A stretch of DNA of 64,000 nucleotides, taken from assembly GCA_001778985.1 (NCBI GenBank), contig MFIU01000001.1, positions 126,001 through 190,000 of the forward strand, given 5' to 3'. Shown piece by piece: positions 1 through 64,000 of this stretch. How positions within the stretch are numbered: the first letter of the stretch is position 1; each line of letters opens with the position of its first letter. Position numbers and translations under genes: made by a program. The notes under the pieces were generated by a model, which was not told where the DNA came from, searched no databases, and saw only the letters and a program-made list of their open reading frames with translations. The DNA comes from Candidatus Giovannonibacteria bacterium RIFOXYD1_FULL_48_21 (GTDB taxonomy: Bacteria > Patescibacteriota > Minisyncoccia > JACPKW01 > UBA11713).

Positions 1-521
1 TTGCTTTAGTTGTGATTGTAGCCGGAGACGGCGAAGTTTCTCTCAAAAAGCTCTCGGTAGTATAGGTCCAGGTCCTGGAGTTTTCTGGTTTGTGCGTCCA
101 TTAGCCGAGAAGTTTCTTCTTCTCTTCGATTATTCTTTTCGCAGTGGCACTGGGCCCTAACGATCATGATTGCCTTTTTGAACCGCGGCGGGAGCTCGCT
201 ATGTTTTAGTGGAACCATCTTTGACCTCCTTTATAATTCAGATTTCCCCAATCGTGTTATAACTTTATTTTCTATTTTTTGAAAAGTCAAGTATAATACA
301 CTTTCACATGAAGCGTTTGTCGAAGAGTGTTCGAAAGTTTATTCGCAAAGAAAAATGCCGTCTCAGGCGGCAATTTTTGGATATTAAAACCCAGAACGAA
401 AAAATTAAAGAGTTACTTGCTACCTTGAGATCTACCCACAAAATTCTTTGACGGCAACTTTTATCGGCGCTAGTCTGATATTAAAGTTCTTGCGGTAAAA
501 ATTTTAGAAGAGGAGGTATGT

Positions 522-740
522 ATGGGCGCAAGCGATGCAGGCGAGGGAGACGCAGTAATTTTTCTGAGGGAACGGGAAGGAGCACACGGCCGGAATATAG
601 AGATTCCGCTGGGGAACGGAAAAGTTCCCATCCCGAGTTTGGACGTGGCGCGATATGTGGCAATGCAAACTGCGCCACAGCAAAATGGAGATATTCGCAT
701 CGCGTTCCGCTTTGGGGGCGAACTTTATCAGATAGTTTGA
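522..740 (+). CDS. hypothetical small protein (72 aa)
   Basis: ATG preceded by canonical SD AGGAGG about 7 nt upstream (aagaggaggtatgtATG); followed by a hairpin plus T-run terminator; no family recognised. Confidence 0.35.
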   Translation: MGASDAGEGDAVIFLREREGAHGRNIEIPLGNGKVPIPSLDVARYVAMQTAPQQNGDIRIAFRFGGELYQIV

Positions 741-764
741 TAATCTTGTCCTCGAGATTTTTCG

Positions 765-795
765 AGCCCTGGACTTTTCGGGGCTCCCTTTTTAT
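765..795 (+). terminator. putative rho-independent terminator
   Basis: GAGCCC...GGGCTC stem followed by CCTTTTTAT. Confidence 0.4.
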
Positions 796-812
796 GCTAG
801 GATTTAAAAATC

Positions 813-1550
813 ATGGAAAACTTCTTAAGATTTAAAGGAATTATTTCAATCGTAGGTATTTTGCTGGCTATTTTTCTGGCGGTCAAATCCTGGGAATCTT
901 TTCAGGAACTGCGCCTGCCGCGCTTTGACCGGCCTTCGATTTCCATCACCGGAGAAGGCAAGGTTTTCGCGAAGCCGGACATTGCCCAGATTCAGTTCGC
1001 GACTTCGGTGGACCGGACCAGCGTGGCGGAGGCGCAAGAGCGCGCCACTGAACTCATCAACCGAGTCATCGGGGTTTTGAGAGAGAAGGGGGTCGAGGAG
1101 AAAGACATAAAAACAACTTCATATTCTATAAATCCGCGCTACGATTATTCGGACGGAAGACAAATTTTGCGCGGCTACAACGTTACCCAGAATCTGGAAG
1201 TCAAAGTCCGCGACCTCACTAAGGTTGGCGAAATATTAGCGGCCGCGGCCGGGGCCGGAGTGAATCAAATCGGAGGACTTTCGTTTACGACCGAGGACCC
1301 GCAGAGACTTCAGCAAGAAGCGCGAGACAAGGCGATTGAAGATGCAAAACGAAAAGCAGACGAGCTCGCCTCCAAGGTTGGCGTGAGGCTTGGCAAGGTT
1401 GTCGGATTTTTTGAATCCGGAGGCTTCCCGCCGCCGATTCCCCTCTACGGCAAAGGCGGAGATATGGGCATCGCGGAACGGGCGCCGGAGATTCCGGTGG
1501 GCGAGAACGAAATCGTTGTCAACGTTACAATTACTTATCAGTTGAAATAA
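813..1550 (+). CDS. SIMPL/DUF541-domain protein (BP26/OMP28-like periplasmic protein) with N-terminal TM helix
   Basis: N-terminal hydrophobic helix; ISITGEGKVFAKPDIAQIQF...VTQNLEVKVRDL...NEIVVNVTITYQL pattern typical of the SIMPL domain. Confidence 0.55.
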   Translation: MENFLRFKGIISIVGILLAIFLAVKSWESFQELRLPRFDRPSISITGEGKVFAKPDIAQIQFATSVDRTSVAEAQERATELINRVIGVLREKGVEEKDIKTTSYSINPRYDYSDGRQILRGYNVTQNLEVKVRDLTKVGEILAAAAGAGVNQIGGLSFTTEDPQRLQQEARDKAIEDAKRKADELASKVGVRLGKVVGFFESGGFPPPIPLYGKGGDMGIAERAPEIPVGENEIVVNVTITYQLK

Positions 1551-1610
1551 AAAGTAAGGCTCCATACTTGGAAAGCACGGAGCCTTAACTTAGAAAACAG
1601 ATACCACTGA

Positions 1611-3146
1611 TTATTCAAGCTCGATTGTGGCTGGCGGTTTTGAAGTTTCATCAAACCACACTCGGGTTACGGCCGGATGCGTGGTCAAAGTGCGGATAAT
1701 TTCTCTGCGCACTTGGGATGGAAGTTCTACGCCCCAGGCGGTCATGAAATCAGAGGTTCTGACGGCTCGGACCACGATTGGATAACCGTAGCTGCGGCCG
1801 TCTCCCTTCACTCCGACGGTCTTTGCGCCGATAAGGGCAACCACGAGCTGCGAGATTTTTCTCTCGAGTTGCGCCTCTTTAATGATGTGCGAGACCTCCC
1901 GGTCCGCCCAGCGCACGATGCCGAGCCGTTCTTCGGTAGCCGGCAGGCCGACCACACGGCAGAAAAGTCCTGGCCCAGGGAATGGCATCCGCTCGGAAAC
2001 TTTCTCCGGAAGGCCTAGGGCTCGAGCTAGATCCCGCACCTCATCTTTGAACAACGCTCGGAGAGGATGGAGCTGCTTGAGGCGCGAGTTGCCAAGATTA
2101 TGGTGGGTCTTTATGTGCGCGGCTTCGCCAACTTTCCCCGATTCGATAATATCGGGGGCGAGCGTGCCTTGAATCAGAAGTTCGATGCCACGACGCGCGG
2201 AGTATTCTTCCAGCGTGGCGAAATATGTTTCTTGGAAGTGTGCTCTTTTCTCTTCTGCATCGGCTAATAACTCGATTCGCCGGAAGGCCGTTGGGTTAGA
2301 GATGATTTCCGCGTTGCTTCCTGCACTCTTCGCATTTTCTTGAATTTCTTCCAGTTCTCCCTCGCGCAGTTGACCCCCATCAATCGTGACCAGGGTAAGC
2401 CGTTCTCCCAAAACCAGTTTTAGAATGCTGGCGAGAATGGTCGAGTCCACTCCGCCGGAATAAGCGAGGAGACAGTTGGCATTTCTAGGAACTTTGGCTG
2501 AAATTTCTTCGCGAATTTCCGCAATCACGTTTTGCGCCGACCAGTCTGGCACAGCCCCACAGATATCCAGAAAGTTTTTAAGAATACGCGGGCCGTACTC
2601 CGTCTGTTCCACTTCCGGATGAAACTGTAGTCCCCAAATGGGGCGCTCTTTGTGACGGATTGCGGCAATCGTCCTGCCATCGCCACTTTCACCTATATCG
2701 TCAAACCAAAGTGGCATTACCCTTACGCTGTCGCCATGACTTGCCCAAATTGTGCTGTACTTAGGGACATTTCGAAGGTCATAACCCCAAGGAACTCCTT
2801 CCAGGAGGCCAGTGGGACTTCCAGAAAATTGGGCGGGTCCATATTCAATAAGTGTCTCTTCTCGCCGTATCTCACCACCAAAGACTTGAACCAGCCAATG
2901 CATCCCAAGACAGATTCCTAGAATAGGAACATTCAGTTTCAGAATGTTTTCGGGGGGTTGAGGCGAGTCCGAATCATAGATGCTGGCGGCTCCTCCGGAG
3001 AGAATAATGCCTCTGGGAGTTTCTTTGGCGAGATATTCTTCTACTTCCCGCGGGGGGAGAATTAGGGAGCGCACTCCCAACTCCCGCAAACGCCGTCCAA
3101 TAAGCAAGGTGTACTGCGAACCCAGGTCAATAATCAGTATCTGCAT
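1611..3146 (-). CDS. guaA: GMP synthase (glutamine-hydrolysing)
   Basis: N-terminal class-I GATase (MQILIIDLGSQYT...GICLGMH) and ATP-PPase SGGVDS motif; 511 aa. Confidence 0.9.
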   Translation of the reverse strand: MQILIIDLGSQYTLLIGRRLRELGVRSLILPPREVEEYLAKETPRGIILSGGAASIYDSDSPQPPENILKLNVPILGICLGMHWLVQVFGGEIRREETLIEYGPAQFSGSPTGLLEGVPWGYDLRNVPKYSTIWASHGDSVRVMPLWFDDIGESGDGRTIAAIRHKERPIWGLQFHPEVEQTEYGPRILKNFLDICGAVPDWSAQNVIAEIREEISAKVPRNANCLLAYSGGVDSTILASILKLVLGERLTLVTIDGGQLREGELEEIQENAKSAGSNAEIISNPTAFRRIELLADAEEKRAHFQETYFATLEEYSARRGIELLIQGTLAPDIIESGKVGEAAHIKTHHNLGNSRLKQLHPLRALFKDEVRDLARALGLPEKVSERMPFPGPGLFCRVVGLPATEERLGIVRWADREVSHIIKEAQLERKISQLVVALIGAKTVGVKGDGRSYGYPIVVRAVRTSDFMTAWGVELPSQVRREIIRTLTTHPAVTRVWFDETSKPPATIELE

Positions 3147-3209
3147 TTTTCCTTCCCCTTTCTATAAAAGAAGTTTTCAACATCATAACATATGTTATAC
3201 TGACTTTAT

Positions 3210-4151
3210 ATGGAACCAAAAACCGGCCCCAAAGACGTCTTTCTGCATCTGCTCTCGATAATCGCGCTTTATGTCGCGGCTGGAAGTTTTATCGCGCTCG
3301 TTTTCCAATATATAAATGTTCTCTTTCCAGACCCCCTGACGAGCGGGTACAACTACCTCGCTTCGGCTTATAGCGGCATTCGCTGGTCTATCTCGGTTTT
3401 GATTGTGGTTTTTCCGGTATATCTTTGGTCCATCTGGTTTCTGAACAAAAATTACGCGCTCTCTCCGGAGAAAAGAGAATTGAAATCCAGAAAATGGCTT
3501 ATCTATTTCACGCTTTTCGCGGCCGCGCTTATCATCATCGGTGACCTGATTACTTTGATTTTTAACTTTTTGCAGGGCGAACTATCCCTCCGCTTTTTCC
3601 TGAAAATCATCGCGGTCGGTGTCGTAGCGGCGGTGATTTTCTGGTACTACCTTTCAGAGCTCCGGAGCCGCGCAGGATTTTCCGCTAAATATTTCGCTTA
3701 TCCCGTAAGCGCCGCGGTGCTCCTTGCGGTTATTGCCGGTTTTTTCGTAGTTGGCTCGCCGCAAGAGGAGCGGGTTTTCAGGTTTGACGAGCAAAGAGTT
3801 TATGATTTACAGATGATTCAGGGACAACTTGTGAGTTTTTGGCAGACCAAAGAGAAATTGCCGCAAAATCTTTCCGAACTTTCCGACCCTATCTCCGGAT
3901 TTGTCGCACCGAAAGACCCCGAGTCTGGACAAGATTACGCTTACAAGAAGACAGGCAATTTGAGTTTCAAACTCTGCGCCAATTTTTCGCGTCCGAGCCG
4001 CGAGCCCGGCACTCCCGGCGCAAAACCGGCAGCCGGCCTCGAAGCCCCTTTCCCTTACTTTGGGTCAGAAAATTGGCAGCATGAAACCGGCTCGGTCTGC
4101 TTTGAGAGGACGATTGACCCGGAAAGATATCCGCCTCTGCCCAAGCGTTGA
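3210..4151 (+). CDS. hypothetical membrane protein (multi-TM N-terminus, soluble C-terminal domain)
   Basis: several hydrophobic helices in the first 180 aa; no motif recognised. Confidence 0.45.
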   Translation: MEPKTGPKDVFLHLLSIIALYVAAGSFIALVFQYINVLFPDPLTSGYNYLASAYSGIRWSISVLIVVFPVYLWSIWFLNKNYALSPEKRELKSRKWLIYFTLFAAALIIIGDLITLIFNFLQGELSLRFFLKIIAVGVVAAVIFWYYLSELRSRAGFSAKYFAYPVSAAVLLAVIAGFFVVGSPQEERVFRFDEQRVYDLQMIQGQLVSFWQTKEKLPQNLSELSDPISGFVAPKDPESGQDYAYKKTGNLSFKLCANFSRPSREPGTPGAKPAAGLEAPFPYFGSENWQHETGSVCFERTIDPERYPPLPKR

Positions 4152-4600
4152 AGCGAGAAATTTTTCTCATCCTCCACAACATTCGGAGTCTATATAATGT
4201 AGGCGCGATTTTTCGGACCGCGGACGCGGCCGGGGTCTCAAAAATTTTTTTGACCGGATATACTCCTTTGCCCGCCGCCAAAACTGCGCTCGGAGCCGAA
4301 AAGTACGTCCCTTGGGAAAAGCTTCGATATATCGAAGCAGCAGTAAGGAGATTAAAAAAAGAAAAAGTTCCAATAGTTGCGCTTGAGCAATCGTCCAAAG
4401 CAACTGATTATCGAAAATTCAAGCCGAAGTTTCCGATGGCGCTCGTTCTCGGCAACGAAGTCCGTGGACTTTCAAAACCTCTTTTGAAAAAGTGCGATAA
4501 AATAATTTACATTCCGCTCTACGGCAAAAAAGAGTCTCTTAACGTTTCTGTCGCCGCCGGCGTGGCACTTTTCGGCTTAATACGAAACTTCAGAGATTAA
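4148..4600 (+). CDS. SpoU/TrmH-family RNA 2'-O-methyltransferase
   Basis: FLILHNIRSLYNVGAIFRTADAAGVSKIFLTGY...LVLGNEVRGLS...IYIPLYG SPOUT motifs; ATGA overlap with the upstream gene. Confidence 0.7.
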   Translation: MKREIFLILHNIRSLYNVGAIFRTADAAGVSKIFLTGYTPLPAAKTALGAEKYVPWEKLRYIEAAVRRLKKEKVPIVALEQSSKATDYRKFKPKFPMALVLGNEVRGLSKPLLKKCDKIIYIPLYGKKESLNVSVAAGVALFGLIRNFRD

Positions 4601-5431
4601 ATTTCCGGCCTGGTCAAAGATGCGCACGGAGTCGTGGCGGTTGGACCAGAATTCGCTCTCTCTTCCCATAAAAATCCGCCATTCTTTCTGGTCAAAATCC
4701 GCGTCGTTTTTGAAATCTTTAACACAGCCGGTGTAGTTCGCGTGCTCTGCCACAAACTGGGAACATTCGTCGTCAATGCCCGAGGAGAAATTAATGGTCG
4801 GAGAGGTGCAGTAGGCGATGCGCTCGACGAAAATTTGGCATTTCTCTTTTAAGTTTTTGAATTTGGCAAGCTCGTCCAGCCGCGGGCAGGAGAAAGGCAG
4901 GTCGGGATAATAAGTTTTATTCTGCGCCAGATAGCCCGAGCATTTGTTAACCTTGAAATTGAATCCGCGGGGGCTCTCGCCAGTGGCGATAACGGCGCGC
5001 TCGCCGGGATTTAGAAAAATCGCGCTTCCGAATTCGTCCCGGCCCACTTCAATGGTTTCATTGTTCCGGTTTTTCAGGATAAGGCCGGTTATGACCACTT
5101 TTATTTTGTTCAGGTTTGGAGCGGAGATTTGAATATGCTCACGTTCAAGTTCCAGCCGCGTGCCTCCGGAAGACAGGAGGTTTAGTTGGCCTGGGCTTAT
5201 TGGGACGATGGGCGTTGGCAGAGGTGCCGGTGCCGGAGGAGTGGGTGAGGGAGCTGGAGAGGGAGCTGGCCGTAATTCTTCTTCCACGGTTCCTTCTCTG
5301 GAAGGGGAACCGAAACGAATGCCCGAGCCGCCGAAAAGCCCATCGCCTCTGGAAGAGATTAAAATCACTCCGAGCACAATCAGAAAAAGCCAAATCCAAT
5401 GGTCACCGGCTGGTTTTTCATTGTCCGCCAT
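4577..5431 (-). CDS. hypothetical membrane-anchored/secreted protein with Pro-rich linker and Cys-rich C-terminal domain
   Basis: N-terminal TM helix, PAPSPAPSPTPPAPAPLPTP linker, 6+ Cys in the C-terminal part. Confidence 0.45.
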   Translation of the reverse strand: MADNEKPAGDHWIWLFLIVLGVILISSRGDGLFGGSGIRFGSPSREGTVEEELRPAPSPAPSPTPPAPAPLPTPIVPISPGQLNLLSSGGTRLELEREHIQISAPNLNKIKVVITGLILKNRNNETIEVGRDEFGSAIFLNPGERAVIATGESPRGFNFKVNKCSGYLAQNKTYYPDLPFSCPRLDELAKFKNLKEKCQIFVERIAYCTSPTINFSSGIDDECSQFVAEHANYTGCVKDFKNDADFDQKEWRIFMGRESEFWSNRHDSVRIFDQAGNLISEVSY

Positions 5432-5510
5432 AGTTATATTTTATCGCTTTTGTAACCCTTTTGACAATAAAGCTAGAATATAGTAATATATTGACGGATA
5501 AGGAGGATTT

Positions 5511-5678
5511 ATGAAGAAAGAACAACTAGAGGAAGAGTTATTTTTGTTGCCTCCGGATGATAAAGAGAAGAGTTTGAAACGCATCCAAAAAGCAGCGCGG
5601 CGGAGGCATAAGTCTTCGAGATGGATAAGAGACCTTTCGATCCTGAAAGCCAAGTTGGATCGGAAGAAATCCAACTGA
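5511..5678 (+). CDS. small ORF (55 aa, basic)
   Basis: ATG 7 nt downstream of GGAGG; below the ORF-track length cut-off; no homology recognised. Confidence 0.25.
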   Translation: MKKEQLEEELFLLPPDDKEKSLKRIQKAARRRHKSSRWIRDLSILKAKLDRKKSN

Positions 5679-5722
5679 CTGAAAGACTTGGCAAATTCAG
5701 AAGATTGGCATAGGATATCCCT

Positions 5723-6124
5723 ATGCCATCTTTGTTTCCGGACCTTTTTGTTTTCGAACAATTCGCTCCACTGATTTTACGCCTGGTCTTGGGTGCGGTT
5801 TTTATAGTTCATGGCTATCCCAAGCTTTTCACTCAATTTGCCGAAACGGCCCAATTTTTTGAAGCCGTAAATATCAGGCCCGCGAAGTTCTTGGTTTTTG
5901 TCGTGGGTATTGTTGAATTTTTCGGCGGAATATTTTTGGTCGCTGGTTTTTTGACCCAGCTTGTCGCGGCCTTGATTGCGATAGATATGATGGTCGCGAT
6001 TTGGAAAGTAAAATTTCGACAAGGTTTTTTCGGAGGTTATGAGTTTGATTTGGCGCTTCTGGCCATGGCGGTTTCTTTAATATTGCTGGGTCCTGGAAAA
6101 TTTTCCTTAGATTTGCCATTTTAG
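5723..6124 (+). CDS. DoxX-family membrane protein
   Basis: FAPLILRLVLGAVFIVHGYPKLF...; four-TM, 133 aa DoxX pattern. Confidence 0.7.
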   Translation: MPSLFPDLFVFEQFAPLILRLVLGAVFIVHGYPKLFTQFAETAQFFEAVNIRPAKFLVFVVGIVEFFGGIFLVAGFLTQLVAALIAIDMMVAIWKVKFRQGFFGGYEFDLALLAMAVSLILLGPGKFSLDLPF

Positions 6125-6131
6125 ATTAAAT

Positions 6132-6620
6132 ATGCCGGAGAAAGCAAAATTCATGAGCGCGGGACTTAGCTTAAGCTTCGACGAGCTCGTCGAGCGGCTG
6201 ATTGAATTTGTCAAAGAACAGCCGCAGCGCGAATATAAAATCGTGGTGGGGACGGATTCCAAGGCCGAACAAAGGGTGCGATTTGTGACCGCGGTTGCGA
6301 TTCTACGCGTCAGAAACGGGGCAAGGTACTTCTGGACTCGAAGCGAGGAATTTTTTGTTCCCACTCTACGGGACAGAATTTATAAAGAAACCATGTACTC
6401 GATTGCCTTCACCCAGGAGCTTCGCTCGCGCCTGAAGGATAAACTCGGAGAGGAATTTTTCTGGGACGGAAAAATCTCGGTGCACTTGGACGTGGGTCAA
6501 AACGGCCCGACCAAAGAACTGATTGACGCGGTGGTGGGGATGGTAAGGGGCTACGGCCTGGAAGCGGTCATTAAGCCGGATTCTTTCGGCGCCTTCGTAG
6601 TGGCCGATAGACATACTTAA
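6132..6620 (+). CDS. DUF458/YkuK-like (RNase H-fold) protein
   Basis: KIVVGTDSKAEQRVRFVTAVAILRVRNGARYFW resembles the YkuK family core; recognised from memory only. Confidence 0.4.
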   Translation: MPEKAKFMSAGLSLSFDELVERLIEFVKEQPQREYKIVVGTDSKAEQRVRFVTAVAILRVRNGARYFWTRSEEFFVPTLRDRIYKETMYSIAFTQELRSRLKDKLGEEFFWDGKISVHLDVGQNGPTKELIDAVVGMVRGYGLEAVIKPDSFGAFVVADRHT

Positions 6621-6625
6621 TTTTT

Positions 6626-6697
6626 GTCCCCATAGCTTAACGGATAAAGTACAGCCCTCCGAAGGCTGGGATCGAGGTTCAATTCCTCGTGGGGACG
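6626..6697 (+). tRNA. tRNA-Arg (anticodon CCG)
   Basis: manual cloverleaf: acceptor GTCCCCA/TGGGGAC, D-stem GCTT/AAGT, anticodon stem CAGCC/GGCTG with loop CTCCGAA, T-arm CGAGG-TTCAATT-CCTCG; 72 nt. Confidence 0.7.
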
Positions 6698-6698
6698 C

Positions 6699-6769
6699 CG
6701 GGCTGTAGTATAGCGGTAGTACACAAGGCTGGGGGTCTTGTAGCCGGGGTCCGACTCCCCGCAGCCCGA
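6699..6769 (+). tRNA. tRNA-Pro (anticodon GGG)
   Basis: acceptor CGGGCTG/CAGCCCG, anticodon stem CAAGG/TCTTG with loop CTGGGGG (G37), T-arm CGGGG-TCCGACT-CCCCG; begins 1 nt after tRNA-Arg. Confidence 0.65.
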
Positions 6770-6781
6770 CACTTCGACTTT

Positions 6782-9307
6782 TTATAATATCGCCAGCTCT
6801 TCTGGAGTTAGAGAAAATTCTGCTCCTGGTTTGAGTTCTCCTCGGATGATTTTCTCGGAAATCAGTTTTTCGATTTTGTCCTGAATGAAGCGCTGCATGG
6901 GGCGCGCTCCAAGCGAAGGATTGTAACCTCCTTGAGTTACGGCCTCAATCAGCGCCTCATTTATCCGCAAGAGATAATTTTGCTTTTCGAGTCTTTCCTG
7001 AAGTTTTTTTAAGGCGAGCTCGGAGATTTTTTTCAAAACTTTGAAGCCGAGCGGCCGAAAGACAATCACGGCGTCAAAACGATTCAAAAGTTCCGGACTT
7101 ATGATTTTTTCTCTCTGAATGTGGGTGATAATTTTTTCCTGAAGCTTGGTTTTGTCCAATCCTTGTTTCACGAGTTCCCAGATAATTTCGCTTCCGGCGT
7201 TGGAGGTCGCGACAATGATGGTATTTCGCATATTGATGCGCTTCCCCAGATAATCAGTGAAAAATCCTTCGTCTAAAACCTGCAGGAAAAGATTTCGGAC
7301 TTTGGGATTTGATTTTTCAAATTCGTCGAGGAGTACGACGCTATACGGCGAGGAAAGAATTTTGGAGGCGAGCAGGCCCGGCTCGTTTTTGGCGAAAGAG
7401 CCGACCAATCTCTCCAGGCTGTCCTCGCTTTGATACTCGGACATATCGAAACGCAGCATGGCTTCTTCGTTGCCGAAGTAGATGTGGGCGAGGGTTTTGG
7501 CGGTTTCGGTTTTTCCCACGCCAGTCGGCCCCAGGAACATGAAACTGCCGATTGGTTTTTGGGGATTTCTGATTCCGGAGCGGGCCCGGCGAATCGCGTT
7601 CGCGATAGAATTGATGGCCTCCTCCTGGTCCACCACTCTTTGGTGCAAAATTTCTTCAAGCCCCAGAAGTTTTTTCTTCTCTTCTTCGGAAATCTCGCCT
7701 AATGGCATTTTGGTCTTGCGGCTCACGATTTCCAGCGCCAGCCCAGGCTCGATAATGGCCTGATGCCGCCCAGCCCCTTCTTTGAAGACCTCCTCCATTA
7801 AATCCACGGCGCGTTTCGGCAAGGAGCCCTCGACCAGATTTTGGGTGGCGGCCTCTGCGATTTTTTGAAGCGCGGCGTACGAGAAAAGAGCGCGTCCAGA
7901 GAAGGCTCTTTCCAATTCCGGAGCCAAGTCTTCCAGAATTCTCATAAGATTTTCCAGGTTGGGTTCCGGAAGTTCAATCCGCTCAAAAAATTTCATTAAA
8001 GCCTGGTTGGGTTCAAGAATTCTTCTGGCGCTCGTCCGGTCGGCTAAGGCCAAGATGTGGAGTTTTGAGCTTCCCAGATACGGCGACAAAAGTTCCAAGA
8101 TATTTATGCCCAGGGTGGAAAGAGATTGGGTGAATTCAGGAAAATTGTCGATTGCAAAAATTATGTTTCCGGCCCGGACCGCCTCATTGAAAAGCCTTAT
8201 CAAAATAGCTTCAATTTCCCCCTTATCTTTTCCGGATGCCACGGCCGACTCCGCGTAAAGTTTGAAAACGCGTTTATGTTCGAGCTCTGGAAAAATTTTT
8301 CCTTGCGAGATCATCCGGACCAGGCCCAGCAACACGGTGTGCTTGCCGACTCCGGGTTCTCCAACAATAAGAACGTTTGCCCCGGAGCTTTTCAGGAGAG
8401 CTTTTTCAACCAGTTCCACTTCCCGGCCCCGGCCCACGAGTTTTTCTTTTCTGGACGACGCTTCGCCAACCAGGTCATAGGCGAATCTTTCCAAAAAATA
8501 CGTTTCGCCGTAGGCAAAATCCTTGCCTATTCCTGGAATCCTGGCGAGATTTTCCCGGCGCCACCAGCGCTTTCTTTGATTTTCGGCGAGGGCTTCCCGC
8601 TCCGTCCAGCGAACCGCCTTTGCCGCACCCTCCGGCGTAGTTCCTTTTTCAATCAGGAATTCCCGAAAAGCTCTATGATTTTCAAAAAGCGCGAAGACCA
8701 AATCCGAGAAAAATATTTCACTCCCCGTCTCCTTTTTAGTCTCGAGGTAGTTGAGAAATTCCTGAAGTGAGAGGACTTCTCGAGGAGATTTTTCAAGAAT
8801 CTTTCCGTATTCTCGAGCAGTGAGTCCCAAGCGCCCAAGCGACTTTTGGCCGAGTTTGATTTGTCCAAGGGAGCGAAGAAGCCCGTTTAAGTCCGCCCTC
8901 GGAGAAAAATATATTTGGTACCAGAGCCAGGCGGCGTAGAGATTAAACATTTTGGCGAGATTTTTGGCGCCCGTTTCTCCGTTTGGATTTCTTGTTTTGG
9001 AATTGAAAAAACTTTGAAGGGCGAGAAGCCCGAGCCGCAAGGAAAGAAGAATATATAAAATCCCGAGCCAGAATTCGAAGGGCAGTCCCAGAAGACTGGG
9101 CGGTGCGAGCGGCAGGCGGTAGCCGTAAAAAGACGGCAGGTTTTGAAAAAGTTTTACCAAAAGCGAATATAGGAGCGGCAGAGAAAAAATAAGCAAAGCC
9201 CAGTTTAAAGCGCGCCCGATTTTGCGCCGAAGGCCGGAAGGAAAAATATTTTCCAAAACCAAGGCGCCGAAGAAGCGGTTTTCCGGAAAATTAAAGTAGG
9301 CCGGCAT
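6782..9307 (-). CDS. Clp/Hsp100-family AAA+ ATPase (ClpC/ClpB-like) with unusual N-terminal transmembrane region
   Basis: two Walker-A modules (LIVGEPGVGKHT; FMFLGPTGVGKTETAK), sensor/arginine finger regions; the first ~120 aa are hydrophobic helices, not a Clp_N domain. Confidence 0.8.
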   Translation of the reverse strand: MPAYFNFPENRFFGALVLENIFPSGLRRKIGRALNWALLIFSLPLLYSLLVKLFQNLPSFYGYRLPLAPPSLLGLPFEFWLGILYILLSLRLGLLALQSFFNSKTRNPNGETGAKNLAKMFNLYAAWLWYQIYFSPRADLNGLLRSLGQIKLGQKSLGRLGLTAREYGKILEKSPREVLSLQEFLNYLETKKETGSEIFFSDLVFALFENHRAFREFLIEKGTTPEGAAKAVRWTEREALAENQRKRWWRRENLARIPGIGKDFAYGETYFLERFAYDLVGEASSRKEKLVGRGREVELVEKALLKSSGANVLIVGEPGVGKHTVLLGLVRMISQGKIFPELEHKRVFKLYAESAVASGKDKGEIEAILIRLFNEAVRAGNIIFAIDNFPEFTQSLSTLGINILELLSPYLGSSKLHILALADRTSARRILEPNQALMKFFERIELPEPNLENLMRILEDLAPELERAFSGRALFSYAALQKIAEAATQNLVEGSLPKRAVDLMEEVFKEGAGRHQAIIEPGLALEIVSRKTKMPLGEISEEEKKKLLGLEEILHQRVVDQEEAINSIANAIRRARSGIRNPQKPIGSFMFLGPTGVGKTETAKTLAHIYFGNEEAMLRFDMSEYQSEDSLERLVGSFAKNEPGLLASKILSSPYSVVLLDEFEKSNPKVRNLFLQVLDEGFFTDYLGKRINMRNTIIVATSNAGSEIIWELVKQGLDKTKLQEKIITHIQREKIISPELLNRFDAVIVFRPLGFKVLKKISELALKKLQERLEKQNYLLRINEALIEAVTQGGYNPSLGARPMQRFIQDKIEKLISEKIIRGELKPGAEFSLTPEELAIL

Positions 9308-9310
9308 AAA

Positions 9311-9742
9311 CTAGAGTAGAGCCATGGTTAATCCGGCCAAGAAAAGCAGAGGAATTAAAAGCGGCAGAAAAATCCAGGCCGCAAAGACCGGGATTAAGGC
9401 CAATAAAAGAAAAAGCTCGACCAAGAGGCCGGCCAGAAGAAGAATGGTTCTTAGGATAAATCCGACGAGGCGCGAGATGAGATTTACGATAAGCGTTTCA
9501 AAAAGCGCCTGGGGGTCAAAGCCGCGGCGGTATTTTTCCGAAAGCCGCCAGATGGGGGAGAGAAGAGTTTTGGCCAAAAGCGGGATAGAGAAAAAGTGAT
9601 AGAAAAACCAGAAGAAATTTTTGGCGAGCTCGAGAATATCTTTCAGGGCAGAGCCGTAATGCCAGATAAAATATTCGCGGATGAAGATAGCCAGCGCCAC
9701 TCCTATATTATAGCAGAACAAGTTTGATTTTGGTCCGCCCAC
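9311..9742 (-). CDS. small hypothetical membrane protein
   Basis: 143 aa, 3-4 hydrophobic helices; probably co-transcribed with the Clp ATPase gene. Confidence 0.4.
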   Translation of the reverse strand: MGGPKSNLFCYNIGVALAIFIREYFIWHYGSALKDILELAKNFFWFFYHFFSIPLLAKTLLSPIWRLSEKYRRGFDPQALFETLIVNLISRLVGFILRTILLLAGLLVELFLLLALIPVFAAWIFLPLLIPLLFLAGLTMALL

Positions 9743-9801
9743 CAGGCCTCGAACCTAACCAACAGCAGTTCGTGTATCCTGTGTGGTATACTTGGTTGTA
9801 C

Positions 9802-10542
9802 ATGAAAGATTTCGGTCTTCTTAAGAATCAAGCTTTAAATCTAAGAAAAAAAGGGTTAAGTTATAGTGAAATCCGTAGTAAGATTAAAGTTTCAAAAAGC
9901 ACTTTAAGCATGTGGCTAAAGGGCGTGAAGCTGAAACCTGAACACCGAGCGAGATTATATACTAAGCAAATTCAAATACTTTCACGCGGCCCACAAAGCC
10001 AAAAGGAAAGGAGGGCGAGAGAAATTAAAGAAATTGTAAAAGAAGCAAGCAATGAGATTAAACTTCCCCTCTCGTCCGAAGCCCACCGTCTTATTGGGGT
10101 GGGGTTATACTGGGCGGAAGGATCGAAAGGCAAAATGTTTCAAATAACGAATTCTGACCCGTATTTAATTCTTTTCATGGTGCGGTGGATAGAAAAGATT
10201 TTTAGTATTTCTGTAGAAACTTTAAGAGCACGGCTGAATATTTACCCCCAGCAGGGCGATCTGAAAATTAAGAAATTCTGGTCGAATCTTACAGGGATTC
10301 CGTTGAAAAATTTTAAAAAAAGTTATATAAAGCCGCTTAGTACAGGATATAAGAAGAATAATCTTTATTATGGGACAATTAGGATCGAAGTTCCTAAAAG
10401 TGCCAACTTTGTTTGTAAAACGTTCGGATGGGTTCAAGGACTATTGGCGGATATTAAGCCGCAAGTTGATTTTGTTCAAAAGAAATGGCGTCATCTTTCA
10501 AAAGTGCCCCGGCCTGTGAATTTAAATCCCCCCATAGCTTAA
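9802..10542 (+). CDS. LAGLIDADG-like homing-endonuclease-fold protein with N-terminal HTH
   Basis: LIGVGLYWAEGSKG fits the single LAGLIDADG motif; N-terminus LRKKGLSYSEIRSKIKVSKSTLSMWLKG is HTH-like; start chosen at the second Met (ORF opens at 9724); the stop codon lies inside tRNA-Lys. Confidence 0.4.
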   Translation: MKDFGLLKNQALNLRKKGLSYSEIRSKIKVSKSTLSMWLKGVKLKPEHRARLYTKQIQILSRGPQSQKERRAREIKEIVKEASNEIKLPLSSEAHRLIGVGLYWAEGSKGKMFQITNSDPYLILFMVRWIEKIFSISVETLRARLNIYPQQGDLKIKKFWSNLTGIPLKNFKKSYIKPLSTGYKKNNLYYGTIRIEVPKSANFVCKTFGWVQGLLADIKPQVDFVQKKWRHLSKVPRPVNLNPPIA

Positions 10543-10599
10543 CGGTAAAGCACCCGCCTCTTAAGCGGTGAGTTCTAGGTTCAAATCCTAGTGGGGGGA
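10528..10599 (+). tRNA. tRNA-Lys (anticodon CTT)
   Basis: acceptor CCCCCCA/TGGGGGG, D-stem GCTT/AAGC, anticodon loop CTCTTAA, T-arm CTAGG-TTCAAAT-CCTAG. Confidence 0.65.
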
Positions 10600-10633
10600 C
10601 AAACAACAACATTCGGTGTAAAATATATACACC

Positions 10634-11749
10634 ATGGATGCCGAAAAATTACTCAGGATTCTCAACGATCTGCAAGAGGACGAAGAGAGGCTGAATATCA
10701 AAGGGAAAATAGATGAAATCCGTAATGACCTTGCCCAGAATAACCAAGCTGGATTTGATTCTGCAAAAACTAAATTCGCAGATTTCATTAAAGAAATCCA
10801 GGAGAATAGTATTTCCCAAACTTTTTCCAGAACGGAATCCCTGGCTTTAAAACAAATAAGTGGCGAGGAATATTTTGGTAATGGCCTTATAGCTCAACTT
10901 GAGAAAATTTTTTCTACTCCTGGTTTTGAACTTCCTAGTAAAATTAACGAATATCGCAGCGGACGAAATTCTTTTTTAGAGAAAGTGCAAGGCTTACGTG
11001 CGAGTCTCGAGAAAATTGGAATAGAAGAATATCGTCCAGAATCTTATGAAATTGGCATTGTAATACCGGAAGAAGAAGCTGATTTTGATAAAATTATTAG
11101 GAGAATTAAAGATTTTAAACTACTAATTGCTGGTCTTATAGAAGCGGCGGATTTTGATCTTAAAGGTGTTAAAATAACACGTCTTAATAACGGATCCCTG
11201 GAATTCTTTTCGCTTCAACCTGCAGAAGTAGCAGTTCTTTTAACTACTCTTCTCTTAAATGTCAGCACAATATGGGACAAAATAACTAAGTATCGAAAGA
11301 AGATAGAAGAAACTGAAAATACCGATTTATTAACTCCCGAGAGTAAAAAAGAAATGATAGAAATCTGGAATAGAGAATCAGGAAAAATGAAAAACGCGAT
11401 TTTAGAAGAACTGCCTGAAAGAATTCTCAAGGAATTCAAAAAAATTGAAGATGGTAGAAAAAATGAAATTAGAAATCAGATAAAGATTGGTATAAAAACA
11501 ATTTTTGCTTGGCTCGAAGTGGGAATTGAAATAGACATCACTCCCGTGCGTGTAGATAGTTCGGAAAATATGACAAAAAAGGAAATTACTCAAATAAAAT
11601 CCGTTCAGCAAACTAATGCTACATTACGAGAAATCTATAAATTACCGAAAGAACTAAAGAAGCTACCTTTTAAATTACCAGATATTTCAATACCAGAAGG
11701 GGAAACTCCTATCGGAAAGAGGAAGGGGAAGAGAAAAGCCCAAAAATAA
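10634..11749 (+). CDS. hypothetical protein, K/E-rich, predicted coiled-coil
   Basis: 371 aa, no recognisable catalytic motif. Confidence 0.4.
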   Translation: MDAEKLLRILNDLQEDEERLNIKGKIDEIRNDLAQNNQAGFDSAKTKFADFIKEIQENSISQTFSRTESLALKQISGEEYFGNGLIAQLEKIFSTPGFELPSKINEYRSGRNSFLEKVQGLRASLEKIGIEEYRPESYEIGIVIPEEEADFDKIIRRIKDFKLLIAGLIEAADFDLKGVKITRLNNGSLEFFSLQPAEVAVLLTTLLLNVSTIWDKITKYRKKIEETENTDLLTPESKKEMIEIWNRESGKMKNAILEELPERILKEFKKIEDGRKNEIRNQIKIGIKTIFAWLEVGIEIDITPVRVDSSENMTKKEITQIKSVQQTNATLREIYKLPKELKKLPFKLPDISIPEGETPIGKRKGKRKAQK

Positions 11750-11874
11750 ATTTTGGTCCCGTATCATCTTTGCCTAACGGCGGGTAGGCTCGCCGCCTAC
11801 GGCGCGAAATGCGTTAGAACTATTTCAATAATACTGGACCAATTTGAATCACATAAGGAAGAAGCGGGTTGGTT

Positions 11875-12492
11875 TTATTTCTTTTTCCAGGAGCGGAACT
11901 TCGGGTCGCGGGTTCTGAACCACTTATCTTTTTCATCGAACCACCAATGATCGGGATGAGTTTTCATTAGGAGTTTTGCTATTTCTTTTGCGGCTGGTGT
12001 CTTGAGACGAACCACCACGCCTTTTATCCAAGATTCTGCTTTATTATTTCCTTTTTCAATTTCTTGCCGTAACGTTGCTATCCACTCCAGCTGATCCGCG
12101 TCCTTAGCTATTTTCGCTTCGAGTGTTTTTCGCTCCCGCTCTTCCCTGAAAGCTTCTTGAATATCTTTTCCAAACGGCAGACTCTTTGCGATATCCGCTA
12201 TGGCTTCCGCTTCTGCCAGGCGACCGTAGCGCTGGTGCACGTAATTAAGATCCGAAGTTCTGGATTCTCCTAAATCATGAGCTAGGCATAAAAAAATTAC
12301 TCTGTCTTTATCCGCTTTTGGCGTAAGTCTGGCAAGAATGTATCCGATAATAGCAGTGCGGAACAAATGCTCGGCTACGGATTGTTTTCCAGTTCCGAGG
12401 AACCATAAGCCAGAGCGGGGCGTCCGTTCCAAAATACCAACTTCGTAGATAAAATCAACGATTGAATTCCAGTCTTTTTTCCTGAGTTCCAT
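11875..12492 (-). CDS. HD-domain phosphohydrolase (YfbR-like 5'-deoxynucleotidase family)
   Basis: H...HD motif (CLAHDLGESRTSDL) and overall YfbR-like layout. Confidence 0.65.
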   Translation of the reverse strand: MELRKKDWNSIVDFIYEVGILERTPRSGLWFLGTGKQSVAEHLFRTAIIGYILARLTPKADKDRVIFLCLAHDLGESRTSDLNYVHQRYGRLAEAEAIADIAKSLPFGKDIQEAFREERERKTLEAKIAKDADQLEWIATLRQEIEKGNNKAESWIKGVVVRLKTPAAKEIAKLLMKTHPDHWWFDEKDKWFRTRDPKFRSWKKK

Positions 12493-12501
12493 GCCGATAT
12501 T

Positions 12502-12759
12502 CTAACGCGACTTGTGCAAAATGGCGAGAATTAGAACCGACCATGAACCGACTACTCCGAGGATAAAGCTTATCATTATTGTGAAATTGTTCAGATAAAT
12601 TCCGTAAATAAACCAAGCCAACGTCCCCAGACTAAAAATTATGAAAGAGGGGATTGATATATCGTCAGCAGATTTTGTTTTGAAGATCTTATAGGCTTGA
12701 GGATAGTAGCCTAATGACATCAGTATCCCCATAACAACTGCAAATATTTCTATTAACAT
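12502..12759 (-). CDS. PQ-loop/SemiSWEET-family small transporter
   Basis: 85 aa, three TM helices, PQ motif in TM1 (YYPQAYKIFKTKSADDIS). Confidence 0.55.
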   Translation of the reverse strand: MLIEIFAVVMGILMSLGYYPQAYKIFKTKSADDISIPSFIIFSLGTLAWFIYGIYLNNFTIMISFILGVVGSWSVLILAILHKSR

Positions 12760-12760
12760 T

Positions 12761-12961
12761 TTATTTAGGCTTGTAATTCAAATGTTTTCCTTTCTTCAGG
12801 CAATCGGTGCAGATTTTTATTCTTCCTCCTTGAGGCAAGTGGCCCCACTGGAGGTTGGGATATTTTCTTGTTTTTTTGGTGGGGTTGTATTTTCCGCGGA
12901 GCAAAACCCGGGTCGTCGACATCTGGGAGCCTTTTTTGCAGAGGGGGCAAACTTTAGCCAT
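12761..12961 (-). CDS. rpmB: 50S ribosomal protein L28
   Basis: MAKVCPLCKKG...PNLQW...ICTDCLK: L28 signature (PNLQ) and C4 zinc ribbon; alternative upstream Met at 12970. Confidence 0.7.
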   Translation of the reverse strand: MAKVCPLCKKGSQMSTTRVLLRGKYNPTKKTRKYPNLQWGHLPQGGRIKICTDCLKKGKHLNYKPK

Positions 12962-12975
12962 AATGGGCATTATAT

Positions 12976-13578
12976 ATGCTTGATTTAATTTTTTCAATCG
13001 CGGTTCTGATTATGTCCGTGGTGATTCATGAAGTCTCTCACGGCGCCTTGGCCAATCTGCTCGGCGACCAGACGGCTAAAGATGCCGGACGCCTGACCTT
13101 AAATCCTCTAAAACATCTGGACCCTTTCGGCTCGGTGCTTCTGCCTTTTATTACTTATCTCTTAGGCGGCTTTATCATCGGCTGGGCCAAACCCGTTCCG
13201 TATAATCCTTATAATCTTTCCAACCAGCGCTGGGGTCCGGCTTTGGTGGGCGCGGCCGGCCCGGGTTCGAATATTTTAATTGCTCTCGCCTTCTCTCTGG
13301 TTGTGCGGAGTTTAGATGGCGCTCTGCCGGCCTCCCTCGCCGAAATCTTAACTACTATTATACTAATCAACATCCTGCTCGCGATTTTTAACCTCGTGCC
13401 GATTCCGCCCTTGGACGGTTCCAAAGTTTTATTCGCTCTTCTGCCCGCCAGTTTTTATCGCCTCCAGGGCTTTCTGGAAGAGTATGGTTTTTTCCTTTTG
13501 CTGATATTCATCTTTCTTCTCTGGCGCTGGCTTTTGCCGCTCGTGTTCTTTATCTTCAGAATTTTCGTCGGGGCTTGA
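12976..13578 (+). CDS. site-2 protease (M50) family membrane metalloprotease, short form
   Basis: HEVSHG (HExxH) in TM1 and NLVPIPPLDGSKV (LDG motif). Confidence 0.7.
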   Translation: MLDLIFSIAVLIMSVVIHEVSHGALANLLGDQTAKDAGRLTLNPLKHLDPFGSVLLPFITYLLGGFIIGWAKPVPYNPYNLSNQRWGPALVGAAGPGSNILIALAFSLVVRSLDGALPASLAEILTTIILINILLAIFNLVPIPPLDGSKVLFALLPASFYRLQGFLEEYGFFLLLIFIFLLWRWLLPLVFFIFRIFVGA

Positions 13579-13592
13579 CCCGCCAAGGCGGG

Positions 13593-13621
13593 TTGACTCT
13601 TAATTTTATTTCTGCTAAAAT
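13593..13621 (+). promoter_or_regulatory. sigma70-like promoter for rpsL-rpsG-fusA
   Basis: TTGACT - 17 nt - TAAAAT; the -10 ends only 9 nt before the rpsL GTG start (near-leaderless). Confidence 0.45.
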
Positions 13622-13630
13622 TTTTGCATT

Positions 13631-14053
13631 GTGCCTACGATTCAGCAATTAATAAAAAAGGGGCGAAAGCCCATCCATAAAAAATCCAAAGCCGTGGCCC
13701 TGGCCAGGGGTTTTAATCTTTTGAAAAACCGCCCGGTTTTATACCCCTCGCCCTTCAAGCGCGGAGTTTGCCTAAAAGTTTTTACCACCACGCCCAAAAA
13801 GCCGAACTCGGCCTTGCGCAAAGTCGCGCGGGTCCGGCTTACGAACGGCATGGAGGTTACGGCCTACATCCCCGGCGAAGGCCACAATCTTCAGGAGCAC
13901 TCCGTGGTCATGATTCGGGGCGGAAGGGTGAAAGATTTGCCGGGGGTTCGCTACCACATTGTCCGCGGGGTTTTAGACACCGGGGGCGTGGAAAATAGAA
14001 AACAGCAAAGAAGTAAATACGGCACCAAACAGCCGCAAGAGAAAAATGCGTAG
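13631..14053 (+). CDS. rpsL: 30S ribosomal protein S12
   Basis: [12 protein letters not shown]...[19 protein letters not shown]. Confidence 0.95.
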
Positions 14054-14516
14054 GAAAGCCAGGAGAAAATTTTCCAGAAGTCCTGACCCGTTGTACCAAT
14101 CCAAGCTGGTCGAACAGCTGACGAATTACGTGATGCATGACGGCAAAAAAGCCACGGCCCGAAAAGTGGTCTGGGGCGCTTTTGAAATTTTAAAAACAAA
14201 AACCAAAAACAGCGAGCCGCTTAGAGTTTTGGAAGAAGCGGTGAAAAACGCCTCGCCGGTTTTGGAAGTTCGCTCCCGACGGGTCGGCGGCGCCACTTAC
14301 CAGGTGCCGCGGGAAGTTCGGCCGGAGCGGAGAGTGACTTTGGCCTTTCGCTGGATTATCGGAGCGGCGCGCGCCAAAAAAGGAAAGCCTATGGCTGAAA
14401 AATTATCAGAAGAAATCTTGGCGGCCTCCAAGAACGAAGGCGCGGCCATTAAGAAAAAAGAAGACACCCATAAGATGGCCGAGGCCAACCGCGCCTTCGC
14501 CCACTTCGCCTGGTAA
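14046..14516 (+). CDS. rpsG: 30S ribosomal protein S7
   Basis: [35 protein letters not shown]. Confidence 0.95.
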
Positions 14517-14519
14517 TTT

Positions 14520-16613
14520 ATGCCTAGAGGTTATCCTATTGAGCGAACTCGGGATATCGGCATTATTGCCCACATTGACGCCGGAAAAACCACGGTTTCC
14601 GAGCGGATTTTATTTTACACCGGGGTTTCGCACAAAATCGGTGAGGTGCATGAGGGCGAGGCGATTATGGACTGGATGGAGCAGGAGCGGGAGCGCGGGA
14701 TTACTATTACCGCCGCGGCCACGACCTGCTTTTGGACGCCGACCCACGGCGGGAGCGAAGAGCATCGCATCAATATTATCGATACTCCCGGCCACATTGA
14801 TTTCACGGTGGAGGTTCAGCGCTCTTTGAGAGTTTTGGACGGCGGGGTGGTGGTTTTTGACGGGGTGGCCGGAGTGGAGCCCCAGTCGGAAACCGTCTGG
14901 CGGCAAGCCGATAAATATAAAGTTCCCAGAATCTGTTTCATCAACAAACTTGACCGCTTGGGCGCTTCTTTTGAAAATTCATTGAAGTCCATTCAAGAAA
15001 GATTGACGCCGAACGCCGTGCCGGTGACTATTCCCATCGGGCTCGAATCCAATTTTGAAGGGATAATCGACCTTTTCAGAAGTAAGGCGATTTATTTCGA
15101 AGGCGAGCACGGCGAGAAAATGGCGGAAAAAGAAATCCCGGACCAGATGAAAGCCCAAGCTGAAAAGTGGCGGCATAATTTAATTGAGAAGATTTCCGAG
15201 ACCGAGGACGAGCTCACCCAGATGTATTTGGAAGGGAGGGAAGTTCCGGTTGAGAGGTTGCGCCAAGCTCTTAGAAAAGCTTCTCTTTCCTATCAGTTGG
15301 TTCCGGTTTTCTGCGGCTCGGCCCTCAAGAACAAGGGCGTGCAGCTTTTGCTCGACGGCGTGGTTGATTATCTTCCTAGTCCGGCTGACCTGCCGCCGGT
15401 CAAAGGTCTCGATCCAAAAACCGGGGAAGAAATTTCCCGCGAACCGTCTGACGCCGCGCCTTTCGCGGCCCTGGCTTTCAAACTTCAGTCTGACCCTTAC
15501 GTTGGCCAGCTGACTTTTTTTAGAGTCTATTCCGGAATGCTAAAGGCCGGTTCCTACGTTCTTAATTCCGCTACCGGGGACCAGGAACGGGTGGGACGGA
15601 TTTTAAGACTGCACGCCAACCATCGCGAAGAGGTCAAAGAAATTTTTGCGGGGGAGATTGGGGCGGCGGTCGGACTTAAGAACACAAAAACTGGCGATAC
15701 GCTTTCTGATCCGGAAGAGCCCATTCGGCTCGAGAAAATTGAATTTCCCGAGCCGGTAGTCGCGATGCGGATTGAACCCAAAACCAAACAGGACCAGGAG
15801 CGGATGGGCCTGGCCTTGAAGAGGCTTTCCGAAGAAGACCCGACCTTTAGAATAAAATCCGACGAAGAAACTTTGGAAACCATCATCTCCGGCATGGGCG
15901 AATTGCACCTGGAGATTATCGTGGACCGGATGAAAAGAGAATTTAAGGTGGAGGCCAACGTGGGCCGGCCCCAGGTGGCCTATAAAGAGACCATAAGAAA
16001 CACCGCTGAGGCCGAAGGAAAATATATCCGGCAGTCGGGCGGCCGGGGGCAGTACGGCCACGTTTGGCTTAGAGTTGAACCCCAAGAGAGGGGAGCGGGC
16101 TACGAATTCGAAAACGCGATTCGCGGCGGAGTGATTCCGCAGGAGTTCGTGCCGGCGGCGGAGAAAGGAGTTAAAGAAGGTTTAGAAAAAGGAGTAGTCG
16201 CGGGTTATCCCTTGGTTGACATTAAGGTCACGCTTTACGACGGCTCATACCATGAAGTGGACTCTTCGGAGATCGCGTTCAAAATCGCTTCCTCCATCGC
16301 TCTGCAGGAGGCCGCTAAAAGAGCCAAGCCGGTTTTGCTCGAACCCGTCATGAAAGTCGAGGTGATAGTTCCGGATAAATTCATGGGCGACGTGACCGGC
16401 GACCTCAATTCCAAGCGCGCCCGGATTGAACAGATTTCCGACCGCGCAAATCTGAAAGTGATTGACGCCAAAGTGCCCCTTTCCGAAATGTTCGGCTACG
16501 TGACTAAACTTCGGAGCATTACCGAGGGGCGAGCTTCCTATACTATGGAATTCGACCATTACGAAGAAGTCCCGGCCAATATCGCGGAGTTGATTAAAGA
16601 GGGGAAGAAATAA
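14520..16613 (+). CDS. fusA: elongation factor G
   Basis: [21 protein letters not shown], full 697-aa EF-G. Confidence 0.95.
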
Positions 16614-16622
16614 AAGTCGCTC

Positions 16623-16742
16623 GCTAGTTCCGCTTGAGACACAAATGCCGGCCAGCGCCGGCATTTTCTGGGATTGCTCGCGACTCCGATAACCATCGGA
16701 GACCGTGCTCGCTCGCAATCTATGGTCTCAAACGAAACTAGC
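16623..16742. repeat. nested inverted-repeat structure downstream of fusA
   Basis: outer IR GCTAGTTCCGCTTGAGAC / GTCTCAAACGAAACTAGC encloses a terminator hairpin and a second hairpin CTCCGAT-AACC-ATCGGAG. Confidence 0.35.
16643..16667 (+). terminator. rho-independent terminator after fusA
   Basis: AAATGCCGGC-CAGC-GCCGGCATTT followed by TTTTCT. Confidence 0.5.
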
Positions 16743-16810
16743 TCACTGGGCAGAAACGCCCTTTTTTATTTTTAGCGGATTTGCTATGCTTTTTTTAAAA
16801 GAGGTGTTCT

Positions 16811-17239
16811 ATGATTAGATCATTTTTCGCGCATCTTGCGGCAATGTCGCCCAAAGATTTCTGGTTGGGTATGGTCGGAATATTGGGTCTCGGTGGATTC
16901 GTCATTATGGCCGTCACCGATGTCCTGAAAGAGTTTAAAAAGAAGATCGCCGCTGGTAGGTGGGACGTGAAGCCGAGTATGGTGGTCTACGGTCCAGATC
17001 GCGAAGTGAAAGCGAAGTATTTCGAGGCCGACGAGGCCACCGCGGGATACATCCCAGTTTTCCTGCTCGTCAAGATAGTGTTCGTTCTTTCGCTGGTATC
17101 TCTCATCACGGATTACTTCTACGGTATCGGTTTTCCGTTTCACCCGGTCTTCGCCGTCATCATGTTCTTTTTCTGCGGCGCCGTTCTCGTATTTATGTTT
17201 TTTGTAAACCGTTTCGAACGCAAACACACTACCGCGTAA
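16811..17239 (+). CDS. hypothetical membrane protein
   Basis: 142 aa, 3 TM helices; sits between fusA and tuf. Confidence 0.4.
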   Translation: MIRSFFAHLAAMSPKDFWLGMVGILGLGGFVIMAVTDVLKEFKKKIAAGRWDVKPSMVVYGPDREVKAKYFEADEATAGYIPVFLLVKIVFVLSLVSLITDYFYGIGFPFHPVFAVIMFFFCGAVLVFMFFVNRFERKHTTA

Positions 17240-17247
17240 AGCGCTGA

Positions 17248-17290
17248 AAGGGCACGTCCACTTCTTATGGAAACGGCCCTTTTTTGTTTT
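17248..17290. terminator. putative bidirectional terminator
   Basis: AAAGGGC...GCCCTTTTTTGTTTT between convergent genes. Confidence 0.4.
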
Positions 17291-17504
17291 AGAGAAGTTT
17301 TTTAAATTCGCCGTCGGTGAGTCCAGCGTCACGGATTATTCCCTTCAAGGTATAAGGATTCAATCTGCTATGTCTGGGAATGGTAATTTTCCTAGTTCCG
17401 TTTGTCATACCGATATGTTTCCTTCCCTGGGTTTTTGAAATCCAAAAACCAGCCTTTGTAAAAGCCTTGACGGCCAGATGAGAGGAGATGTCGGTGAAAA
17501 GCAT
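17289..17504 (-). CDS. hicA: HicA-family toxin (mRNA interferase)
   Basis: SSHLAVKAFTKAGFW...TNGTRKITIPRHS...LKGIIRDAGL typical HicA. Confidence 0.75.
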   Translation of the reverse strand: MLFTDISSHLAVKAFTKAGFWISKTQGRKHIGMTNGTRKITIPRHSRLNPYTLKGIIRDAGLTDGEFKKLL

Positions 17505-17704
17505 TATGCCAAGGCGACTTCCACCTCTCGCACTTCGGCTCCTTTGAGTTCTGCTTTCCCCATCTCTAGATAGGTAAAGATAGCGTCTTTTATATTATCG
17601 AGTGCCTCTTTTTGAGTTTCGCCTTGACTATGGCATCCCGGCAGGGCTGGAACGTGAATATCATAACCATATTTCGTTTTGCGAAGGATAACGGAGTATT
17701 TCAT
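17504..17704 (-). CDS. hicB: HicB-family antitoxin (UPF0150)
   Basis: KYGYDIHVPALPGCHSQGETQKEALDNIKDAI; 1-nt overlap with hicA. Confidence 0.75.
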   Translation of the reverse strand: MKYSVILRKTKYGYDIHVPALPGCHSQGETQKEALDNIKDAIFTYLEMGKAELKGAEVREVEVALA

Positions 17705-17822
17705 GCCTTAAGTATAGCACGGATATGTTGGGTTTCCAAGGGTATTGACGTTTTTTTATGCTTCGATTACCATATTAAATACACTTACAATTTAGTGGTT
17801 ATCGGTTAATTTTTTTGTTTTT

Positions 17823-19013
17823 ATGGCTAAATTTGAGAGGACCAAGCCCCACCTGAACGTGGGCACTATCGGACACGTTGACCACGGCAAAACTTCGCTG
17901 ACCGCGGCTATTTTGCATGTTATGAACCTGGCCGGAAAAAAGGTGAAGCTGGAGTCCGTGGACCAGATTGACAACGCTCCGGAAGAGCGCCAGCGCGGCA
18001 TCACCATTGCCCTTCATCACTCGGAGTACGAGACTGACAAGCGCCATTACGCCCACATCGACGCTCCGGGGCACGCGGACTACATTAAGAATATGATTAC
18101 CGGCGCGGCGCAGATGGATGGTGCCATTCTGGTGGTTTCAGCCTCCGACGGCCCCATGCCCCAGACTCGAGAGCACATTTTGCTCGCGCGCCAGGTAGGC
18201 GTTCCGGTGATTATCGTTTTTTTGAATAAAGTTGACACGGTGGATGACAAGGAATTGGTGGACTTGGTGGAAACCGAAGTGCGGGAACTTCTCAATAAAT
18301 ATGAATATCCCGGCGAGAAGACTCCGATTATCCGCGGCTCGGCGATGAAAGCGCTCGAAGCCAAATCGGCCGAGGACGAATGGGCCAAGCCGATTTTGGA
18401 ACTCATGAAAACTTTGGATGAATACATTCCGGAGCCGGTTCGGGAAATCGACAAACCTTTCTTGATGCCGATTGAAGACGTCTTCTCGATTGAAGGCCGA
18501 GGCACGGTGGTGACCGGACGCGCGGAGCGTGGCAAAATTAAGCTGAACGACGAGGTTGAAATTGTGGGACTGAAACCCACCCAAAAAACCATCGTAACCG
18601 GCATTGAGATGTTCAATAAACAGCTGGACGAGGGCCTGGCCGGAGACAACGCCGGAATTCTTTTGCGCGGCGTTAAAAAAGAGGACGTGGAACGCGGCCA
18701 GGTGATAGCCAAACCAGGTTCGATTACCCCCCATACGGATTTCGAATCTGAGGTTTACATCCTGACCAAAGAGGAGGGAGGCAGGCATACTCCCTTTTTT
18801 ACCGGCTATAAACCCCAGTTTTATATCCGCACCACGGACGTGACCGGCGAGGTGACGCTGGCCGAGGGGATTGAAATGGTCATGCCCGGCGATACGATTC
18901 AGTTCACAGTGAAACTGATTGCGCCGGTGGCGCTCGAAGAGAAACAGCGCTTCGCGATCCGCGAGGGCGGCAAGACCGTGGGAGCCGGGGTGGTGACCAA
19001 AATTATCAAATAA
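17823..19013 (+). CDS. tuf: elongation factor Tu
   Basis: [26 protein letters not shown]. Confidence 0.95.
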
Positions 19014-19081
19014 GTAACCCCGACGCCTTTGGGTCGTGGTCCCGACCGAAGCGTCGGGATTGACAAAACAATAAATAAATA

Positions 19082-19420
19082 ATGGCCAAGCCTTCCAAAA
19101 GTGAAACTGAAGAGCTCCAGAAGCTTAGAATCCGCGTCCGCGGATACGACCATAAGATTTTGGATTCTTCGGTGAAGCAGATTGTGGACACGGCGCTCCG
19201 CTACGGGGGAGAGGTGGTCGGTCCGGTGCCCCTGCCGACCGAAATCAGGAAATACACCGTCAACCGCTCCACCTTCGTTCATAAAAACGCCCGGGAGCAG
19301 TTTGAGATGCGGATTCACAAGCGGCTTTTGGACATCATTCAGGTAACGCCAAAAATTATTGACGCTCTGACCAATCTTAACCTGCCGGCCGGAGTGGACA
19401 TTGAAGTGAAAATGATTTAG
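19082..19420 (+). CDS. rpsJ: 30S ribosomal protein S10
   Basis: [20 protein letters not shown]... Confidence 0.95.
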
Positions 19421-19477
19421 CGGGTTTATCTCTCGGGAGAGAGTTCTGCCCCGGAAGGGGCATTTTGTTTAAGAAAT

Positions 19478-20053
19478 ATGAAATATATGCTGGCTCAAAA
19501 AATTCAGATGTCCCAAATATTTGATGAAGCCGGGAACGTAATTCCGGTGACGATTTTGCGCGCTAAGCCGGTTATAGTGACCCAAGTCAAAACCAAGGAA
19601 CGGGACCGCTACGAAGCCGTGCAGGTTGGCCTCGGAGAAAAGAAGAAGAAGGGCTCGAGCTCTTTTCGCTGGCTGCGGGAATTTCCGATAAGTCCGGCGG
19701 ACTTGAAGCTTGGCGACAAGATCGAGCTCACTATTTTTAAGGAAGGCGAGCCGGTTCAGATACGCGGCGTTTCCAAAGGCAAGGGTTTTCAGGGCGTGGT
19801 CAAGCGCCATGGTTTTCACGGCGGCCCCAGAACCCACGGCCAGAAACACTCCGAGCGCGAACCCGGCTCAATCGGCGCCACCTGGCCCCAGCGGGTTTTA
19901 AAGGGAAAGAAAATGGCCGGTCGGATGGGAGGAGAGCGGGTTACAATTAAAAATTCCCAAATCGTTAAAATTGAGCCTGATAAAAATCTTTTGTACGTGA
20001 AGGGGGCGGTGCCTGGGGCGCGGGGCAGTTTAATCCAAGTCGGCTCTGAATAA
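19478..20053 (+). CDS. rplC: 50S ribosomal protein L3
   Basis: MLAQKIQMSQIFDEAGNVIPVT...; the start may be 9 nt downstream. Confidence 0.9.
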   Translation: MKYMLAQKIQMSQIFDEAGNVIPVTILRAKPVIVTQVKTKERDRYEAVQVGLGEKKKKGSSSFRWLREFPISPADLKLGDKIELTIFKEGEPVQIRGVSKGKGFQGVVKRHGFHGGPRTHGQKHSEREPGSIGATWPQRVLKGKKMAGRMGGERVTIKNSQIVKIEPDKNLLYVKGAVPGARGSLIQVGSE

Positions 20054-20059
20054 TAAAAT

Positions 20060-20713
20060 ATGGAAGTGAAAGTTTACAGCCAGGAAGGGAGGGAAGTCAA
20101 AGCCCTGAAAGTGTCAGAGCGGCTGTTCGGCTCCCCTTGGAAGCCCCAATTTGTTCATCAGGTGTGGCTGATGGAAGAGGCGGGAAGGCGGCGGGGCACT
20201 GCGCATACCAAGGACCGGAGCGAAGTTTCCGGCGGCGGCCGGAAACCTTGGCGCCAGAAAGGCACGGGCCGCGCCAGACACGGCTCGATCCGCTCGCCCC
20301 TTTGGATCGGCGGCGGCGTCACCCACGGCCCCCGGACGGCAAAAGTTTACGCGCGAAAGATAAATAAAAAAGCGCGGAGAAAAGCGCTCTTGACCGTCCT
20401 CGCGCAGAAGCTTCGCGATCGGGAAATTTTATTTTTGGAGGACCTGAAGGTTCCCGAAGCTAAAACCAAAAAAGGCCTGGAAATTTTAAAAAAGCTTTCT
20501 AAGATTTCAGGATTCGAAAAAGTTGACCCTAAGGCCAGCACCTTGGTGGTTCTTCCCCGGAAGGATGAGGCCGTCTGGCGGGCGTTTCGGAACATCGGGC
20601 ATATTTCTTTAAGCGAGGCCAGAAATTTGAACATTGCGGACTTGCTCTCGCATAAATTTTTGATTTTTCCAGAGGAAGTCCATCGGGTTTTAGAGGAGAC
20701 TTTTTTGAGATAA
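20060..20713 (+). CDS. rplD: 50S ribosomal protein L4
   Basis: gene order and L4-like sequence. Confidence 0.9.
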   Translation: MEVKVYSQEGREVKALKVSERLFGSPWKPQFVHQVWLMEEAGRRRGTAHTKDRSEVSGGGRKPWRQKGTGRARHGSIRSPLWIGGGVTHGPRTAKVYARKINKKARRKALLTVLAQKLRDREILFLEDLKVPEAKTKKGLEILKKLSKISGFEKVDPKASTLVVLPRKDEAVWRAFRNIGHISLSEARNLNIADLLSHKFLIFPEEVHRVLEETFLR

Positions 20714-20714
20714 T

Positions 20715-20984
20715 ATGGACCAGATTTTAGTGAAGCCGATGGTAAGCGAAAAAAATACCTTACTCTCCAGCCGAGGCGTTTATGTTTTTCAGGTGGAAAA
20801 TGAGGCCAATAAGATCACGATTAAAAAAGCGGTGGAGCGTCTTTATAAGGTGAGGGTTGAGAGAGTCAATTTAGTGAAAGTTTTACCAAAGAAACGAATC
20901 TTGCGGGGCCGGGTTGGGTTTCGTCCCGGCTATAAAAAGGCGCTGGTCTTTTTGGCCGCGGGGCAGAAAATTGATTTAACATGA
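20715..20984 (+). CDS. rplW: 50S ribosomal protein L23
   Basis: MDQILVKPMVSEKNTLL... Confidence 0.9.
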   Translation: MDQILVKPMVSEKNTLLSSRGVYVFQVENEANKITIKKAVERLYKVRVERVNLVKVLPKKRILRGRVGFRPGYKKALVFLAAGQKIDLT

Positions 20985-20985
20985 A

Positions 20986-21094
20986 TCCCGTTAGAAATTC
21001 AACCAAGATTATTATAAGATATTTTGCAGTGAGCGAACTCACCTTTGGTTTTTATAATTGCGGCAAAGGCTTATTAGTAAAATTTCTAACGGGA
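20986..21094. mobile_element. MITE-like TIR element, subtype B copy 1 (109 bp)
   Basis: TIR TCCCGTTAGAAAT / ATTTCTAACGGGA; flanked by direct TGAA (20982-85 and 21095-98); the last A of the element plus TG of the repeat form the rplB ATG. Confidence 0.6.
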
Positions 21095-21921
21095 TGAAAA
21101 CTTATCGCGCCTTCACTCCATCCCGCCGGCAGATGACCGGGATTGAATATAAAAAGATTTTAACTCGTTCCGAACCCGAGAAGAGTTTGACTTTTGGCCG
21201 GAAGAGAGCTTTCGGCCGGTCGAACCAGGGACGGATTACGACCCGTCATAAGGGCGCGGGCGCGAAACGGCTTTGGCGCGAGGTGGATTTTTCTATGGAG
21301 AAAAAAGATATTCCGGCCAAAGTGCTTTCGATTGAATATGACCCCAACCGCACCGCCTTCATCGGTCTCGCGGCCTACCGCGACGGTGCGAAGCGCTACC
21401 TGGTTTTGCCCTCCGGCGTCGGCGTCGGCGATGAAATTTTAACTTCTGAAAAAGCGCCGCTGAAGCGCGGCAACCGCTTGCCTCTTAAAAATATTCCGGT
21501 CGGCAGTCAGGTCTATAATATAGAAGTTTATCCCGGCGGCGGAGCCAAACTGGTCAGGGGCGCGGGAACCTTCGCCCAGATTCTGGCGCAGGACGCGCCC
21601 ATAACTTTGCTTAAACTTCCTTCCGGGGAGATTCGAAAATTACAGGATCGCGCTTGGGCGTCTTTGGGCCAGGTTTCGAATCAGGACGCGAATTTGGTGG
21701 TGATTGGAAAAGCCGGACGTTCGCGCTGGCTCGGCATCAGGCCCACGGTTCGCGGCTCAGCCATGAACCCCGTGGATCATCCCTATGGGGGCGGCGAAGG
21801 CCGGGCGCTCCGAGGCACCAGGCGCCCTAAAAACAAGTGGGGCAAGGGGGGGCGGGGAGTGAAAACCCGTTCCAGAAAGAAGTGGTCGGCGAGTCTGATT
21901 GTTGCGAGAAGAACGAAATAA
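21094..21921 (+). CDS. rplB: 50S ribosomal protein L2
   Basis: [14 protein letters not shown]...; start placed at the Met immediately after the element (the ORF track starts inside the element at 21058). Confidence 0.9.
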
Positions 21922-21922
21922 T

Positions 21923-22249
21923 ATGGCGCGCTCTCTTAAAAAAGGTCCCTGGGTTGACCCCAAACTTTTAAAAAAAATCTCCCGCCTTGGGCGGGGCGAT
22001 AGAAGTGCGATTAAAACTTGGTCCCGGGCTTCCCAGATTTCTCCGGAGATGGTTGGTTTTACCTTTGGAGTTCATAACGGCCGCGAGTTTATCCCGGTGA
22101 CGGTCACTGAAGAAATGGTGGGACACCGCCTGGGAGAGTTTTCGCTCACTCGAAAATTTGTCAGACACGGCGGCAAGATGCAGCGGGAGCTCGAAGCCCA
22201 AGCGAAAAGCGCCGAAGTCCCTGCGGCCGCTCCCCCTGCCAAGAAATGA
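21923..22249 (+). CDS. rpsS: 30S ribosomal protein S19 (C-terminal Ala/Pro-rich extension)
   Basis: [18 protein letters not shown]...GHRLGEFS. Confidence 0.9.
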
Positions 22250-22593
22250 ATTCCATGAAAGAAGTCCCAGCTCAATTGAATTATCTAAGGATGTCTCCAC
22301 GGAAGGTGCGCGAGGTGGCTGACGTGATTCGAGGGCGTCCGGTCCAGGCCGCCCAGGAATATCTGAAATTTTTGTCCAAATCTCCCCGAGCGCCGCTCGA
22401 GAAGCTGTTGAAGTCGGCCGTCCACAACGCTAAACATAATTACGGACTCGAACCGGAGAAATTATTTATCAAAGAGCTTCGGGTGGATGGGGGCCCGACT
22501 TTGAAGCGCCAGATGCCGCGGGCTTTTGGCCGAGCTTTTCCCATTCGAAAACGCTCGAGTCACATCACCCTGGTTTTAGGAGAGAAAATATGA
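22246..22593 (+). CDS. rplV: 50S ribosomal protein L22
   Basis: L22 pattern; ATGA overlap with rpsS. Confidence 0.9.
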
Positions 22594-23243
22594 GTCATAC
22601 CGTGCATCCTTATTCATTTCGAATTGGCGTCATTAGGGATTGGAAATCTCGCTGGTTTCACGGCCGGGCCTCCTATCAGCGGACTTTAAAAGCTGATGTG
22701 ATTTTACGCGCCTGGTTGGAAGAGCGGCTTCGCGGCCGATATGTGGCCGAGATTGAAATCGAGCGCGGCCGGAACGAGCTAAATTTGATTCTAAAAACCT
22801 CGCGGCCGGGACTGCTCATCGGCCGGGGCGGAGAAGGAGTTGAAAAACTGAAAAAAGAGATTTTGACCTACGCCCAGAAACAGAAGCTCGAACTGCCCAA
22901 GAGTTTCAAGGTCACGGTTCAGGAGATTAAAGCGCCGGAAACCCACGCCAAGATTGTCGCCCAGATGATAGCGGAGGATTTGGAAAAAAGAGTTAATTTC
23001 CGGCGGGCCCTGAACCAGTCTTTGGATAAAATTATGGCCAACAAAGAAGTGAAGGGCGCCAAAGTCGCCCTCTCCGGAAGATTGGACGGCGCGGAGATGG
23101 CCCGCTATGAATGGTCCAAGCGGGGGCAGGTGCCGCTGACTACTTTGCGGGCGGATATCGATTTTGCGAAAGAGCGAGCGCACCTTCCGTACGGAGATAT
23201 CGGGATTAAAGTCTGGATTTATAAAGGCGAAAAATTTTCTTAA
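22590..23243 (+). CDS. rpsC: 30S ribosomal protein S3
   Basis: KH domain LLIGRGGEGVEKLKKEI. Confidence 0.9.
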   Translation: MSHTVHPYSFRIGVIRDWKSRWFHGRASYQRTLKADVILRAWLEERLRGRYVAEIEIERGRNELNLILKTSRPGLLIGRGGEGVEKLKKEILTYAQKQKLELPKSFKVTVQEIKAPETHAKIVAQMIAEDLEKRVNFRRALNQSLDKIMANKEVKGAKVALSGRLDGAEMARYEWSKRGQVPLTTLRADIDFAKERAHLPYGDIGIKVWIYKGEKFS

Positions 23244-23246
23244 TCC

Positions 23247-23660
23247 ATGCTTTTTCCAAAAAAAGTTAAATATAGAAAGTGGCAGAGGCTTCGCGGACAG
23301 TTCAAGGGCACAGAAAGCCGCGGGACCAAGGTGGCTTTTGGCAGCGCCGGGATTAAGGCTTTGGAATCCGGACGCATCAACTCCCAGCAGATTGAAGCCG
23401 GCCGTAAAGTTTTAACCCGCTATGTGGCCAAAGGCGGCAAGATTTGGATTCGCATTTTCCCGGACCAGCCTATAACCCAAAAACCTCCGGAAGTGACCAT
23501 GGGCGCGGGCAAAGGCGACCCGGTAGGCTATGTGGCGGTGGTGAAGCCGGGCCGGATTATTTTCGAGATTGACGGCCTTCCGAAAGAGACCGCCGTCCAA
23601 GCGCTGAAACTGGCCCAAGCCAAGCTTCCGGTCAAAACCAAGCTGGTCTCCAGACGCTAA
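23247..23660 (+). CDS. rplP: 50S ribosomal protein L16
   Basis: [14 protein letters not shown]... Confidence 0.9.
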
Positions 23661-23664
23661 TACC

Positions 23665-23862
23665 ATGAAGACGAAAGAACTTCGCGAAAAATCAAGAGAA
23701 GAATTGCTGAAACTGCTGGAAGATAAGGGAGCTTCGCTTCGCGCTTTTCGGTTTGACCTAAGTTTTAGCAAAACCAAGAATATCAAAGTCGGCCGGAATC
23801 TTAAGAAAGAGATTGCCAGAATTTTAACTCTGCTTAATGAGGAGCAACATGCCAGAAGCTAA
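23665..23862 (+). CDS. rpmC: 50S ribosomal protein L29
   Basis: MKTKELREKSREELLKLLED. Confidence 0.9.
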   Translation: MKTKELREKSREELLKLLEDKGASLRAFRFDLSFSKTKNIKVGRNLKKEIARILTLLNEEQHARS

Positions 23863-24094
23863 GCGCCCGAAAACTTTTAAAGGAGCGGTGGTGTCGGGAA
23901 AACTGCCTAAAACGCGGGTGGTTCAAGTGGACCGTTTCGTGAAAATGGCCAAGTATGGAAAATATCTTAAACGCTCCAAGCGCTTCAAAGCCCACGATGA
24001 AAATAATGAATATAAACTGGGCGACCGGGTTATTATTCAGGAGACGCGCCCGCTCTCAAAAGAAAAAAGGTGGAGGATAATTGCAAAGATATGA
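23849..24094 (+). CDS. rpsQ: 30S ribosomal protein S17
   Basis: ...[25 protein letters not shown]. Confidence 0.85.
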
Positions 24095-24456
24095 TTCAGC
24101 ATCGAACCATGTTAAAAGTTGCCGATAATACCGGAGCCGTGCTGGTCCAGTGCATTAAAGTTTTGGGCGGAACCCGGCGGCGCTGGGCCCAGCTCGGAGA
24201 TATCATCGTGGTCAGCGTGAAGAAGGCGGAGCCGCGGAAAATAGTAAAGAAAAAGGAGGTCTTGCGAGCGGTGGTGGTGCGCCAGAAAAATTCTTACCGC
24301 CGTCAGGATGGCTCCTACCTCCGGTTTGACGATAACGCGGTGGTGATTGTGGACGGCAAAGAGCCCAAGGGCGGCCGGATTTTCGGGCCGGTGCCTCGGG
24401 AACTTCGCGATAAAGGTTTTGTCAAAATTATTTCCTTGGCTCCGGAGGTGGTGTAA
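24091..24456 (+). CDS. rplN: 50S ribosomal protein L14
   Basis: [16 protein letters not shown]; SD GGTGGAGG; ATGA overlap. Confidence 0.9.
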
Positions 24457-24457
24457 T

Positions 24458-24772
24458 ATGGCGTCTCGCATCAAAAAAGGCGATATGGTCAGAATTATTT
24501 CCGGCAAAGATAGAGGCCGGGAGGGGAAGGTAATCAAAGTTTATCCAAAAGAGGAGCGGGTGCTTGTGGAAGGCTTGAATTTAAGGAAACGTCACCGCCG
24601 TCCCAGGAAAGCCGGTGAGAAAGGAAGCGTGGTTGAACTTCCGACGCCTTTTCCTTGGGCGAAAGTAATGCCGAAGTGTCCGGGGTGCGGAAAGCCGGTC
24701 CGGGTCGGCGTAAAAATTTTAGAAGACGGCGGGAGAAAGCGAATTTGTAAGAAATGCGGCTATGAATTTTAA
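24458..24772 (+). CDS. rplX: 50S ribosomal protein L24 with C-terminal CxxC...CxxC zinc-ribbon extension
   Basis: KOW motif GDMVRIISGKDRGREGKV, then CPGCGKP...CKKCGYEF. Confidence 0.85.
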   Translation: MASRIKKGDMVRIISGKDRGREGKVIKVYPKEERVLVEGLNLRKRHRRPRKAGEKGSVVELPTPFPWAKVMPKCPGCGKPVRVGVKILEDGGRKRICKKCGYEF

Positions 24773-25295
24773 GGAAAAATACGACAAAGAAGTTCGTCCG
24801 AAAATCATGAAGCAGCATGGCTATAAGTCTTTCTTGGCGGTGCCGCGCCTGATTAAAATCGTGGTTAACAGCGGCGTGGGAAAGGCTCGGGACGACAAAG
24901 AGAAAGAAACAATCGCCAAGCAGCTTTCCTTGATTGTGGGGCAGAAAGTTCAGGAGCGGCCGGCTAAAAAATCCATCGCTTCCTTCAAAACCCGTCAGGG
25001 CATGATCATCGGTTTTTCGGCCACGCTTCGCGGCCGGCGGATGTATGATTTTCTCTCGCGCCTGGTGGAGGTGGCCTTGCCGCGTTCCCGCGATTTTCGC
25101 GGGATTCCCGAGACGAGCCTGGACGAATCCGGCAACCTCACCCTCGGAATTCGGGAGTATATTGCTTTTCCGGAGATTATCGGGGAAGATATTAAGGCCA
25201 TATTCGGGCTGGAGGCCACTTTGGTCACGAACGCCAAAAGTCGAGAAGCGGCCTTGGAATTATACCGGGAATTAGGCCTGCCTTTTAAGAAATAG
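24762..25295 (+). CDS. rplE: 50S ribosomal protein L5
   Basis: YKSFLAVPRLIKIVVNSGVG. Confidence 0.9.
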   Translation: MNFKEKYDKEVRPKIMKQHGYKSFLAVPRLIKIVVNSGVGKARDDKEKETIAKQLSLIVGQKVQERPAKKSIASFKTRQGMIIGFSATLRGRRMYDFLSRLVEVALPRSRDFRGIPETSLDESGNLTLGIREYIAFPEIIGEDIKAIFGLEATLVTNAKSREAALELYRELGLPFKK

Positions 25296-25296
25296 T

Positions 25297-25482
25297 ATGG
25301 CGAAGACTTCCGTAATTGCGCGCTCAAAGAAAAAACCGAAATTTTCTAGCCGCATCGTCAGGCGCTGTTTTCGCTGCGGCCGGAAACGAGGCTATATGAG
25401 AGATTTTGAATTATGCCGCATCTGCTTTAGGGAGTTGGCTAACGAAGGCGTTATTCCCGGAATTAGGAAATCGAGCTGGTAA
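25297..25482 (+). CDS. rpsZ: 30S ribosomal protein S14 type Z (zinc-binding)
   Basis: 61 aa, CFRCGRKRGYMRDFELCRICFRE. Confidence 0.9.
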   Translation: MAKTSVIARSKKKPKFSSRIVRRCFRCGRKRGYMRDFELCRICFRELANEGVIPGIRKSSW

Positions 25483-25483
25483 G

Positions 25484-25585
25484 CCCCGTTAGAAAATCTA
25501 CATGCAATACTATTCACAAAAAATAAATATCTCTCGCAAAAACTGGTCTTGGTCGCATCAGCTTATTAGAGATTTTCTAACGGGG
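25484..25585. mobile_element. MITE-like TIR element, subtype A copy 1 (102 bp)
   Basis: 16-bp perfect TIR CCCCGTTAGAAAATCT / AGATTTTCTAACGGGG; between the rpsZ stop and the rpsH start. Confidence 0.6.
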
Positions 25586-25590
25586 TAAAT

Positions 25591-25980
25591 ATGGACCCGA
25601 TTGCGGACATGTTAACCCGAATTAAGAACGCCGCCCTTGTTAAAAAGGAGACGGTTTTAGTTCCATATTCCCAGATGAAGTTTGAGATTGCCAATATTTT
25701 GAAAGAGCGAGGCTATATTTCGCTGGTGGAGCGGCGGGGGCGCAAGAACAGAAAGTTTTTGGAACTTGGGCTGGCCTACGAACCGGACGGCTCGCCGCGG
25801 CTGCACGGCGCCAAAAGAGTTTCCAAGCCCTCCCGGCGGATTTACCGCAAAGTAGCGGAAATAAGACCGGTCCGGCGAGGTTTTGGGCTGGCAATTATTT
25901 CCACCCCGAAAGGACTCAAAGGCGACGCCGCCGCTAGGCGCGAGCGGGTCGGCGGCGAAGTTATTTGCGAAATTTGGTAA
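25591..25980 (+). CDS. rpsH: 30S ribosomal protein S8
   Basis: MDPIADMLTRIKNA. Confidence 0.9.
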   Translation: MDPIADMLTRIKNAALVKKETVLVPYSQMKFEIANILKERGYISLVERRGRKNRKFLELGLAYEPDGSPRLHGAKRVSKPSRRIYRKVAEIRPVRRGFGLAIISTPKGLKGDAAARRERVGGEVICEIW

Positions 25981-25984
25981 TTCA

Positions 25985-26086
25985 CCCCGTTAGAAAATCT
26001 ACATGCAATACTATTCACAAAAAATAAATATCTCTCGCAAAAACTGGTCTTGGTCGCATCAGCTTATTAGAGATTTTCTAACGGGG
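25985..26086. mobile_element. MITE-like TIR element, subtype A copy 2 (100% identical to copy 1)
   Basis: identical 102-bp sequence; flanks TAATTCA and TAAATG. Confidence 0.6.
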
Positions 26087-26089
26087 TAA

Positions 26090-26632
26090 ATGTCGCGATT
26101 AGGAAAAAAACCTATTTTGATTCCGAGCGGGGTCGTGGTTAAAATCCAGGGTTCGAAAGTTTCCGTCCAAGGGCCGAAGGGAGAGCTTTCGCGCGATTTT
26201 CGGAATGAGATTTCAATCGAGTCTGACGGTCAAATCGTTAAGCTTGCGCCCCGCGTCCACAGCCGGCTTTCGAAAAAACTTTGGGGCACTTACGTTTCCT
26301 TGATTAAGAACATGTTAAAGGGAGCGAGCGAAGAATTTTCCAAAAAACTTATTTTGGAGGGAATCGGTTACCGGGCCGAGCTCGCCGGCAAAGATTTGGT
26401 TCTCTTTTTGGGATTTTCGCATCCGGTAAAGTTTTCGGCTGAAGCCGGCATTAATTTTCAGGTTGAAAAAAATTTGATAACCGTTTCTGGAATCGATAAA
26501 GAAAAAGTCGGGGCTGCGGCGGCGAGGCTCCGCTCTCTTAAGAAGCCCGATCCTTACAAGGGCAAGGGTATCCGCTACGAGGGCGAGGTTATCCGCAGGA
26601 AGGCCGGCAAGAAAGCGGTCAGCACCACATAA
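26090..26632 (+). CDS. rplF: 50S ribosomal protein L6
   Basis: MSRLGKKPILIPSGVVVKIQG. Confidence 0.9.
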   Translation: MSRLGKKPILIPSGVVVKIQGSKVSVQGPKGELSRDFRNEISIESDGQIVKLAPRVHSRLSKKLWGTYVSLIKNMLKGASEEFSKKLILEGIGYRAELAGKDLVLFLGFSHPVKFSAEAGINFQVEKNLITVSGIDKEKVGAAAARLRSLKKPDPYKGKGIRYEGEVIRRKAGKKAVSTT

Positions 26633-26633
26633 G

Positions 26634-26966
26634 ATGAAATCAAAAAGATTAAGCCATCATCGAAGAATTCGGGCAAAAATTTTCGGAACGGCCGAGCGGC
26701 CGCGCCTGGCGGTTTTCCGTTCTGCGAAGCACCTCGAGGTACAGCTGGTGGACGATGCCCAGCGTAAGACCCTGTGGGGCGCGAAGGATTTAAAGATTAA
26801 AAAAGGCACCAAAACCGAACGCGCCGCCAAATTCGGCGGCGAGGCCGCGAAAGGAATTTTAGCCAAGGGTTATAAAAAAATTGTTTTTGACCGCGGCCGC
26901 TGCCAGTATCAAGGCCGCGTTAAGGTCCTGGCCGAAGCTTTAAGAAAGGGTGGTTTAGAGTTTTGA
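26634..26966 (+). CDS. rplR: 50S ribosomal protein L18
   Basis: RPRLAVFRSAKHLEVQLVDD. Confidence 0.9.
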   Translation: MKSKRLSHHRRIRAKIFGTAERPRLAVFRSAKHLEVQLVDDAQRKTLWGAKDLKIKKGTKTERAAKFGGEAAKGILAKGYKKIVFDRGRCQYQGRVKVLAEALRKGGLEF

Positions 26967-26970
26967 TTCA

Positions 26971-27072
26971 CCCCGTTAGAAAATCTACATGCAATACTAT
27001 TCACAAAAAATAAATATCTCTCGCAAAAACTGGTCTTGGTCGCATCAGCTTATTAGAGATTTTCTAACGGGG
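26971..27072. mobile_element. MITE-like TIR element, subtype A copy 3 (100% identical)
   Basis: identical 102-bp sequence; flanks TGATTCA and TAAATG. Confidence 0.6.
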
Positions 27073-27075
27073 TAA

Positions 27076-27543
27076 ATGGCTGGGCGCAGAGAAAAATCAG
27101 AATTTTCCGAAAAACTTATTGACTTAAGAAGAGTTTCCCGTGTTATGGCTGGCGGCAGACGTTTCAGTTTTCGCGCCACGGTTGTGATAGGAGACAGAAA
27201 GGGTCGGGTGGGGGTCGGCGTCGGCAAAGGGACGCATACCGCTCTGGCTATGGAAAAAGCGGTTAGGGTTGCCAAAAAAAATATGGTGGAAGTTCCGCTC
27301 TCGGAAAACGGCTCGATTCCTTTTGAAGTCCAAGCCAAATACGGCGCCGCCAGGATTATAATGCGCCCGGCCAAAGCGGGGCGGGGGCTTACGGCCGGAG
27401 GCGCGGCGCGGATTGTTCTGGAGTTGGCCGGCGTGAGCAACGCCTCGGCCAAGGTCCTTTCCCACACTAAAAATAAAATTTCCAACGCTCGGGCGGCGCT
27501 GGAGGCCTTAAGACATTTAAGATATGCAGCTTCACGAACTTAA
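27076..27543 (+). CDS. rpsE: 30S ribosomal protein S5
   Basis: LIDLRRVSRVMAGGRRFSFRATVVIGD. Confidence 0.9.
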   Translation: MAGRREKSEFSEKLIDLRRVSRVMAGGRRFSFRATVVIGDRKGRVGVGVGKGTHTALAMEKAVRVAKKNMVEVPLSENGSIPFEVQAKYGAARIIMRPAKAGRGLTAGGAARIVLELAGVSNASAKVLSHTKNKISNARAALEALRHLRYAASRT

Positions 27544-27967
27544 ACCTGACAACAAGATGAAAAAGAAAAAACGGGTGGGGCGCGGCGGCAAGCGCGGCAC
27601 TTATTCCGGCCGCGGAATCAAAGGGCAGAAGGCCCGGGCCGGACGCAGGATTCGGCCGGCGTTGCGCGATATCCTTAAAAAATTTCCCAAAAAACGCGGA
27701 TATCGAGTCAAAGTTAAGCCGCGAAGTAGTGCCGTGGTAAATTTGGAGCTTCTTGAAAAAAAGTTTGAGATAAATTCCGAGATTTCTCCCCGGACTTTAT
27801 TCGAGGCCGGGCTCGTCCGAAAAATTTCCGGAAAAATTCCGCAAGTGAAAATATTGGGCCGAGGAAAAATTACAAAAAGTTTCGCGGTTAAAGACTGCTT
27901 TTTCTCCAAAAGCGCGGAAGATGCTATAAAGAAAGCAGGAGGCAGAATATGGAAAAACTCTGGCTGA
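27524..27967 (+). CDS. rplO: 50S ribosomal protein L15 (no L30 gene precedes it)
   Basis: LHELKP...KKKRVGRGGKRGTYSGRG. Confidence 0.9.
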   Translation: MQLHELKPDNKMKKKKRVGRGGKRGTYSGRGIKGQKARAGRRIRPALRDILKKFPKKRGYRVKVKPRSSAVVNLELLEKKFEINSEISPRTLFEAGLVRKISGKIPQVKILGRGKITKSFAVKDCFFSKSAEDAIKKAGGRIWKNSG

Positions 27968-29211
27968 TTTTTAAAGATAAGGACCTGCGGAAGAAAATTC
28001 TTTTCGTATTGGGAGCGCTCGCGGTTTTCCGAATCGCCGCGGCTCTGCCGATTCCCGGAGTCGATCTTTTGCGGCTGAAATCTTTTTTTGAAGGCAACCA
28101 GTTTCTGGGGCTTTTGAATCTTTTCTCCGGAGGCGCCTTGGACAATCTTTCGGTGGTGATGCTGGGGGTCGGCCCCTATATCACTTCTTCAATTATCATG
28201 CAGCTTTTGACCATGATTTTTCCGCGCTTGAAGGAGATGTATCACGAAGAAGGCGAAGAGGGCCGGAGAAGATTCAACCAATATTCGCGCTTTTTAACAG
28301 TTCCTTTGGCGGTTCTGCAGGGTTTCGCGCTTTTGACGCTCTTGGAGCGGCAGGGAGTTTTGGGAGCGCTTTCTTTGCCGGAGCGATTGGTCAATGTCGC
28401 CGTGGTCGCGGCCGGCTCTATTTTTCTGATGTGGCTGGGCGAGCTCATCTCGGAGTATGGAATCGGGAACGGAATTTCGCTTCTGATTTTCGCAGGCATC
28501 GTGTCCGGAGTTCCTGTCTCAATTCAACAGACTTTTTTGGCGTTCGAACCCTCCCAGCTTCCGGTTATTTTAGGATTTCTGGCGGCCGGGCTCGCCATCA
28601 TCGCGGGCGTGGTGATAATAAGCGAGGGAGAGCGGCCGATTCCTGTTTCCTACGCCAAGCGGATTCGCGGCATGAGAATATACGGAGGCGTCTCCACGCA
28701 CCTGCCGCTTCGCGTCAATCAGGCCGGAGTGATTCCGATTATCTTCGCGCTCTCGATTCTTTTGTTTCCGCAGATGCTCATAAACTTCATCGCCCAGAGC
28801 CAGAATGAAATTCTGCGAAGCGTCGCCAACGCCATTTTGGGATTTTTAGGCAGCACTCTTTTTTACAGCTTGGCTTATTTTATTCTGGTTTTTCTCTTTA
28901 CCTACTTTTATACCGCGGTGACTTTTGACCCGGAGCAGATTTCTTCAAACCTGCAGAAAAGCGGGGCTTTTGTGCCCGGAATTCGGCCCGGCCGGCCCAC
29001 TGCGGATTTTCTTTCGAGGGTTTTGACTCGGATTACTTTAATCGGCGCTCTGTTTTTGGGTTTGATTGCGGTTATGCCTCTGGTGATGCAGGCCGCGACC
29101 GGATTGGCGGCGCTCACCATCGGCGGCACCGGCCTTTTGATTGTGGTTTCGGTGGTGCTGGAAACCGTGAAGCAGGTTGAAGCCCAGCTCGTGATGCGGG
29201 AATATGAGTAA
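27949..29211 (+). CDS. secY: preprotein translocase subunit SecY
   Basis: 10 TM helices, position after rplO, SecY motifs. Confidence 0.9.
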   Translation: MEKLWLIFKDKDLRKKILFVLGALAVFRIAAALPIPGVDLLRLKSFFEGNQFLGLLNLFSGGALDNLSVVMLGVGPYITSSIIMQLLTMIFPRLKEMYHEEGEEGRRRFNQYSRFLTVPLAVLQGFALLTLLERQGVLGALSLPERLVNVAVVAAGSIFLMWLGELISEYGIGNGISLLIFAGIVSGVPVSIQQTFLAFEPSQLPVILGFLAAGLAIIAGVVIISEGERPIPVSYAKRIRGMRIYGGVSTHLPLRVNQAGVIPIIFALSILLFPQMLINFIAQSQNEILRSVANAILGFLGSTLFYSLAYFILVFLFTYFYTAVTFDPEQISSNLQKSGAFVPGIRPGRPTADFLSRVLTRITLIGALFLGLIAVMPLVMQAATGLAALTIGGTGLLIVVSVVLETVKQVEAQLVMREYE

Positions 29212-29315
29212 GGATATTCACACCCTCTCTTGAAATAGTCGAACTTTTAGTAGACCTTTTACGTTTAGTTAAGGAGTTACTTGATTTTTTTAAATATTTC
29301 TGATATATTTTTTAC

Positions 29316-29504
29316 ATGACAACTTCCATTCAGGAGAAAAAAATTGAGGAGGCAATAATAAGGGTTTTACAGACAATGATGGCTGACCCGGATTTCGGGT
29401 TGGAACTGCGCCCCGAATTTGAGAGAAAATTAATGAAATCCGCTGCTTCCAGGAAAGCCGGGCACCTTAAAGATTTCAGAGAGGTGCTTGCTTCGCTTTT
29501 GTGA
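29316..29504 (+). CDS. small hypothetical protein (62 aa), possible antitoxin-like partner
   Basis: its stop overlaps the GTG of a RelE/ParE-like remnant (GTGA). Confidence 0.3.
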   Translation: MTTSIQEKKIEEAIIRVLQTMMADPDFGLELRPEFERKLMKSAASRKAGHLKDFREVLASLL

Positions 29505-29611
29505 GCGATAGCTGGAGAATTAAATTCACTCCCGAAGGAGAACAAGATTTAACCAGACTCGATAGAATTGAGCTTAGAGATAAAGTTTATAAGAAGAGAA
29601 GGAAAAGATGA
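29501..29611 (+). pseudogene. truncated RelE/ParE-family toxin-like remnant (36 codons)
   Basis: translation SDSWRIKFTPEGEQDLTRLDRIELRDKVYKK matches the N-terminal helix pattern of RelE/ParE toxins (I/V-x-F-T-x-x-A/G-x-x-D-L-x-x-L) but stops after 36 aa; its stop overlaps the adk ATG. Confidence 0.25.
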
Positions 29612-30195
29612 TTTCCAAATCCACCACTCTGGTTTTTCTGGGGCGGTCGGGAAGCGGGAAAGATACCCAGATTGATTTTTTATTCAAGCGTCCTGATTTT
29701 GCGGGCGCGATTAGAACCGACACCGGCGGGCGTTTCCGAGAACTGGCCCAGCGCGATTCAGTGCTTTGGAAAAAAGCTAAAGACGTTTTGGATCGAGGCG
29801 CTCGCCAGCCGGACTGGTTTGCGTTCTCGCTCTGGCTTTTTTTGGTTGGAGAGAAATTAAAAAGCGATGAGATACTTGTTTCCAGCGGTTCGCCGCGCTC
29901 CTTGCGGGAAGCGAGGCTCATTGACGAGGCCCTCGCGTTTATGGAAAGGCCTCTGGCGGTCGCGGTTTTGGTTGAGGTGAGCCCCCCAGAAGCCACAAAG
30001 AGACTTTTCGCGAGGGGGCGCACGGATGATAACAAAAAGGGCATCGCAGAGCGCATGGCTTGGTTTGAAACCGATGTTATGCCGGCGGTCGAATACTATA
30101 GCGAAGAAAAACGCCTCATCGAAGTTGGCGGCGAGCCTAGTCCGGAAGAGGTTTTTAAAGAATTGGAAGAAAAGCTGGAAAAATATTTTCGATGA
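29608..30195 (+). CDS. adk: adenylate kinase (short-LID type, divergent)
   Basis: P-loop LVFLGRSGSGKDTQ, ARGRTDDN LID motif, conserved position after secY. Confidence 0.6.
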   Translation: MISKSTTLVFLGRSGSGKDTQIDFLFKRPDFAGAIRTDTGGRFRELAQRDSVLWKKAKDVLDRGARQPDWFAFSLWLFLVGEKLKSDEILVSSGSPRSLREARLIDEALAFMERPLAVAVLVEVSPPEATKRLFARGRTDDNKKGIAERMAWFETDVMPAVEYYSEEKRLIEVGGEPSPEEVFKELEEKLEKYFR

Positions 30196-30953
30196 GCGTA
30201 AAAACTCAGGAAGAAATTCAAATTTTGCGCGAAGGCGGCAGAAAACTAGCCGTCGTTTTGGACGCCTTAAAAAGAGAGCTCTCTGACGGAGTTTCGGCCG
30301 AAGACCTGGACCGCCTCGCGGAAAAATTAATCCGCGAGGCCGGGGGCGAGCCGTCTTTCAAAGGCTATCAAGGCGCTAAAGACAAATATCCTTATTCGGC
30401 CACCGTCTGTTTCTCCATCAACGACGAAGTGGTCCACGGGCTTCCGGACGGCAAAAAAATTAAGGACGGAGATATTATCGGTCTGGATATCGGCATGAAA
30501 TATAAAAATCTTTTTACGGATATGGCTCAGACGATTGGGATTGGTAAAATCGATGAATCTGGCGAAAGATTGATTAGAGTCACGAAAGAAACTCTGGATT
30601 TTGCCATCTCCAAAGTCCGGCCCGGAATTAAAACTGGGGATTTAGGCGAAGCAATTCAGAACTTTGTTGAATCCCGTGGTTTCGGCGTGGTGCGGAATTT
30701 GGTGGGACACGGCGTCGGCTATCAGGTTCACGAAGAGCCGCAGATTCCGAACTGGGGGAAATCAGGCACGGGCCTAGAGCTGGTGGAGGGGATGGTGATT
30801 GCGATTGAGCCCATGGTCACGGAGGGGGATTATAATTTGAAGCTCGCCAAGGACGGCTGGACCTGGAAGACTAAAGACGGCAAACGAGCCGCGCATTTTG
30901 AACATACTTTGGTTATAACCAAAACCGGCGCCGAAGTGCTGACTATGTGCTAA
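30192..30953 (+). CDS. map: methionine aminopeptidase type I
   Basis: pita-bread fold motifs (VVHG, DIGM, GHGVG, HFEHT). Confidence 0.85.
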   Translation: MSVKTQEEIQILREGGRKLAVVLDALKRELSDGVSAEDLDRLAEKLIREAGGEPSFKGYQGAKDKYPYSATVCFSINDEVVHGLPDGKKIKDGDIIGLDIGMKYKNLFTDMAQTIGIGKIDESGERLIRVTKETLDFAISKVRPGIKTGDLGEAIQNFVESRGFGVVRNLVGHGVGYQVHEEPQIPNWGKSGTGLELVEGMVIAIEPMVTEGDYNLKLAKDGWTWKTKDGKRAAHFEHTLVITKTGAEVLTMC

Positions 30954-30963
30954 AATAAATCTA

Positions 30964-31776
30964 ATGCCGCAGCCGGATATCTACCCCGTTAGAAGTAAGT
31001 CGCCGTCGGCGACTGCCGTTCCTTTCTCGGAACGGACTTCTAACGGGGTCTATCTCTCCGTCATAATTCCCGCGTACAACGAGGCGGAGCGATTGCCTAA
31101 AACTTTAAGAAGATTTCAGGAATATTTTCAATCCAAACCCTTTTCTTATGAGATTATCGTGGCCGCGGACGGCCCTTCTGACAATACGATTGAAATTGCC
31201 CAAAATATGGCCGCGGAGATAAAAAATCTTAAGGTTTTGGAACGAAGGCAAAACCGCGGCAAAGGTTACACCGTCCGGGAAGGGATGCTGGCCGCCCAAG
31301 GCCGCCTCCGGCTTTTCGCCGACGCCGACAATTCCACGGATATTTCTCATTTTGACAAAATGCGCTCTCTTTTTGATAAGGGCTGCGACGTGGTCATTTG
31401 CTCCCGCGACGAAAAGGATGCCCCGGGCGCGAAACAAGCGGTTCCTCAAGCGTGGCCTAAGCGCCTTTTAGGGAATATGGGAAACCTTTTTATCCAATTC
31501 ATTGCGGTTCGGGGGATTTGGGACACCCAGTGCGGTTTTAAGGCTTTTCGCTCCGCGGCGGCTCAAAATATTTTCTCGCGCGCCAGAATAAACCGCTGGG
31601 GCTTTGACATCGAAGTTTTGGCGCTGGCCCGCGCTTTGAATTATAAAATCGGCATCATCCCCGCCAACTGGATAAACGACCCCAAAAGCCACGTGAAATT
31701 GTCCGGGTATTTGCAGGTTTTGTGGGAGACCGTCAAAATAAGATGGAATTTAATGACGGGCCGATATAATTTATGA
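30964..31776 (+). CDS. family-2 glycosyltransferase (DPM1-like) carrying a 23-codon in-frame element insertion near the N-terminus
   Basis: LSVIIPAYNEAERL...IIVAADGPSDNT... Confidence 0.7.
   Translation: MPQPDIYPVRSKSPSATAVPFSERTSNGVYLSVIIPAYNEAERLPKTLRRFQEYFQSKPFSYEIIVAADGPSDNTIEIAQNMAAEIKNLKVLERRQNRGKGYTVREGMLAAQGRLRLFADADNSTDISHFDKMRSLFDKGCDVVICSRDEKDAPGAKQAVPQAWPKRLLGNMGNLFIQFIAVRGIWDTQCGFKAFRSAAAQNIFSRARINRWGFDIEVLALARALNYKIGIIPANWINDPKSHVKLSGYLQVLWETVKIRWNLMTGRYNL
30984..31048. mobile_element. MITE-like TIR element, subtype D (65 bp), inserted in frame in the GT2 gene
   Basis: TIR CCCCGTTAGAAGT / ACTTCTAACGGGG; perfect 4-bp direct repeat TCTA on both sides; 65+4=69 bp keeps the reading frame. 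Confidence 0.6.
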
Positions 31777-32744
31777 CCCGTTCCGAATTTCGAAAAGATA
31801 TTGTTTCCGGGGATTGGATTTTGGTGGCCGGCGGTCTCAAGAAGAAGCCGAATTTTTTCGCGAAAGCCCCGAAAAAAATAAAGATATCAAAAAAGGGATG
31901 CCCCTTTGAAAATGTGAAAGAGGGACATAAATTAATTTTATCTTCCGAGTTTGCTAAAGTGGTTTTGAATAAATTTCCTATTTTGACTCCGCGCAAGGTC
32001 TGCCCCATTCCTCTTTCCGAAGCTCCTTACGAAAAAATGGCCGGCGTAGGTTTTCAGGAACTCGTCATCACTCCGGACCATTCGCGCTCTTTGGGAGATA
32101 TGATGAAAGAGGAAATCCTTTCCGTCCTTGAAGCTTATCTCTCGCGCTACCAGGCGCTGAAAAAGGAGAAATGCATCGAATATATTTTGATTTTTCACAA
32201 CCACGGACCCTCGGCCGGCGCCACCGTGCCGCATCCGCACTCGCAAATTTTAGCTCTGCCCATAATCCCTTTGGATGTTGAAAGGAGCCTTTCCGGCTCG
32301 GCCAGCTACTTTAAGAAATACTCCCGCTGTGTTCACTGCGCCATTCTTAAAAAAGAGCTTCGGAATAAAAAAAGAATCATCTACAAAAATAAAGACTTCA
32401 TTGCGATTGCGCCCTACGCCTCGCATGTTTCTTTCGAAACCAGGCTTTACCCCTTGAAGCACGGTTCCAATTTCGAAGAGATGAGCCAGGCGGAGAAAGA
32501 AAATTTCGCGGATATGATGCGAGCCGTCTTCGCCAAACTTAAAAATGGGATGAATAATCCGGATTATAATTTTTTCATCCATACTGCCCCGGTCAAGGCC
32601 GACCACGTGAAACATTATCACTGGCATCTCGAGATTCTGCCGCGGACCAACATCTGGGGCGGGGTGGAGCTCGGCACCGGAACCGAAGTGATTAAAATGC
32701 CTCCCGAAGAATCCGCCAAAATTTTACGCGAAGCCAGGACATGA
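31773..32744 (+). CDS. galactose-1-phosphate uridylyltransferase-family (HIT branch) nucleotidyltransferase
   Basis: HPHSQ (H-x-H-x-Q) active-site motif and CxxC zinc site upstream. Confidence 0.5.
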   Translation: MTRSEFRKDIVSGDWILVAGGLKKKPNFFAKAPKKIKISKKGCPFENVKEGHKLILSSEFAKVVLNKFPILTPRKVCPIPLSEAPYEKMAGVGFQELVITPDHSRSLGDMMKEEILSVLEAYLSRYQALKKEKCIEYILIFHNHGPSAGATVPHPHSQILALPIIPLDVERSLSGSASYFKKYSRCVHCAILKKELRNKKRIIYKNKDFIAIAPYASHVSFETRLYPLKHGSNFEEMSQAEKENFADMMRAVFAKLKNGMNNPDYNFFIHTAPVKADHVKHYHWHLEILPRTNIWGGVELGTGTEVIKMPPEESAKILREART

Positions 32745-33358
32745 TGGAAAGTTTTTTCGGATTCGATTTGGTTTCTTTGATTAAAACCGCGGGCTACCTC
32801 GGGCTTTTCGGGATTATCTTTGCCGAATCCGGGCTTTTGATTGGTTTTTTTCTGCCCGGAGACAGCTTGTTGTTTACGGCCGGTTTTCTGGCTTCCCAAG
32901 GGGTTTTGAATGTTTGGCTCCTGGTCCCGTTGACTTTTATTGCCGCGGTCTTGGGAGATAATTTCGGCTATGCCTTCGGGCGGAGAGTCGGGCCCGCGAT
33001 TTTCAGGAAGGAAAACTCGCTTTTCTTCCGCAAAGAATATTTGGAACGCGCCCGAATTTTTTACGAAGTGCACGGCGGGAAAACTCTGATACTCGCCAGA
33101 TTTTTGCCTGTCATCAGAACTTTCGCGCCCATTTTGGCCGGGGTGGGGGGAATGCGCTACCGAGCTTTTCTTTTTTATAATTTTTTGGGCGCGGTCTTGT
33201 GGGCCATCGGCCTGACGCTTTTGGGTTTCTATCTGGGAAATTTCATTCCCGGGGTAGACCGTTACTTTATCCCCATTGTTCTGGCGATTATCATTTTTTC
33301 CAGCCTCCCCGGTCTGGTGCATCTTTTCAGAAACAGGAAACTTTTGACTAAGCCGTGA
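32741..33358 (+). CDS. DedA/SNARE-associated family membrane protein
   Basis: GLFGIIFAESGLLIGFFLPGDSLLFTAGFLA. Confidence 0.75.
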   Translation: MMESFFGFDLVSLIKTAGYLGLFGIIFAESGLLIGFFLPGDSLLFTAGFLASQGVLNVWLLVPLTFIAAVLGDNFGYAFGRRVGPAIFRKENSLFFRKEYLERARIFYEVHGGKTLILARFLPVIRTFAPILAGVGGMRYRAFLFYNFLGAVLWAIGLTLLGFYLGNFIPGVDRYFIPIVLAIIIFSSLPGLVHLFRNRKLLTKP

Positions 33359-34104
33359 AAAAGACCATTATTGCCAATTGGAAGATGGATCCGACAAGCG
33401 CCCGAGAGGCCCGACAGCTTTTCGCGCAGATAAAAAACAAAGTCCGGAAGTTGAGAGGCGTGGAAACGGTAATCGCGCCGCCCTTCGTCTATCTGCCGCT
33501 TTTTAGGCCGACGAGTCATTTTAAACTTGGCGCCCAAGATGTTTCTTTCGCCAGCGAAGGCGCTTGGACCGGAGAGATTTCGGCCAAGATGCTCCTGGAT
33601 TTAAAAGTTTCTTATGTCCTCGTTGGCCATTCGGAACGAAGAGAGCTCGGCGAAACCCATAATTCCGTGCATCAAAAACTGGCGGCCGCCCTTTCCAAAG
33701 GACTTCGCGCGGTTTTATGCGTGGGCGAGAAGGAGCGAAGCCGCGAAGCTTTCCCGGCGCTGGTGCGCGAGGAAGTAAAGTCGGCTCTGAAGGGCGTGCC
33801 GAGGCGTTTTGCCGCCAGAGCCCTCATCGCCTATGAGCCGGTTTGGGCCATCTCTTCTCACTCCGGCGGCAGGGCCGACACCTCTCAGAATTTTTTTGAG
33901 ATGTCCATTTTTATCCGGCGCCTTGTTCTCGATATCTGGGGCAAGTCCGCGGCGCTGAAACTTCCGATTCTCTACGGCGGCTCGGTCAATTCCAAAAATG
34001 CCGCCGGATTTTTGGGAGTGAAAAGCTCCGGAGGGCTTCTGGTCGGCCAGGCGAGTTTGAACCCCGGGGAGTTTAGCAAAATACTCGAGGCGGCGTCACG
34101 ATGA
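33355..34104 (+). CDS. tpiA: triosephosphate isomerase
   Basis: ANWKM, VGHSERR, YEPVWAI. Confidence 0.85.
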   Translation: MKKTIIANWKMDPTSAREARQLFAQIKNKVRKLRGVETVIAPPFVYLPLFRPTSHFKLGAQDVSFASEGAWTGEISAKMLLDLKVSYVLVGHSERRELGETHNSVHQKLAAALSKGLRAVLCVGEKERSREAFPALVREEVKSALKGVPRRFAARALIAYEPVWAISSHSGGRADTSQNFFEMSIFIRRLVLDIWGKSAALKLPILYGGSVNSKNAAGFLGVKSSGGLLVGQASLNPGEFSKILEAASR

Positions 34105-35063
34105 GGAATTTGAGAAAGGCCGAAGTTCGGGGAAAACGCGTTTTGGTACGGGTTGATTTTAACGTTTCCCTGATTGGGCGCGGTGAGAGGAGAATAGAAA
34201 AAACTTTGCCGACCCTGCGCTATCTTCTCGGAAAAGGGGCCAAACTGGTTCTGGCCACACATATGGAGAAGAATGACGGGATTCGCCCCAGCACCAAAAA
34301 GCTTTCTGAATTTCTTAGAAAAACTTATTTTCGGCGAGAGAAAAATTTAGAAATTCTCGAAAACCTTCGCTGGAACCCTGGCGAGGAAAATTGTTCTTTG
34401 GGGTTTGCGAAGCGCCTGGCCCGGGGCGCGGATTTATACGTGAATGAGGCTTTCGCGGCATCGCACCGCCGGCACGCCTCGATCGTCCTTTTGCCGCGGC
34501 TTTTGCCGTCTTATTGCGGTTTTTTGTTCGAAAACGAAATTAAAAATCTCTCCAAAGTTTTTCGGCCGCCCCATCCTTTCACTTTTATTTTAGGCGGCGG
34601 GAAAGTTGAAACCAAACTCCCAATTTTGAAAAGCCTCCTTCCGAGAGCTGACCGGGTCTTGGTCGGCGGCAAACTGCTGGACCTTTTTGCCCTAGGAAAA
34701 AAGCCGCCCCCTTCCAAAAAAATAATTTTGCCGAAAGAAATCATAGTTTTGAGAAAGAAAGTCGTGGACGTCGGGCCGGGAAGTTTTGAGGAGTGGGCCA
34801 GAGTTATCAAAGAATCAAAGCTAGTGGTCTGGAACGGCCCTTTGGGATATATCGAGAAAGGGTTTAATGGCGGCACCAAGAAATTGATTTCGATTTTGAA
34901 GAAGACGAGGGCCGAAGTTATCATCGGCGGCGGGGACACGCTCGATTTCTTGCCCCAGACTCTCCCGAAGAATATTTTTGTTTCCACTGGCGGCGGTGCT
35001 ATGCTGGAATATCTGGCAAAAGGCACCTTGCCAGGGATGCGGGCATTAGAAATTAGGAATTAG
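34101..35063 (+). CDS. pgk: phosphoglycerate kinase (compact, 320 aa)
   Basis: RVDFNV, NPGEE, ASHRRHAS, GGGKVETK, WNGPLG, GGGDT. Confidence 0.8.
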   Translation: MRNLRKAEVRGKRVLVRVDFNVSLIGRGERRIEKTLPTLRYLLGKGAKLVLATHMEKNDGIRPSTKKLSEFLRKTYFRREKNLEILENLRWNPGEENCSLGFAKRLARGADLYVNEAFAASHRRHASIVLLPRLLPSYCGFLFENEIKNLSKVFRPPHPFTFILGGGKVETKLPILKSLLPRADRVLVGGKLLDLFALGKKPPPSKKIILPKEIIVLRKKVVDVGPGSFEEWARVIKESKLVVWNGPLGYIEKGFNGGTKKLISILKKTRAEVIIGGGDTLDFLPQTLPKNIFVSTGGGAMLEYLAKGTLPGMRALEIRN

Positions 35064-35076
35064 AAATTTAAGAAGT

Positions 35077-35871
35077 ATGTGGTTCAAGGATGCGGAAAAT
35101 TTCAAAAAATACTGCGGTTACGAAATAAACGGCGTTTGGTATCCGCGGGTCACGAAGATTATTGATATTAAATCCAAACCGGCGCTTGAATTTTTTTATA
35201 AAGACATGGAGAATTTTTCAGCCGCCAGGCAGGTTTCCTCGAAGTCCGCCCAAGAGGGCTCTTTGGTTCATGAGGTGGTTCAAAAATTGGCGGTGGGAGA
35301 GAAAACCGATATCCCTCCGGAAATTAAATCCGCGGTGGAAGCTTTTCAGGAGATGCAGGAGGAAAAAAATATTGTTTTTTATCCCGAGTTCATAGAAAAA
35401 AGAGTCTGGTCAGCGGAGAATCGTTACGCCGGAACCCTCGACGCCCTGGCCACCATTGACGGCAAGTTTGGGGTTTTAGATATCAAGACCTCGGCCGGCT
35501 TTTATCCGGAATACAATTTACAGACCGCGGCCTACCTCCAGGCCCTGCGGGAGGAGGAAGTGAAAAGCGACTTGGCCCTTCCGGAAGAAGTCCAGACCCG
35601 CTGGATTTTACGCGTAAATCAGCACCGGGTCTGCAAAAAATGCGGCGCAAAACTTCGGGAGAAGGGCGGCCGGAGCAAGGTGACTTTGGCCAAAAATAAC
35701 GGCATTAAGCCCTGTAAAGATGAGGAACACGATTGGAGTCTGGTCATCGGCGACGTGGAGCTGAAAGAATTCCCGTACTACGCCCGAGATATCAAAGCGT
35801 TTCTCGCCGCCAAAATCCTCTGGGAGTGGGAGAACGATTACTGGCTCAGGCAGATTGGCTATTCCAGATGA
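35077..35871 (+). CDS. Cas4/RecB-like PD-(D/E)XK nuclease with 4-Cys (Fe-S) signature, stand-alone
   Basis: LDAL...IDG...VLDIKTS (D-EXK) and QTAAY (QxxxY); one N-terminal Cys plus C-terminal CKKC...C. Confidence 0.5.
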   Translation: MWFKDAENFKKYCGYEINGVWYPRVTKIIDIKSKPALEFFYKDMENFSAARQVSSKSAQEGSLVHEVVQKLAVGEKTDIPPEIKSAVEAFQEMQEEKNIVFYPEFIEKRVWSAENRYAGTLDALATIDGKFGVLDIKTSAGFYPEYNLQTAAYLQALREEEVKSDLALPEEVQTRWILRVNQHRVCKKCGAKLREKGGRSKVTLAKNNGIKPCKDEEHDWSLVIGDVELKEFPYYARDIKAFLAAKILWEWENDYWLRQIGYSR

Positions 35872-36326
35872 CGTTTAAAGCGGCCTCTGAAAAACTGATT
35901 GTCTATACTGACGGAGGGGCGAGAGGAAACCCCGGGCCGGCGGCTTTGGGAGTTGTGATTCAGGACGCGAAAGGCCGCGCTATTAAAAAATATGGGGAGC
36001 GCTTGGGGATTAAAACTAACAATGAAGCCGAATATGAGGCGGTTATTTTCGCCCTTCAGAAATTAAAAGCGCTTTACGGCAGAGAAAAAACAAAAAAAAT
36101 GCAGATTGACATGCGGATGGATTCGGAGTTTGTGGCCAAGCAGTTGAACGGCGCGTACAAAGTTGAAGAGGAGCGGCTTTTCCCGCTTTTCATCAAAGTT
36201 TGGAATTTGAAGATGGATTTTAGGGGAATCAGTTTTACGCATGTTCCCCGCACTCAAAATAAAGAAGCGGATAAGATTTTGAATGAAGTTTTGGACGGGA
36301 AAGGGGCGCCGACGCTTTTCGGATGA
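35868..36326 (+). CDS. rnhA: ribonuclease HI
   Basis: VYTDGGARGNPGPAALGVVI...TNNEAEYEAVI...MDSEFV; ATGA overlap with the upstream gene. Confidence 0.8.
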   Translation: MTFKAASEKLIVYTDGGARGNPGPAALGVVIQDAKGRAIKKYGERLGIKTNNEAEYEAVIFALQKLKALYGREKTKKMQIDMRMDSEFVAKQLNGAYKVEEERLFPLFIKVWNLKMDFRGISFTHVPRTQNKEADKILNEVLDGKGAPTLFG

Positions 36327-37654
36327 GAAATTTTTTCGTTGTTATCCTGGCTGGATTTTTTTCAGGAGTGTTCATTCGCTCCTTTTTTGATTTTGGCTTT
36401 GAGTTTGCGGCACTTTTTATATTTTTAGGAGCTATTCTGGGGTTTCTTTTTTGGCGTTTTTTGTTTTCAAATTTTATTATTTTTTCAGCGATATTTTTCG
36501 TATCTTTTAGCTTGGGTGTTCTCCGTTATGAGATTCGAGACGCCCGCCCCGCCCTAACACCCGGGGAAGTTAAACTTTCCGGAACGATTATCGACGACCC
36601 CCAGAGACTCGATAAGTTCACGCGAGCCGTATTTGAAACAAGTGAGAGTGCGAAAGTTCTTTTGACCTTGCCGCATTATCCCGAAGTTAATTACGGCGAC
36701 AAACTTACCGTCGAAGGCCGTCTCGAAGAGCCTGCCCGGCAGCTGCCGGGTTCAGATTTCGACTGGAAGTCGTATTTAGCCAAAGATAATATTTATTTTG
36801 AAATCTTTTTGCCTAAAATAATCGTGCGAGAAGAAGGAGGCGGTTTTTGGCTGAAGCGATTTTTATTCGCGGTCAAGCATCGGTTCTTGGAAAATCTTTC
36901 AAGGGTTTTGCCGGAGCCGCATAGCGCGTTTCTGGCCGGACTTACGGTGGGCGAGCGGACTTCGCTTCCGGAGGAGCTCGAAGAAAATTTCAGAAAAGTG
37001 GGAGTGGTTCATATCATCGTTCTTTCCGGATATAACATTTCAATTATTGCTGACAGCTCCCTGAAACTTATCGGATATTTGCCGATTGCCAAGGTTTTCA
37101 GAACGCTTCTGGCGACTGGCGGTATTTTACTCTTCGCGATTTTAACGGGCGCCTCGGCGACCGTCGTCCGAGCCGCGATTATGGGTATTTTGCTTCTCTG
37201 GGCCAGAGAAACCGGGAAAATTTATCAGGCACTCGCGGCTTTGATTTTCGCGGCCTTTTTGATGACTTTGGTGAATCCAAAGGTTTTGCGCTTTGACGCC
37301 TCGTTTCAGCTGTCATTTTTAGCCACCGCTGGCTTGATTTTTCTGGTTCCAAGGCTCGAGAAATATTTTAAGTGGTTTCCTAATTTCTGGAAATTCCGCG
37401 AGCATCTTTTAGCCACCATCTCCACGCAAATTTTTGTCTTACCGCTTTTGCTCTCGTTAGGCGGGACATTTTCCTGGGCAACTATTCCCGCGAATCTTCT
37501 GATTTTAAGCGCGATTCCTTCCACCATGTTTTTCGGTTTTATTTCAGGCCTGGCCGGTTTTTTCTCCTACTATCTTTCCTGGCTCTTGGCCTGGCCCGCG
37601 TATTTTCTTTTGGCCTATGAGCTTTGGGTGGTTAAAATTTTCGCCGGACAGTGA
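36323..37654 (+). CDS. comEC: ComEC/Rec2 competence channel, N-terminal and competence domains (split gene, part 1)
   Basis: multi-TM; VHIIVLSGYNISII motif. Confidence 0.7.
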   Translation: MRNFFVVILAGFFSGVFIRSFFDFGFEFAALFIFLGAILGFLFWRFLFSNFIIFSAIFFVSFSLGVLRYEIRDARPALTPGEVKLSGTIIDDPQRLDKFTRAVFETSESAKVLLTLPHYPEVNYGDKLTVEGRLEEPARQLPGSDFDWKSYLAKDNIYFEIFLPKIIVREEGGGFWLKRFLFAVKHRFLENLSRVLPEPHSAFLAGLTVGERTSLPEELEENFRKVGVVHIIVLSGYNISIIADSSLKLIGYLPIAKVFRTLLATGGILLFAILTGASATVVRAAIMGILLLWARETGKIYQALAALIFAAFLMTLVNPKVLRFDASFQLSFLATAGLIFLVPRLEKYFKWFPNFWKFREHLLATISTQIFVLPLLLSLGGTFSWATIPANLLILSAIPSTMFFGFISGLAGFFSYYLSWLLAWPAYFLLAYELWVVKIFAGQ

Positions 37655-38499
37655 AAAAAAGATTTAAGTATCTTTTTATTTTAGGGCTGGTCGCGATTAC
37701 GGCTCTGCTTTGGCGGCAAGTTTTTTATTTAGAGAAGAGAGAGCTGAAGTTTTACGTTCTGGACGTGGGCCAAGGGGACGCGATTTTCATTGAGACGCCG
37801 ACGAAAAACCAGATTTTAATAGACGGCGGACCGGAGCGGAGCGTTTTGGAAGAGCTCGGCGAAGTCATGCCGTTTTACGACCGCACGATTGATTTAGTTC
37901 TGCTTACGCATCCAAATTTAGACCACGCGGCCGGTTTGGTGAACGTGCTTAAAAGTTACGAAGTCAAATATTTTGTCGATACGGATGATTCTTATTATCT
38001 CGCGGAGTATGAGGAATTGAAGAAAATTGTCGAAGAGAAAAATATTTCTCGTGTTATAGCTCGTCGGGGAACGAAAATTGTTTTAGATCGCGGGGCGGAG
38101 CTTGTTATTCTTCATCCGGATAAGTTGGCCAAGGGCGAACCGAATCAAAATAGCATCATCACCCAACTCTCTTTTGGAGATATTGATTTTCTCCTTACGG
38201 GTGACGCGGAAAAAGGCGAGGAGTTAAAATTGATAGAGAATGGCGACGACCTTCAGAGCGAAGTTTTAAAAGTCGGACATCACGGCTCCAAAACTTCTTC
38301 CAATCCTTTGTTCCTGGAAAAAGTTAAGCCGCGATACGCTTTAATCTCCGTTGGCCGCCAAAACCGCTACGGCCATCCCGCGAGCGAAGTCTTAAATAGC
38401 CTCGCGCTCGCCGGCGCAAAAATTTTTCGAACCGACGCGGACTCCCGGATTAAGATTGAAAGCAACGGGACAGATTTGACTGTAAGCCCAGAAAAGTAG
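37651..38499 (+). CDS. ComEC C-terminal metallo-beta-lactamase domain protein (split gene, part 2)
   Basis: DVGQGDAIFIETP, LTHPNLDHAAGL, VGHHGSKTSS. Confidence 0.7.
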   Translation: MKKRFKYLFILGLVAITALLWRQVFYLEKRELKFYVLDVGQGDAIFIETPTKNQILIDGGPERSVLEELGEVMPFYDRTIDLVLLTHPNLDHAAGLVNVLKSYEVKYFVDTDDSYYLAEYEELKKIVEEKNISRVIARRGTKIVLDRGAELVILHPDKLAKGEPNQNSIITQLSFGDIDFLLTGDAEKGEELKLIENGDDLQSEVLKVGHHGSKTSSNPLFLEKVKPRYALISVGRQNRYGHPASEVLNSLALAGAKIFRTDADSRIKIESNGTDLTVSPEK

Positions 38500-38521
38500 T
38501 ATTATCAGAAATACTTATTTT

Positions 38522-39613
38522 ATGAAAAATTTTGATTTCCCGATTTTTAAGACAAAAACAGAAGGGGTTACGGAAAAATTTTCTCTGGAAGACCCGGTGG
38601 GGCGGCGCAAATACTTTGAAGCCAAGGCCGGGGCGGAGATAGAAAAACTTAGGGATTGGCTCTCGGGGAATAATTTCGTTGCTTTTCTTTTGGGCCCCAA
38701 AAATTCAGGCAAGGGGACATATACGAAATTATTCATGGAGGCCGTGGGTTTGGACCGAGTGGCGCATATTTCGATTGGCGATGTCGTCCGTGGCGCTCAC
38801 CAGGATTTGAGCCACGCTGCTTCCAAAAAAGAACTCGTCGAGTTTCTGAAAAAAAGATACCGCGGCGTAGTTTCCATTCAAGAAATTTGCAAGCTGATTC
38901 TCGGCTGGGGAGTTTCAACGCCGCTTTTGCCCACGGAAGCGATTTTGGCTCTGGTGGAGCGGGAAGTTTCTCGAATCGGCCGCAAGGTTATTTTCATAGA
39001 CGGCTTTCCGAGGAATCTTGACCAAATTTCACTTTCTCTTTATTTCCGAGCGCTCATCGGCTATCGCGACGACCCTGACTTTTTTGTGTTCATAGATGTT
39101 CCCGAAGCGGTGATTGACGAACGGCTGAAATTCCGCGTAATCTGTCCGCTTTGCCAAACCCCGCGCAATACGAAACTTTTACGCACGAAAGAGGTCGGCT
39201 ACGATGCGAGCAAAAAAGAGTTTTATCTTATTTGCGACAACCCAACCTGCCAGGGGTTTGGAACAGCACGGATGGTTTCGAAACAAGGAGACGAACTCGG
39301 CATTGAAGCCATTCGGGAACGGATTGAGGTTGACCGCATGGTTATGAAAACTCTCTTGGAGCTCGAAGGCGTTGACAAAATATTTCTTCGAAACAGCGTC
39401 CCGGCGGATAAAGCCGGAGAATATGTTGATGATTATGAAATAACCCCAGCTTATCTTTACGAATGGGATGAAAAACAAAAGAAAGTTTTAGTTCGAGAAG
39501 AACCCTGGACCATAAAAGACGACTCTGGAAAAGATTCATATAGCTTGTTACCGCAGCCAGTGGCCCTCGCGCTTATAAAACAACTTGCAAACAATTTATT
39601 AACAATTTATTGA
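38522..39613 (+). CDS. adenylate-kinase-family NMP kinase-like protein (long zinc-LID form with terminal extensions)
   Basis: P-loop GPKNSGKGT, FIDGFPRNLDQ (AK DGFPR motif), Zn-LID CPLC...C..C. Confidence 0.45.
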   Translation: MKNFDFPIFKTKTEGVTEKFSLEDPVGRRKYFEAKAGAEIEKLRDWLSGNNFVAFLLGPKNSGKGTYTKLFMEAVGLDRVAHISIGDVVRGAHQDLSHAASKKELVEFLKKRYRGVVSIQEICKLILGWGVSTPLLPTEAILALVEREVSRIGRKVIFIDGFPRNLDQISLSLYFRALIGYRDDPDFFVFIDVPEAVIDERLKFRVICPLCQTPRNTKLLRTKEVGYDASKKEFYLICDNPTCQGFGTARMVSKQGDELGIEAIRERIEVDRMVMKTLLELEGVDKIFLRNSVPADKAGEYVDDYEITPAYLYEWDEKQKKVLVREEPWTIKDDSGKDSYSLLPQPVALALIKQLANNLLTIY

Positions 39614-39842
39614 TACGCTTTCAACAGCGAATTCAATTACAACATAACTCCTGGACGCTGGGAACTTCACAAGCTTTTTGTGAGCGCTAGAGTGAAACTG
39701 AAGGTATCGCCAGAGCTACTACACCAAGTTATCACTCCGAAACCTCCCTATGTGCAGCCTTGCCCGTGGGCAGGCGCCGGGGACACATTATGGAGTAAAG
39801 GTAGTCTAGCAACGGCGGTGCCTTTTTGGATACAATTAGGGA

Positions 39843-40247
39843 ATGCCGGCTTTTATACCTTCCGGGAAATTTTTGTCCTGGTTTTTAATCGGCCTTCTCT
39901 TGACCCAAGGCTGGGCGTTAATCACCTCGGCCTATTTTTATATCTGGTGGCTGGATTTACTGATGCATCTCGCCGGCGGATTTTGGGCGGGCGGTCTGGG
40001 CGTTTATCTTCTCCGAGAAACTCCGCTCTCTAAATTTTTATTTTTCTTGACGGTGGTGAGTTTCGCGGCTTTAGTCGGAGTGCTGTGGGAATTTTTTGAA
40101 TTTATGACCGATCCGCTCTGGAGCATCTTGGGCCGCGAGACTTTTTTTCAAGCAGGGCTGGAAGATACTTTGGGAGATTTGTTGTCCGATCTCGTCGGCG
40201 GAGCGCTGGCCGCTATCCTTTTCCGAAAAGAAGAAAAGAAATTATAA
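39843..40247 (+). CDS. hypothetical small membrane protein
   Basis: 134 aa, 4 TM helices. Confidence 0.35.
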   Translation: MPAFIPSGKFLSWFLIGLLLTQGWALITSAYFYIWWLDLLMHLAGGFWAGGLGVYLLRETPLSKFLFFLTVVSFAALVGVLWEFFEFMTDPLWSILGRETFFQAGLEDTLGDLLSDLVGGALAAILFRKEEKKL

Positions 40248-40261
40248 TTAGGGGTAATGAA

Positions 40262-40370
40262 CCCCGTTAGAAATTCAGACGAGGCTATCATAAGATATTT
40301 TACATTGAGCAAATTCGCCTTCGGCTTTTTTAACCGCAACAAAAGTTTATTGGTAAAATTTTTAACGGGG
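40262..40370. mobile_element. MITE-like TIR element, subtype B copy 2 (109 bp, ~78% identical to copy 1)
   Basis: TIR CCCCGTTAGAAATTC / AAATTTTTAACGGGG; direct TGAA flanks (40258-61 and 40371-74); the last G plus TG form the GTG start of the downstream gene. Confidence 0.6.
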
Positions 40371-41737
40371 TGAAAATTTCTTTTTTCGGAGGAGCGCAAG
40401 AAGTGACCGGCTCCTGTTTTCTTTTCGATTCAGGCAAAACCAAGGTTTTGGTGGATTGCGGGCTTTTCCAGTGCCCGCGTTTTTGCGATATTCGTTCCAA
40501 AGAGCCCTTTCCTTTTAACCCTAAAGAAATTTCCGCGCTTTTTGTAACTCACGCCCACATCGACCATACCGGAAGGATTCCAAAACTGATTAAAGCGGGT
40601 TTTTCCGGGAAGATTTTTTCCACCCCGCCCACGAAAGAGCTTGCGGAACTGATGCTTTCCGATAGTTTGGGGGTGCTCGAAAAAGAAGCCAAGCGCCATA
40701 ATGAACCTTTGTTCTATGAAGAACGTGATATCGCCGCCGCGCTCGAGCTTTGGAAGGGAATCGATTATTATCAGAAACTTGAGATCGGCGATTTCAAAAT
40801 AAGACTGCTCGATTCCGGCCATGTTTTAGGGTCGGCCATGGTTGAGTTTGAGGTCGGCACCCGCCTGTCGGACGGGCAGGGGAAGAAAATAGTACTCACC
40901 GGAGACTTGGGAAATCCTCCCACCCCGCTTCTTCGAGATCCGGAGGAAGTGCGGGATGCCCAAGTTCTTCTCATTGAGTCTACCTACGGCAACCGCGTTC
41001 ATGAGAATCGGCCGGAGCGCAAGCTTAAGCTCGAGCGCGTCATCGAGGACACTCTTAAAGCCGGAGGGGTTCTGATGATTCCGGCTTTTTCTCTCGAGCG
41101 CACTCAAGAGCTTTTGGCCGAGATAGACGATTTGGTGCAGTTCGGCCGGATTCCCCAGGTTCCGATTTTTCTGGATTCGCCTTTGGCGATTAAAGCCACC
41201 GCCGTTTATAAAAAATACAAAAGTTATTTTAACAAAGAGGTGCACCTTAAAATCAAATCCGGAGACGACCTCTTCCGCTTTCCAGGACTTCGCTTCACGC
41301 TTACCACCGCCGAGTCAAAACAAATCAACGAGGTGCCGCCTCCGAAAATCATTATCGCGGGTTCGGGGATGTCGACCGGAGGACGGATTTTGCATCACGA
41401 ACGGCGCTATCTTTCCGACCCCAAGAGCACTCTTTTGATGGCGGGCTATCAGGCCGCGGGCTCATTGGGGAGGGTACTTCAAGACGGAGCCAGCGAGGTT
41501 ACGATTTTCGGGGAGAAAATCCCAGTGAGGGCCAGAGTTGAAACGCTTCAAGGTTATTCCGCCCATCCGGATCGGGAGCAGCTTCTGGAGTTCGTTTCCA
41601 AGAGCAAAGATTCGCTGGAGGAGGTTTTCGCGATTCAGGGCGAACCAGCGTCGTGCCTTTTCATGGTGCAGCGGATTCGGGATTATTTGGGGATTGACGC
41701 CTCGGCGCCGAAATACGGAGAAACATATGAAATATGA
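40370..41737 (+). CDS. beta-CASP family MBL-fold ribonuclease (RNase J/CPSF-like)
   Basis: VDCGLFQ, VTHAHIDHTGRIP, beta-CASP motifs; apparent GTG start created at the element junction. Confidence 0.65.
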   Translation: MKISFFGGAQEVTGSCFLFDSGKTKVLVDCGLFQCPRFCDIRSKEPFPFNPKEISALFVTHAHIDHTGRIPKLIKAGFSGKIFSTPPTKELAELMLSDSLGVLEKEAKRHNEPLFYEERDIAAALELWKGIDYYQKLEIGDFKIRLLDSGHVLGSAMVEFEVGTRLSDGQGKKIVLTGDLGNPPTPLLRDPEEVRDAQVLLIESTYGNRVHENRPERKLKLERVIEDTLKAGGVLMIPAFSLERTQELLAEIDDLVQFGRIPQVPIFLDSPLAIKATAVYKKYKSYFNKEVHLKIKSGDDLFRFPGLRFTLTTAESKQINEVPPPKIIIAGSGMSTGGRILHHERRYLSDPKSTLLMAGYQAAGSLGRVLQDGASEVTIFGEKIPVRARVETLQGYSAHPDREQLLEFVSKSKDSLEEVFAIQGEPASCLFMVQRIRDYLGIDASAPKYGETYEI

Positions 41738-41783
41738 CCCTTCAATAAGCTCAGGGTCATGGTGAGCTAAGTCGAATCCATGA
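41731..41783 (+). repeat. intergenic hairpin repeat, copy 1
   Basis: ATATGACCCTTC...CTCAGGGTCATGGTGAG.TAA.TCGAA.CCATGA; begins on the upstream stop codon. Confidence 0.5.
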
Positions 41784-41795
41784 TAAAATTATTTT

Positions 41796-42371
41796 ATGAA
41801 ACCTTCGCCGCATTCTCATCTAAAATTTAAAATCTGCGTTTCTGGCGCGGCCGAAACTGGTCATTGCGGCCCCGAAGCCCTGGAAATGGCCAAAGAGCTT
41901 GGGAGAGAAATCGCGCGTCATAAAGCCGTCTTGGTTACGGGAGCCACGACCGGCGTTCCTTTCTGGGCTTGTATCGGCGCCAAAGAAGAGGGAGGCTTTT
42001 CCATCGGACTTTCGCCGGCCCGAAACGAGAAAGAGCATATCGAAGAGTATAAACTGCCGGTGGACTATATGGACATGATTGTTTACACCGGCTTCGGCTA
42101 CGCTGGAAGGAATCTTTTGCTGACGCGCTCGGCCGATGCTGTGATTTTTGGGTGCGGCCGGATGGGAACTTTGAACGAATTTACGATTGCGTTTGAAGAC
42201 CAAAAACCAATGGGAGTTTTGGACGGCTCTTGGGAAACCGCGGATTTATTCAAAGAAGTAGTGGAAAAATCCTATCGCGGCCCGGGCAAAATTGTCTATG
42301 ATTCCGACCCGAAACGGCTTGTCGAAAAAGTGATTGAACTGATTCGCAAAGAAAAAGTGATTGAGATATGA
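41796..42371 (+). CDS. LOG/TIGR00730-like Rossmann-fold nucleotide-binding protein
   Basis: GCGRMGTLNE (GGxGTxxE) and PGGxGT-like upstream motif. Confidence 0.5.
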   Translation: MKPSPHSHLKFKICVSGAAETGHCGPEALEMAKELGREIARHKAVLVTGATTGVPFWACIGAKEEGGFSIGLSPARNEKEHIEEYKLPVDYMDMIVYTGFGYAGRNLLLTRSADAVIFGCGRMGTLNEFTIAFEDQKPMGVLDGSWETADLFKEVVEKSYRGPGKIVYDSDPKRLVEKVIELIRKEKVIEI

Positions 42372-42418
42372 CCCTTCGATTTATACTCAGGGTCATGGTG
42401 AGTAATATCGAACCATGA
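42366..42418 (+). repeat. intergenic hairpin repeat, copy 2 (~85% identical)
   Basis: same ATGACCCT...AGGGTCAT hairpin and tail; ends on the start codon of the next gene. Confidence 0.5.
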
Positions 42419-43524
42419 AGACGATTGAGGGGCTGGGGCTCTTGTTGGGAATGATTATAGGCGCAGGGCTTTTCGCCCTGCCGTATAGTTTTTTAAAATC
42501 CGGAATTTTGTGGGGCGGCTTGCTTTTTGTTTTAGTTTTTCTGATAAGCTGGCTTTTGCATTCGCTCTACGCCGCCATAATCTATATCACTCCCGGTAAA
42601 CACCGCTTCCCCGGATACATTAAATTACATCTGGGCGAGCGAGCGGAAACTCTGGCGGCGATTTTCACCTTTCTCTCTTACTACGGAGCTATGCTCGCCT
42701 ATGGCCTTTTGGGCGCGATTTTTCTCCAGACTATTTTTGGGCTTGATTTTTTATGGAGCGGAATTTTATTCTTCATCGCCGGGGGAGCGCTCTTTTTTTT
42801 GTCGCTGCGGGTGGTTGGAAAAATAAATTTCTATCTCACCCTCCCGCTTTTGGCCTTCATCCTTATTCTGGTGGTCCAATTATTTCCGGATGTGGCGAGA
42901 GAAAACTTTACCCTGCCGTCCGGCCCGGACTTTCTCCTGCCTTACGGAGTTTTTCTCTTCGCTTTCGGAGGGTACGCCGCCCTTCCGGATTTGCATGATG
43001 TTTTGGGCGCCAATCGGAGAAAACTTTCCAAAAAAATAATTTTTGCGAGCCTCGCGATTTCGGCTCTTTTTTACCTCATTTTCATTCTCGCGGTCCTGGG
43101 CGCCTCCGGCGCCCGGACTTCCCCTGACTCTTTCTCCGGGCTTCTGCCAGTCGCGGCGGGGAGCGTGGTTTTAATCGGTTCTATAATCGGAATTTTAACC
43201 GTATTTACATCGTATATCGTCTTCGGCGTCGATTTAAAACTGACTTTCCGTTACGATTACAAATTTTCAGAGGCTCATTCCTGGATTTTGGCGTTCGGAC
43301 CGCCTATTTTGCTTTTCGCTTTTGGCTTTACTGACCTGATTAAAATTTTGAGCCTCGTCGGCTCGGTCGGCCTCGGGGTTTTCGCGGTTTTTATTTTGCT
43401 GATTTCCTGGCGGGAGCGCGAAAAACTCGCGTCTTTTCTGGGTTTTGTCCCGCGGGCCTGGTGGCTTTTGCCTTTGGGAATTTTGGTTGTTCTGGGCGCC
43501 TTGCAGGATATACTTAATCTATGA
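42415..43524 (+). CDS. amino-acid permease (HAAAP/Trp-Tyr permease-like)
   Basis: 11 TM; N-terminus GLLLGMIIGAGLFALPYSF. Confidence 0.5.
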   Translation: MKTIEGLGLLLGMIIGAGLFALPYSFLKSGILWGGLLFVLVFLISWLLHSLYAAIIYITPGKHRFPGYIKLHLGERAETLAAIFTFLSYYGAMLAYGLLGAIFLQTIFGLDFLWSGILFFIAGGALFFLSLRVVGKINFYLTLPLLAFILILVVQLFPDVARENFTLPSGPDFLLPYGVFLFAFGGYAALPDLHDVLGANRRKLSKKIIFASLAISALFYLIFILAVLGASGARTSPDSFSGLLPVAAGSVVLIGSIIGILTVFTSYIVFGVDLKLTFRYDYKFSEAHSWILAFGPPILLFAFGFTDLIKILSLVGSVGLGVFAVFILLISWREREKLASFLGFVPRAWWLLPLGILVVLGALQDILNL

Positions 43525-43525
43525 A

Positions 43526-43628
43526 TCCCGTTAGAAAATCTACGAGCTTTTATATTTTAGATTCAAGCATTCTTGTTTTAGAGGGTCGGCTATGGTCAAG
43601 TCGGCCTATGGTAGATTTTCTAACGGGA
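43526..43628. mobile_element. MITE-like TIR element, subtype C (103 bp)
   Basis: TIR TCCCGTTAGAAAATCTA / TAGATTTTCTAACGGGA; direct TGAA flanks (43522-25 and 43629-32); the last A plus TG form the downstream ATG. Confidence 0.6.
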
Positions 43629-44869
43629 TGAAAATAGCGGCGGACCTTCATATCCATTCCAAATTCTCCCGGGCGGTTTCCAAGGAGATGACTTTGGAGA
43701 ATTTGGATACTTGGGCGAGAAAAAAAGGCATCAATGTTTTGGGTACAGGGGATTTCACGCATCCGCAGTGGTTTAGGGAAATAAAAGCCAAGCTTGAACC
43801 AAGCGAGGCAGGACTATACAAATTAAAGGGTTCTGATTCTGGAACGAGATTCATTCTGACGGTGGAAATTTCGAATATCTACACCAAGAATAAAAAAGGC
43901 CGAAGGGTTCATAACTTAATTTTCGTGCCGACCATCGAAGCGGCGGAGAAAATTAATGAGCGTTTGGGCTGGCAGGGGAATTTGCGCTCGGACGGCCGTC
44001 CGATTCTGGGTCTCGATTCGAAAGAACTTTTGAAAATTGTTCTCGACATTGAGCCCCGTTCGCTTTTTGTTCCGGCTCACGCCTGGACGCCTTGGTTTTC
44101 GATTTTCGGCTCCATGTCCGGTTTTGATTCCATCGAAGAATGTTTTGACGAGTATTCAAAATATATTTATGCGATTGAAACCGGGCTCTCTTCCGACCCG
44201 GCCATGAACTGGCGGCTTTCGAAGCTAGATAAAATCGCCTTGATTTCAAATTCGGACAGCCATTCCTTGGAGCGAATCGGACGGGAAGCCAATGTTTTCG
44301 ATTGCGAGCTTTCTTATGACGCGATTGTCGAGGCGATAAAATCCAAAAATCCCAAAAAGTTTCTCTATACCATCGAATTTTTTCCGGAAGAAGGAAAGTA
44401 TCACTATGATGGGCACCGGCTTTGCAATTTTTCACAAGACCCGGCCGTGACCAAAGAGAAAGGCAAAATCTGTCCAGTCTGCAAGCGGCCGATGACCATC
44501 GGAGTTTTGTACCGGGTGGAAGAGTTGGCGGATAGACCATCCGGAACAAAACCGGCCAATGCCGTCCCCTTTAAGAGTTTGGTCACGCTCGATAAAATTA
44601 TCGGCGATGCTTTGGGAGTGGGTGAGAAGTCAAAAGCCGTGCAGAGAGAATATGAAAGTTTGATTCAAAAGTTCGGAAACGAGCTCGCGGTTTTGCTTGA
44701 TGTTCGGGAATCTGATTTGAAATCCGCCACAGATTCACGAATTTCCGAAGGAATTTTGAAAGTCCGCGAAGGCAAGGTGAAAGTCACACCCGGCTATGAC
44801 GGCGAGTATGGAAAAATTTCCATTTTTAATGCCGAAGATTTAAAAGTCCCCCAAGAGAGTTTATTTTAA
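43628..44869 (+). CDS. PHP-domain protein with C-terminal zinc ribbon
   Basis: MKIAADLHIHSKFS (PHP motif I), conserved His/Asp in later motifs, CPVCKRP. Confidence 0.5.
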   Translation: MKIAADLHIHSKFSRAVSKEMTLENLDTWARKKGINVLGTGDFTHPQWFREIKAKLEPSEAGLYKLKGSDSGTRFILTVEISNIYTKNKKGRRVHNLIFVPTIEAAEKINERLGWQGNLRSDGRPILGLDSKELLKIVLDIEPRSLFVPAHAWTPWFSIFGSMSGFDSIEECFDEYSKYIYAIETGLSSDPAMNWRLSKLDKIALISNSDSHSLERIGREANVFDCELSYDAIVEAIKSKNPKKFLYTIEFFPEEGKYHYDGHRLCNFSQDPAVTKEKGKICPVCKRPMTIGVLYRVEELADRPSGTKPANAVPFKSLVTLDKIIGDALGVGEKSKAVQREYESLIQKFGNELAVLLDVRESDLKSATDSRISEGILKVREGKVKVTPGYDGEYGKISIFNAEDLKVPQESLF

Positions 44870-44873
44870 AATT

Positions 44874-45509
44874 ATGCTAAAAAAAATTTCAACCATACTT
44901 CTGATTCTGACCTGGGTGGATGTTTTGATTTTGTCGGCTTTTGGGCTTTTGTCCCCGGTTTTTGCGATTTTCGTGACTGGGCAGATCGAAGGCGGAACAG
45001 CCACGGTGGTCGGCTTCGCTACCGCGATTTATTTTATCGCTAAATCCATTTTCCAAATTCCCGTAGGCCGCTATATCGATAAACATTCCGGCGAGCGGGA
45101 CGACTTCTGGGTTTTGTTAGCCGGTTATATAGTTTTGACCGCAGTTCCCTTCCTTTATCTTTTGGCATCCTCCCCCCTTCACGTTTATTCTCTGCAGTTT
45201 TTGTTGGGAGTGGCGGATGCGCTCTCCGTCCCAGCCTACCTTGCCGTTTTCTCCAGGCACCTCGATAAAGAACATGAAGGCACGGAATGGTCTATCCGTT
45301 CGGTCTTCACCGGCGGAGCGGCTGCTGTCGCCGGCGCGGTCGGAGGAATAGTGGTGGATACTTTCGGGTTTCAAACCCTTTTCCTGGCCGCTGGAATACT
45401 TTCGGTTTTTTCCACCCTTTCCATTTTTTTGATAAAACCTTTTCTCTATGAAGAGCGGGCCAGAGCCATTCCGCCTGGGATTACCCATATTGGCTCGAGC
45501 GAAGTGTGA
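44874..45509 (+). CDS. half-size MFS-like membrane protein
   Basis: 6 TM, GRYIDKHSGER resembles MFS motif A. Confidence 0.35.
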   Translation: MLKKISTILLILTWVDVLILSAFGLLSPVFAIFVTGQIEGGTATVVGFATAIYFIAKSIFQIPVGRYIDKHSGERDDFWVLLAGYIVLTAVPFLYLLASSPLHVYSLQFLLGVADALSVPAYLAVFSRHLDKEHEGTEWSIRSVFTGGAAAVAGAVGGIVVDTFGFQTLFLAAGILSVFSTLSIFLIKPFLYEERARAIPPGITHIGSSEV

Positions 45510-47230
45510 AGAACCAAGAGATTTCCAAAATCTTTTTTGAGCTGGCCGAGCTTTACGACATGAAAGAAGCGCCGTTTAAGCCGCGCGCCTTCGAAAAAGC
45601 TTCAAGTTCTATCGCGAATCTCGAAGAAGACATAGCGGACATTTACAAAAAAGGCGGCCTTCGAGCACTCGAAAATATTCCGGGCGTGGGCAGGGGAATC
45701 GCCGAACGGATTGAAGAATATTTGAAAACCGGCCGAATCAAAGAATATCAGCGTCTCAAGCGAGATTTCCCGGTGGACATCGCCGAATTGTCTTCCATTG
45801 AGGGGATTGGGCCTAAACTTATCAAGGTTTTATATACCAGATTAAGGATTAAAAATATATCTGACTTGGAAAAAGCCGTAAAGCAGGGGAAATTGCGCCA
45901 CCTTCCCAGGATGGGCGAAAAGCTAGAGGCCAAGATTATGAAAGGAATTGAGTTTAAAAAAGAAGGCGGAGGCAGGTTCGCCTTGGGGGAAATTTTGCCG
46001 TTCGCGCGCGAAATTAAAGCTCGACTCTTAAAGCTGAAGGGCGTGGAGGCCGTAGAGATTGCAGGTTCTTTGAGGAGATGGCAGGAGACTATTGGGGATG
46101 TGGATATACTCGCCATTTCAGAAGACCCGCCCAAAACCTGCGATTATTTTGCGAAAATGCCAGAGGTTGGACATGTCTACGCTCACGGCGATACCAAGGT
46201 GCTGGTTAGACTAAAAATGGGAATTGATGCCGACTTGCGGGTGGTGCCTAAAGAATCTTTTGGCGCGGCCCTCCAATATTTCACCGGCAACAAAGACCAC
46301 AACGTTGAAGTCCGGAAAATAGCGATTAAAAAAGGATACAAGTTAAATGAATACGGATTGTTTAAGGGTAAAAAAATAATCGCGGCCCGGAGCGAAGAAG
46401 AAATTTACGAAAAACTCGGAATGGAAACCCCGCCTCCCGAGATTAGATTAAACGACGGAGAAATAGAAGCCGCGCTTAAACATCAACTTCCCAAATTAAT
46501 TGGCTATGACGATTTGAAGGGGGATTTGCAAACGCAGTCGGACTGGACCGATGGCTCGAATTCCATTGAGGAGCTCGCTCGAGAAGCGGAAAAGATGGGC
46601 CATGAGTATATCGCGATTACCGACCATACCAAATCATTGGCGATGACCGGCGGTTCGGATGAAAAAAAACTTCTGCGCCAAATGGCGGAAATAGACAAGA
46701 TTCAGAAAAAATTTTCAAAAATAAAAATTTTGAAGAGTGCAGAAGTTAATATTATGAAAAATGGCTCTTTGGATATCGCGAACGAAGTTTTGGCGAAATT
46801 GGACGTGGTAGGGGCGGCCGTGCATTCGCTTTTTAATCTTTCAAGAAACGAGCAGACCGCGCGCATTATTCGCGCCATGGGAAACCCCCATTTGGATATT
46901 CTTTTTCATCCTACCGGCCGGATAATCAACCGCAGAAAACCTTATGATGTCGATATTGAAGCCGTAATTAAAGCCGCGAAGCGCACCGGGACTATTCTGG
47001 AAATAGACGCTCATCCCTGGCGCCTGGATTTAAAAGATGAACATATTAAAATGTCGCGCGAAGCCGGAGTGAAAATGGTTATAGACACAGACGCTCACTC
47101 CGTTCCCGAGCTTCATTATCTTGAATACGGCATCGCCCAAGCGCGGCGCGGTTGGTGCGCTAAAAAAGATATTATAAATACCCTCCCCCTGAAGGAGTTT
47201 TTGAAAGCACTGAAAAAAGTCCGAAAATAA
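45506..47230 (+). CDS. polX: family X DNA polymerase with C-terminal PHP domain
   Basis: HhH N-terminus, Pol beta-like palm, PHP His motifs. Confidence 0.8.
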   Translation: MKNQEISKIFFELAELYDMKEAPFKPRAFEKASSSIANLEEDIADIYKKGGLRALENIPGVGRGIAERIEEYLKTGRIKEYQRLKRDFPVDIAELSSIEGIGPKLIKVLYTRLRIKNISDLEKAVKQGKLRHLPRMGEKLEAKIMKGIEFKKEGGGRFALGEILPFAREIKARLLKLKGVEAVEIAGSLRRWQETIGDVDILAISEDPPKTCDYFAKMPEVGHVYAHGDTKVLVRLKMGIDADLRVVPKESFGAALQYFTGNKDHNVEVRKIAIKKGYKLNEYGLFKGKKIIAARSEEEIYEKLGMETPPPEIRLNDGEIEAALKHQLPKLIGYDDLKGDLQTQSDWTDGSNSIEELAREAEKMGHEYIAITDHTKSLAMTGGSDEKKLLRQMAEIDKIQKKFSKIKILKSAEVNIMKNGSLDIANEVLAKLDVVGAAVHSLFNLSRNEQTARIIRAMGNPHLDILFHPTGRIINRRKPYDVDIEAVIKAAKRTGTILEIDAHPWRLDLKDEHIKMSREAGVKMVIDTDAHSVPELHYLEYGIAQARRGWCAKKDIINTLPLKEFLKALKKVRK

Positions 47231-47257
47231 GGGCTTTTTTAACTTCTCCGTGGGCTT

Positions 47258-47286
47258 GACTTTTTTATTGTTTGGATGTTTAATTG
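47258..47286 (+). promoter_or_regulatory. sigma70-like promoter upstream of the DGR target gene
   Basis: TTGACT - 17 nt - TTTAAT. Confidence 0.4.
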
Positions 47287-47407
47287 TCATTAAAGCTGGA
47301 AATGTAGGGCTGTCTTACATTTTCGAAGCTGTGGTCCTTTAACTCACCTCTGCGAAAAAGGCTATTCGCAGAAGGTTATGCTCCCAATGGGAAGCGAAGG
47401 AGGTTTT

Positions 47408-48058
47408 ATGAAGCCAAGTTTTGAACAAGGGATTTTGTTTGACCGGAATGTCGTAGAACTCAAGGCGAAGCTTGACCACGACGAAATGCAACGGCTGATT
47501 GAGGGCTTCAATCTTGTCTACGGCATCGCCAAAGGCAAGGTCAAGAGAACGGCGTCAGTATTATTAAATCTTGTCGTTTCCGGAGTGAGCATTACCGCAG
47601 CGCCCGCCGCGAAAACGGATGACTGTTTCAAGGTCGGGGACGGCGTCTTCGCTTATCGTGACCAGGATTTTGACCGCTGGTTGCCGGCAACGGTTCCGGC
47701 CGTGGGCGCGGGCAACGCCTCGACGTTTGAGTTTGAAATAGATCTCAACTTTCAGGAAATTGTAGAGGCGCACCTCGGCACCAAAGGCTCAATCGATGAG
47801 CTCAAAAAAGCGCTTATCGAGAATGGAAAGTGCTGGAGCCCGAAGCAGATAGATAAGCTCATCCGCAACTGCGAGAATGGCGACAATCCCTTAAAACTGC
47901 GGACTGACGGCTATGCCAATTTCTTCTTTATTGATATTGGCGGCGGCGTCTTCGCGGTCAGCGCCTATCGGTTCTCGGACGGCTGGGACATGTATGTCTA
48001 CGAGTTCGCGGACACCAATCGCTGGCGCGTCGAGGACCGCGTTTCTTTCCGCAACTGA
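47408..48058 (+). CDS. DGR target protein (variable C-terminus)
   Basis: strong SD GAAGGAGG 5 nt before ATG 47408; the last ~36 codons are the VR. Confidence 0.7.
   Translation: MKPSFEQGILFDRNVVELKAKLDHDEMQRLIEGFNLVYGIAKGKVKRTASVLLNLVVSGVSITAAPAAKTDDCFKVGDGVFAYRDQDFDRWLPATVPAVGAGNASTFEFEIDLNFQEIVEAHLGTKGSIDELKKALIENGKCWSPKQIDKLIRNCENGDNPLKLRTDGYANFFFIDIGGGVFAVSAYRFSDGWDMYVYEFADTNRWRVEDRVSFRN
47947..48055 (+). repeat. DGR variable repeat (VR)
   Basis: 109 bp, 89% identical to the TR; all 12 mismatches fall at positions where the TR has A. Confidence 0.8.
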
Positions 48059-48089
48059 TTCTTTGTTTCTTTGTCCCTCCGCATCCTAA

Positions 48090-48120
48090 ACGCCGGGTGT
48101 TCATCCTGAACATCCGGCGT
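48090..48120 (+). other. GC-rich hairpin immediately downstream of the VR (DGR target-recognition hairpin)
   Basis: ACGCCGGGTGTTCA-TCC-TGAACATCCGGCGT, 14-bp stem with 3-nt loop. Confidence 0.55.
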
Positions 48121-48326
48121 ATCTTTTTTAATGCTATACTCAATATGAATTTCGCTGGCATCCCCGGTCAAGGCTTGGGGTGGCGAAATTCCGGTCTGAA
48201 ATTTTTATTTCCGCCCGTCAAAAAACAAACAGTTGGTGCGGTCTGCTAGGAAACATTAAGGTTTCAAATACTATACAGCCCCGAGAGTATTCAAAGGGCA
48301 GTGGATTGGGCGGCAGGCGGCACGAA

Positions 48327-48435
48327 ACGTCTTCGCGGTCAACGCCAATCGGAACTCGGACGGCTGGAACATGAATGTCAACGAGTTCGCGAACACCAAT
48401 CGCTGGAACGTCGAGAACCGCGTTTCTTTCCGAAA
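48327..48435 (+). repeat. DGR template repeat (TR)
   Basis: nine AAC/AAT codons aligned to diversified VR codons. Confidence 0.8.
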
Positions 48436-48789
48436 CTATTTGTTTTCTCCCGCTGCGCTCTGGCGGGAGTTTTTGCTCCAACCGTAGAGCATTTTCCCGA
48501 CCTCATTCAGATGCTTGGAAAGCAGAATATACTTTTTATTGTTAAGCATCTTTATTTCCCAAGATACTTGCAGAAAGAATTTAAGAATGTCCAGTTTATT
48601 TTGGGCTTTATCCAAATACGGCAATTTCTCTTGTCTCGGCAGATAACTTGCTATGAATAACGATTCAAGGGTTTCCAGGAAGAGTAAATCTATTTTAGCG
48701 CCGAGCGTCAGGCGCAATGTTTTTGGGAGATTTTCAAAAACCCCATGCCACGATTTGTAGACCGCAACCAAGCGCCCGATGATGAGCAC
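48436..48789 (-). CDS. avd: Avd-like four-helix-bundle protein (accessory variability determinant)
   Basis: 117 aa; C-terminal LNEVGKMLYGWSK resembles the TIGR02436/bAvd EIGxxLxGW tail; GTG start; opposite strand to TR/RT. Confidence 0.55.
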   Translation of the reverse strand: MLIIGRLVAVYKSWHGVFENLPKTLRLTLGAKIDLLFLETLESLFIASYLPRQEKLPYLDKAQNKLDILKFFLQVSWEIKMLNNKKYILLSKHLNEVGKMLYGWSKNSRQSAAGENK

Positions 48790-48889
48790 GGTTCCGTAAG
48801 GGGGGGGGCTTAAAGGAAGAATTCAATTCGGACATAGTTTTGAAGATATCATTTCGGTTGAAAATCTCCTAGCGGCTTGGAAAGAATTT

Positions 48890-49777
48890 TTGAAAGGGAA
48901 ACGCAATAAACCTGATGTCCAAGAATTTTCGATACGGCTCATGGATAATATTCTAGCACTTTACCAAGAACTTGCCTCTAAAACTTACGAGCACGGCGGC
49001 TATAAATCCTTTCACATCTTTGACCCCAAGCCGAGGCATATCCACAAAGCCAGTGTTCGCGATAGATTATTACACCATGCCATTTACCGGAAGCTCTATA
49101 CGTTCTTTGACAGAACTTTCATTACCGATTCATTTTCCTGCCGCAAGAACAGAGGAACACATAAGGCACTAAACGGGTTTAAAGCGTTTGGGCAAAAAGT
49201 AAGTCGAAACAACACCAAAATCTGCTGGGTTTTGAAAGGCGACATCCGAAAGTTCTTTCAGAACATTGACCATGAAGTTTTAATGAATACTTTATCGCAG
49301 CATATCCCTGATAAAAATATTCTCTGGCTTCTAAAAAAAGTTATTGAGAGTTTTTCTCCCGGTCTACCCCTCGGCAACCTAACTTCCCAGCTTTTCGTTA
49401 ATATCTATATGAACGAATTTGACCAATTTGTGAAACATAAATTGAAAGTAAAATATTATATTCGCTACGCGGACGACTTCGTGATTTTGTCGGAAGATAA
49501 AAGCGAACTCCATAATCTAATTCCAAAAATCAGAGATTTTTTTCAAGACACCCTGCGTCTCGAACTCCATCCCGACAAAGTTTTTATCAAAACTCTTGCT
49601 TCCGGCGTTGACTTTTTGGGCTGGGTTCATTTTCCGGACAATAGGGTATTGCGAACGGCGACCAAAAGGCGGATGATTAAAAGGATACAAGATAATCTAA
49701 ATCCCCAGACCTTGAATTCATACCTCGGTTTTCTGAAACACGGAAATACATATAAACTTCGGAAAGAAATTTACTGA
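48890..49777 (+). CDS. DGR-type reverse transcriptase
   Basis: YADD box (IRYADDFVIL) and the DGR-specific PLGNLTSQ motif; conserved N-terminal residues (FEDIISVENLLAAWKEF) lie in frame upstream of the called TTG start, back to ~48800. Confidence 0.8.
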   Translation: MKGKRNKPDVQEFSIRLMDNILALYQELASKTYEHGGYKSFHIFDPKPRHIHKASVRDRLLHHAIYRKLYTFFDRTFITDSFSCRKNRGTHKALNGFKAFGQKVSRNNTKICWVLKGDIRKFFQNIDHEVLMNTLSQHIPDKNILWLLKKVIESFSPGLPLGNLTSQLFVNIYMNEFDQFVKHKLKVKYYIRYADDFVILSEDKSELHNLIPKIRDFFQDTLRLELHPDKVFIKTLASGVDFLGWVHFPDNRVLRTATKRRMIKRIQDNLNPQTLNSYLGFLKHGNTYKLRKEIY

Positions 49778-49778
49778 T

Positions 49779-50204
49779 ATGCCTGTGATTCGTTCGGCGG
49801 GGGCAATTGTTTTCAGAGAAACTAAAAAAGGCCGGGAGTACCTTTTGATTAAACATGCCCCGCCCTATGGACATTGGGATTTTCCGAAAGGACACATCGA
49901 GAAAAGGGAGAAGACCGAGGAAGCAGTCAGGCGCGAAGTTGAAGAAGAAACAGGAATTTCCAAAATCGAAATTATTCCGGGTTTCAAAGAGACGATTCGC
50001 TACTTCGTGAAATACACCGGCGAGAAGGCGCTGAAATTCGTCGCGTATTTTTTGGCAAAGACCAACGAGAAAAAAGTTAAACTCTCCCATGAGCACGAGG
50101 ATTTCGCTTGGCTGCCTTTTGAGGAAGCGTACAAGAAGATTACTTACAACACTTCAAAAAAGCTTTTAAAAAAAGCCGATGAATTTCTCGAAAAAAGTTC
50201 TTGA
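49779..50204 (+). CDS. NUDIX hydrolase
   Basis: Nudix box GHIEKREKTEEAVRREVEEETGI. Confidence 0.75.
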   Translation: MPVIRSAGAIVFRETKKGREYLLIKHAPPYGHWDFPKGHIEKREKTEEAVRREVEEETGISKIEIIPGFKETIRYFVKYTGEKALKFVAYFLAKTNEKKVKLSHEHEDFAWLPFEEAYKKITYNTSKKLLKKADEFLEKSS

Positions 50205-50430
50205 GGTTGTTCGGAAAATTCCGCGCGGAAAAACGCTGACTTACAAAGAAGTGGCGCGCCGGGCAGGCTCGCCCCGAGCTTGTCGAGGGGTGGGAAACAT
50301 TTTGAAGAAAAATTTTGACCCGAAAATTCCCTGCCACAGAGTTATTCGCTCGGACGGAAAGCCGGGCGGGTATAATCGAGGTCGGCGTGCTAAAATGCGG
50401 TTATTAAAAAAAGAGGGAATTTTGTTATGA
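50179..50430 (+). CDS. MGMT-family (methylated-DNA-protein-cysteine methyltransferase DNA-binding domain) protein
   Basis: IPCHRVI active-site motif, 83 aa. Confidence 0.65.
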   Translation: MNFSKKVLEVVRKIPRGKTLTYKEVARRAGSPRACRGVGNILKKNFDPKIPCHRVIRSDGKPGGYNRGRRAKMRLLKKEGILL

Positions 50431-51164
50431 CGCTTCTGGCAGCAATTTTATTGTCCTCTTTAGCCGCCGCGCTGGTTTCTTTTGTCGGCGGCATTTTGGC
50501 TATTTTTAACGAGGAAAAGGTGCGGCGGGCAACGCATTTTATCGTGAGTTTCGCCATCGGCGCTCTTTTTTCTGTGGCTCTTTTGGACCTTATTCCGGAA
50601 GCGTTAGAGATTGGTTCAACCAAACTTGTAATGTCTTTTGTACTCTTGGGAGTTTTGCTGTTTTTTCTTCTGGAAAAATTTATCTTTTGGTATCACTGCC
50701 ACGACGGCCAGTGTCCTATCCATACTTATTCTTATTTGATTCTCTGGGGCGATTTTCTGCACAATTTTGTGGACGGAATTATTTTGGCTTTGACTTTCCT
50801 CGTTGATTTGCGGCTGGGGCTTCTAACCACGGTAGCCGTGATTCTTCATGAAATTCCGCAGGAGATTGGCGATTTTGGAATTTTGATTCATGGCGGATTT
50901 TCACGCAGAAAAGCGCTCTGGTATAATTTTCTTTCTGCGATCTCCGTGGTTATCGGCGCCGTTTTGACCTACGCTCTGGGAGCAGTACTCGAGCCGTTCT
51001 TGCCCTTGGGTTTGGCGCTCGTTGCGGGCGCCTTTATCTACCTCGCCGCAGTTGACCTTATGCCGGAGCTTCACGAAACGACAGGATTTTCGCACGCTCT
51101 TATCCAGATCGTTTTTATCGCCATGGGAGCGCTTTTGGTGATAGCCCCAGATTTTATTTTTTAA
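50427..51164 (+). CDS. ZIP-family divalent metal transporter (ZupT-like)
   Basis: HEIPQEIGDFGIL motif, 8 TM. Confidence 0.75.
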   Translation: MTLLAAILLSSLAAALVSFVGGILAIFNEEKVRRATHFIVSFAIGALFSVALLDLIPEALEIGSTKLVMSFVLLGVLLFFLLEKFIFWYHCHDGQCPIHTYSYLILWGDFLHNFVDGIILALTFLVDLRLGLLTTVAVILHEIPQEIGDFGILIHGGFSRRKALWYNFLSAISVVIGAVLTYALGAVLEPFLPLGLALVAGAFIYLAAVDLMPELHETTGFSHALIQIVFIAMGALLVIAPDFIF

Positions 51165-51170
51165 AAAATG

Positions 51171-51196
51171 AAAGGCGGCCCTGCAGGGTCGCCTTT
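51171..51196. terminator. bidirectional hairpin terminator
   Basis: AAAGGCG-GCCCTGCAGGGT-CGCCTTT between convergent genes, T-runs on both sides. Confidence 0.45.
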
Positions 51197-51209
51197 CTTG
51201 GTCACGTCT

Positions 51210-51434
51210 TCAGAGCGTTTGTATTTCCTCGAGTAATCTCGCCGCCTCCTTGTAGTCTGCTTTTTTGAGCGCTTGGGAGTAAAGCTCCTCAAGTTCTTTC
51301 TTTCTTTTTTTTCTTTTCTCTTTCTCGCACGCTTCTTGCACTGCATTCATTTTTGGCTCTCCTTTCTTCCCATTTGAGCTTGGAACAAAATATATCCCTT
51401 CATGAGTTTCCCTCCCCAGTTTGTTAAACAACAA
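51210..51434 (-). CDS. small K/E-rich hypothetical protein
   Basis: internal Met at ~51347 preceded by AAGGAGAG may be the true start (46 aa). Confidence 0.3.
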   Translation of the reverse strand: MLFNKLGRETHEGIYFVPSSNGKKGEPKMNAVQEACEKEKRKKRKKELEELYSQALKKADYKEAARLLEEIQTL

Positions 51435-51645
51435 AATTACCGACCTTGTGGGTCGGCTCCGTCCTTTTAACTATTTACCATTCAACTACTCAACTAATAA
51501 CAGAGGCCGACCCTTAAACTCGTAAAAAAAGAAGCTAAAAAAGAAATTGAATCGGCTTAAATCTGTCATCAATTTTATTCTAGCAAGCCCTAAAAACGAG
51601 TCAAGGGGAGGTCTATCTAAACCTCCCCATTTTGGAATTCGAGCT

Positions 51646-51762
51646 CTAGTCGCCGCCCGCGTAGCGCAGAGTTTCGAATGCTTCGCGGAGTTCTTTTATT
51701 TCTTTCTCCGTAAGCCTTCGCTCCTTTTGGCGTTTCAGTAACTCCTCTATTTTCTTTTCCAT
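51646..51762 (-). CDS. small ORF (38 aa, charged helical)
   Basis: GGGAGGA SD 5 nt before ATG; hairpin GGGGAGG...CCTCCCC downstream. Confidence 0.3.
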   Translation of the reverse strand: MEKKIEELLKRQKERRLTEKEIKELREAFETLRYAGGD

Positions 51763-51786
51763 TTTTCCTCCCTAAAGAACAAAATT

Positions 51787-51805
51787 CCGGTTCTTGGAGA
51801 ACCGG
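51787..51805 (-). terminator. rho-independent terminator after rplT
   Basis: CCGGTTC-TCCAA-GAACCGG followed by AATTTTGTTCTTT on the minus strand. Confidence 0.45.
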
Positions 51806-51923
51806 TTTCTGGAAGTATCTTTATTTCGTCAGGATATGTCCAAAGACCGGCGCTCCAATGAGTCCTTAATGACTACGAGGATAAGAGCCAGTCGTCCTTT
51901 CATATCCATAATTACATACCTTA

Positions 51924-52274
51924 TCACGCTCCTTTTACTTTTTCAACCAGGGCTAGGAAGGCCTGGGGATAATTTTGGGCGAGCTCTGCCAGAATTTTCC
52001 GGTCAAGTTCAATACCGGCCCTTTTTAATTTGTGCGTAAAAACGCTGTAAGAAAGGCCAGACTCGCGCGCCGCGGCGTTTATTTTTATTTGCCAGAGTTT
52101 CCTGAAGTTTCTTTTCTTTTTGCGGCGGTCCTGAAAAGAATGAACGGCGGCGTGCAGTAACCGCTCCCTCGCCAATCTTTCTTTGGATTTTCCGCCCCAG
52201 CGAAAACCTTTGGTGCGGCGCAAAATGTTGCGCCTCTTCTTTAACGAAATTTTTCCTCTTTTTACCCGCGCCAT
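51924..52274 (-). CDS. rplT: 50S ribosomal protein L20
   Basis: [24 protein letters not shown]. Confidence 0.9.
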
Positions 52275-52277
52275 AAT

Positions 52278-52466
52278 TTAAATATAAGGCAAATAATGCT
52301 TAAGAGTTTGCCTATCAATGCTAAAATTTTTCCAGCCTTTCAGGTGGAGCTGTTTAAGCCTTCTCGTTTTGGCGTTGAAATGATTCTGGCCCGGAATCCG
52401 GGCGAACACCTTGCCCGTCGGCGTCACTTTCAGGCGCTTTAGAAATGATTTATTAGTTTTATTCAT
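52278..52466 (-). CDS. rpmI: 50S ribosomal protein L35
   Basis: 62 aa, KSFLKRLKVTPTGKV. Confidence 0.85.
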   Translation of the reverse strand: MNKTNKSFLKRLKVTPTGKVFARIPGQNHFNAKTRRLKQLHLKGWKNFSIDRQTLKHYLPYI

Positions 52467-52975
52467 TTTTTCTCGATGATAAGATGGATTCCGCGCGGCC
52501 CCTGTTTCGGCCCTTCGGAGACTTTGTAGTCCCGCGGAATGAAATGCAGTATTCGCTCCATTCTCTCTTTTATGAAATTTTTGTCAAGATATTTTGCCCG
52601 GCCTCTTAACGCGAGCCCTATTTTTACCTTGTCGCCTTCGTCCAGAAACTCGCCGATTTTCTTCGCTTTCATCTCCAGGTCGTGCTCCGAGGTGTTTAGC
52701 CCCACCCGTACTTCGCGCACCTCGGCGAGGTGGGCCTTTTTGCCCGCCTCCCGGCGCTTTCTATCCTGCTGGTAGGACCACTTGCCGAAGTCCATTATTT
52801 TGACCACCGGAGGCTTGGCCGTGGGAGAGATTTCGATTGCGTCCAGCCCTTTTTCCTGGGCAATTCTAAGGGCCTCGGAAATTTCAATGACACCATAGTT
52901 GGTGCCATCATCGCCGATAACCCTGACGGGGTTCGCGATTATCTGATTATTTATTCTAACGCGCTCTTGAGCCAG
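52463..52975 (-). CDS. infC: translation initiation factor IF-3
   Basis: the ORF track shows only the C-terminal domain (52463..52807); the conserved N-terminal domain (ERVRINNQIIANPVRVIGDDG...ISPTAKPPVVKIMDFGKWSY) continues in frame upstream with no ATG, so a non-AUG start (AUU/AUA/CUG type) is likely; 5' end approximate. Confidence 0.75.
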   Translation of the reverse strand: MAQERVRINNQIIANPVRVIGDDGTNYGVIEISEALRIAQEKGLDAIEISPTAKPPVVKIMDFGKWSYQQDRKRREAGKKAHLAEVREVRVGLNTSEHDLEMKAKKIGEFLDEGDKVKIGLALRGRAKYLDKNFIKERMERILHFIPRDYKVSEGPKQGPRGIHLIIEKK

Positions 52976-53006
52976 ATAGTTTAATTATAGAGTAATTGAA
53001 TTTTGT

Positions 53007-53276
53007 TGTGGAGATGGCGGGAATTGAACCCGCGTCAGAAGAAATTTTGAACCGCGGTTGACAGGCTTAAAACTTTTGAAGGTTTTTCTCGCTTATAACA
53101 CCCGCGACCCTCTAGCGAGAATCAAGGACGGATGCTTACACAGACTTAATTAAGCAACTGCGTAAGAAGGTTGGAATAAGTTTGCACTTACTACATTGAG
53201 AGATTTTTAAGAGCTAACTCTCGTCCTCTGCCTGAGCGCCTGCTCAAACTTTTCCTCCTCGAGGCCGATCATCCCC
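53007..53276 (-). ncRNA. ssrA: tmRNA (ssrA), about 270 nt
   Basis: 5' GGGGATG pairs with 3' CATCTCC-A (G3:U wobble), T-arm GCGGG-TTCAATT-CCCGC, tag reading frame GCA AAC TTA TTC CAA CCT TCT TAC GCA GTT GCT TAA (ANLFQPSYAVA*) at 53150-53185. Confidence 0.65.
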
Positions 53277-53715
53277 GTTTTAAAGTTCTACTGATTTCTC
53301 TTTCAATGTCGCGTTTCTTTATCTTTTCCCTCTTCTCGAATCTCTTTTTGCCTCGGACGACAGCGATTTCTATCTTGATTCTGCAGTGCGTAGTATACAC
53401 CTTGGTGGGGATTACAGTCAAGCCCCTTTCCTCTGCCTTTCCAGCCAGGCGCGAGATTTCTTTTTTATGCAACAAAAGTTTTCGCGTTCTTTGCGGCTCG
53501 TAATCTGGAGGCGTGTTTTTCGGCTGATAGGGCGGGATATCCATCCCGACAATATGGGCTTCATTGCCCCGGATGATGACGCGCGCGCCCATGATATTTC
53601 CGCGCTTTGATTTCAAAGATTTCACTTCAAATCCCTTCAATTCCAACCCGGCCTCGTATTTCTCAAGGATTTCATAATTGAAATATGCTTTTTTGTTTTC
53701 CAAAAGCGCGGGCAT
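53269..53715 (-). CDS. smpB: SsrA-binding protein SmpB
   Basis: KAYFNYEILEKYEAGLELKGFEVKS... Confidence 0.85.
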   Translation of the reverse strand: MPALLENKKAYFNYEILEKYEAGLELKGFEVKSLKSKRGNIMGARVIIRGNEAHIVGMDIPPYQPKNTPPDYEPQRTRKLLLHKKEISRLAGKAEERGLTVIPTKVYTTHCRIKIEIAVVRGKKRFEKREKIKKRDIEREISRTLKRG

Positions 53716-53790
53716 GGTTCCATTTTATCATAATTTGACTTTTATTTTTGGATTTGCTATAGTTTTTAAAAATCCAGTTGAGGGGGAATT

Positions 53791-54183
53791 ATGAAAGTTC
53801 TTATAGTGGAAGATTTTCGCGATTTGGTTGACATCTTGAAGCTTCAATTCGCAAGAATGGGGAACGCCGATGTGAAGGCCGTAGAGGATGGGCTTCAGGC
53901 CTGCTTTTTTCTCGAAGAGCAGGGGGAGCTCATAAGTTTGATTGTCGCTTGCTGGGAGCAATCGAGGAATATGCGCCTGACTCTCGGCGAGGGGACATTG
54001 GAGATGGCGCGAAAAAAGAATCCCAACGTCAAGATAATTCTGGTGACTACCAATCCGAGGCTGGGGCACTTGGATTATCTGAGGTCTATTGGGGCCGACT
54101 ACGTGCTTGTCAAACCATTTATGTACAGGGACCTTATCAACGCGATAAACATTGTCAGGCCAGAGGCCCCACTCTTACATTAA
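53791..54183 (+). CDS. stand-alone receiver (REC) domain protein, atypical
   Basis: CheY-like fold (VLIVEDFRD...KIILVTT...VLVKPF); the expected phospho-acceptor Asp position reads LIVACW. Confidence 0.5.
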   Translation: MKVLIVEDFRDLVDILKLQFARMGNADVKAVEDGLQACFFLEEQGELISLIVACWEQSRNMRLTLGEGTLEMARKKNPNVKIILVTTNPRLGHLDYLRSIGADYVLVKPFMYRDLINAINIVRPEAPLLH

Positions 54184-54264
54184 TGTAAGGTCAGTAATGA
54201 ATGATCAAAGGCATCCTGCGCGGGTGCCTTTGTTCTTTTTGAAGCTCTTGGCTAAACTTAAGCT

Positions 54265-55776
54265 ATGCTTCGTGAAATTATTAGAGGAGAACTCGCCAAA
54301 ATAATAAATGACGACTTGGAGATTAAAATCTCCGAGCCGGAGCGGTCGGAGAATGGCGACTATTCAACCAACGTCGCCTTTTTGCTGGCGAAGAAAGAGG
54401 GGAGGAAACTACAGGAGGTGGCGAAGGAGCTCGCCCTTCGATTGAGCTCAGGGCAATTCGCAGAGCGAGTTGCTGCCAAAAATGGATTCGTGAACATCTT
54501 TTTAAAAGACGAGGTTTTGCTAAAAGCGCTCGGAGAAAAAGAAAAATTTCCCAAGAAAAAAGAGAAAATCAATGTTGAATTTGTCTCGGCAAATCCCACC
54601 GGGCCTTTGACCATGGCCAACGGCCGCGGCGGGTTTTACGGCGATGTTTTATCTAATGTTTTAAAAAAAACCGGCTACGACGTTACGCGCGAATACTATA
54701 TTAATGACGCTGGGAATCAAATAAAGCTTTTAGGCGAGTCCATTCAGGCGGCCGAAGGAAAAATTCCGGAGAAAGAGGAGTATTACAAGGGTGAGTATAT
54801 AAAAAAACTCAAAGGAAAGAGCGCTGCGGAGGCCGCGTCGATTCTGTTGAAAGAAATAAAAAATTCGCTCAAGAAAGCAGGCATAAAATTTGATGTTTGG
54901 TTTTCGGAAGAAAAAAATCTGCGAAAAACCGGCGAATTAAAAAAAGTCCTCGAACTTTTAAATAAAGAAGGAGTGATTAAAGAGGGCGCGGGCGCCCTGT
55001 GGCTTGATGATAACGTTTTGGTTAAGTCAAACCAGGAGTTCACGTATTTTTTGTCGGATTTGGCGTATCACTACGATAAATTTATAAAAAGAAAATTCGA
55101 CGTCGCGATAGATATTTGGGGGGCTGACCATCACGGATATGTCGCACGGATGAAAAGGGGAACGGTGATGCTGGGCGTGAATCCAGAATGCCTTAAAATA
55201 ATTATTATGCAGTTGGTGCGTTTGACGAGAGACGGCAAAGAGGTGCGGATGGGGAAAAGAACAGGCGAATTCGTAACTATGGATGAGCTTTTGGACGAAG
55301 TTGGGCTTGATGCCGCGCGGTGGTTTTTTCTTTCGCATGCGCCCGAGACCCACATGGATTTTGACTTGGATTTGGCAAAAGAGCGGAGCGAGAAAAATCC
55401 GGTCTATTATGTGCAATACGCTCACACAAGAATGCAGAGCATTCTGCGTAAATCAGAAATCCGAAATCAGAAATCCGAAATAAAATCATTTGAACATCCA
55501 GCAGAGAGAGCTTTGGTTATGAAAGTTCTTCGCTGTCCCGAAATTCTGGAAGATATTTCCAAAGATTACCAAGTGCACCGCCTTACAACTTACGCCTACG
55601 AGCTTGCGCAGACGTTCTCCGCGTTTTATAGAGATGTGAAAGTTATTGGCCCGCCTAGACTCGGCGAGGCTGGCTCTGAGCGCGAAGCGGAACTTTTGTA
55701 TCTGGTTTCCAAAGCTAAAGAAACTTTAGCGGATTTGCTCAAATTAATGGGCATTTCTCAACCCGAGGAGATGTAG
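54265..55776 (+). CDS. argS: arginine--tRNA ligase
   Basis: class-I core plus DALR anticodon-binding domain, C-terminal ...EEM. Confidence 0.85.
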   Translation: MLREIIRGELAKIINDDLEIKISEPERSENGDYSTNVAFLLAKKEGRKLQEVAKELALRLSSGQFAERVAAKNGFVNIFLKDEVLLKALGEKEKFPKKKEKINVEFVSANPTGPLTMANGRGGFYGDVLSNVLKKTGYDVTREYYINDAGNQIKLLGESIQAAEGKIPEKEEYYKGEYIKKLKGKSAAEAASILLKEIKNSLKKAGIKFDVWFSEEKNLRKTGELKKVLELLNKEGVIKEGAGALWLDDNVLVKSNQEFTYFLSDLAYHYDKFIKRKFDVAIDIWGADHHGYVARMKRGTVMLGVNPECLKIIIMQLVRLTRDGKEVRMGKRTGEFVTMDELLDEVGLDAARWFFLSHAPETHMDFDLDLAKERSEKNPVYYVQYAHTRMQSILRKSEIRNQKSEIKSFEHPAERALVMKVLRCPEILEDISKDYQVHRLTTYAYELAQTFSAFYRDVKVIGPPRLGEAGSEREAELLYLVSKAKETLADLLKLMGISQPEEM

Positions 55777-56548
55777 CGGTTGGAAAAAGATCGTTCTCTC
55801 TGACGAATTTCTCGAAGTTTTCTGGGTTGCCCGTTGTAATATAGCGGCGCGCGCCGTTTTTAGAGAGTTTTTGCTCGATTTCCGGATGGCGCGAGAAATA
55901 ATTTTCAAGCGCGGCCGGGATTGTTGAAGGGGAGTCGAAAATTTTGGCGTCGGGCATCTCGGCCTGAATCAGGTGTTTTATAAAAGGATAGTGGGTACAG
56001 CCGAGGACGATATTTTGGATGGATTCTGTTTTGAAAGGATTGAGATATTTTTTAAGCGCACGCGACATATCGCTATGATATATCATAGCGGCTTCGATTA
56101 ACGGAACAAGCAGGGGAGCAGCCTGTTGGATTATCTTTATGTCTGGAGATATTTTATGAATCTCGCGGATGTATGCTTCTGATTTGACGGTGGCTTCTGT
56201 CGCGAGAATGCCTACCGTATGTGCTTTGCTGGCCGCGACAGCTTCCGCTACGGGAATCAGAACCCCCAAAACCTTTCTTTCGGGTCCGCCAGCTGGCGGA
56301 CCCTTTTGAATCCTGCGAAGGGCGGCAGCTGCCGCCGTGTTGCAGGCGAGAATCACAAGCCTACACCTTTCGCGAAAAAGCCAATCCACGCATTCTTCGG
56401 TATATTGGTAAATCGTCTCGGACGAGCGCGAGCCGTAAGGTGCTCTGGCGTTGTCGCCAAAGTATATAAAATCATATTTTGGAAATTTTTTGTCCAATTC
56501 CCGAAAAACCGTCAGCCCTCCGTATCCCGAATCAAAAACCCCAATCAT
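55739..56548 (-). CDS. murI: glutamate racemase
   Basis: IGVFDSGYGGLTV, LACNTAAA, GCTHYP. Confidence 0.85.
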   Translation of the reverse strand: MIGVFDSGYGGLTVFRELDKKFPKYDFIYFGDNARAPYGSRSSETIYQYTEECVDWLFRERCRLVILACNTAAAAALRRIQKGPPAGGPERKVLGVLIPVAEAVAASKAHTVGILATEATVKSEAYIREIHKISPDIKIIQQAAPLLVPLIEAAMIYHSDMSRALKKYLNPFKTESIQNIVLGCTHYPFIKHLIQAEMPDAKIFDSPSTIPAALENYFSRHPEIEQKLSKNGARRYITTGNPENFEKFVRENDLFPTATSPRVEKCPLI

Positions 56549-56585
56549 GGCTTGATTATATCTTTATTTTCAGTAGAATAGAGCT

Positions 56586-59500
56586 ATGGCCGATGAGAAA
56601 GGTCACCCTATATACGATTCCGTGTCTCCTCGGGCCGAAGAGGAGATTCTTTCATTTTGGAAGGAAAACGGGATTTTTAAGAAGAGTGTAGCCCTTCGAC
56701 AAGCTCAGGGCAAAAAAGACAAAAGTAAGACGTTTGTCTTTTTTGAAGGGCCGCCATATGCTAACGGTTTGCCCGGGATTCATCACGTTGAATCGCGCTC
56801 TTTTAAAGATATAATTTTGCGCTATAAGACCATGCAAGGTTTTTACGTTCCTCGCAAGGCCGGCTGGGACACGCACGGGCTTCCCACGGAAATGGCCGTG
56901 GAAAAAGAACTAGGCATCAATTCCAAGCGCGAGATTGAAGAAAAAATCGGCGTAGAAAAATTCATCCAGGCCGCGAAGAAAAATGTTTTCTTTTATAAAG
57001 AAGCTTGGGAAAAACTGACCGAGCGGATGGCCTACTGGCTGGATTTGGCCAATGCCTACGTCACGATGACGAACGATTACATTGAATCTTTGTGGCAGGT
57101 CGTTTCGCAGATTTCCCAAAAAGGGCTTTTGTACGAAGATTATCGAATTTTACCTTGGTGTTCTCGTTGCGGCACTTCGCTTTCATCCCATGAACTTGCG
57201 CTCGGGTATAAATTCGTGAAAGAGGAGTCGATTTACGTAAAATTCCCGCTGAAGCAAAAGCCGGGAGTAAAACAACTTTCAAGTTTTCTCGTCTGGACAA
57301 CAACCCCGTGGACTTTGCCGGGCAATGTCGCCTTGGCCGTCAATCCCAAAGCGGATTATGTCACTGTGGAGACGGAGACTTCTCCGGGCGAGTGGCTGAT
57401 TTTGGCGGAGGAGAGGTTGGGCGTCCTCGCCGGAAAATATAAAATAATAAACCGCGAGAAAGGAAAAAATCTGGTCGGGACGGCGTACGAAAGTTTGTAC
57501 AGGGATGAGCCGGGGAAGGTGGTCGCGGCGGATTTTGTTTTGACTGAAGACGGCACGGGCATTGTGCACATCGCGCCTGCTTTCGGGGCTGAAGACTTGG
57601 AAGTCGGCAAAAAACACAGTCTTCCGATATTCATGACGGCTGGAGAGGACGGGAAAATGGTGTCGCCCGGCAAGCCGTGGGACGGGAAATTCGTAAAAAC
57701 GGCCGACCCCCTGATAGTCGCGGACTTGAAAGAACGCGGACTTTTGTATAAAACCGAATTTTACGAGCACGACTACCCGTTTTGCTGGAGATGCGAAACG
57801 CCCTTAATGTATTACGCTAAAAACTCGTGGTTTTTCAAAACCACGGCCGTCAAAGACAAAATGCTTTCGGAGAATTCTAAAATCGACTGGCATCCGGGTT
57901 ATTTGAAAGATGGGCGTTTCGGCGAGTGGCTCAAGGAAAACGTGGACTGGTCCATTTCTCGCGAGCGCTATTGGGGAACTCCTTTGCCGGTGTGGAGATG
58001 CGAAACCCGCCTGCCGGACGGGCAGGAATGTAAGAAGGTAAAAGTCATCGGTTCGCTTAAGGAACTGGACGAGTTGGACCCCCATCCGACTGAGCTTATA
58101 GTGATGCGCCACGGCGAAACCTCGATTAACGTCAAAAAATCTCTCTATGCTCTTTCGCCTGATGATGACAGAAAAATCCATATCACGGGGAAAGGGAGAG
58201 ATGACGTGTTGAAAGCCGCAAGAGAGCTTAAGAAAGAGAAGATTGACGTCATTGTTGCTTCGCCAGCGACCAGGACAAAAGAAACAGCCGAAATTTTAGC
58301 GCGAGAGCTGGGCCTCTCTGACTTTGAAACCATTCCGGAATTTTACGACATTCTTATAGGCGCCGCTTTTGAAGGGAAGCAAGAAGAAGAATTTAATAAA
58401 GAATTTGAAATCTGGGAAGAGAGATTTTGGAAGAAGCCAGAGGGGTCGGAGAACTGGCGGGAGCTTCGAAGGCGCGTTATGGCGGGAGTGAAGAAGCTTT
58501 GCGAGAAATACCGAGGCAAGAAAATTTTGCTGGTGGGGCACGGCGACCCTTTGTGGGTTATGCTGGCGGCGCTGGAGGGACTGGCGGAGAAGGATTACAA
58601 AAAAATACCGTATCCCCAGACAGGAACATTCAGAAAAATCCGGCTTCATAACTGGCCTTACAATGCCGAAGGCGAACTGGATTTGCACAAACCCTATGTT
58701 GATTCCATAAAATTTCGCTGTGATTGCGGGAGCGAGATGGGGCGCGTTAAAGAAGTGATTGATGTCTGGTTTGATTCGGGCGCGATGCCTTTTGCCGCGC
58801 AGGGTTTTGGAAGTCCGACTTCCAAGGGGAAGTCGGACTTCCTCTATCCCGCCGATTATATTTCGGAGGCGATTGACCAAACCCGCGGCTGGTTTTACAC
58901 GCTTTTGGCGGTCTCGTCTTTATTGGGTTTGGAATCTTCCTATAAACGCGTTCTCTCGCTGGGGCTCGTCTTGGATGAGAAGGGAGAGAAGATGTCCAAG
59001 TCCAAAGGAAACGTGGTGGACCCGGTTAAACTCATTGAAAAATACGGGGCGGACGCGGTCCGGTGGTATTTTTATACCGTAAATCAGCCTTGGGACGACA
59101 AGCTTTTCCGAGAGAGAGACATTCAGGATGCCAGACGCAGATTTTTGATGATTTTGTGGAATTCATTCGTCTACTGGCAAACTTACAAAGAAGTCCAACT
59201 TCCAATTGGAAGTTGGACTTCCAAGCCGAAACTAATCATAAACAAATGGATTCTTGCGAAATGGAACGTGATTTTGAAGGAAGTTACCGAAAAACTTGAA
59301 AAATATGATATTGTTTCCGCGGCGCGAATTTTAGAAAATTTCGTGGTGGAAGATATCTCGCACTGGTATATCCGCCGAATCCGGAAATATATGAAGTCTG
59401 AAGATAAAGAGTGTTCTCGAGTGTTGGGCAATATTCTTTTGGAGCTTTCCAAATCGCTCGCGCCTTTCGCGCCGTTTATAGCGGAGGGGATTTATAAAGG

Positions 59501-60041
59501 TACTGACGGCAAAAAGGAGAGCGTGCATTTGGAAGATTGGCCGGAAGCTAAAAAACTAAAAGCTGGAGGCTATAAACTGATTAAAGATATGGAAAAAGTG
59601 CGGGAGATTGTTTCCAAAGCGCTCGAACTTCGACAGAAAGCCGGAATAAAAATCCGACAGCCCCTGCAAAAATTACAAATCACAGACAAATTACCAGCAG
59701 AGTTTCTGGAGTTAGTTAAAGGAGAGGTGAACGTGAAAGAAATTGCTTTTAGCGATAAATTTGAACTGGACACGAAACTTACCGAAGATTTGAAAGAAGA
59801 AGGACTTGTTCGTGAATTCATCCGCCAAGTGCAGGATTTCCGAAAAGAACTCAAGCTGAAACCGCAGGAGAAAGTGGAGCTCTCCGCCTCGGGCGAAAAA
59901 TCTCTTGAAAAAATTCTACAAAAACACGAGAAACTTATTAAAAAAGAAATAGCACTTTCGGAATTTGAAATCGGAAAAGGAAAAGGCCGCAAAAAAGAGC
60001 TTAAATTAGGTGACTCTGTGGTTGAAGTCTACATCTCTTAA
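56586..60041 (+). CDS. ileS: isoleucine--tRNA ligase carrying an inserted histidine-phosphatase domain
   Basis: PGIHH (HIGH), GWDTHGLP, CP1 editing domain, KMSKS; 1151 aa. Confidence 0.9.
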   Translation: MADEKGHPIYDSVSPRAEEEILSFWKENGIFKKSVALRQAQGKKDKSKTFVFFEGPPYANGLPGIHHVESRSFKDIILRYKTMQGFYVPRKAGWDTHGLPTEMAVEKELGINSKREIEEKIGVEKFIQAAKKNVFFYKEAWEKLTERMAYWLDLANAYVTMTNDYIESLWQVVSQISQKGLLYEDYRILPWCSRCGTSLSSHELALGYKFVKEESIYVKFPLKQKPGVKQLSSFLVWTTTPWTLPGNVALAVNPKADYVTVETETSPGEWLILAEERLGVLAGKYKIINREKGKNLVGTAYESLYRDEPGKVVAADFVLTEDGTGIVHIAPAFGAEDLEVGKKHSLPIFMTAGEDGKMVSPGKPWDGKFVKTADPLIVADLKERGLLYKTEFYEHDYPFCWRCETPLMYYAKNSWFFKTTAVKDKMLSENSKIDWHPGYLKDGRFGEWLKENVDWSISRERYWGTPLPVWRCETRLPDGQECKKVKVIGSLKELDELDPHPTELIVMRHGETSINVKKSLYALSPDDDRKIHITGKGRDDVLKAARELKKEKIDVIVASPATRTKETAEILARELGLSDFETIPEFYDILIGAAFEGKQEEEFNKEFEIWEERFWKKPEGSENWRELRRRVMAGVKKLCEKYRGKKILLVGHGDPLWVMLAALEGLAEKDYKKIPYPQTGTFRKIRLHNWPYNAEGELDLHKPYVDSIKFRCDCGSEMGRVKEVIDVWFDSGAMPFAAQGFGSPTSKGKSDFLYPADYISEAIDQTRGWFYTLLAVSSLLGLESSYKRVLSLGLVLDEKGEKMSKSKGNVVDPVKLIEKYGADAVRWYFYTVNQPWDDKLFRERDIQDARRRFLMILWNSFVYWQTYKEVQLPIGSWTSKPKLIINKWILAKWNVILKEVTEKLEKYDIVSAARILENFVVEDISHWYIRRIRKYMKSEDKECSRVLGNILLELSKSLAPFAPFIAEGIYKGTDGKKESVHLEDWPEAKKLKAGGYKLIKDMEKVREIVSKALELRQKAGIKIRQPLQKLQITDKLPAEFLELVKGEVNVKEIAFSDKFELDTKLTEDLKEEGLVREFIRQVQDFRKELKLKPQEKVELSASGEKSLEKILQKHEKLIKKEIALSEFEIGKGKGRKKELKLGDSVVEVYIS
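58085..58675 (+). other. histidine phosphatase (phosphoglycerate-mutase family) domain inserted inside ileS (approximate bounds)
   Basis: LIVMRHGETS (RHG catalytic motif) ... ILLVGHGDPLWV (second catalytic His); about 195 aa between the IleRS zinc-knuckle region and DLHKPYVD. Confidence 0.6.
58809..58842. repeat. in-frame palindromic insertion in ileS (copy 1)
   Basis: GGAAGTCCGACTTCC-AAGG-GGAAGTCGGACTTCC. Confidence 0.55.
59190..59221. repeat. in-frame palindromic insertion in ileS (copy 2)
   Basis: GAAGTCCAACTTCCAA / TTGGAAGTTGGACTTC, a perfect 16+16 palindrome related to copy 1. Confidence 0.55.
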
Positions 60042-60049
60042 ATCTGAAT

Positions 60050-60538
60050 ATGTCTAACGGACTATATCAAACCGAGGGGATAATTTTGAACCGGCTCGAT
60101 GTCGGGGAGGCGGACCGGATTTTGACGGTTTTCACCAAGGACTTCGGGCTTTTGCGGCTTTTCGGCCGCGGGACTAGGAGGGTTAGCTCGAAGCTCAATA
60201 AATTTTTAAATCTTTTTTCGTACGGCCGCTTCAGTTTCGTTTCCGGAAAAGAAACTTGGCATCTCATTGACGCCGAGGATTTGGAGCGCTTTGGCGAGGA
60301 CAAATTCGAAACTCTTGGCCGCGCGTCCAATTTTATCGGACGCTTCTGCCGCGGCGAAGGCCAGGAGGAAAAATTATGGGAGGCGTTTTTGACTTTTATC
60401 AAATCCGGAGACGAGCTTTTGTTTTACGCTCGAGGTTTGGCCGCTTTGGGCTATCTTGATGAAAAAGAAATTGCAAAAAACTCCAGAGAAGATTTAGCCA
60501 GACTGACTAAAGACGCCATCGCCCGAAGCCAGCTCTAA
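60050..60538 (+). CDS. recO: RecO-like recombination mediator (short form)
   Basis: N-terminal OB-fold pattern GIILNRLDVGEADRILTVFTKDFGLLRLFGRGTRR. Confidence 0.45.
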   Translation: MSNGLYQTEGIILNRLDVGEADRILTVFTKDFGLLRLFGRGTRRVSSKLNKFLNLFSYGRFSFVSGKETWHLIDAEDLERFGEDKFETLGRASNFIGRFCRGEGQEEKLWEAFLTFIKSGDELLFYARGLAALGYLDEKEIAKNSREDLARLTKDAIARSQL

Positions 60539-60554
60539 GTGTTAGAATAGAATT

Positions 60555-62429
60555 GTGGCTGACCCCTTAGAGGAATTAAGAAAACGTCTTTACAAAAAAG
60601 AGGGGTCTTTTGAGGCCCGCCTGCGGCGTCCGGAACTGACTCCCCACCCCGAAAAAGCGCCTCTTTCTTGGAAAGAAGAAACCATGCCCAAATCACCCCC
60701 GCCTTACTCGCGAAAAAGGCTTTGGATAATTTTTTTCTCGCTGATTTTTCTGGCGGCGGCCGGAGGAATTTTTTATTTTTTTATCTTCTCTCAGGCGGTT
60801 TCCAGCCGGAAAATCGATTTGGTCATTTTGGCTCCGGACTCGGCCGTGGGCGGGGAGCGGATAGTTTGGGAGGTGGCGCTCGCCAATAATAATAAAAAAG
60901 CTCTGGAATCCTCCGAACTCGTTTTTGAGTATCCCCCCGGTTCCAAAATTTTAGAATCAGGAGCGCGGGGGTTGAGGCTTAGAAAAAGCTTGGGCCGGAT
61001 TGGGGCCGGAGAAATTGTGAAAATTTCTTTCAGCGCTTTTCTCTTTGGTTTCGAAGGCGAAGAAAAAAGGGTTAGGGCTTCTTTGGAGTACCGGCCCGAA
61101 GATTCGAGCGCTATTTTGGTGAAAGAAGGGGAACTCTCCACTTTTATTTCGCGCGCTCCGGTAGGAATTTCTTTTGAACTTCCGTCTGAAATTCGGGCGG
61201 GTCAGGAGCTCGAGGTTAAAATCAATTATGTTTCTAACTCTGAAAGCACGCTGGAGAATCTGATGTTGGAACTGGAAACGCCGCCGGGCTTCGCTTTCAA
61301 AAAGAGCACCCCGTTGCCCGAGGCGGGCGGACGCTCCTGGAAGATAGGCAGTCTGGAGCCGGGCGAGAAAGGTTCCATCATCGTGGGCGGCGTCTTGTCC
61401 GGCGGCGAGCTCGAGGAGAAAAGTTTTAAAGCCCGTACGGGCGTAAAAGATAATTTGGGCGACTTCAGCGTTTACGGCCAAGGGGTGGGCACATTAACTC
61501 TGCGGCGCCCCTTTTTGGAGGTGGACGCAAAAGTAAACGGCGCGGACAGTTATGTGGCTAGGCCAGGCGAGAGTTTAGAAGCGGAGATATTTTTTAAAAA
61601 TAATTTATCAGTTCCGGTGCAGAACGTGGTGATTGAGGGGACTTTTCTCGGCCGCGGGCTGGACGAACGGCAGATTCGGGTTCGGGACGGAAATTATCGC
61701 AGCGCGGACAAAAAAATTATCTGGAACGCTTCTTCGGCCGATTCTCTCCGGCAGTTGGAGCCCGGCAAAGAAAGTTCTTTTCGGCTGCAGTTCGCTTTCC
61801 TGGAGGATATTTCGGTTAGGACTTCGGCCGACCGGGAATTCAAGGTGGTTTTGAGTCTGAAAATTACGCCCGGCATCCTGCCTTCGGGATTTTTTGGAAC
61901 GGATGTGACCGGCGAGGATATTTTGGAAATGAAGCTCGCGACGCGCCTGCAGCTCGTCCGGCGCGGTTTTTACTTCTCTCCGCTCGTTTCGAACTCCGGT
62001 CCCATGCCGCCCAAGGTTGGCCAGGAGACGACCTTTAGCGTGACCTGGTCCTTGATTAATTCCACCAACGATCTGGAAAATGTTTTAGTGCGTTCAAGCC
62101 TCCCGTCTTATATGAATTGGAAGGGAATTTTGATACCGGGCGATGCCGCCGTAAACTACGACCCTAATTCCGGCGAGATTTTGTGGCGAGTGGGGGAATT
62201 AAAAGCCGGGGTAGGTTATCTTTCTCCAGCCCGAGAGCTTACTTTTCAAATCGGTTTTGTCCCTTCTTCCAACCAGGTGGGCCAGGCTCCGGACTTGATC
62301 CCGAAGGTTACGGCCGAAGGCAAGGATACTTTCATTGATTCTTTGCTTTCAGTCGAAGCGCCGGCCTTGACCTTGGAACTCGAGGATGACCCCAAGATTG
62401 AAATCGGCCAGACCAGAGTGGTACCATAG
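60555..62429 (+). CDS. hypothetical cell-surface protein (N-terminal TM anchor, repeated beta-rich domains)
   Basis: TM helix at aa 55-77, then about 540 aa with repetitive Ig/CARDB-like stretches. Confidence 0.4.
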   Translation: MADPLEELRKRLYKKEGSFEARLRRPELTPHPEKAPLSWKEETMPKSPPPYSRKRLWIIFFSLIFLAAAGGIFYFFIFSQAVSSRKIDLVILAPDSAVGGERIVWEVALANNNKKALESSELVFEYPPGSKILESGARGLRLRKSLGRIGAGEIVKISFSAFLFGFEGEEKRVRASLEYRPEDSSAILVKEGELSTFISRAPVGISFELPSEIRAGQELEVKINYVSNSESTLENLMLELETPPGFAFKKSTPLPEAGGRSWKIGSLEPGEKGSIIVGGVLSGGELEEKSFKARTGVKDNLGDFSVYGQGVGTLTLRRPFLEVDAKVNGADSYVARPGESLEAEIFFKNNLSVPVQNVVIEGTFLGRGLDERQIRVRDGNYRSADKKIIWNASSADSLRQLEPGKESSFRLQFAFLEDISVRTSADREFKVVLSLKITPGILPSGFFGTDVTGEDILEMKLATRLQLVRRGFYFSPLVSNSGPMPPKVGQETTFSVTWSLINSTNDLENVLVRSSLPSYMNWKGILIPGDAAVNYDPNSGEILWRVGELKAGVGYLSPARELTFQIGFVPSSNQVGQAPDLIPKVTAEGKDTFIDSLLSVEAPALTLELEDDPKIEIGQTRVVP

Positions 62430-62435
62430 AAATTT

Positions 62436-63692
62436 ATGCCTGATTTGGAGACAATTGTTGCTTTGGCGAAACGCCGGGGTTTTGTATTTCCGAGCTCGGA
62501 GCTCTACGGCGGTCTTGCCGGCACCTGGGACTTTGGGCCGCTCGGCGCCGAACTCGCTCACAACATCAAGGAACTTTGGTGGGAGCATTTTGTGAAGAGC
62601 CGCGAAGAAATGTACGGATTGGCGTCGAGTATTTTAATGCCGGAGGCGGTTTGGAAAGCCTCGGGGCATCTGGAGGGCTTCGCGGACCCGTTGGCGGAAT
62701 GCAAAAAATGCAAAAAAAGATTCCGGGCGGATGAGTTCTCCGGCAAGAAATGCCCTGAATGCGCCGGCGCTCTTTCAGAGCCGAAGCAATTTAATCTAAT
62801 GTTCAAAACCGAAAATTCCTATCTCCGTCCTGAAATCGCCCAGGGGATGTTCGTGAATTTTAAAAATGTTTTGGATACCATGCGCCCGACTTTGCCGTTC
62901 GGCATCGCCCAGATAGGGCGCGCCTTCAGAAATGAAATCGCCCCGAGAGATTTTCTTTTTAGGGTCCGCGAGTTTGACTTGATGGAATTTGAATATTTTG
63001 TCAAAGAGTCAGAATGGGAAAAATATTTTGAAAAATGGAGAGAAGAAATTTGGGCCTGGCTCGAGAAAGTCGGCATTGATAAGAAAAGCGTGCACGAGCT
63101 CGAAGTTCCAAAAGAAGAGCGGGCGCATTATTCCAGGCGCACGATTGATTTTGAATTTGACTTTCCTTTCGGCAAGAAGGAACTCTACGGCCTTGCTTAT
63201 CGCGGAGATTACGATTTGACTCAGCATATGAAGCATTCCGGGGTTGATTTGCGTTATACCGATTCTGCCTCGAGAGAAAAGTTTATTCCGCACGTGGTGG
63301 AACCGACCTTTGGCTTGGGCCGCACCGTGCTCGCGGTTCTACTTTCAGTCTATCGCGAAGACGGCGAGAGAGTTATTCTTTCTCTCCCGCCAAAAATCGC
63401 ACCTTATAAAGTCGCTGTTTTTCCGCTCGTTTCGAATAAAGAAAATCTTGTTTCCAAAGCCCGCGAGATTTATAACGAACTTCGCAAGCATTTCACCGCG
63501 GCTTTTGACGACCGCGGCAATATCGGCAAACGCTACTATTCCCAGGACGAAATCGGCACCCCTTGGTGCGTGACGATTGATTACCAAACTTTGGAAGACG
63601 GCACGGTAACGGTGAGGGACCGCGATTCCGGCTCCCAAGTTCGCCACCCTGCCGCAGAGCTTGACAAGTACTTTTCCGAGAAACTTTCTTGA
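62436..63692 (+). CDS. glyQS: glycine--tRNA ligase (dimeric alpha2, archaeal/eukaryotic type)
   Basis: N-terminus LAKRRGFVFPSSELYGGLAGTWDFGPLG, class II motifs. Confidence 0.85.
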   Translation: MPDLETIVALAKRRGFVFPSSELYGGLAGTWDFGPLGAELAHNIKELWWEHFVKSREEMYGLASSILMPEAVWKASGHLEGFADPLAECKKCKKRFRADEFSGKKCPECAGALSEPKQFNLMFKTENSYLRPEIAQGMFVNFKNVLDTMRPTLPFGIAQIGRAFRNEIAPRDFLFRVREFDLMEFEYFVKESEWEKYFEKWREEIWAWLEKVGIDKKSVHELEVPKEERAHYSRRTIDFEFDFPFGKKELYGLAYRGDYDLTQHMKHSGVDLRYTDSASREKFIPHVVEPTFGLGRTVLAVLLSVYREDGERVILSLPPKIAPYKVAVFPLVSNKENLVSKAREIYNELRKHFTAAFDDRGNIGKRYYSQDEIGTPWCVTIDYQTLEDGTVTVRDRDSGSQVRHPAAELDKYFSEKLS

Positions 63693-63750
63693 GGCGGCTG
63701 GGCCGATTTTTTTGATTGATTTTTGTTTGGAGATTTGATACTATTTTTAC

Positions 63751-63972
63751 ATGGCTAAACAATTACCCCTTTTCGTAGAAAAAGACGAAGATGGTTTTTA
63801 TATTGTAGAATGCCCGGTTTTGGAGGGGTGTTATGCGCAAGGCAAAACTTTGGACGAGGCTTTGAAGAACATTCGCGAGGTCATTCAATTGATATTGCGG
63901 GAAACAGAAAGCCGTGAGGTTCTGAAATCCTATCGTCCTAAGGAATTGAGTCTTCATACCATCACGCTCTAG
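63751..63972 (+). CDS. hicB: HicB-family antitoxin (second copy)
   Basis: FYIVECPVLEGCYAQGKTLDEALKNIREVI; paralog of 17504-17704. Confidence 0.7.
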   Translation: MAKQLPLFVEKDEDGFYIVECPVLEGCYAQGKTLDEALKNIREVIQLILRETESREVLKSYRPKELSLHTITL

Positions 63973-63975
63973 CTA

Positions 63976-64000
63976 ATGACGCGCTTACCGTTTCTTTCCG
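63976..64000 (+). CDS. possible start of the HicA partner (truncated by the window end)
   Basis: ATG 3 nt after the hicB stop, MTRLPFLS... Confidence 0.25.

Follow-up and report, generated by a model that had tools for sequence, protein, structure and literature searches.

In the window, the 64-kb stretch of Candidatus Giovannonibacteria DNA analyzed here, the genes for EF-G (fusA) and EF-Tu (tuf) are separated by a spacer that holds a nested inverted repeat, a gene for a small membrane protein and a hicBA toxin–antitoxin pair (Table 1). This arrangement raises the question of whether one island has entered a core translation operon or whether parts of different history share the same site. 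The first-pass annotation put the interval at about 1.2 kb, which agrees with the measured 1,209 bp (16614-17822), and interpreted everything in it as a single insertion island in the str operon, whose terminus would be the 18-bp inverted repeat. The comparison with relatives points elsewhere. The spacer is probably a mosaic of three independent layers, the inverted-repeat element, the membrane gene and hicBA, in an insertion-tolerant site, and the element itself belongs to a previously uncatalogued family.

Table 1. Features of the fusA–tuf region and of the window end (coordinates in the window).
Feature	Position	Strand	Evidence and remarks
fusA (EF-G, 697 aa)	14520..16613	+	upstream spacer boundary; seven Pfam EF-G/GTPase domains
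Three-way-junction structured element	16617..16749	listed +	folds, covariance models R1-R3
T2 hairpin, GGGC-AGAAAC-GCCC then T6	16748..16770	+	fold; probable fusA/element terminator
Extended -10, TGCTATGCT	16782..16790	+	promoter element of membrane gene
Small membrane protein, 142 aa	16811..17239	+	three predicted TM segments, G-F-P-F-H-P motif
Bidirectional terminator hairpin	17246..17291	.	common to convergent membrane gene and hicBA
hicA toxin gene, 71 aa	17289..17504	-	PF07927, 39.2 bits vs cut-off 27, E 7.7e-10
hicB antitoxin gene, 66 aa	17504..17704	-	PF15919, 36.5 bits vs cut-off 27, E 6.2e-9
hicBA promoter, TTGGAA-17-TATACT, TG extension	17711..17739	-	consensus scan; right edge of lineage-specific DNA
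tuf own promoter, TTGACG-17-TACCAT	17745..17773	+	consensus scan; kept in relatives
tuf (EF-Tu, 396 aa)	17823..19013	+	downstream spacer boundary; full Pfam domain set
Second hicB, 73 aa	63751..63972	+	then hicA start at 63977, cut by window end

The EF-G encoded in the window is 100% identical to EF-G in Candidatus Giovannonibacteria MAGs. The earlier premise, a tuf gene directly behind fusA as the norm, does not hold in Patescibacteria, where the two genes are separated by 79–4,533 bp at 49 loci (median ~540); in 13 bacteria outside this group the spacers measure 22–138 bp. Ten Giovannonibacteria loci carry ten different spacer contents, with cargo among the relatives that includes a PaaX-like gene, a glyoxalase, an HTH protein, an M78 peptidase, bAvd and others, and L084, the closest relative by EF-G among those sampled, has a spacer of 166 bp without cargo. 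The fusA–tuf spacer is a hypervariable hotspot for accessory genes in Patescibacteria. As at other integration hotspots, the variable islets between conserved core genes, the fusA and tuf flanks are conserved and the cargo differs per species, often consisting of toxin–antitoxin or defence-like small genes. Unlike usual hotspots, this one sits inside the normally compact str/S10 translation-gene cluster, and the cargo in most cases amounts to 1-6 small genes, with neither integrases nor tRNA attachment sites. A blastn search with positions 16600-17830 against phage and plasmid collections gave no match in either. The spacer may tolerate cargo because inserted DNA leaves the expression of fusA and tuf intact: fusA transcripts would end at local hairpins, and tuf would be read from its private promoter. 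Spacers of the str/S10 cluster are hotspots for species-specific accessory genes in otherwise streamlined, ultra-small Patescibacteria, which bears on how these bacteria acquire and try out new genes.

There is nothing unusual about the cargo as such: one toxin–antitoxin cassette and one small membrane gene, in a cargo-tolerant spacer. The minus-strand genes, annotated at first pass as hicB-hicA with a 1-nt overlap, are indeed such a pair by their Pfam matches, with hicB upstream of hicA and the overlap falling in TAATG. No operator is evident. HicB lacks a DNA-binding domain, and both this and the antitoxin-first order are known from other modules (PMC11594946); the catalytic His residues of HicA have been listed (PMC11594946). 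The PDB matches of HicA are S. pneumoniae HicA 5yrz_B and 1whz (E ~3.5e-3); at the level of the phmmer alignment, its His30, in G-R-K-H, stands opposite the His in the G-S-H motif of 5yrz_B. HicB aligns to T. thermophilus TTHA1756 (2yzt) and HicB 6g1c (PDB E 3e-4). The cassette is thus like HicAB/HicBA type II modules in that the dsRBD-like RNase domain of HicA and the partial RNase-H-like domain of HicB both exceed the gathering score, the genes are co-oriented and overlap by one nucleotide, and the HicA His is aligned, and it is unlike characterized HicAB in its low similarity (PDB E ~3e-3 to 3e-4) and in a hicB mRNA that, from the predicted promoter, would be nearly leaderless. By analogy, it would act as a standard type II module, with the HicA RNase toxin neutralized by HicB.

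Several properties set hicBA apart from its surroundings. Homology of the window with L107 and L109 resumes at 17739 (GGGTATTGAC), and the ~450 bp of the cassette (~17292-17738) fit exactly between the bidirectional terminator and the -35 box of the tuf promoter. Its GC content is 0.43-0.45, that of fusA/tuf 0.53-0.54 and that of the window 0.48. All ten other Giovannonibacteria loci lack the cassette, and the cluster of its HicB at 90% identity has a single member. Across the loci compared, hicBA alone among the spacer parts is specific to the window lineage, and it would have arrived via illegitimate or homologous recombination with no dedicated recombinase. The additional hicB that had been recorded at the window end is present, although not as a recent duplicate: the two HicB proteins share 40% identity over 48 aa and are therefore paralogs.

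The plus-strand membrane protein described at first pass likewise exists, with three hydrophobic segments. Its gene has an AGAGG ribosome-binding site and a coding score of 0.18, inside the real-gene range. The promoter motif TGCTATRMT occurs five times in the window, versus 0.65 expected, and also stands ahead of the first cargo ORF in L085, L086 and L087. No Pfam, NCBIfam or PADLOC family matches the protein, and a word-indexed search gave self matches only, which made the gene look like an orphan. This was overturned by an exhaustive phmmer search over 1.84e9 proteins, where it matches P0246 (E 4.6e-6, 33% identity). P0246 is exactly the ORF L109:5381-5755, which occupies the same position past the element (tblastn E 8e-9). 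Because L109 carries the gene in the corresponding place, the gene predates the window lineage. The ORF downstream of the element in L012 was also considered as a homologue and is not homologous. The gene is missing from L107, where it may have been lost or never gained; insertion and deletion are unpolarized here because the three lineages are approximately equidistant. Between the membrane gene and the convergent hicBA, the shared terminator hairpin reaches -20.6 kcal/mol on the plus strand, with a U6 tail, and -16.7 kcal/mol on the minus strand.

Synteny with these relatives, which the first-pass annotation had proposed to compare, separates the three layers: L107 and L109 both lack hicBA and share the rest of the architecture in part. 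More specifically, L107 has the fusA stop codon, the element and T2, followed directly by GGGTATTGAC, the tuf promoter and tuf, with no counterpart of window positions 16771-17738. L109 has the element and the membrane gene, and in L012 the element is accompanied by wholly different cargo. Because L107 has the element at the same place without cargo, the element is no island terminus, and because the three components differ in history, we favor a mosaic over a single island. The one-island reading is, on this evidence, extremely improbable, even if the three parts are contiguous between fusA and tuf and the closest relative, L084, has such a short spacer. Besides the three differing relatives, it is contradicted by the position of the element at one side only, with no second copy at the other cargo end, and by the absence of a recombinase gene. 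What holds of the insertion island is the accessory DNA and a lineage-specific hicBA; what does not is a single unit bounded by the inverted-repeat element. Searches of the spacer gave no integrase or recombinase and no target duplication, nor, at 16771/17738, any terminal repeats, inverted or direct. A TGCTATRCT similarity at the cargo ends resembles repeats and was traced to two inward-facing extended -10 promoters. A genomic island formed by site-specific recombination was likewise rejected: L107 offers an empty site, but recombinase gene and attachment repeats are lacking. The proposed check for further copies of the terminus returned no related ones; 19 of 20 metagenome matches to the 18-mer were chance matches of the 18-mer only, with L107 the sole homologue, and a match in L091 is an unrelated 32-nt tandem array. 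It is also conceivable, though improbable, that the full arrangement of element, membrane gene and hicBA is ancestral and that L107 and L109 are deletion derivatives. A membrane gene common to the window and L109 makes its loss from L107 plausible; the polarity among the equidistant lineages is unfixed; and two terminator sequences that bracket the membrane gene (16753-16782 and 17270-17299, 77% identical) could mediate a deletion. It is hicBA that speaks against this history, through its absence from all ten other loci, a HicB without relatives in its cluster, a GC content below that of both the flanking genes and the window, and the exact fit of the cassette between terminator and -35 box.

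Within the mosaic, the part nearest to fusA is the structured element. The 18-bp outer inverted repeat and the two hairpins described inside it are present; the identity of the inner hairpin as a terminator did not survive closer analysis. The closing helix P1 pairs 16623-16640 with 16725-16742 (arms of 18 nt, 16/18 complementary), and with up to three mismatches allowed, these two arms are the only occurrences of the 18-mer in the 64-kb window, versus 0.02 expected. P1 is flanked by CGCUCG on the 5' side and CUCACU on the 3' side. It encloses the junction strand J1/2 (ACA), a 10-bp hairpin P2 (16643-16666, loop CAGC) and a branched hairpin P3/P3a (16670-16721) that carries a UC/UC internal loop and the conserved bulge ACCGUGC (16702-16708). 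Against shuffled sequences, the 180-nt element region folds with z = -5.3 on the plus strand and -7.8 on the minus strand. As a Rho-independent terminator, P2 was rejected. The consensus scan did not call it, its tail reads AUUUUCU in the window and its counterparts in L109 (GAGCCCUUGG) and L008 have no U-tract, and its CAGC loop is conserved, a feature unneeded by a plain terminator. The T2 hairpin that follows was uncalled by the same scan, its stem being too short; it is kept in L107 (GGGTAGAAGCGCCCTTTTTT), and the homology between the window and L107 stops in its T-run. The window element would therefore sit in the fusA 3' UTR, with T2 predicted to end the transcript. A pseudoknot between the ACCGUG bulge and an AUGGU junction pairs in the window and L107 and fails in L109 and L008. 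Similarly, the 10-nt complementarity between the P3a loop (16686-16695) and the tuf 5' UTR (17796-17805) is lost in L107 and was treated as chance.

Covariance models R1-R3 score the window element at 141-160 bits and recover six more copies in five other genomes, giving a family of seven copies in six Patescibacteria genomes (one each in the window, L107, L109, L012 and L039, and two in L008) with scores of 35-144 bits and E values of 1e-4 to 1e-30. Every copy folds independently into one three-way junction of ~120-145 nt, and all seven have the closing helix (16-23 bp). In the seven-copy alignment, 40 of the 44 base pairs have changed on both sides, and 92% of cells are paired, versus 57% in shuffled and 35-45% in slid alignments, with none of 500 shuffles reaching the observed values; these pair counts rest on alignments that had been fitted to the covariance model. 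The unpaired nucleotides conserved in the family are the flanks GCGCUCG…CUCGCU, ACA(C), the loop CAGC and the bulge ACCRUGC, and distant copies keep the branched fold at a sequence identity of 36-40%. At the level of aligned sequences, the structure is shown to be under selection. Searches of 83 loci with nhmmer and blastn found nothing beyond identical contigs, and the copies in L008, L012 and L039 were reached by structure-aware models only. Since the loci searched all centre on fusA or rplC, the association of the element with translation operons is ascertainment-biased; the 64-kb window holds a single copy (filters off).

The Rfam scan that the first-pass annotation had suggested was run on both strands over 16500-17900 and gave no match in Rfam 15 at E values up to 10, and the other six copies, likewise scanned on both strands, gave none at E up to 5. 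Known classes were also compared by eye. A hammerhead is rejected by the absence of the core CUGAUGA…GAAA; 5S rRNA and SRP RNA were rejected, the closing helix of 16-23 bp being far longer than 5S helix I; and for a retron ncRNA no reverse-transcriptase gene was seen. Integron attC sites end in R''(RYYYAAC)…R'(GTTRRRY) and have an integron integrase nearby. The window element ends in GCTAGTT…AACTAGC, the reversed arrangement, the other copies differ, and the spacer is without an integrase. The element is like Rfam-type candidate ncRNAs in its compact three-way junction, extensive covariation and short conserved single-stranded stretches, and unlike a riboswitch or leader in having no consistent downstream gene. 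It represents a previously uncatalogued ~130-nt three-way-junction family in Patescibacteria. The nested inverted repeat of the window is thus one member of a strongly covarying family that spans distant Patescibacteria lineages, which may represent either a new motif among ncRNAs or a mobile element of a new, structure-dependent type, and a covariance model now exists that is usable on complete genomes and metatranscriptomes.

The distribution of the element varies among close relatives. After fusA it is found in the window, L107, L109 and L012, starting 0-10 nt past the stop codon, and a copy in L008 starts 0-10 nt past the stop codon of rplC. It is absent after fusA in L084-L087, L108, L110 and L111 and after rplC in L112-L115, and relatives of L008 whose L3 is 92%, 89% and 72% identical are without it. 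Between the window and L107, the element is 92-98% identical, the fusA 3' end 73.5% and tuf 79%; the L109 element is only ~60% identical, though the L109 host is equally distant. The two copies of L008 lie within 15 kb and share 54% mutual identity, versus 36-40% to the copies of other genomes. This pattern of identity among relatives suggests horizontal transfer. Judged from these comparisons, gain and loss of the element are shown, and exchange between genomes has probably occurred as well.

How the element acts can be narrowed less far. We infer a structure-dependent, dispersed noncoding element that would be co-transcribed with its host operon. That it acts as a sense-strand functional RNA is a serious possibility, if somewhat short of an even chance, and a MITE-like mobile element that relies on its fold to propagate itself is slightly less probable. 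A combination of the two, in which functional structured RNAs of a new, Patescibacteria-specific class move horizontally and settle in operons of translation genes, both mobile and working as RNA, can be put forward only tentatively. The narrowest sense-strand version, a purely cis-acting module of the host operon that is vertically inherited, repeatedly lost and immobile, appears unlikely. All seven copies (7/7) are indeed sense relative to the neighboring genes, four lineages, the distant L012 among them, have the element 0-10 nt past the fusA stop, L008 has it past rplC, a T-rich terminator comes next in the window and L107, and homologous membrane genes lie downstream in the window and L109. 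A vertically inherited module, however, sits poorly with element identities of ~95% between the window and L107 and ~60% for L109 at equal host divergence, with two paralogous L008 copies at unrelated spacers and with very close L008 relatives that lack the element. Different genes lie downstream of the copies: tuf, rplD, rpsL, an antisense ORF or unrelated cargo, with an ORF in L012 that is not homologous to the membrane gene. Read on the plus strand, the internal loops that are best conserved consist of U·C/C·U mismatches. The L039 copy lies past a terminator and before the rpsL promoter and has its own plus-strand sigma-70-like promoter (11/12), so that it is in no 3' UTR there. Alternatively, the element could be read from the minus strand, antisense to the translation genes on either side, as a gene for a small RNA or as a single strand that folds; we regard this as doubtful. 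The minus strand is the more stable by 7-13 kcal/mol in 5/5 copies tested (minus/plus -72.3/-59.4, -65.2/-58.0, -48.6/-39.3, -73.9/-62.7 and -59.1/-51.0 kcal/mol), as in RNAalifold (-66.2 versus -55.0). On it, the flanks and the P3 internal loop (UC/UC) turn into tandem sheared G·A pairs with G-C closing pairs, and in the window, L109 and L008b the closing helix leads into a U-rich tail. The strong plus-strand promoter at the L039 copy argues the other way, as do the lack of a detected minus-strand promoter beside the window copy and the prospect of transcription head-on into highly expressed operons; the balance of G·U/A·C pairs (6/8 on the plus strand, 8/6 on the minus, for the identical pair set) is near-even and indecisive. 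Possible roles of a functional structured RNA include protein binding or catalysis, and those of a cis-acting sense-strand module a 3'-UTR or intercistronic stabilizer, a processing site, a terminator or a leader for the membrane gene.

Small dispersed palindromes and MITEs occur in transcribed intergenic regions of bacteria, among them ERIC/IRU in enterobacteria, Correia in Neisseria, RUP/BOX in pneumococcus and the Rickettsia palindromic elements. The present family is like these in its size and long terminal inverted repeats (16-23 bp), in its location in operon intergenic spacers directly past stop codons, in its presence/absence polymorphism among close relatives, seen at orthologous fusA and rplC sites, in its occurrence twice in the L008 genome, and in an identity pattern suggesting lateral spread. 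It is unlike MITEs in its very low copy number (1 in 64 kb) and in keeping its fold and unpaired nucleotides at 36-40% identity across distant Patescibacteria, which is more typical of functional RNAs. The fusA–tuf spacer contains no transposase, and we know of no parent transposase for the element. A further difference from MITEs lies in the constant flanks (GCGCTCG…CTCGCT), with no variable target duplications. CTCG…CTCG flanks six of the seven copies (CTCA in the window), and because the flanks are identical at unrelated sites, they are more likely the element's own part than a target duplication. Among the loci without the element, L087 has a single CTCACTGG directly past the fusA stop codon, and L085 carries the two flanks at a distance of 12 nt.

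The fusA–tuf spacer of the window is a three-layer mosaic made up of a structured element, a membrane-protein gene and a hicBA toxin–antitoxin pair. The nested inverted repeat, the membrane ORF, the overlapping hicB–hicA genes and the second hicB described in the first-pass annotation are all present in the sequence, and the same locus, identical, is found on contigs of Candidatus Giovannonibacteria MAGs (e.g., GCA_003510385.1 and JGI 3300025323).

Features of the window and of comparison loci from other genomes or metagenome contigs (L-numbers)
Locus	Feature	Position	Strand	Remark
Window	rpsL	13631-14053
Window	rpsG	14046-14516
Window	fusA	14520-16613
Window	fusA–tuf spacer	between fusA and tuf		1,209 bp
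Window	inverted repeat, 18 nt (P1)	16623-16640 with 16725-16742		16/18 complementary
Window	10-bp hairpin (P2)	16643-16666		within inverted repeat
Window	branched hairpin (P3/P3a)	16670-16721		within inverted repeat
Window	142-aa membrane ORF	16811-17239	+	three hydrophobic segments
Window	hicA	17289-17504	-	Pfam match above gathering score
Window	hicB	17504-17704	-	Pfam match above gathering score; one-base overlap with hicA
Window	tuf	17823-19013		then rpsJ, rplC and onward
Window	second hicB–hicA pair	begins 63751		paralogous
Window	tmRNA gene	53006-53276	-	tag ANLFQPSYAVA
Window	three tRNA genes	6626-6770 and 10528-10600		Arg-CCG, Pro-GGG, Lys-CUU
L008	element copy 1	directly after rplC stop
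L008	element copy 2	rpsG–fusA spacer
L012	element copy	directly after fusA stop		Paceibacter sp.
L039	element copy	between terminator and rpsL promoter		Moraniibacteriota genome
L006	small acidic protein near tuf	8109-8336
L007	small acidic protein near tuf	8107-8415
L031	small acidic protein near tuf	3897-4319
L041	small acidic protein near tuf	4447-4893
L048	small acidic protein near tuf	9767-10108
L051	small acidic protein near tuf	12149-12505

Metagenomes were scanned with the terminus of the inverted repeat. While 19 matches are attributable to chance, L107 is homologous and comes from a sample that also yielded one of the contigs identical to the window locus. Here, the fusA stop is followed by the element and the short T-rich hairpin known from the window and directly by GGGTATTGAC, the tuf promoter and tuf, and window positions 16771-17738 (968 bp; membrane gene plus hicBA) have no counterpart. 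Since L107 carries the element free of cargo, the inverted repeat is not part of the cargo. A third layout, in the relative L109, runs fusA, element, membrane gene, terminator, tuf promoter and tuf; the window adds hicBA to this order and L107 has the element only, so that hicBA (~17292-17738) alone is specific to the window lineage. The earlier proposal of a small insertion island thus holds for hicBA, a lineage-specific insertion, and fails for the inverted repeat. Terminator-like direct repeats (16753-16782 and 17270-17299; GAAACG(G)CCCTTTTTT…; 77% identical) bracket the membrane-protein gene and could be a duplication trace or could have served as substrate for the L107 deletion. On an unrelated metagenome contig (L091:1290-1507), a tandem array of 32-nt period contains the inverted-repeat arm 18-mer (GCTAGTTTCGCTTGAGAC) in each unit; it has no similarity beyond the 18-mer and is probably a coincidence.

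The membrane gene, an older resident of the spacer, is lineage-restricted. A word-indexed search returned self matches only, as for an orphan, a status set aside when exhaustive phmmer against 1.84 billion representatives matched the protein P0246 (E 4.6e-6, 33% identity). This match is the very ORF located downstream of the element, between fusA and tuf, in L109, and both proteins contain a G-F-P-F-H-P motif. The hicBA pair, convergent with the membrane gene, has its own promoter (TTGGAA-17-TG-n-TATACT), shares a bidirectional terminator with that gene and reaches precisely as far as the -35 box of tuf's promoter. Neither a recombinase nor a terminal inverted repeat nor a duplicated target site bounds it. 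His30 of HicA pairs with the His of the G-S-H motif in aligned S. pneumoniae HicA, and HicB aligns to stand-alone HicB-like proteins. Antitoxin-first order and a HicB without DNA-binding domain are both documented in the HicBA family (PMC11594946), and the window pair shares both. Judged by sequence, hicBA appears to be an ordinary toxin–antitoxin insertion. In the window, five copies of the extended -10 motif TGCTATRMT are present against 0.65 expected (16782, 17711 (-), 9707 (-), 34997, 48132); the motif also stands ahead of the first cargo ORF in L085, L086 and L087, and is probably the lineage's favoured promoter -10 element.

The nested inverted repeat is a member of a new family of structured elements. 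Elsewhere the window has no further copy of its 18-mer (0.02 expected), and the 180-nt region folds far better than shuffles (z = -5.3 for the plus and -7.8 for the minus strand). A diverged copy lies right after the fusA stop in L109 (nhmmer E 1e-9), and covariance models R1-R3, built iteratively after this copy, bring the total to seven copies in six genomes, all seven in sense to the neighbouring genes. Each copy folded alone gives the same three-way junction. In the seven-sequence, model-fitted alignment, 92% of cells are paired versus 57% when shuffled and 35-45% with partners slid; both sides change in 40 of the 44 pairs, and none of 500 shuffles reached the observed values. Unpaired nucleotides are conserved in both flanks (GCGCUCG…CUCGCU), at the ACA(C) junction, in the CAGC loop of P2 and in the ACCRUGC bulge of 7 nt. 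P2, previously called a terminator, is not simply one: in L109 and L008 its stem is wholly different and no U-tract follows, while the loop is kept. An Rfam scan, suggested at the outset, identified no family at the window element, nor for any of the seven copies; the only window sequences to reach gathering score are the tmRNA and three tRNA genes.

The distribution of the element is patchy. Seven Giovannonibacteria loci lack it after fusA, as do, after rplC, L008 relatives whose L3 is 92%, 89% and 72% identical. Over 134 columns the window copy is 92% identical to that of L107 (95-98% in the core), with the adjacent fusA 3' end at 73.5% and tuf at 79%; the L109 copy is only ~60% identical, though its genes are equally distant. 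The two L008 copies are 54% identical to each other versus 36-40% to those of other genomes. In L085, both flanks (TCGCTCG, CTCGCTCT) stand right after the fusA stop, 12 nt (AAAATTATATCT) apart (8113-8150), and L087 has a sole flank CTCACTGG after the stop codon (8113-8125), identical to the window 3' flank; these may represent an element remnant and an empty site. Together, the absences, flank traces and incongruent identities point to an element that was gained, lost and exchanged. Other small palindromic elements also colonise ribosomal-protein spacers, as follows from insertions near rplC and rplD: an L008 relative (L112:2197-2466) carries a different ~170-nt insertion with inverted repeats CCCGCACCAATTTT…AAAATTGGAACGGGG after rplD codon 8, displacing the called rplD start codon, and in two further L008 relatives, L113 and L114, a shorter hairpin occupies this point downstream of rplC.

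Three modes of action are candidates. An RNA from the minus strand is favoured by folding, as this strand is 7-13 kcal/mol better than the plus strand in 5/5 copies tested, and on it the conserved UC/UC loops, like the flanks, become tandem G·A pairs. The constant sense orientation of the copies argues for a sense-strand RNA, as does an 11/12 sigma-70-like promoter on the plus strand just upstream of the L039 copy. For a fixed pair set, the balance of G·U to A·C is almost even and gives no decisive strand signal. The third candidate is a structure-dependent mobile element. Unlike a classical MITE, it has only one copy in the 64 kb of the window, keeps its fold and unpaired nucleotides across lineages with only 36-40% identity, and has constant flanks that are not site-specific.

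The premise that tuf directly follows fusA does not apply to this lineage. Among 80 loci retrieved via EF-G from species-representative genomes, the spacer spans 79-4,533 bp (median ~540) in 49 Patescibacteria-type loci and 22-138 bp in 13 ordinary bacteria, and a 1.2-kb filling, as in the window, is typical. Content differs at each of ten Giovannonibacteria loci (EF-G 79-83% identical): empty in L084 (166 bp), four small genes in L085, one PaaX-like, a 234-aa protein and an HTH protein in L086, a glyoxalase and others in L087, an M78 peptidase pair in L108, a 47-aa ORF in L110, and bAvd with five small ORFs in L111 (7324-9642). Genes for bAvd are accessories to diversity-generating retroelements. 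The spacer therefore serves as a lineage-wide cargo hotspot; tuf retains a conserved promoter of its own (TTGAC-N17--10) in every one of these Giovannonibacteria loci.

Other str-operon junctions are interrupted as well. In L111, a HigB-like toxin and two ORFs of 69 and 178 aa break the rpsG–fusA junction (3846-4909), and the 880-bp rpsG–fusA spacer of L008 (noted at 5124-5297 and 5560-5880 (-)) holds, besides the second element copy, further hairpins and an antisense ORF. Many Patescibacteria, at the tabulated loci and ~15 more, have a gene for a small acidic protein immediately before tuf and in the same orientation, with no evident partner toxin there and no homologue in the window. PF02604 scores below threshold on these proteins (best 26.1 bits, cut-off 29.8). 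Their N-terminus resembles Phd/YefM antitoxins (..KKTGDRIIV.D....P.VIL.L.EYE.L..), and they end in YFEPVE or YLEPVE.

Follow-up and report, generated by a model that had tools for sequence, protein, structure and literature searches.

MITEs that usually lie in host start codons share their ends with a stand-alone GIY-YIG nuclease unit

Small DNA elements that carry no gene of their own have been described from several systems. Classical MITE families descend from DDE insertion sequences or have ends in common with these. The gene-less palindromes REP/REPIN are spread by a single small enzyme, an HUH Y1 transposase ('peel and paste'), and IS200/IS605 elements have no terminal inverted repeats, make no target duplication and integrate on the 3' side of a fixed tetra- or pentanucleotide. 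Rickettsia palindromic elements (RPE), of 100-150 bp, are familiar as in-frame insertions within genes and are not known for entering start codons. Homing enzymes possess a large DNA-binding domain and one cognate target, and leave neither inverted ends nor duplications.

The closest described system to the elements reported here is Ssn/NTS (2025), in which Ssn nucleases go together with NTS/SRM hairpin repeats (Chenal et al., Nat Commun 2025, PMC11893778). The Ssn proteins are single-domain GIY-YIG enzymes of roughly 85-95 aa without a DNA-binding domain (CDD family cd10448), which cleave site-specifically, and only ssDNA, beside the hairpin repeats flanking their own genes (PMC11893778). The authors likened NTS-ssnA-NTS to an insertion sequence, read Ssn as a domesticated modulator of transformation, gave the SRM consensus as HGTCWY..YYVSBRH..WNVSBRG..RNCYNB and placed Rickettsia among the SRM-rich genera (PMC11893778).

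Small palindromic elements were counted within a 64-kb stretch of Candidatus Giovannonibacteria DNA, hereafter the window. Half-sites matching CCCGTTAGAAA with at most one mismatch occurred 14 times, against 2.2 expected and a shuffle maximum of 6; all of them formed inward-facing pairs, seven altogether, and there were no solo ends among the window half-sites. The pairs delimit seven elements of 65-109 bp with termini (T/C)CCCGTTAGAA...TTCTAACGGG(A/G) and inverted repeats of 13-18 bp, as follows.

20986..21094, no strand: MITE B1, 109 bp, ends T..A, within the rplB start codon
20982-20985 and 21095-21098: duplicated TGAA of B1; new rplB ATG at 21094-21096; the left copy preserves the rplW stop TGA (20982-20984) and the old ATG (20981-20983)
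20981..21097, plus strand: upstream ORF through B1, 38 codons, MNPVRNS...LLVKFLTG*, beginning at the displaced old ATG
25484..25585, no strand: MITE A1, 102 bp, ends C..G, flanks TAAG / TAAA, between rpsN (stop TAA 25480-25482) and rpsH (ATG 25591)
25985..26086, no strand: MITE A2, 102 bp, identical to A1, flanks TTCA / TAAA (inverted type), between rpsH (stop TAA 25978-25980) and rplF (ATG 26090)
26971..27072, no strand: MITE A3, 102 bp, identical to A1 and A2, flanks TTCA / TAAA, between rplR (stop TGA 26964-26966) and rpsE (ATG 27076)
30984..31048, no strand: MITE D, 65 bp, ends C..G, with TCTA at 30980-30983 and 31049-31052
40262..40370, no strand: MITE B2, 109 bp, ends C..G, within the start codon of a 455-aa ORF
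40258-40261 and 40371-40374: duplicated TGAA of B2; old ATG at 40257-40259, new GTG at 40370-40372
40257..40373, plus strand: upstream ORF through B2, 38 codons, MNPVRNSDEAIIRYF...LLVKFLTG*, TGA stop overlapping the GTG start
43526..43628, no strand: MITE C, 103 bp, ends T..A, within the start codon of the ORF ending at 44869
43522-43525 and 43629-43632: duplicated TGAA of C; new ATG at 43628-43630; the upstream stop TGA (43522-43524) is preserved
43521..43631, plus strand: upstream ORF through C, 36 codons, MNPVRKS...MVDFLTG*, TGA stop overlapping the new ATG

An earlier sequence-only reading of the window had proposed seven elements at these positions, with three identical A copies, two B copies of 78% identity and four perfect 4-bp direct repeats, and all of this was borne out, the repeats being TGAA at B1, B2 and C and TCTA at D. 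The A copies, for which it had given TAA or TGA on the left and TAA on the right, have no well-formed duplication: A1 is one mismatch short of a perfect duplication, and the flanks of A2 and A3, which are identical to each other over 113 nt with their inverted-type flanks included, do not fit a duplication. D, which it had placed in frame in a 5' coding end, is indeed a 69-nt (23-codon) insertion after codon 7 of a family-2 glycosyltransferase ORF (30964-31776), where the protein reads MPQPDIY-PVRSKSPSATAVPFSERTSNGVY-LSVIIPAYNE. Its description of all copies as lying at stop/start junctions proved an understatement, since B1, B2 and C sit inside the start codon itself, and the rule for the family is start-codon insertion with regeneration.

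The interiors of the subtypes are mutually unrelated, and the coding capacity of the window MITEs is limited to read-through ORFs of 36-38 codons, of which that of B1 is annotated as a 38-aa gene in the same-species contig L218. Each window element folds into a strong hairpin (z from -2.5 to -8.8), the strongest being the three-way hairpin of D (-43 kcal/mol, z -8.8). The A copies occupy tiny intergenic gaps of the ribosomal-protein operon, and four of the window elements are located between ribosomal-protein genes. The elements thus have the properties by which MITEs are recognised: a length below 300 bp, common terminal inverted repeats, duplications, empty sites (see below) and ends in common with a gene-carrying element.

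Termini of the window type bound more than 150 elements at no fewer than 120 genome loci in several phyla, with hosts among Patescibacteria, Omnitrophota, Planctomycetota, Desulfobacterota and other groups, so that the further copies which the sequence-only reading had proposed to look for extend well beyond one genome. Across this family the ends read (T/C)CCCGTTAGA...TCTAACGGG(A/G). The only gene found between such termini encodes a stand-alone GIY-YIG nuclease. The gene-carrying form measures 274-284 bp and runs from the left repeat over 8-12 nt to an ORF of 84-86 codons and the right repeat; for elements of 277-280 bp the encoded protein matched PF01541 (E 4e-16). The protein belongs to a UPF0213/Slx1-like lineage, has no other domain and scores 20-23 bits against TIGR01453, the cut-off of which is 56. 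Its AF2 model (pLDDT 90) is a bare GIY-YIG fold resembling most closely BH0048 (UPF0213), then Slx1 and HIGLE, and the closest solved sequences are UPF0213 BH0048 (E 2e-10) and EF2693.

Among 80 metagenomic genes sampled from this nuclease subfamily, 75 are flanked by the repeat pair; 36 of these 75 have perfect duplications, and in 52 the right junction carries ATG or GTG. Without exception the nuclease ORF is directed toward the host gene. Either the repeat or the duplication provides its C-terminal codons and its stop, which is a TAA lying in the right repeat, 4 nt ahead of the host ATG, or else the duplication's TGA, which overlaps that ATG; nuclease isoforms of 92 aa start with MDPVRD, that is, with the host ATG read through the repeat. 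Tandem insertions of nuclease element and MITE are located in the regenerated ATGAA.

We consider it probable that the seven window elements are MITEs of a family that includes the GIY-YIG unit, in which the nuclease mobilises the elements, these land in start codons and ribosomes are handed over to the host gene. The role of the nuclease as mover is what we infer: it would act in trans on the repeat pair, mobilising both its own unit and the MITEs, and the repeat pair would join the two ends into a hairpin or cruciform, the kind of structure on which Slx1-like and Ssn-like enzymes typically act. Element expression would draw on the initiation signals of the host gene, which would receive its ribosomes through termination-reinitiation, and D would be a copy tolerated as an in-frame N-terminal insertion. 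More tentatively, and with the balance of our judgement slightly on the other side, the 274-284 bp unit may be an autonomous DNA transposon whose sole protein is this stand-alone GIY-YIG nuclease of 84 aa. In that case its transposase would belong to none of the standard mechanistic classes (DDE, DEDD, HUH, serine, tyrosine, Cas1), and the unit would be smaller by a wide margin than any autonomous mobile element so far known from cells. It would moreover be a specific coloniser of start codons, which borrows host initiation signals and returns the ribosomes via stop-start coupling, and the source of MITE families across Patescibacteria, Omnitrophota, Planctomycetota and Desulfobacterota. Transposition by an 84-aa hydrolytic nuclease that has neither a DNA-binding nor a strand-transfer domain would, to our knowledge, be without precedent.

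An unlikely alternative is that an unseen conventional transposase, for instance an IS1380/piggyBac-like one, moves both the MITEs and the nuclease units, with the GIY-YIG gene being cargo or a homing/addiction nuclease. The ends, which begin with CCC and are bordered by a 4-bp T-N-N-A duplication, resemble those of piggyBac (TTAA target, CCC... ends) and of IS1380 elements (which start with CC and have 4-bp duplications). GIY-YIG enzymes, furthermore, are known as hydrolases and not as transposases; tblastn found no nuclease gene of this kind in the 64-kb window, and the window MITEs resemble nuclease elements only in the 12-19 nt ends, not in their interiors. Against such a transposase stands the spacing of the ends: in 1.33 Mb of fetched loci, which had been chosen for these ends and are each 8 kb or less, repeat pairs at a distance of 320-5000 bp were confined to one nuclease element into which a MITE is nested. 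These loci thus showed no larger element bounded by such ends, and an IS1380/piggyBac-like element of 1.5-2 kb with a DDE/DDD gene was rejected on this ground. Moreover, 75 of the 80 nuclease genes sit exactly between the repeats and take their last codons and stop from the repeat or the duplication; the repeat dialects (GTTAGA vs GTACGA) co-vary, the nuclease element and neighbouring MITEs being concordant at 13/13 loci; and the nuclease ORF is under strong purifying selection (dN/dS 0.12). The sequence-only reading was right in placing the mobiliser outside the window, while its assumption of a transposase, if a conventional one is meant, is not supported.

The reading in which the nuclease moves the family is next considered at the insertion sites. 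Four-nucleotide flanks are identical in 93/158 elements, where chance would give about 1 in 256; an exact duplication is absent from the remaining 65/158, and a recurrent subset, A2 and A3 included, has inverted-type flanks TTYA...TRAA that the proposed model does not account for. The duplication is mostly T-N-N-A, above all TGAA. In 84/158 elements the last element base and the first two duplicated bases make up ATG or GTG, and each of these codons opens an ORF of at least 60 aa; elements at starts comprise 69/79 of those ending T..A vs 14/72 of those ending C..G. The usual landing site of the family is therefore A/TGNN, the start codon of a host gene, and the reconstructed target of B1, B2 and C is A/TGAA/AA. 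The new start consists of the last base of the element (A or G) and the TG of the right copy, and because ATG or GTG is rebuilt in this way the host protein remains unchanged. The left copy retains the old ATG across the family, often with the overlapping TGA stop of the upstream gene; in the window the old ATG is preserved at B1, B2 and C and the overlapping stop at B1 and C. The location at start codons could reflect selection instead of targeting.

Read from the old ATG, the frame stays open across the MITE interior in 23/60 cases, against 12/120 for the remaining frames and an expectation of 7.6 (p 1.5e-5). The upstream ORFs of all three window start-codon copies are open and terminate in ATGA or GTGA (in B1, the TGA overlaps the new rplB ATG), as expected under termination-reinitiation, and coupling is not universal, given that no more than those 23 of the 60 MITEs have an open upstream ORF.

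The same insertion sites bear on a further explanation, which we regard as quite improbable: copies would be spread by break-induced or replication template switching at 4-5 nt of microhomology (ATGAA etc.), without enzyme-catalysed strand transfer, the nuclease would only break start-codon-like sites in the manner of homing, and the 'duplication' would be inherited from the donor flanks. It would suit the expectation that the protein has nuclease activity only, the skew of the duplications (TGAA/TTCA 42/93 and TAAA/TTTA 19/93), the frequent repetition of a 6-nt context and the tandem insertions at the same ATGAA. It is at odds with the many different duplications observed (TGGA, TGAG, TCAA, TCTA, TATG, CGCA and others) and with the terminal pair, T..A or C..G, which travels with the element whatever the flank (e.g. 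left ATGAAC, right GTGAAT).

Mobility of the family, which is common ground for the nuclease-driven reading, is seen from related genomes. In relatives whose S8 is 65-91% identical, empty sites occur at the S14/S8, S8/L6, L18/S5 and L23/L2 junctions. All three A copies are absent from the relative with 91% identical S8 and likewise from more distant ones, L220, L221 and L222 all being without them; the empty sites of A1, A2 and A3 in L220 read GCTGGTGATATGGACCC, TTTGGTGATATTATGTCGCGG and TTTTAATTATGGCC, respectively. B1 is absent from L222, where the empty site is GGTATGAAGACTTAT, and from L221 in the presence/absence comparison; the L220 sequence does not reach the L23/L2 junction. Furthermore, the nuclease-carrying copy L121 has an empty orthologous site in L223-L225. 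Empty sites for four window copies and one nuclease-carrying copy thus establish the family as mobile. The sequence-only reading had held that the same element at the same site in all relatives would speak against MITEs; since empty sites exist, this objection falls away, and its picture of non-autonomous mobile elements with common inverted termini, duplications and unrelated interiors is supported. That the elements are instead vertically inherited structured regulatory RNAs (operon processing sites, terminators or riboregulators) is very hard to sustain, for in spite of their strong hairpin folds and the four copies between ribosomal-protein genes it is contradicted by the empty A and B1 sites, by the unrelated interiors and the duplications, by the same ends at hundreds of unrelated sites in many phyla, and by the Rfam check that the earlier reading had proposed, in which the elements of the window matched no family at the gathering threshold and only a tmRNA and three tRNAs were matched.

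The 278-bp GIY-YIG element is widespread and apparently undescribed; in the literature we found no description of its duplications, start-codon insertion or MITEs. It is like Ssn in its 84-86 aa single-domain GIY-YIG nuclease, in the inverted repeats on both sides of the gene (75/80 here) and in numerous gene-less repeat copies, which here are the MITEs. It differs in having one inverted repeat of 12-18 nt per end where Ssn has a self-contained hairpin of 20-50 nt, and in the closest solved relatives of its nuclease, which are UPF0213 proteins; the SRM pattern was found in 0/75 nuclease elements (100 nt either side included) and not at all in the window. Conversely, target duplications, empty sites, start-codon insertion and MITEs of 65-130 bp do not figure in the Ssn paper (PMC11893778).

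Hairpin-dependent mobility, as proposed here, very small size and gene-less palindromic derivatives are likenesses to IS200/IS605 with REP/RAYT, membership of which is ruled out by the GIY-YIG ORF, the inverted ends and the 4-bp duplication. Free-standing GIY-YIG homing genes (T4 Seg proteins, I-TevI relatives) are similarly wedged between host genes and spread selfishly; a homing endonuclease was rejected for a protein of 84 aa that is a nuclease domain only, with elements at hundreds of different genes. Compared by description, the RPE resemble copy D, palindromic and in frame inside a coding gene. We know of no classical MITE family with precise start-codon insertion and regeneration of ATG or GTG as a feature. 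In other respects the family is like the classical MITEs (Correia/CREE of Neisseria, RUP, Nezha, MITEAba12), being short and non-coding, with inverted ends, a short target duplication, many copies, hairpin-forming transcripts and insertion near genes, whereas its only coding partner is a GIY-YIG nuclease.

Allowing at most one mismatch, CCCGTTAGAAA matched the window 14 times, forming seven inward-facing pairs, and a looser 9-mer search of the window added no solo ends. Dinucleotide-preserving shuffles of the window gave 2.2 such matches on average and 6 at the maximum. The elements bounded by these ends, which we refer to as CCCGTTAGA-type, were located at the following positions.

MITE-like elements of the window (coordinates verified)
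20986-21094: B1, start-codon copy
25484-25585: A1, in the gap between S14 and S8
25985-26086: A2, in the gap between S8 and L6
26971-27072: A3, in the gap between L18 and S5
30984-31048: D, inside a glycosyltransferase ORF
40262-40370: B2, start-codon copy
43526-43628: C, start-codon copy

The sequence-only reading, which had described seven elements with three identical A copies and two related B copies, was confirmed: A1, A2 and A3 are the same in sequence, with the identity of A2 and A3 extending over 113 nt including flanks, and B1 and B2 share 78% identity. The two RNA checks proposed with it were also performed. Hairpins spanning the whole element were predicted for all seven (z-scores between -2.5 and -8.8), and the Rfam scan at gathering threshold matched no family on any of them. 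The window covers the S10-spc ribosomal-protein region and its neighbours in a Candidatus Giovannonibacteria genome; its S8 is 100% identical to the partial S8 of RIFOXYC1_FULL_48_8, and the same sequence is present on contigs of GCA_001778665.1 and GCA_003510385.1. Rfam matches in the window were confined to one tmRNA and three tRNAs.

Rfam matches in the window
53006-53276, minus strand: tmRNA, 271 nt, 110 bits
6626-6697: tRNA
6699-6769: tRNA
10528-10599: tRNA

The tmRNA matches the full 374-position Rfam model with a length of only 271 nt and is thus of a compact form. It should be added that the last ca. 118 nt of an ORF ending at 48058 (window 47947-48064; ...RFSDGWDMYVYEFADTNRWRVEDRVSFRN and stop) are repeated with 87% identity at 48328-48445, ca. 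380 nt downstream and outside long ORFs; this looks like a decayed duplicate of the gene's 3' end.

The elements sit in start codons and rebuild them. The junctions of B1, B2 and C all read ...ATGAA-(T/C)CCCG...CGGG(A/G)-TGAAAA..., where hyphens mark the element boundaries, and excision of the element together with one TGAA gives back ATGAAAA, which reads as a normal start with Met-Lys. The TGA stop of the upstream gene overlaps this reconstructed start in B1 and C (ATGA), and the left TGAA left by the insertion retains both that stop and the old ATG. [quoted passage not shown] The old ATG begins an ORF of 36-38 codons in all three copies, running from MNPVR... encoded by the left repeat to ...FLTG encoded by the right repeat and ending at the TGA that overlaps the new start. 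The B1 read-through ORF is listed as a 38-aa gene in the public annotation of a contig of the same species (L218:1391-1507).

The remaining copies are placed otherwise. D is flanked by a perfect TCTA duplication. Element and duplication together lengthen a family-2 glycosyltransferase gene by 69 nt (23 codons), inserted in frame behind codon 7 and directly preceding the LSVIIPAYNE motif. The flanks of A1 (TAAG/TAAA) are one mismatch off a TAAA duplication. A2 and A3 lack a direct repeat, their left flank being TTCA and their right flank TAAA, and such TTYA...TRAA flanks recur elsewhere in elements whose outermost base pair is C..G, both MITEs and nuclease-bearing units. These inverted-type flanks may have arisen by recombination between copies, by hairpin-templated correction of a single flank, or because the C..G subfamily concerned has a longer repeat.

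A search for empty sites, likewise suggested by the sequence-only reading, supported mobility. In a relative with S8 91% identical (L220), the S14/S8, S8/L6 and L18/S5 junctions read GCTGGTGATATGGACCC, TTTGGTGATATTATGTCGCGG and TTTTAATTATGGCC, respectively, all without an element. The junctions of the A copies are also empty in two more distant relatives, L221 and L222 (S8 identity 70% and 65%), as is L23/L2, which in L222 reads GGTATGAAGACTTAT, with the same ATGA overlap as reconstructed for the window. The elements are therefore recent insertions and not conserved features of the operon. They are mobile, and they make a 4-bp duplication. Contigs of the same species (L217-L219) all carry the MITEs, with no polymorphism among them. 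S8 of L221 is annotated with 174 aa (6001-6525), an uncalled upstream S14 frame being seemingly merged into it, which is probably an annotation or frameshift artefact and not an element insertion.

Outside the window, the pattern CCCGTTAGAA-N70-100-TTCTAACGGG was searched with one genome per species, a design that under-samples elements shorter than 90 bp, and at least 120 loci were obtained. Among the matches listed were many Patescibacteria (Saccharibacteria, Paceibacterota, Nomura-, Kaiser-, Moran-, Falkow-, Berkel- and Levybacteria), along with Omnitrophota, Planctomycetota, Deltaproteobacteria and Desulfobacterota, Thermodesulfovibrionales, Edwardsbacteria and Stahlbacteria. These loci provided 158 elements with paired half-sites and sufficient flank for analysis. 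The base just outside CCCG...CGGG was always complementary between the two ends (T..A in 79, C..G in 72), and the next four outer bases were equal on both sides in 93 of 158, against a chance expectation of ca. 1 in 256. The commonest duplications were TGAA/TTCA (42), TAAA/TTTA (19), TGAG/CTCA (8), TGGA/TCCA (6) and TCAA/TTGA (5). In 84 of the 158, an ORF of 60 codons or more begins with an ATG or GTG made up of the element's last base and the first two duplicated bases; 69 of 79 T..A elements were found at such starts versus only 14 of 72 C..G elements, the latter occupying mostly intergenic TAAA/TTTA sites. Targeting of stop codons by the C..G elements was rejected, as a long-ORF stop was adjoined in only 4 of 72. 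Minimal hairpins of ca. 28 nt, with two inverted repeats and a short loop only, were seen in two loci (L064:1262-1290 and L093:3952-3979).

The same ends also bound a longer unit with a single gene. Two loci (L120:3888-4164 and L063:6919-7198; 277-280 bp) each carry a single gene, for a GIY-YIG domain protein 84-86 aa in length (PF01541, E 4e-16 and 5e-14), whose relatives at 80-88% identity number in the hundreds and are exactly 84 aa long. A metagenome scan with the protein alignment returned 502 relatives; among the best 80 of these, 75 are bracketed by the repeat pair, forming units of 274-284 bp. Their ends are T..A in 48 and C..G in 22, and perfect 4-nt duplications flank 36 of the 75 (TGAA 20, TGGA 7, TAAA 3, TGAG 3). 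The right junction forms ATG or GTG in 52 of 75, and in 43 of those 52 it opens the host ORF. A filled site in L121, TAGAATGGA[278 bp]TGGAAATTCTAGAG, corresponds to the empty GGCAATGGAAATTCTAGAAAAG and AACGATGGAAATTCTAGGG in orthologues at 79-80% identity, i.e. the unit is polymorphic. The nuclease unit thus displays the same mobility, 4-bp duplication and start-codon insertion with rebuilding as the MITEs. [quoted passage not shown] Furthermore, some database proteins of 92 aa (P0047, P0063, P0089, P0103) start with M(D/S)PVRD, which is the displaced host ATG followed by the left repeat in frame.

The repeats vary, and both ends change together.

Variant repeat pairs (left / right)
CCCGTACGAAAT / ATTTCGTACGGG
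CACGTACGAAAT / ATTTCGTACGTG
CCCGTTAAAGA / TCTTTAACGGG
TACGTTAGAGAC / GTCTCTAACGTA

Two units (L137, L210) have the AGAA repeat type of the window, and MITEs at most a few kb from a nuclease unit have the repeat dialect of that unit (13/13 loci). In seven loci (L152, L157, L160, L165, L188, L205, L212) units and MITEs are arranged head to tail with a single ATGAA or ATGGA in common, and therefore a start codon regenerated by an earlier insertion was hit again. In 1.33 Mb of fetched loci no end pairs were 320-5000 bp apart, bar one unit with a nested MITE; this sample thus contains no larger element with these ends. The nuclease unit is absent from the 64-kb window. An origin of the window MITEs as internal deletions of it was rejected, blastn similarity being restricted to the 12-19 nt ends. 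GIY-YIG genes near MITEs in two other loci (L001:4427-4651, L075:1953-2156) were likewise dismissed as partners, being of other subfamilies and without the inverted repeats; the former lies directly 3' of tRNA-gene-like sequence, and another GIY-YIG subfamily may insert in a manner of its own. One nuclease unit in L130-L136 lies between TraC-like and TraG-like genes of a patescibacterial type IV secretion/conjugation cluster, a plausible vehicle for its spread between lineages.

The closest solved structures by sequence are the UPF0213 proteins BH0048 (E 2e-10) and EF2693. The AlphaFold model (pLDDT 90) is a bare GIY-YIG fold, matched best by BH0048 and then by HIGLE and Slx1, the latter ranking ahead of HIGLE and being a structure-selective nuclease for branched DNA. 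Profile matches at E <= 1e-10 comprise ca. 1,900 clusters at 50% identity. The nuclease falls into the lineage that Dunin-Horkawicz et al. 2006 (PMC1564403) described as 'prokaryotic stand-alone Slx1-like'.

We propose that the nuclease would recognise both ends brought together as a hairpin or cruciform and cut at its base, thereby moving its own unit and, in trans, the MITEs. The unit would rely on the promoter and ribosome-binding site of the host gene, and ribosomes ending the nuclease ORF or the upstream ORF of a MITE would restart at the adjoining host ATG. Ribosome restart is statistically supported, because the frame of the old ATG is stop-free through the MITE interior in 23 of 60 cases versus 12 of 120 for the other two frames (shuffling predicts 7.6 open; Fisher p 1.5e-5 for the excess). 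By geometry, whichever the frame, an upstream ORF that stays open terminates close to the new start: with element length mod 3 of 0 it ends at the TAA of the repeat, with 1 at the overlapping TGA, and with 2 it is fused in frame to the host gene. Universal translational coupling was rejected, as only those 23 of 60 upstream ORFs remain open; a possible alternative to coupling is that the hairpin would bridge the distance from the ribosome-binding site to the new start. The start-codon location may be due to targeting or to the survival of harmless insertions; some contribution of targeting is favoured by the re-insertion in tandem, by the nuclease unit always having one orientation and by the almost exclusive occurrence of T..A elements at start codons.

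The interpretation as MITEs offered by the sequence-only reading was hence right in kind; the partner is a GIY-YIG unit where a transposase had been expected, and the biology differs in the insertion into start codons. If the proposed mechanism is true, a nuclease-only protein joins the short list of DNA-moving enzymes, and the lower size limit of an autonomous element falls to <300 bp. The elements also illustrate how selfish DNA can persist in genomes with almost no intergenic space: inside a rebuilt start codon, with its own translation presumably coupled to the host gene. Moreover, the large uncharacterised stand-alone Slx1/UPF0213-like GIY-YIG family would gain a testable biological role. 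On the practical side, gene callers will misplace starts and call spurious ORFs of 36-38 aa or N-terminal extensions at these elements.

Regarding known systems, a literature search of incomplete coverage, hence absence of evidence only, did not return any account of a GIY-YIG element in bacteria that has both inverted ends and target duplications, and the terminus sequence as a query retrieved primers and unrelated papers only. Classical MITEs, RPEs, REP/RAYT, Seg-type homing genes and IS1380/piggyBac each have some features in common with the family, and in each at least one defining feature fails. Tsurumaki et al. 2024 (PMC11270868) reported that non-intron insertions in the rRNA genes of these bacteria contain GIY-YIG ORFs, and left them uncharacterised; the present family may explain these insertions. 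Among described systems, the nearest is that of the Ssn proteins (Chenal et al. 2025, PMC11893778), a family of stand-alone GIY-YIG nucleases whose cleavage of ssDNA takes place beside hairpin repeats (NTS/SRM). The repeats flank the nuclease genes and are multiplied in the genome, and the authors remarked that NTS-ssnA-NTS resembles an insertion sequence. In contrast to the family described here, the Ssn paper makes no mention of duplications, start codons or Patescibacteria, and the SRM pattern matches 0 of 75 nuclease units and nothing in the window. The Neisseria NTS starts with CGTCATTCCCGCG (PMC11893778), and minus-orientation junctions here read TTCAT-CCCG, which may be a coincidence or a recognition motif common to the nuclease lineage; the ca. 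28-nt hairpins are near the SRM/NTS hairpins in size. We give slightly under even weight to the reading that the element behind these MITEs is a transposon of a categorically new kind, which has a nuclease as its only protein and colonises start codons. The feature of the window itself we rate as MITEs tied to a stand-alone GIY-YIG nuclease unit of Ssn-like type, which would link the Slx1/UPF0213-like family to the recently described Ssn ssDNA nucleases.

Follow-up and report, generated by a model that had tools for sequence, protein, structure and literature searches.

Probable miniature transposons that rebuild start codons at their insertion sites in a 64-kb stretch of a CPR genome

Results and Discussion

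Short repeat elements between and within genes

The window (the whole stretch of DNA analysed, 64 kb of a Giovannonibacteria-like genome) carries seven copies of a short element, 65-109 nt in size, whose longest ORF has 38 codons and which hold no transposase gene. The identities of the genes beside the copies were confirmed with Pfam, and all six long copies (6/6) are oriented as these genes. Three copies on the + strand, B1, B2 and C (103-109 nt), have in common a 13-bp terminal inverted repeat (TIR), YCCCGTTAGAANN, and TGAA direct repeats on both sides. Their last bases (A, G and A respectively), together with the following TG, form the starts of rplB, an RNase-J-like gene and an EndoQ-like gene.

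At the rplW/rplB junction, the left TGAA (20982-20985), a target-site duplication according to both the sequence and the empty sites described below, holds the rplW stop (TGA, 20982-20984). It is followed by element B1 (20986-21094, 109 nt), with the ends TCCCGTTAGAAATT...AATTTCTAACGGGA and the 13-bp TIR TCCCGTTAGAAAT / ATTTCTAACGGGA, and by the right TGAA (21095-21098). Read directly, the rplB ATG (21094-21096) consists of the last base of B1, A21094, and the TG of the right TGAA, just as an earlier note on this DNA had described it along with the position of the rplW stop; this start of L2 is backed by ortholog length (275 aa, coverage 100%). The original ATG is kept at 20981-20983 and opens a relay mini-ORF (20981-21097; 38 codons plus stop), which ends with the TGA at 21095-21097 and has an ATGA overlap at both ends.

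The same architecture, also anticipated in that note, was read at C (43522-43632): TGAA (43522-43525) with the permease stop (TGA, 43522-43524), a 103-nt element (43526-43628) with T...A ends and a perfect TIR of 19 bp, and TGAA again (43629-43632). The rebuilt ATG (43628-43630) opens an EndoQ-like/PHP_C gene, a start backed by protein length (413 aa vs 413/414 aa in orthologs), and the mini-ORF spans 43521-43631. At B2 (40258-40374), with TGAA at 40258-40261, a 109-nt element with C...G ends at 40262-40370 and TGAA at 40371-40374, the terminal G makes a GTG (40370-40372), the rebuilt start of a beta-CASP/RMMBL RNase-J-like gene, and gene callers place the start at this GTG in 5/5 assemblies shown. 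Here the original ATG is at 40257, an SD-like AGGGG precedes it at 40250-40254, and the mini-ORF spans 40257-40373. The parallel drawn between B2 and B1 therefore holds for the terminal base but not for a stop/start overlap, since the upstream stop lies at 40245-40247.

The remaining copies, all on the + strand, do not follow the TGAA scheme. S (30980-31052) comprises TCTA, a short element of 65 nt (30984-31048) and TCTA, and according to sequence and Pfam it adds 69 nt, in frame, to a family-2 glycosyltransferase gene after codon 7. A1 (25484-25585, 102 nt) lies between the S14 stop (25480-25482) and the S8 ATG (25591), with the flanks TAAG and TAAA; A2 (25985-26086) between the S8 stop (25978-25980) and the L6 ATG (26090), with the flanks TTCA and TAAA; and A3 (26971-27072) between the L18 stop (26964-26966) and the S5 ATG (27076). 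A3 is 100% identical to A2 over 113 nt including the flanks, and an internal ORF of A2 runs from ATG 26003 to a TAA (26087-26089) which abuts the L6 ATG. A clean 4-bp duplication is absent from the flanks of A1, A2 and A3. A metagenome scan with the A/C-type arm recovered the same A1 locus and other subfamilies.

Empty sites in relatives and recent movement

The empty rplW/rplB site, ...TTTAACATGAAAACT..., was found in four contigs of close relatives (L121, L122, L123 and L135), where the nearest L2 proteins are 93-95% identical; the DNA of L135 is ~91% identical to the window. Removal in silico of B1 and one TGAA gives tttaacATGAAAACTTATCGCGC, which equals L121, L122 and L123 except at one coding position, where a C/T difference is synonymous, while the junction tttaacATGAAAACT is identical in all four contigs. 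For C, the closest EndoQ ortholog (L126, 83% identical) has an empty site which keeps the ATGA overlap, and a more distant one (L127) has the same ATGAAAATAG start without it. Thus the claim that B1 sits at a former rplW/rplB ATGA overlap, for which the earlier note had named orthologous empty sites as the check, is supported by all four contigs, and its extension to C by L126.

A contig ~100% identical to the window (L140) is without S, and what is missing there is the element plus one TCTA only; thus the element moved recently, and S shows presence/absence polymorphism within one population. Moreover, comparison of the empty site, ...ATATCTATCTC..., with the occupied ATCTA-C...G-TCTAT shows the C and the G to be new, which makes the terminal C/G part of the element and the duplication one of 4 bp, not 6. 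If the duplication were really of 6 bp (RTNNAY), the start-completing base would come from the target rather than from the element. Such a reading draws on the many copies with 6/6 identical flanking hexamers (e.g., ATGAAT/ATGAAT) and on the association of the outer flanking base with the terminal base of the element (OR about 5), yet this association is gone in non-start copies, the B1 empty site has ATGAAA where the left copy has ATGAAT, and the two sides of B2 differ (left ATGAAC, right GTGAAA). We consider it very improbable and rejected it on the S and B1 empty sites.

It is scarcely credible that the elements are an ancestral spacer deleted in the relatives, or an artefact of assembly. 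Repeats do collapse assemblies in this region, where contigs L138 and L139 lose the S8 gene, but the explanation is contradicted by the recurrence of the same copies in several independent assemblies from different samples, by the element-free state common to relatives at 76-95% identity, and by the direct repeats, which together with the cross-phylum spread described below argue for insertion.

The copies could also be host-beneficial intercistronic RNA modules, i.e., hairpins which set mRNA processing, stability or cistron ratios and are kept for this function. The terminal stems are indeed stable in RNA folding (z-scores of -2.7 to -7.7), four of the window copies lie in the S10-spc operon with r-protein operons as recurrent hosts in other genomes, and the long copies are all co-oriented with the genes. 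Nevertheless we hold this explanation to be improbable on several grounds: i) close relatives are without the element at 5/5 covered sites (B1, A1-A3 and S, all on the contig L135); ii) S is polymorphic in one population; iii) the interiors are unrelated between genomes, with 108 of the 136 copies singletons among the matches listed; iv) target-site duplications are the signature of transposition; v) an Rfam search of every copy, at the gathering score and at a relaxed E-value, gave no family (the best sub-threshold match was MtlS, 18.6 bits vs a cutoff of 80), and no G-U excess, the test applied for RNA-level pairing, was found in the stem.

An element family across phyla

Copies of the family were gathered with a search pattern in which TIR positions 2-11 and the range of lengths were fixed; some copies are related, so that the counts are not fully independent. 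The family is present in at least 120 contigs, from CPR, Omnitrophota, Planctomycetota, Desulfobacterota and others. For the 139 copies among the matches listed, TIR complementarity was 93% at position 1, 88% at position 12 and 85% at position 13 but 44% at position 14, and the terminal pair was C..G in 81 and T..A in 47. Perfect 4-bp direct repeats flank 82 of these 139 copies, as compared with a chance of 1/256 per copy; therefore the flanking repeats are not due to chance. The duplication has the form TNNA (TGAA, TTTA, TAAA, TTCA etc.), and TTAA/TTAA never occurs among the same 139 copies; the duplication is preceded by R in 76% and followed by Y in 70% of the copies among the matches listed, 13 of which have inverted-type flanks. 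Elsewhere, four of five intragenic copies among the matches listed have a length that is a multiple of three. A length-modulo-3 skew of the intergenic copies was dropped, as it is confounded by subfamily lengths.

[quoted passage not shown] It is likely that B1, B2 and C are copies of such a non-autonomous DNA transposon, that the start codon was rebuilt at insertion, and that this lets essential genes tolerate them. The family is apparently undescribed: a literature search for MITEs in CPR or at start codons gave no description of it, and a full-text search for the TIR sequence gave chance primer matches only. Around the copies, ~1.3 Mb of flanks had no long-range TIR pair enclosing a transposase that could be an autonomous partner with the same ends, unpaired TIRs led to no autonomous element either, and the clustering of 689 ORFs for a transposase gave housekeeping clusters only. 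Two candidates for an autonomous element were rejected, namely L104, an ordinary ATPase gene, and the ACTTGT-flanked copies, which are short elements at infA/rpmJ. A scan of viral contigs gave six matches (five of them one conserved phage locus), none with flanking duplications, and these were judged unrelated or uninformative.

Association with start codons

In 48 of the 136 copies among the matches listed, which come from more than 100 genomes, the terminal R plus TG opens an ORF of at least 80 codons (35 ATG and 13 GTG); starts in other genomes were called by ORF length, with a Pfam check in ten cases. All ten genes so tested downstream of copies were housekeeping or otherwise identifiable, including TopA, UvrD, AtpA, FtsK, an aaRS, S8 and S17, and in most of them the first Pfam domain begins within the first ~10-25 residues (Toprim at residue 3, S8 at residue 4). 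The earlier note had proposed that a purine terminus followed by a TG duplication could systematically preserve translational starts; the proposal is supported, for about a third of the copies only.

Reconstruction of the empty sites placed 31 of the 75 duplication-bearing copies among the matches listed (41%) on a start codon, eight of these 31 at ATGA overlaps; about 35-40% of the copies among the matches listed are exactly on a start codon, and the remaining ones are at stops, intergenic, or in frame inside genes. By comparison, of the RTNNAY sites in the window that were judged non-disruptive, 8/73 (11%) are at starts (Fisher p = 3e-5). Furthermore, T..A ends are found in 34 of the 47 copies at starts but in 11 of the 78 elsewhere, among the matches listed (OR 16, p = 8e-11), a concentration of A-ended copies at starts which also holds within CPR genomes and lends the proposal further weight.

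These numbers bear on a possible, though in our view less likely, explanation by pure survivorship: an ordinary MITE has a TNNA preference which happens to include TGAA, its terminal purine is no more than a requirement of the transposase, the start-codon copies are harmless leftovers of selection, and the ORF is a by-product. Several observations fit it: genes contain 88% of the RTNNAY sites in the window, so that most insertions would be purged; half of the copies among the matches listed are at TAAA/TTTA sites unrelated to starts; more than half of the start-codon copies have an early stop in the mini-ORF, whose peptides are not conserved; and T..A-ended and C..G-ended copies cannot be told apart by TIR positions 12-18. 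On the other hand, survivorship accounts poorly for a start-codon occupancy ~4-fold above the share of starts among tolerated target-like sites in the window, for A-ended copies being rare off starts and dominant at them, and for the original-ATG frame being open 3-5 times as often as the remaining two frames.

Through-running mini-ORF and RNA fold

B1, B2 and C all (3/3) have an open mini-ORF that begins at the original ATG. Across the family, the interior is open in this frame in 16 of 36 start-codon copies, compared with 3/36 and 5/36 for the other frames (p = 2e-4). The ORF thus runs through in only ~45% of the start-codon copies, while many others stop after 6-25 codons; among the matches listed, nine mini-ORFs have an ATGA-overlapped end and eight end 7 nt upstream. 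The peptides are unrelated between copies, and those of B1 and B2 are ~68% identical at the amino-acid level as against 80% nucleotide identity of the elements, figures that do not point to selection on the peptide. In 15 of the 36 start-codon copies, an SD-like motif and an upstream coupled stop are both absent, and several of these copies look leaderless; therefore a relay of translation through the element is not the whole story.

Neutralisation could instead take place at the level of RNA or ribosome, with the hairpin looped out (a split ribosome-binding site, as in phage T4 gene 38), with ribosomes hopping from the left to the right repeat, or with RNase III cleavage leaving a near-leaderless mRNA. 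A closed stem would bring the left flank beside the rebuilt start (at B2 the SD-to-start spacing would be ~7-8 nt), the 4-5 nt repeated identically on the two sides look like sites for ribosome take-off and landing, a through-running ORF is missing from many copies, and leaderless-looking starts occur as noted. However, the predicted stem has the A and U of the rebuilt AUG in base pairs (the B1 RNA fold is at -31.7 kcal/mol, z -4.4), an enrichment of open frames is not expected under such neutralisation, and S is simply read through in frame; we regard neutralisation of this kind as rather improbable.

Returning to the transposon reading, the element (~65-110 bp, no gene, 13-bp TIR YCCCGTTAGAANN...NNTTCTAACGGGR) inserts preferentially at R|TNNA|Y targets and duplicates TNNA, and we propose that at start codons the target would be the start itself, in its common RTGAA context. 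The left end would keep the original start together with whatever signals lie upstream of it, either an SD or the stop of the preceding gene that overlaps it. The right end would always supply a purine, followed by TGAA, so that an ATG (T..A copies) or GTG (C..G copies) is recreated directly before an untouched coding sequence; therefore insertions may be tolerated even in essential, translationally coupled genes, whereas intragenic insertions would be purged unless in frame.

For translation we infer the following steps. Ribosomes would initiate at the kept left ATG, in whose frame the left arm is always open (CCC GTT AGA), and may melt the stem formed by the repeat arms, in which the rebuilt AUG would otherwise have its A and U base-paired. 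They would then stop and re-initiate, either at a codon overlapping the rebuilt start (ATGA, as in all three window copies) or at a TAA within the right arm, 7 nt upstream of it; alternatively, passing ribosomes might merely expose the rebuilt start. More speculatively, a cross-phylum MITE lineage may have evolved self-neutralising start-codon seeking, in which A-ended copies prefer A|TGNA, regenerate ATG and keep an open, sequence-free relay ORF for unzipping the 13-bp terminal stem and re-initiation, and which could colonise essential operons of streamlined CPR genomes almost cost-free; its driver might be a piggyBac/IS1380-related transposase shared by co-habiting CPR and non-CPR bacteria. 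We offer this as a tentative idea, doubtful as it stands.

Comparison with known elements

A known functional precedent, with the same architecture as B1, B2 and C, is the MIRU (mycobacterial interspersed repetitive unit). MIRUs form variable-number tandem arrays (VNTR), and we know of no TIR or 4-bp target duplication in them. They are described as Mycobacterium-specific repetitive units (PMC12548453), short repeats at the start codons or intercistronic junctions of operons (Supply et al. 1997, summarised in PMC12548453), whose small ORF is coupled to the downstream gene by a 4-nt ATGA overlap and is thought to minimise the cost of insertion (PMC12548453). B1 and C are likewise ATGA-overlapped at both ends, and B2 at its downstream end. 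Unlike MIRUs, the elements here are single copies with TIR and target-site duplication, occur in many phyla, rebuild the start from their own terminal purine, and have the through-running ORF in only part of the start-codon copies.

IS200/IS605-derived palindromes and REP/BIME are not known to duplicate their target and insert 3' of a fixed tetra- or pentanucleotide; such an identity is ruled out by the 4-bp duplication proven on empty sites. The Correia element duplicates TA. Bacterial MITEs such as Correia/NEMIS, ERIC, RUP, MITEAba12 and Chunjie are small, have TIRs and target-site duplications (9 bp for MITEAba12), lack a transposase, form stable RNA hairpins and occupy transcribed intergenic sites (PMC3184786, PMC6382973). 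The present elements agree with them in all of these general features but differ, as we know these families, in the termini YCCCGTTAGAANN and the TNNA duplication. Chunjie reportedly left an operon undisturbed when it inserted there, and our literature search found no description of systematic start-codon occupancy with ATG/GTG regeneration for these named MITEs.

Rickettsia palindromic elements and other repeats fuse in frame to genes (PMC3184786). S in the glycosyltransferase resembles them in type of insertion, although in-frame intragenic copies are a minority here. Neisseria REP2 and Borrelia inverted repeats lie immediately upstream of genes and supply expression signals including the ATG; by contrast, the element here gives one base of the start codon only and no ribosome-binding site.

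The TIR of piggyBac is of 13 bp, CCCTAGAAAGATA. With its TTAA duplication and CCC-type TIR starts, and with IS1380 as its prokaryotic relative (PMC10813416), piggyBac resembles the elements in the 4-bp T...A duplication and the CCC in the terminal repeats, a comparison made with the piggyBac motif only. The elements differ in that TTAA is never the duplication and in an extra Y before the CCC (ends Y+CCCG, an offset of one base), and no IS1380-like transposase with these ends was found in the ~1.3 Mb of flanks. We treat the resemblance as a lead only. The conserved 13-bp end and the TNNA duplication provide a simple signature in a search for the transposase.

Implications for CPR genomes

Start rebuilding would explain the presence of the element inside the essential, compact S10-spc operons of minimal CPR genomes, and it would extend a principle noted earlier only for mycobacterial MIRUs to a TIR/TSD element of many uncultivated phyla. 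The arrangement with a relay ORF is a natural system in which to study how re-initiation works independently of an SD and how hairpin-masked starts are translated. The copies also affect the annotation and assembly of CPR MAGs: identical copies lead to collapse, in which S8 is dropped, and gene callers place the start of the EndoQ-like gene within element C, which adds 12 spurious residues. Two in-frame codons inside the elements, TTG at 21058 and ATG at 43592, are other start candidates.

A short element completes the start codons of three downstream genes

The window contains seven copies of one short non-coding element with terminal inverted repeats (B1, B2, C, A1-A3 and S). Direct reading of the sequence placed B1 (20986-21094, 109 nt) between TGAA copies at 20982-20985 and 21095-21098, B2 (40262-40370, 109 nt) between TGAA at 40258-40261 and 40371-40374, and C (43526-43628, 103 nt) between TGAA at 43522-43525 and 43629-43632; the left end is (T/C)CCCGTTAGAA and the right end TTCTAACGGG(A/G). 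As the earlier note had claimed, the rplW stop codon lies inside the left TGAA of B1, and the rplB ATG (21094) consists of the last base of the element, A, plus the TG of the right TGAA. The same architecture, also claimed for C, was confirmed there: the stop of a Trp/Tyr-type permease gene lies inside the left TGAA, and the last base of C plus TG forms the ATG (43628) of an EndoQ-like/PHP_C gene. For B2 the claim held in part: the terminal G does create the GTG start (40370) of a beta-CASP/RMMBL RNase-J-like gene, but there was no former stop/start overlap (the upstream stop is at 40245-40247), and an SD-like AGGGG precedes the original ATG (40257). Gene identities around the three copies were confirmed by Pfam, and two of the starts by ortholog length: L2 has 275 aa with 100% coverage in the nearest relatives, and the EndoQ-like protein 413 aa versus 413/414 aa. 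B1 (first..last base T..A) and B2 (C..G) are siblings, 80% identical. The EndoQ-like gene as called (protein P0121) starts at an in-frame ATG inside C (43592-43630), giving 425 aa versus 413-414 in orthologs, and the mechanical rplB ORF likewise begins at a TTG (21058) within B1.

Empty sites in relatives carry the stop/start overlap

The source organism belongs to the CPR and is Giovannonibacteria-like; contigs nearly identical to the window derive from Rifle aquifer assemblies. The rplW/rplB site lacks the element in contigs L121, L122 and L123 (L2 93-95% identical) and in L135 (~91% nucleotide identity), where the junction reads tttaacATGAAAACT, exactly matching the in-silico reconstruction of the B1 empty site; elsewhere the only difference from the reconstruction is a synonymous C/T change. 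The rplW-rplB ATGA overlap is found in all four element-free contigs. At site C, the permease and EndoQ genes of the closest ortholog (L126, 83%) overlap by ATGA (ctatctATGAGAATA); a 79% ortholog (L127) has an identical EndoQ start, ATGAAAATAG, yet no overlap with the permease gene. Orthologous empty sites had been set beforehand as the place where the proposed pre-insertion overlap could fail, and it was present at rplW/rplB and in L126; therefore the insertion of B1 and C at former ATGA overlaps is supported. L135 is element-free at all five sites covered by its contig (B1, A1-A3 and S).

Copy S (30980-31052), a short, TCTA-flanked copy of 65 nt, interrupts a family-2 glycosyltransferase behind its seventh codon (codon 7) and adds 69 nt (23 codons) in frame; without it the reconstructed N-terminus is MPQPDIYLSVIIP, in agreement with orthologs. 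Exactly S plus one TCTA is missing from L140 (5435-5520), an assembly ~100% identical to the window, so S is a presence/absence polymorphism within the population, and the element has either moved or been precisely excised in the very recent past. This alignment also shows that the terminal C and G are supplied by the element; a 6-bp duplication was rejected, as the duplication is 4 bp.

The family spans many phyla and favors start codons

A scan for CCCGTTAGAA-N60-90-TTCTAACGGG, with one genome per species, gave matches in at least 120 contigs. Among the matches listed, about half were CPR, the others being Omnitrophota, Planctomycetota, Desulfobacterota/Deltaproteobacteria, Nitrospirae and more; 82 of 139 copies had a perfect 4-bp direct repeat beside the terminal base pair (most often TGAA 16, TTTA 13, TAAA 12, TTCA 10 and TGAG 6), and the terminal pair was C..G in 81 and T..A in 47. 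In the same listed matches the base just outside the duplication was a purine in 76% on the left side and a pyrimidine in 70% on the right side, which defines the target as R-TNNA-Y. The inverted repeat there spans 13 bp (complementarity falls to 44% at position 14), with positions 1, 12 and 13 freely variable yet retaining complementarity (93%, 88% and 85% of copies, respectively). Interiors are almost all unrelated between genomes (singletons, 108/136). Inverted-type flanks (left TTCA/TTTA, right TGAA/TAAA) were seen in 13 listed copies from contigs L001-L120; TTCA/TAAA, which also flanks A2 and A3, recurred in three genomes unrelated to one another, and five had TTTA/TGAA, while the opposite combination occurred only once among the matches listed. 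Tandem or nested copies with a common flanking repeat (L013 7674-7895; L104 2560-2710) fit with every insertion recreating two new target-like sites.

For 31 of the 75 duplication-bearing copies listed, the reconstructed empty site coincided exactly with a start codon whose ORF has at least 80 codons; eight of these were ATGA overlaps. The window holds 590 RTNNAY sites (517 within genes, 59 intergenic, 6 at stops and 8 at starts), so that start codons are 11% of non-disruptive sites, versus 41% of observed copies (p = 3e-5). Among the matches listed, the terminal purine plus TG opens an ORF of at least 80 codons in 48 of 136 copies (35 ATG, 13 GTG). Pfam checks of ten of these 48 downstream genes identified TopA, UvrD, AtpA, FtsK, a class II aminoacyl-tRNA synthetase, S8, S17, two sugar-nucleotide/glycosyl transferases and a DUF5667 protein; in most of them the first domain begins no later than about residue 10-25 (Toprim at 3, S8 at 4, UvrD at 10), and later in FtsK, the synthetase and the DUF5667 protein. 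T..A ends were found in 34/47 start-codon copies versus 11/78 others (odds ratio 16, p = 8e-11; matches listed), and in listed CPR genomes alone the T..A:C..G split was 27:5 at starts versus 7:25 elsewhere. T..A- and C..G-ended copies are alike in the rest of the repeat, and A-ended copies form no separate lineage. Thus the terminal base matters for start-codon location, and the proposal that a purine terminus followed by a TG duplication keeps translational starts is supported and generalised across the family by the 48 copies and the concentration of T..A at starts.

Translation of the downstream gene

The duplication retains the original start codon, plus whatever drove it, at the left end of the element. 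Read from this start codon, the left arm always gives CCC GTT AGA and is hence open, because the frame is fixed by geometry (one base, the 4-bp duplication and the terminal Y). In B1, B2 and C this mini-ORF crosses the element from end to end, and its stop codon, the TGA within the right TGAA, overlaps the rebuilt start (38 residues each in B1 and B2; MNPVRKSTSFYILDSSILVLEGRLWSSRPMVDFLTG* in C); B1 and C thus read upstream gene, ATGA, mini-ORF, ATGA, downstream gene. Among the matches listed, 16 of 36 start-codon copies had an interior open in this frame, versus 3 and 5 for the two alternative frames (p = 2e-4). Peptide sequences show no relationship across copies, and the ORF stops either in an ATGA overlap or at a right-arm TAA located 7 nt upstream of the start.

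In predicted RNA folds the terminal stem closes the element, with A and U of the rebuilt AUG paired, and no SD is possible upstream of that start since the repeat arm occupies this position. Coupling by unwinding is the most economical model: ribosomes that began at the retained start would melt the terminal stem and then re-initiate at the rebuilt start, or merely expose it. We infer that the downstream gene is probably translated in this way. The model is incomplete, as over half of the start-codon copies have an early mini-ORF stop after 6-25 codons, and 15 of the 36 listed lack both an SD-like motif and a stop coupled from upstream; a TATAAT-like box precedes the left ATG in several of these 15. 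Looping out of the hairpin, i.e. a split ribosome-binding site, is possible, as are RNase III processing of the element RNA and ribosome hopping across the element. In seven contigs (L028, L044, L057, L110, L111, L001 and L042) a TATAAT-like box lies 6-8 nt before the retained ATG with no SD, suggesting that these copies landed on start codons of leaderless genes.

Near-identical copies in a ribosomal-protein operon

Copies A1 (25484-25585, S14/S8 junction), A2 (25985-26086, S8/L6) and A3 (26971-27072, L18/S5) are near-identical and lie in the same ribosomal-protein operon as B1. None of the three shows a clean 4-bp duplication. A2 and A3 share 113 identical nt, flanks (ATTCA...TAAATG) counted in, and against the L135 empty sites both show the same 107-nt unit, CA[element]TAA, preceded by TT and followed by ATG; a 4-bp duplication is absent. 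The TAA of the internal ORF (MQYYSQKINISRKNWSWSHQLIRDFLTG*) directly abuts the gene ATG in A2 and A3; in A1, 2 nt separate the two codons. In public assemblies L138 and L139, A1 is joined to A2 (versus window 25484-26092) and the S8 gene is gone, because the identical repeats caused assembly collapse. Ribosomal-protein or neighbouring operons (S3, L2, SecY, S8, S17, RpoA) are recurrent hosts in unrelated CPR genomes as well (L087, L115, L074, L149, L181, L200, L008 and L178), the L115 copy lying at the S8 start, as does A1.

Comparison with known elements

The element has the defining features of a MITE, and a search of ~1.3 Mb of flanking DNA revealed neither a longer element with these ends nor a recurrent transposase. 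The 4-bp T..A duplication and ends starting CCC resemble piggyBac and its bacterial relative IS1380; however, the duplication was never TTAA among the matches listed (L001-L120 census), and such kinship is only a possible lead. A clear precedent for the start-codon behaviour is provided by MIRUs, mobile repeats which insert at start codons and whose internal ORF is coupled to the gene by a 4-nt overlap, minimising insertion cost (2025 review PMC12548453, citing Supply et al. 1997). Identity with MIRUs was rejected, as the element has inverted-repeat ends and a target duplication and occurs in single copies in many phyla. The in-frame intragenic copies resemble Rickettsia palindromic elements, while other MITE families have unlike ends and duplications. 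No Rfam family matched the copies, and our literature search found no paper that contains the terminal sequence or reports an element of this kind from CPR bacteria. Given the MITE features, the MIRU precedent and the distinct ends, this is apparently a previously undescribed MITE family that spans phyla and whose terminus rebuilds start codons.

A left flank ACTTGT recurs beside the element, the right end then being followed by ATGAAA or ATGCAA (L178, L182, L192, L184 and L198; also L046, L108 and L115); these copies appear to represent one old orthologous insertion whose right arm has decayed, and no duplication is recognisable. In L178 the copy (1436-1499) has an IF-1-like ORF on one side and, on the other, a short ORF resembling, by eye, ribosomal protein L36. 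A 118-nt direct repeat unrelated to the element (47947-48064 and 48328-48445; copies 87% identical, with a distance of 381 nt) is located in or beside ORFs 47378-48058 and 48301-48660. The 11-mer CGCGTTAGAAT, which resembles the repeat arm but lacks a partner arm, occurs twice in the window (12499-12509 and 52953-52963 (minus strand)), one copy lying close to the tmRNA gene (53006-53276, minus strand), ~40 nt from its 3' end.
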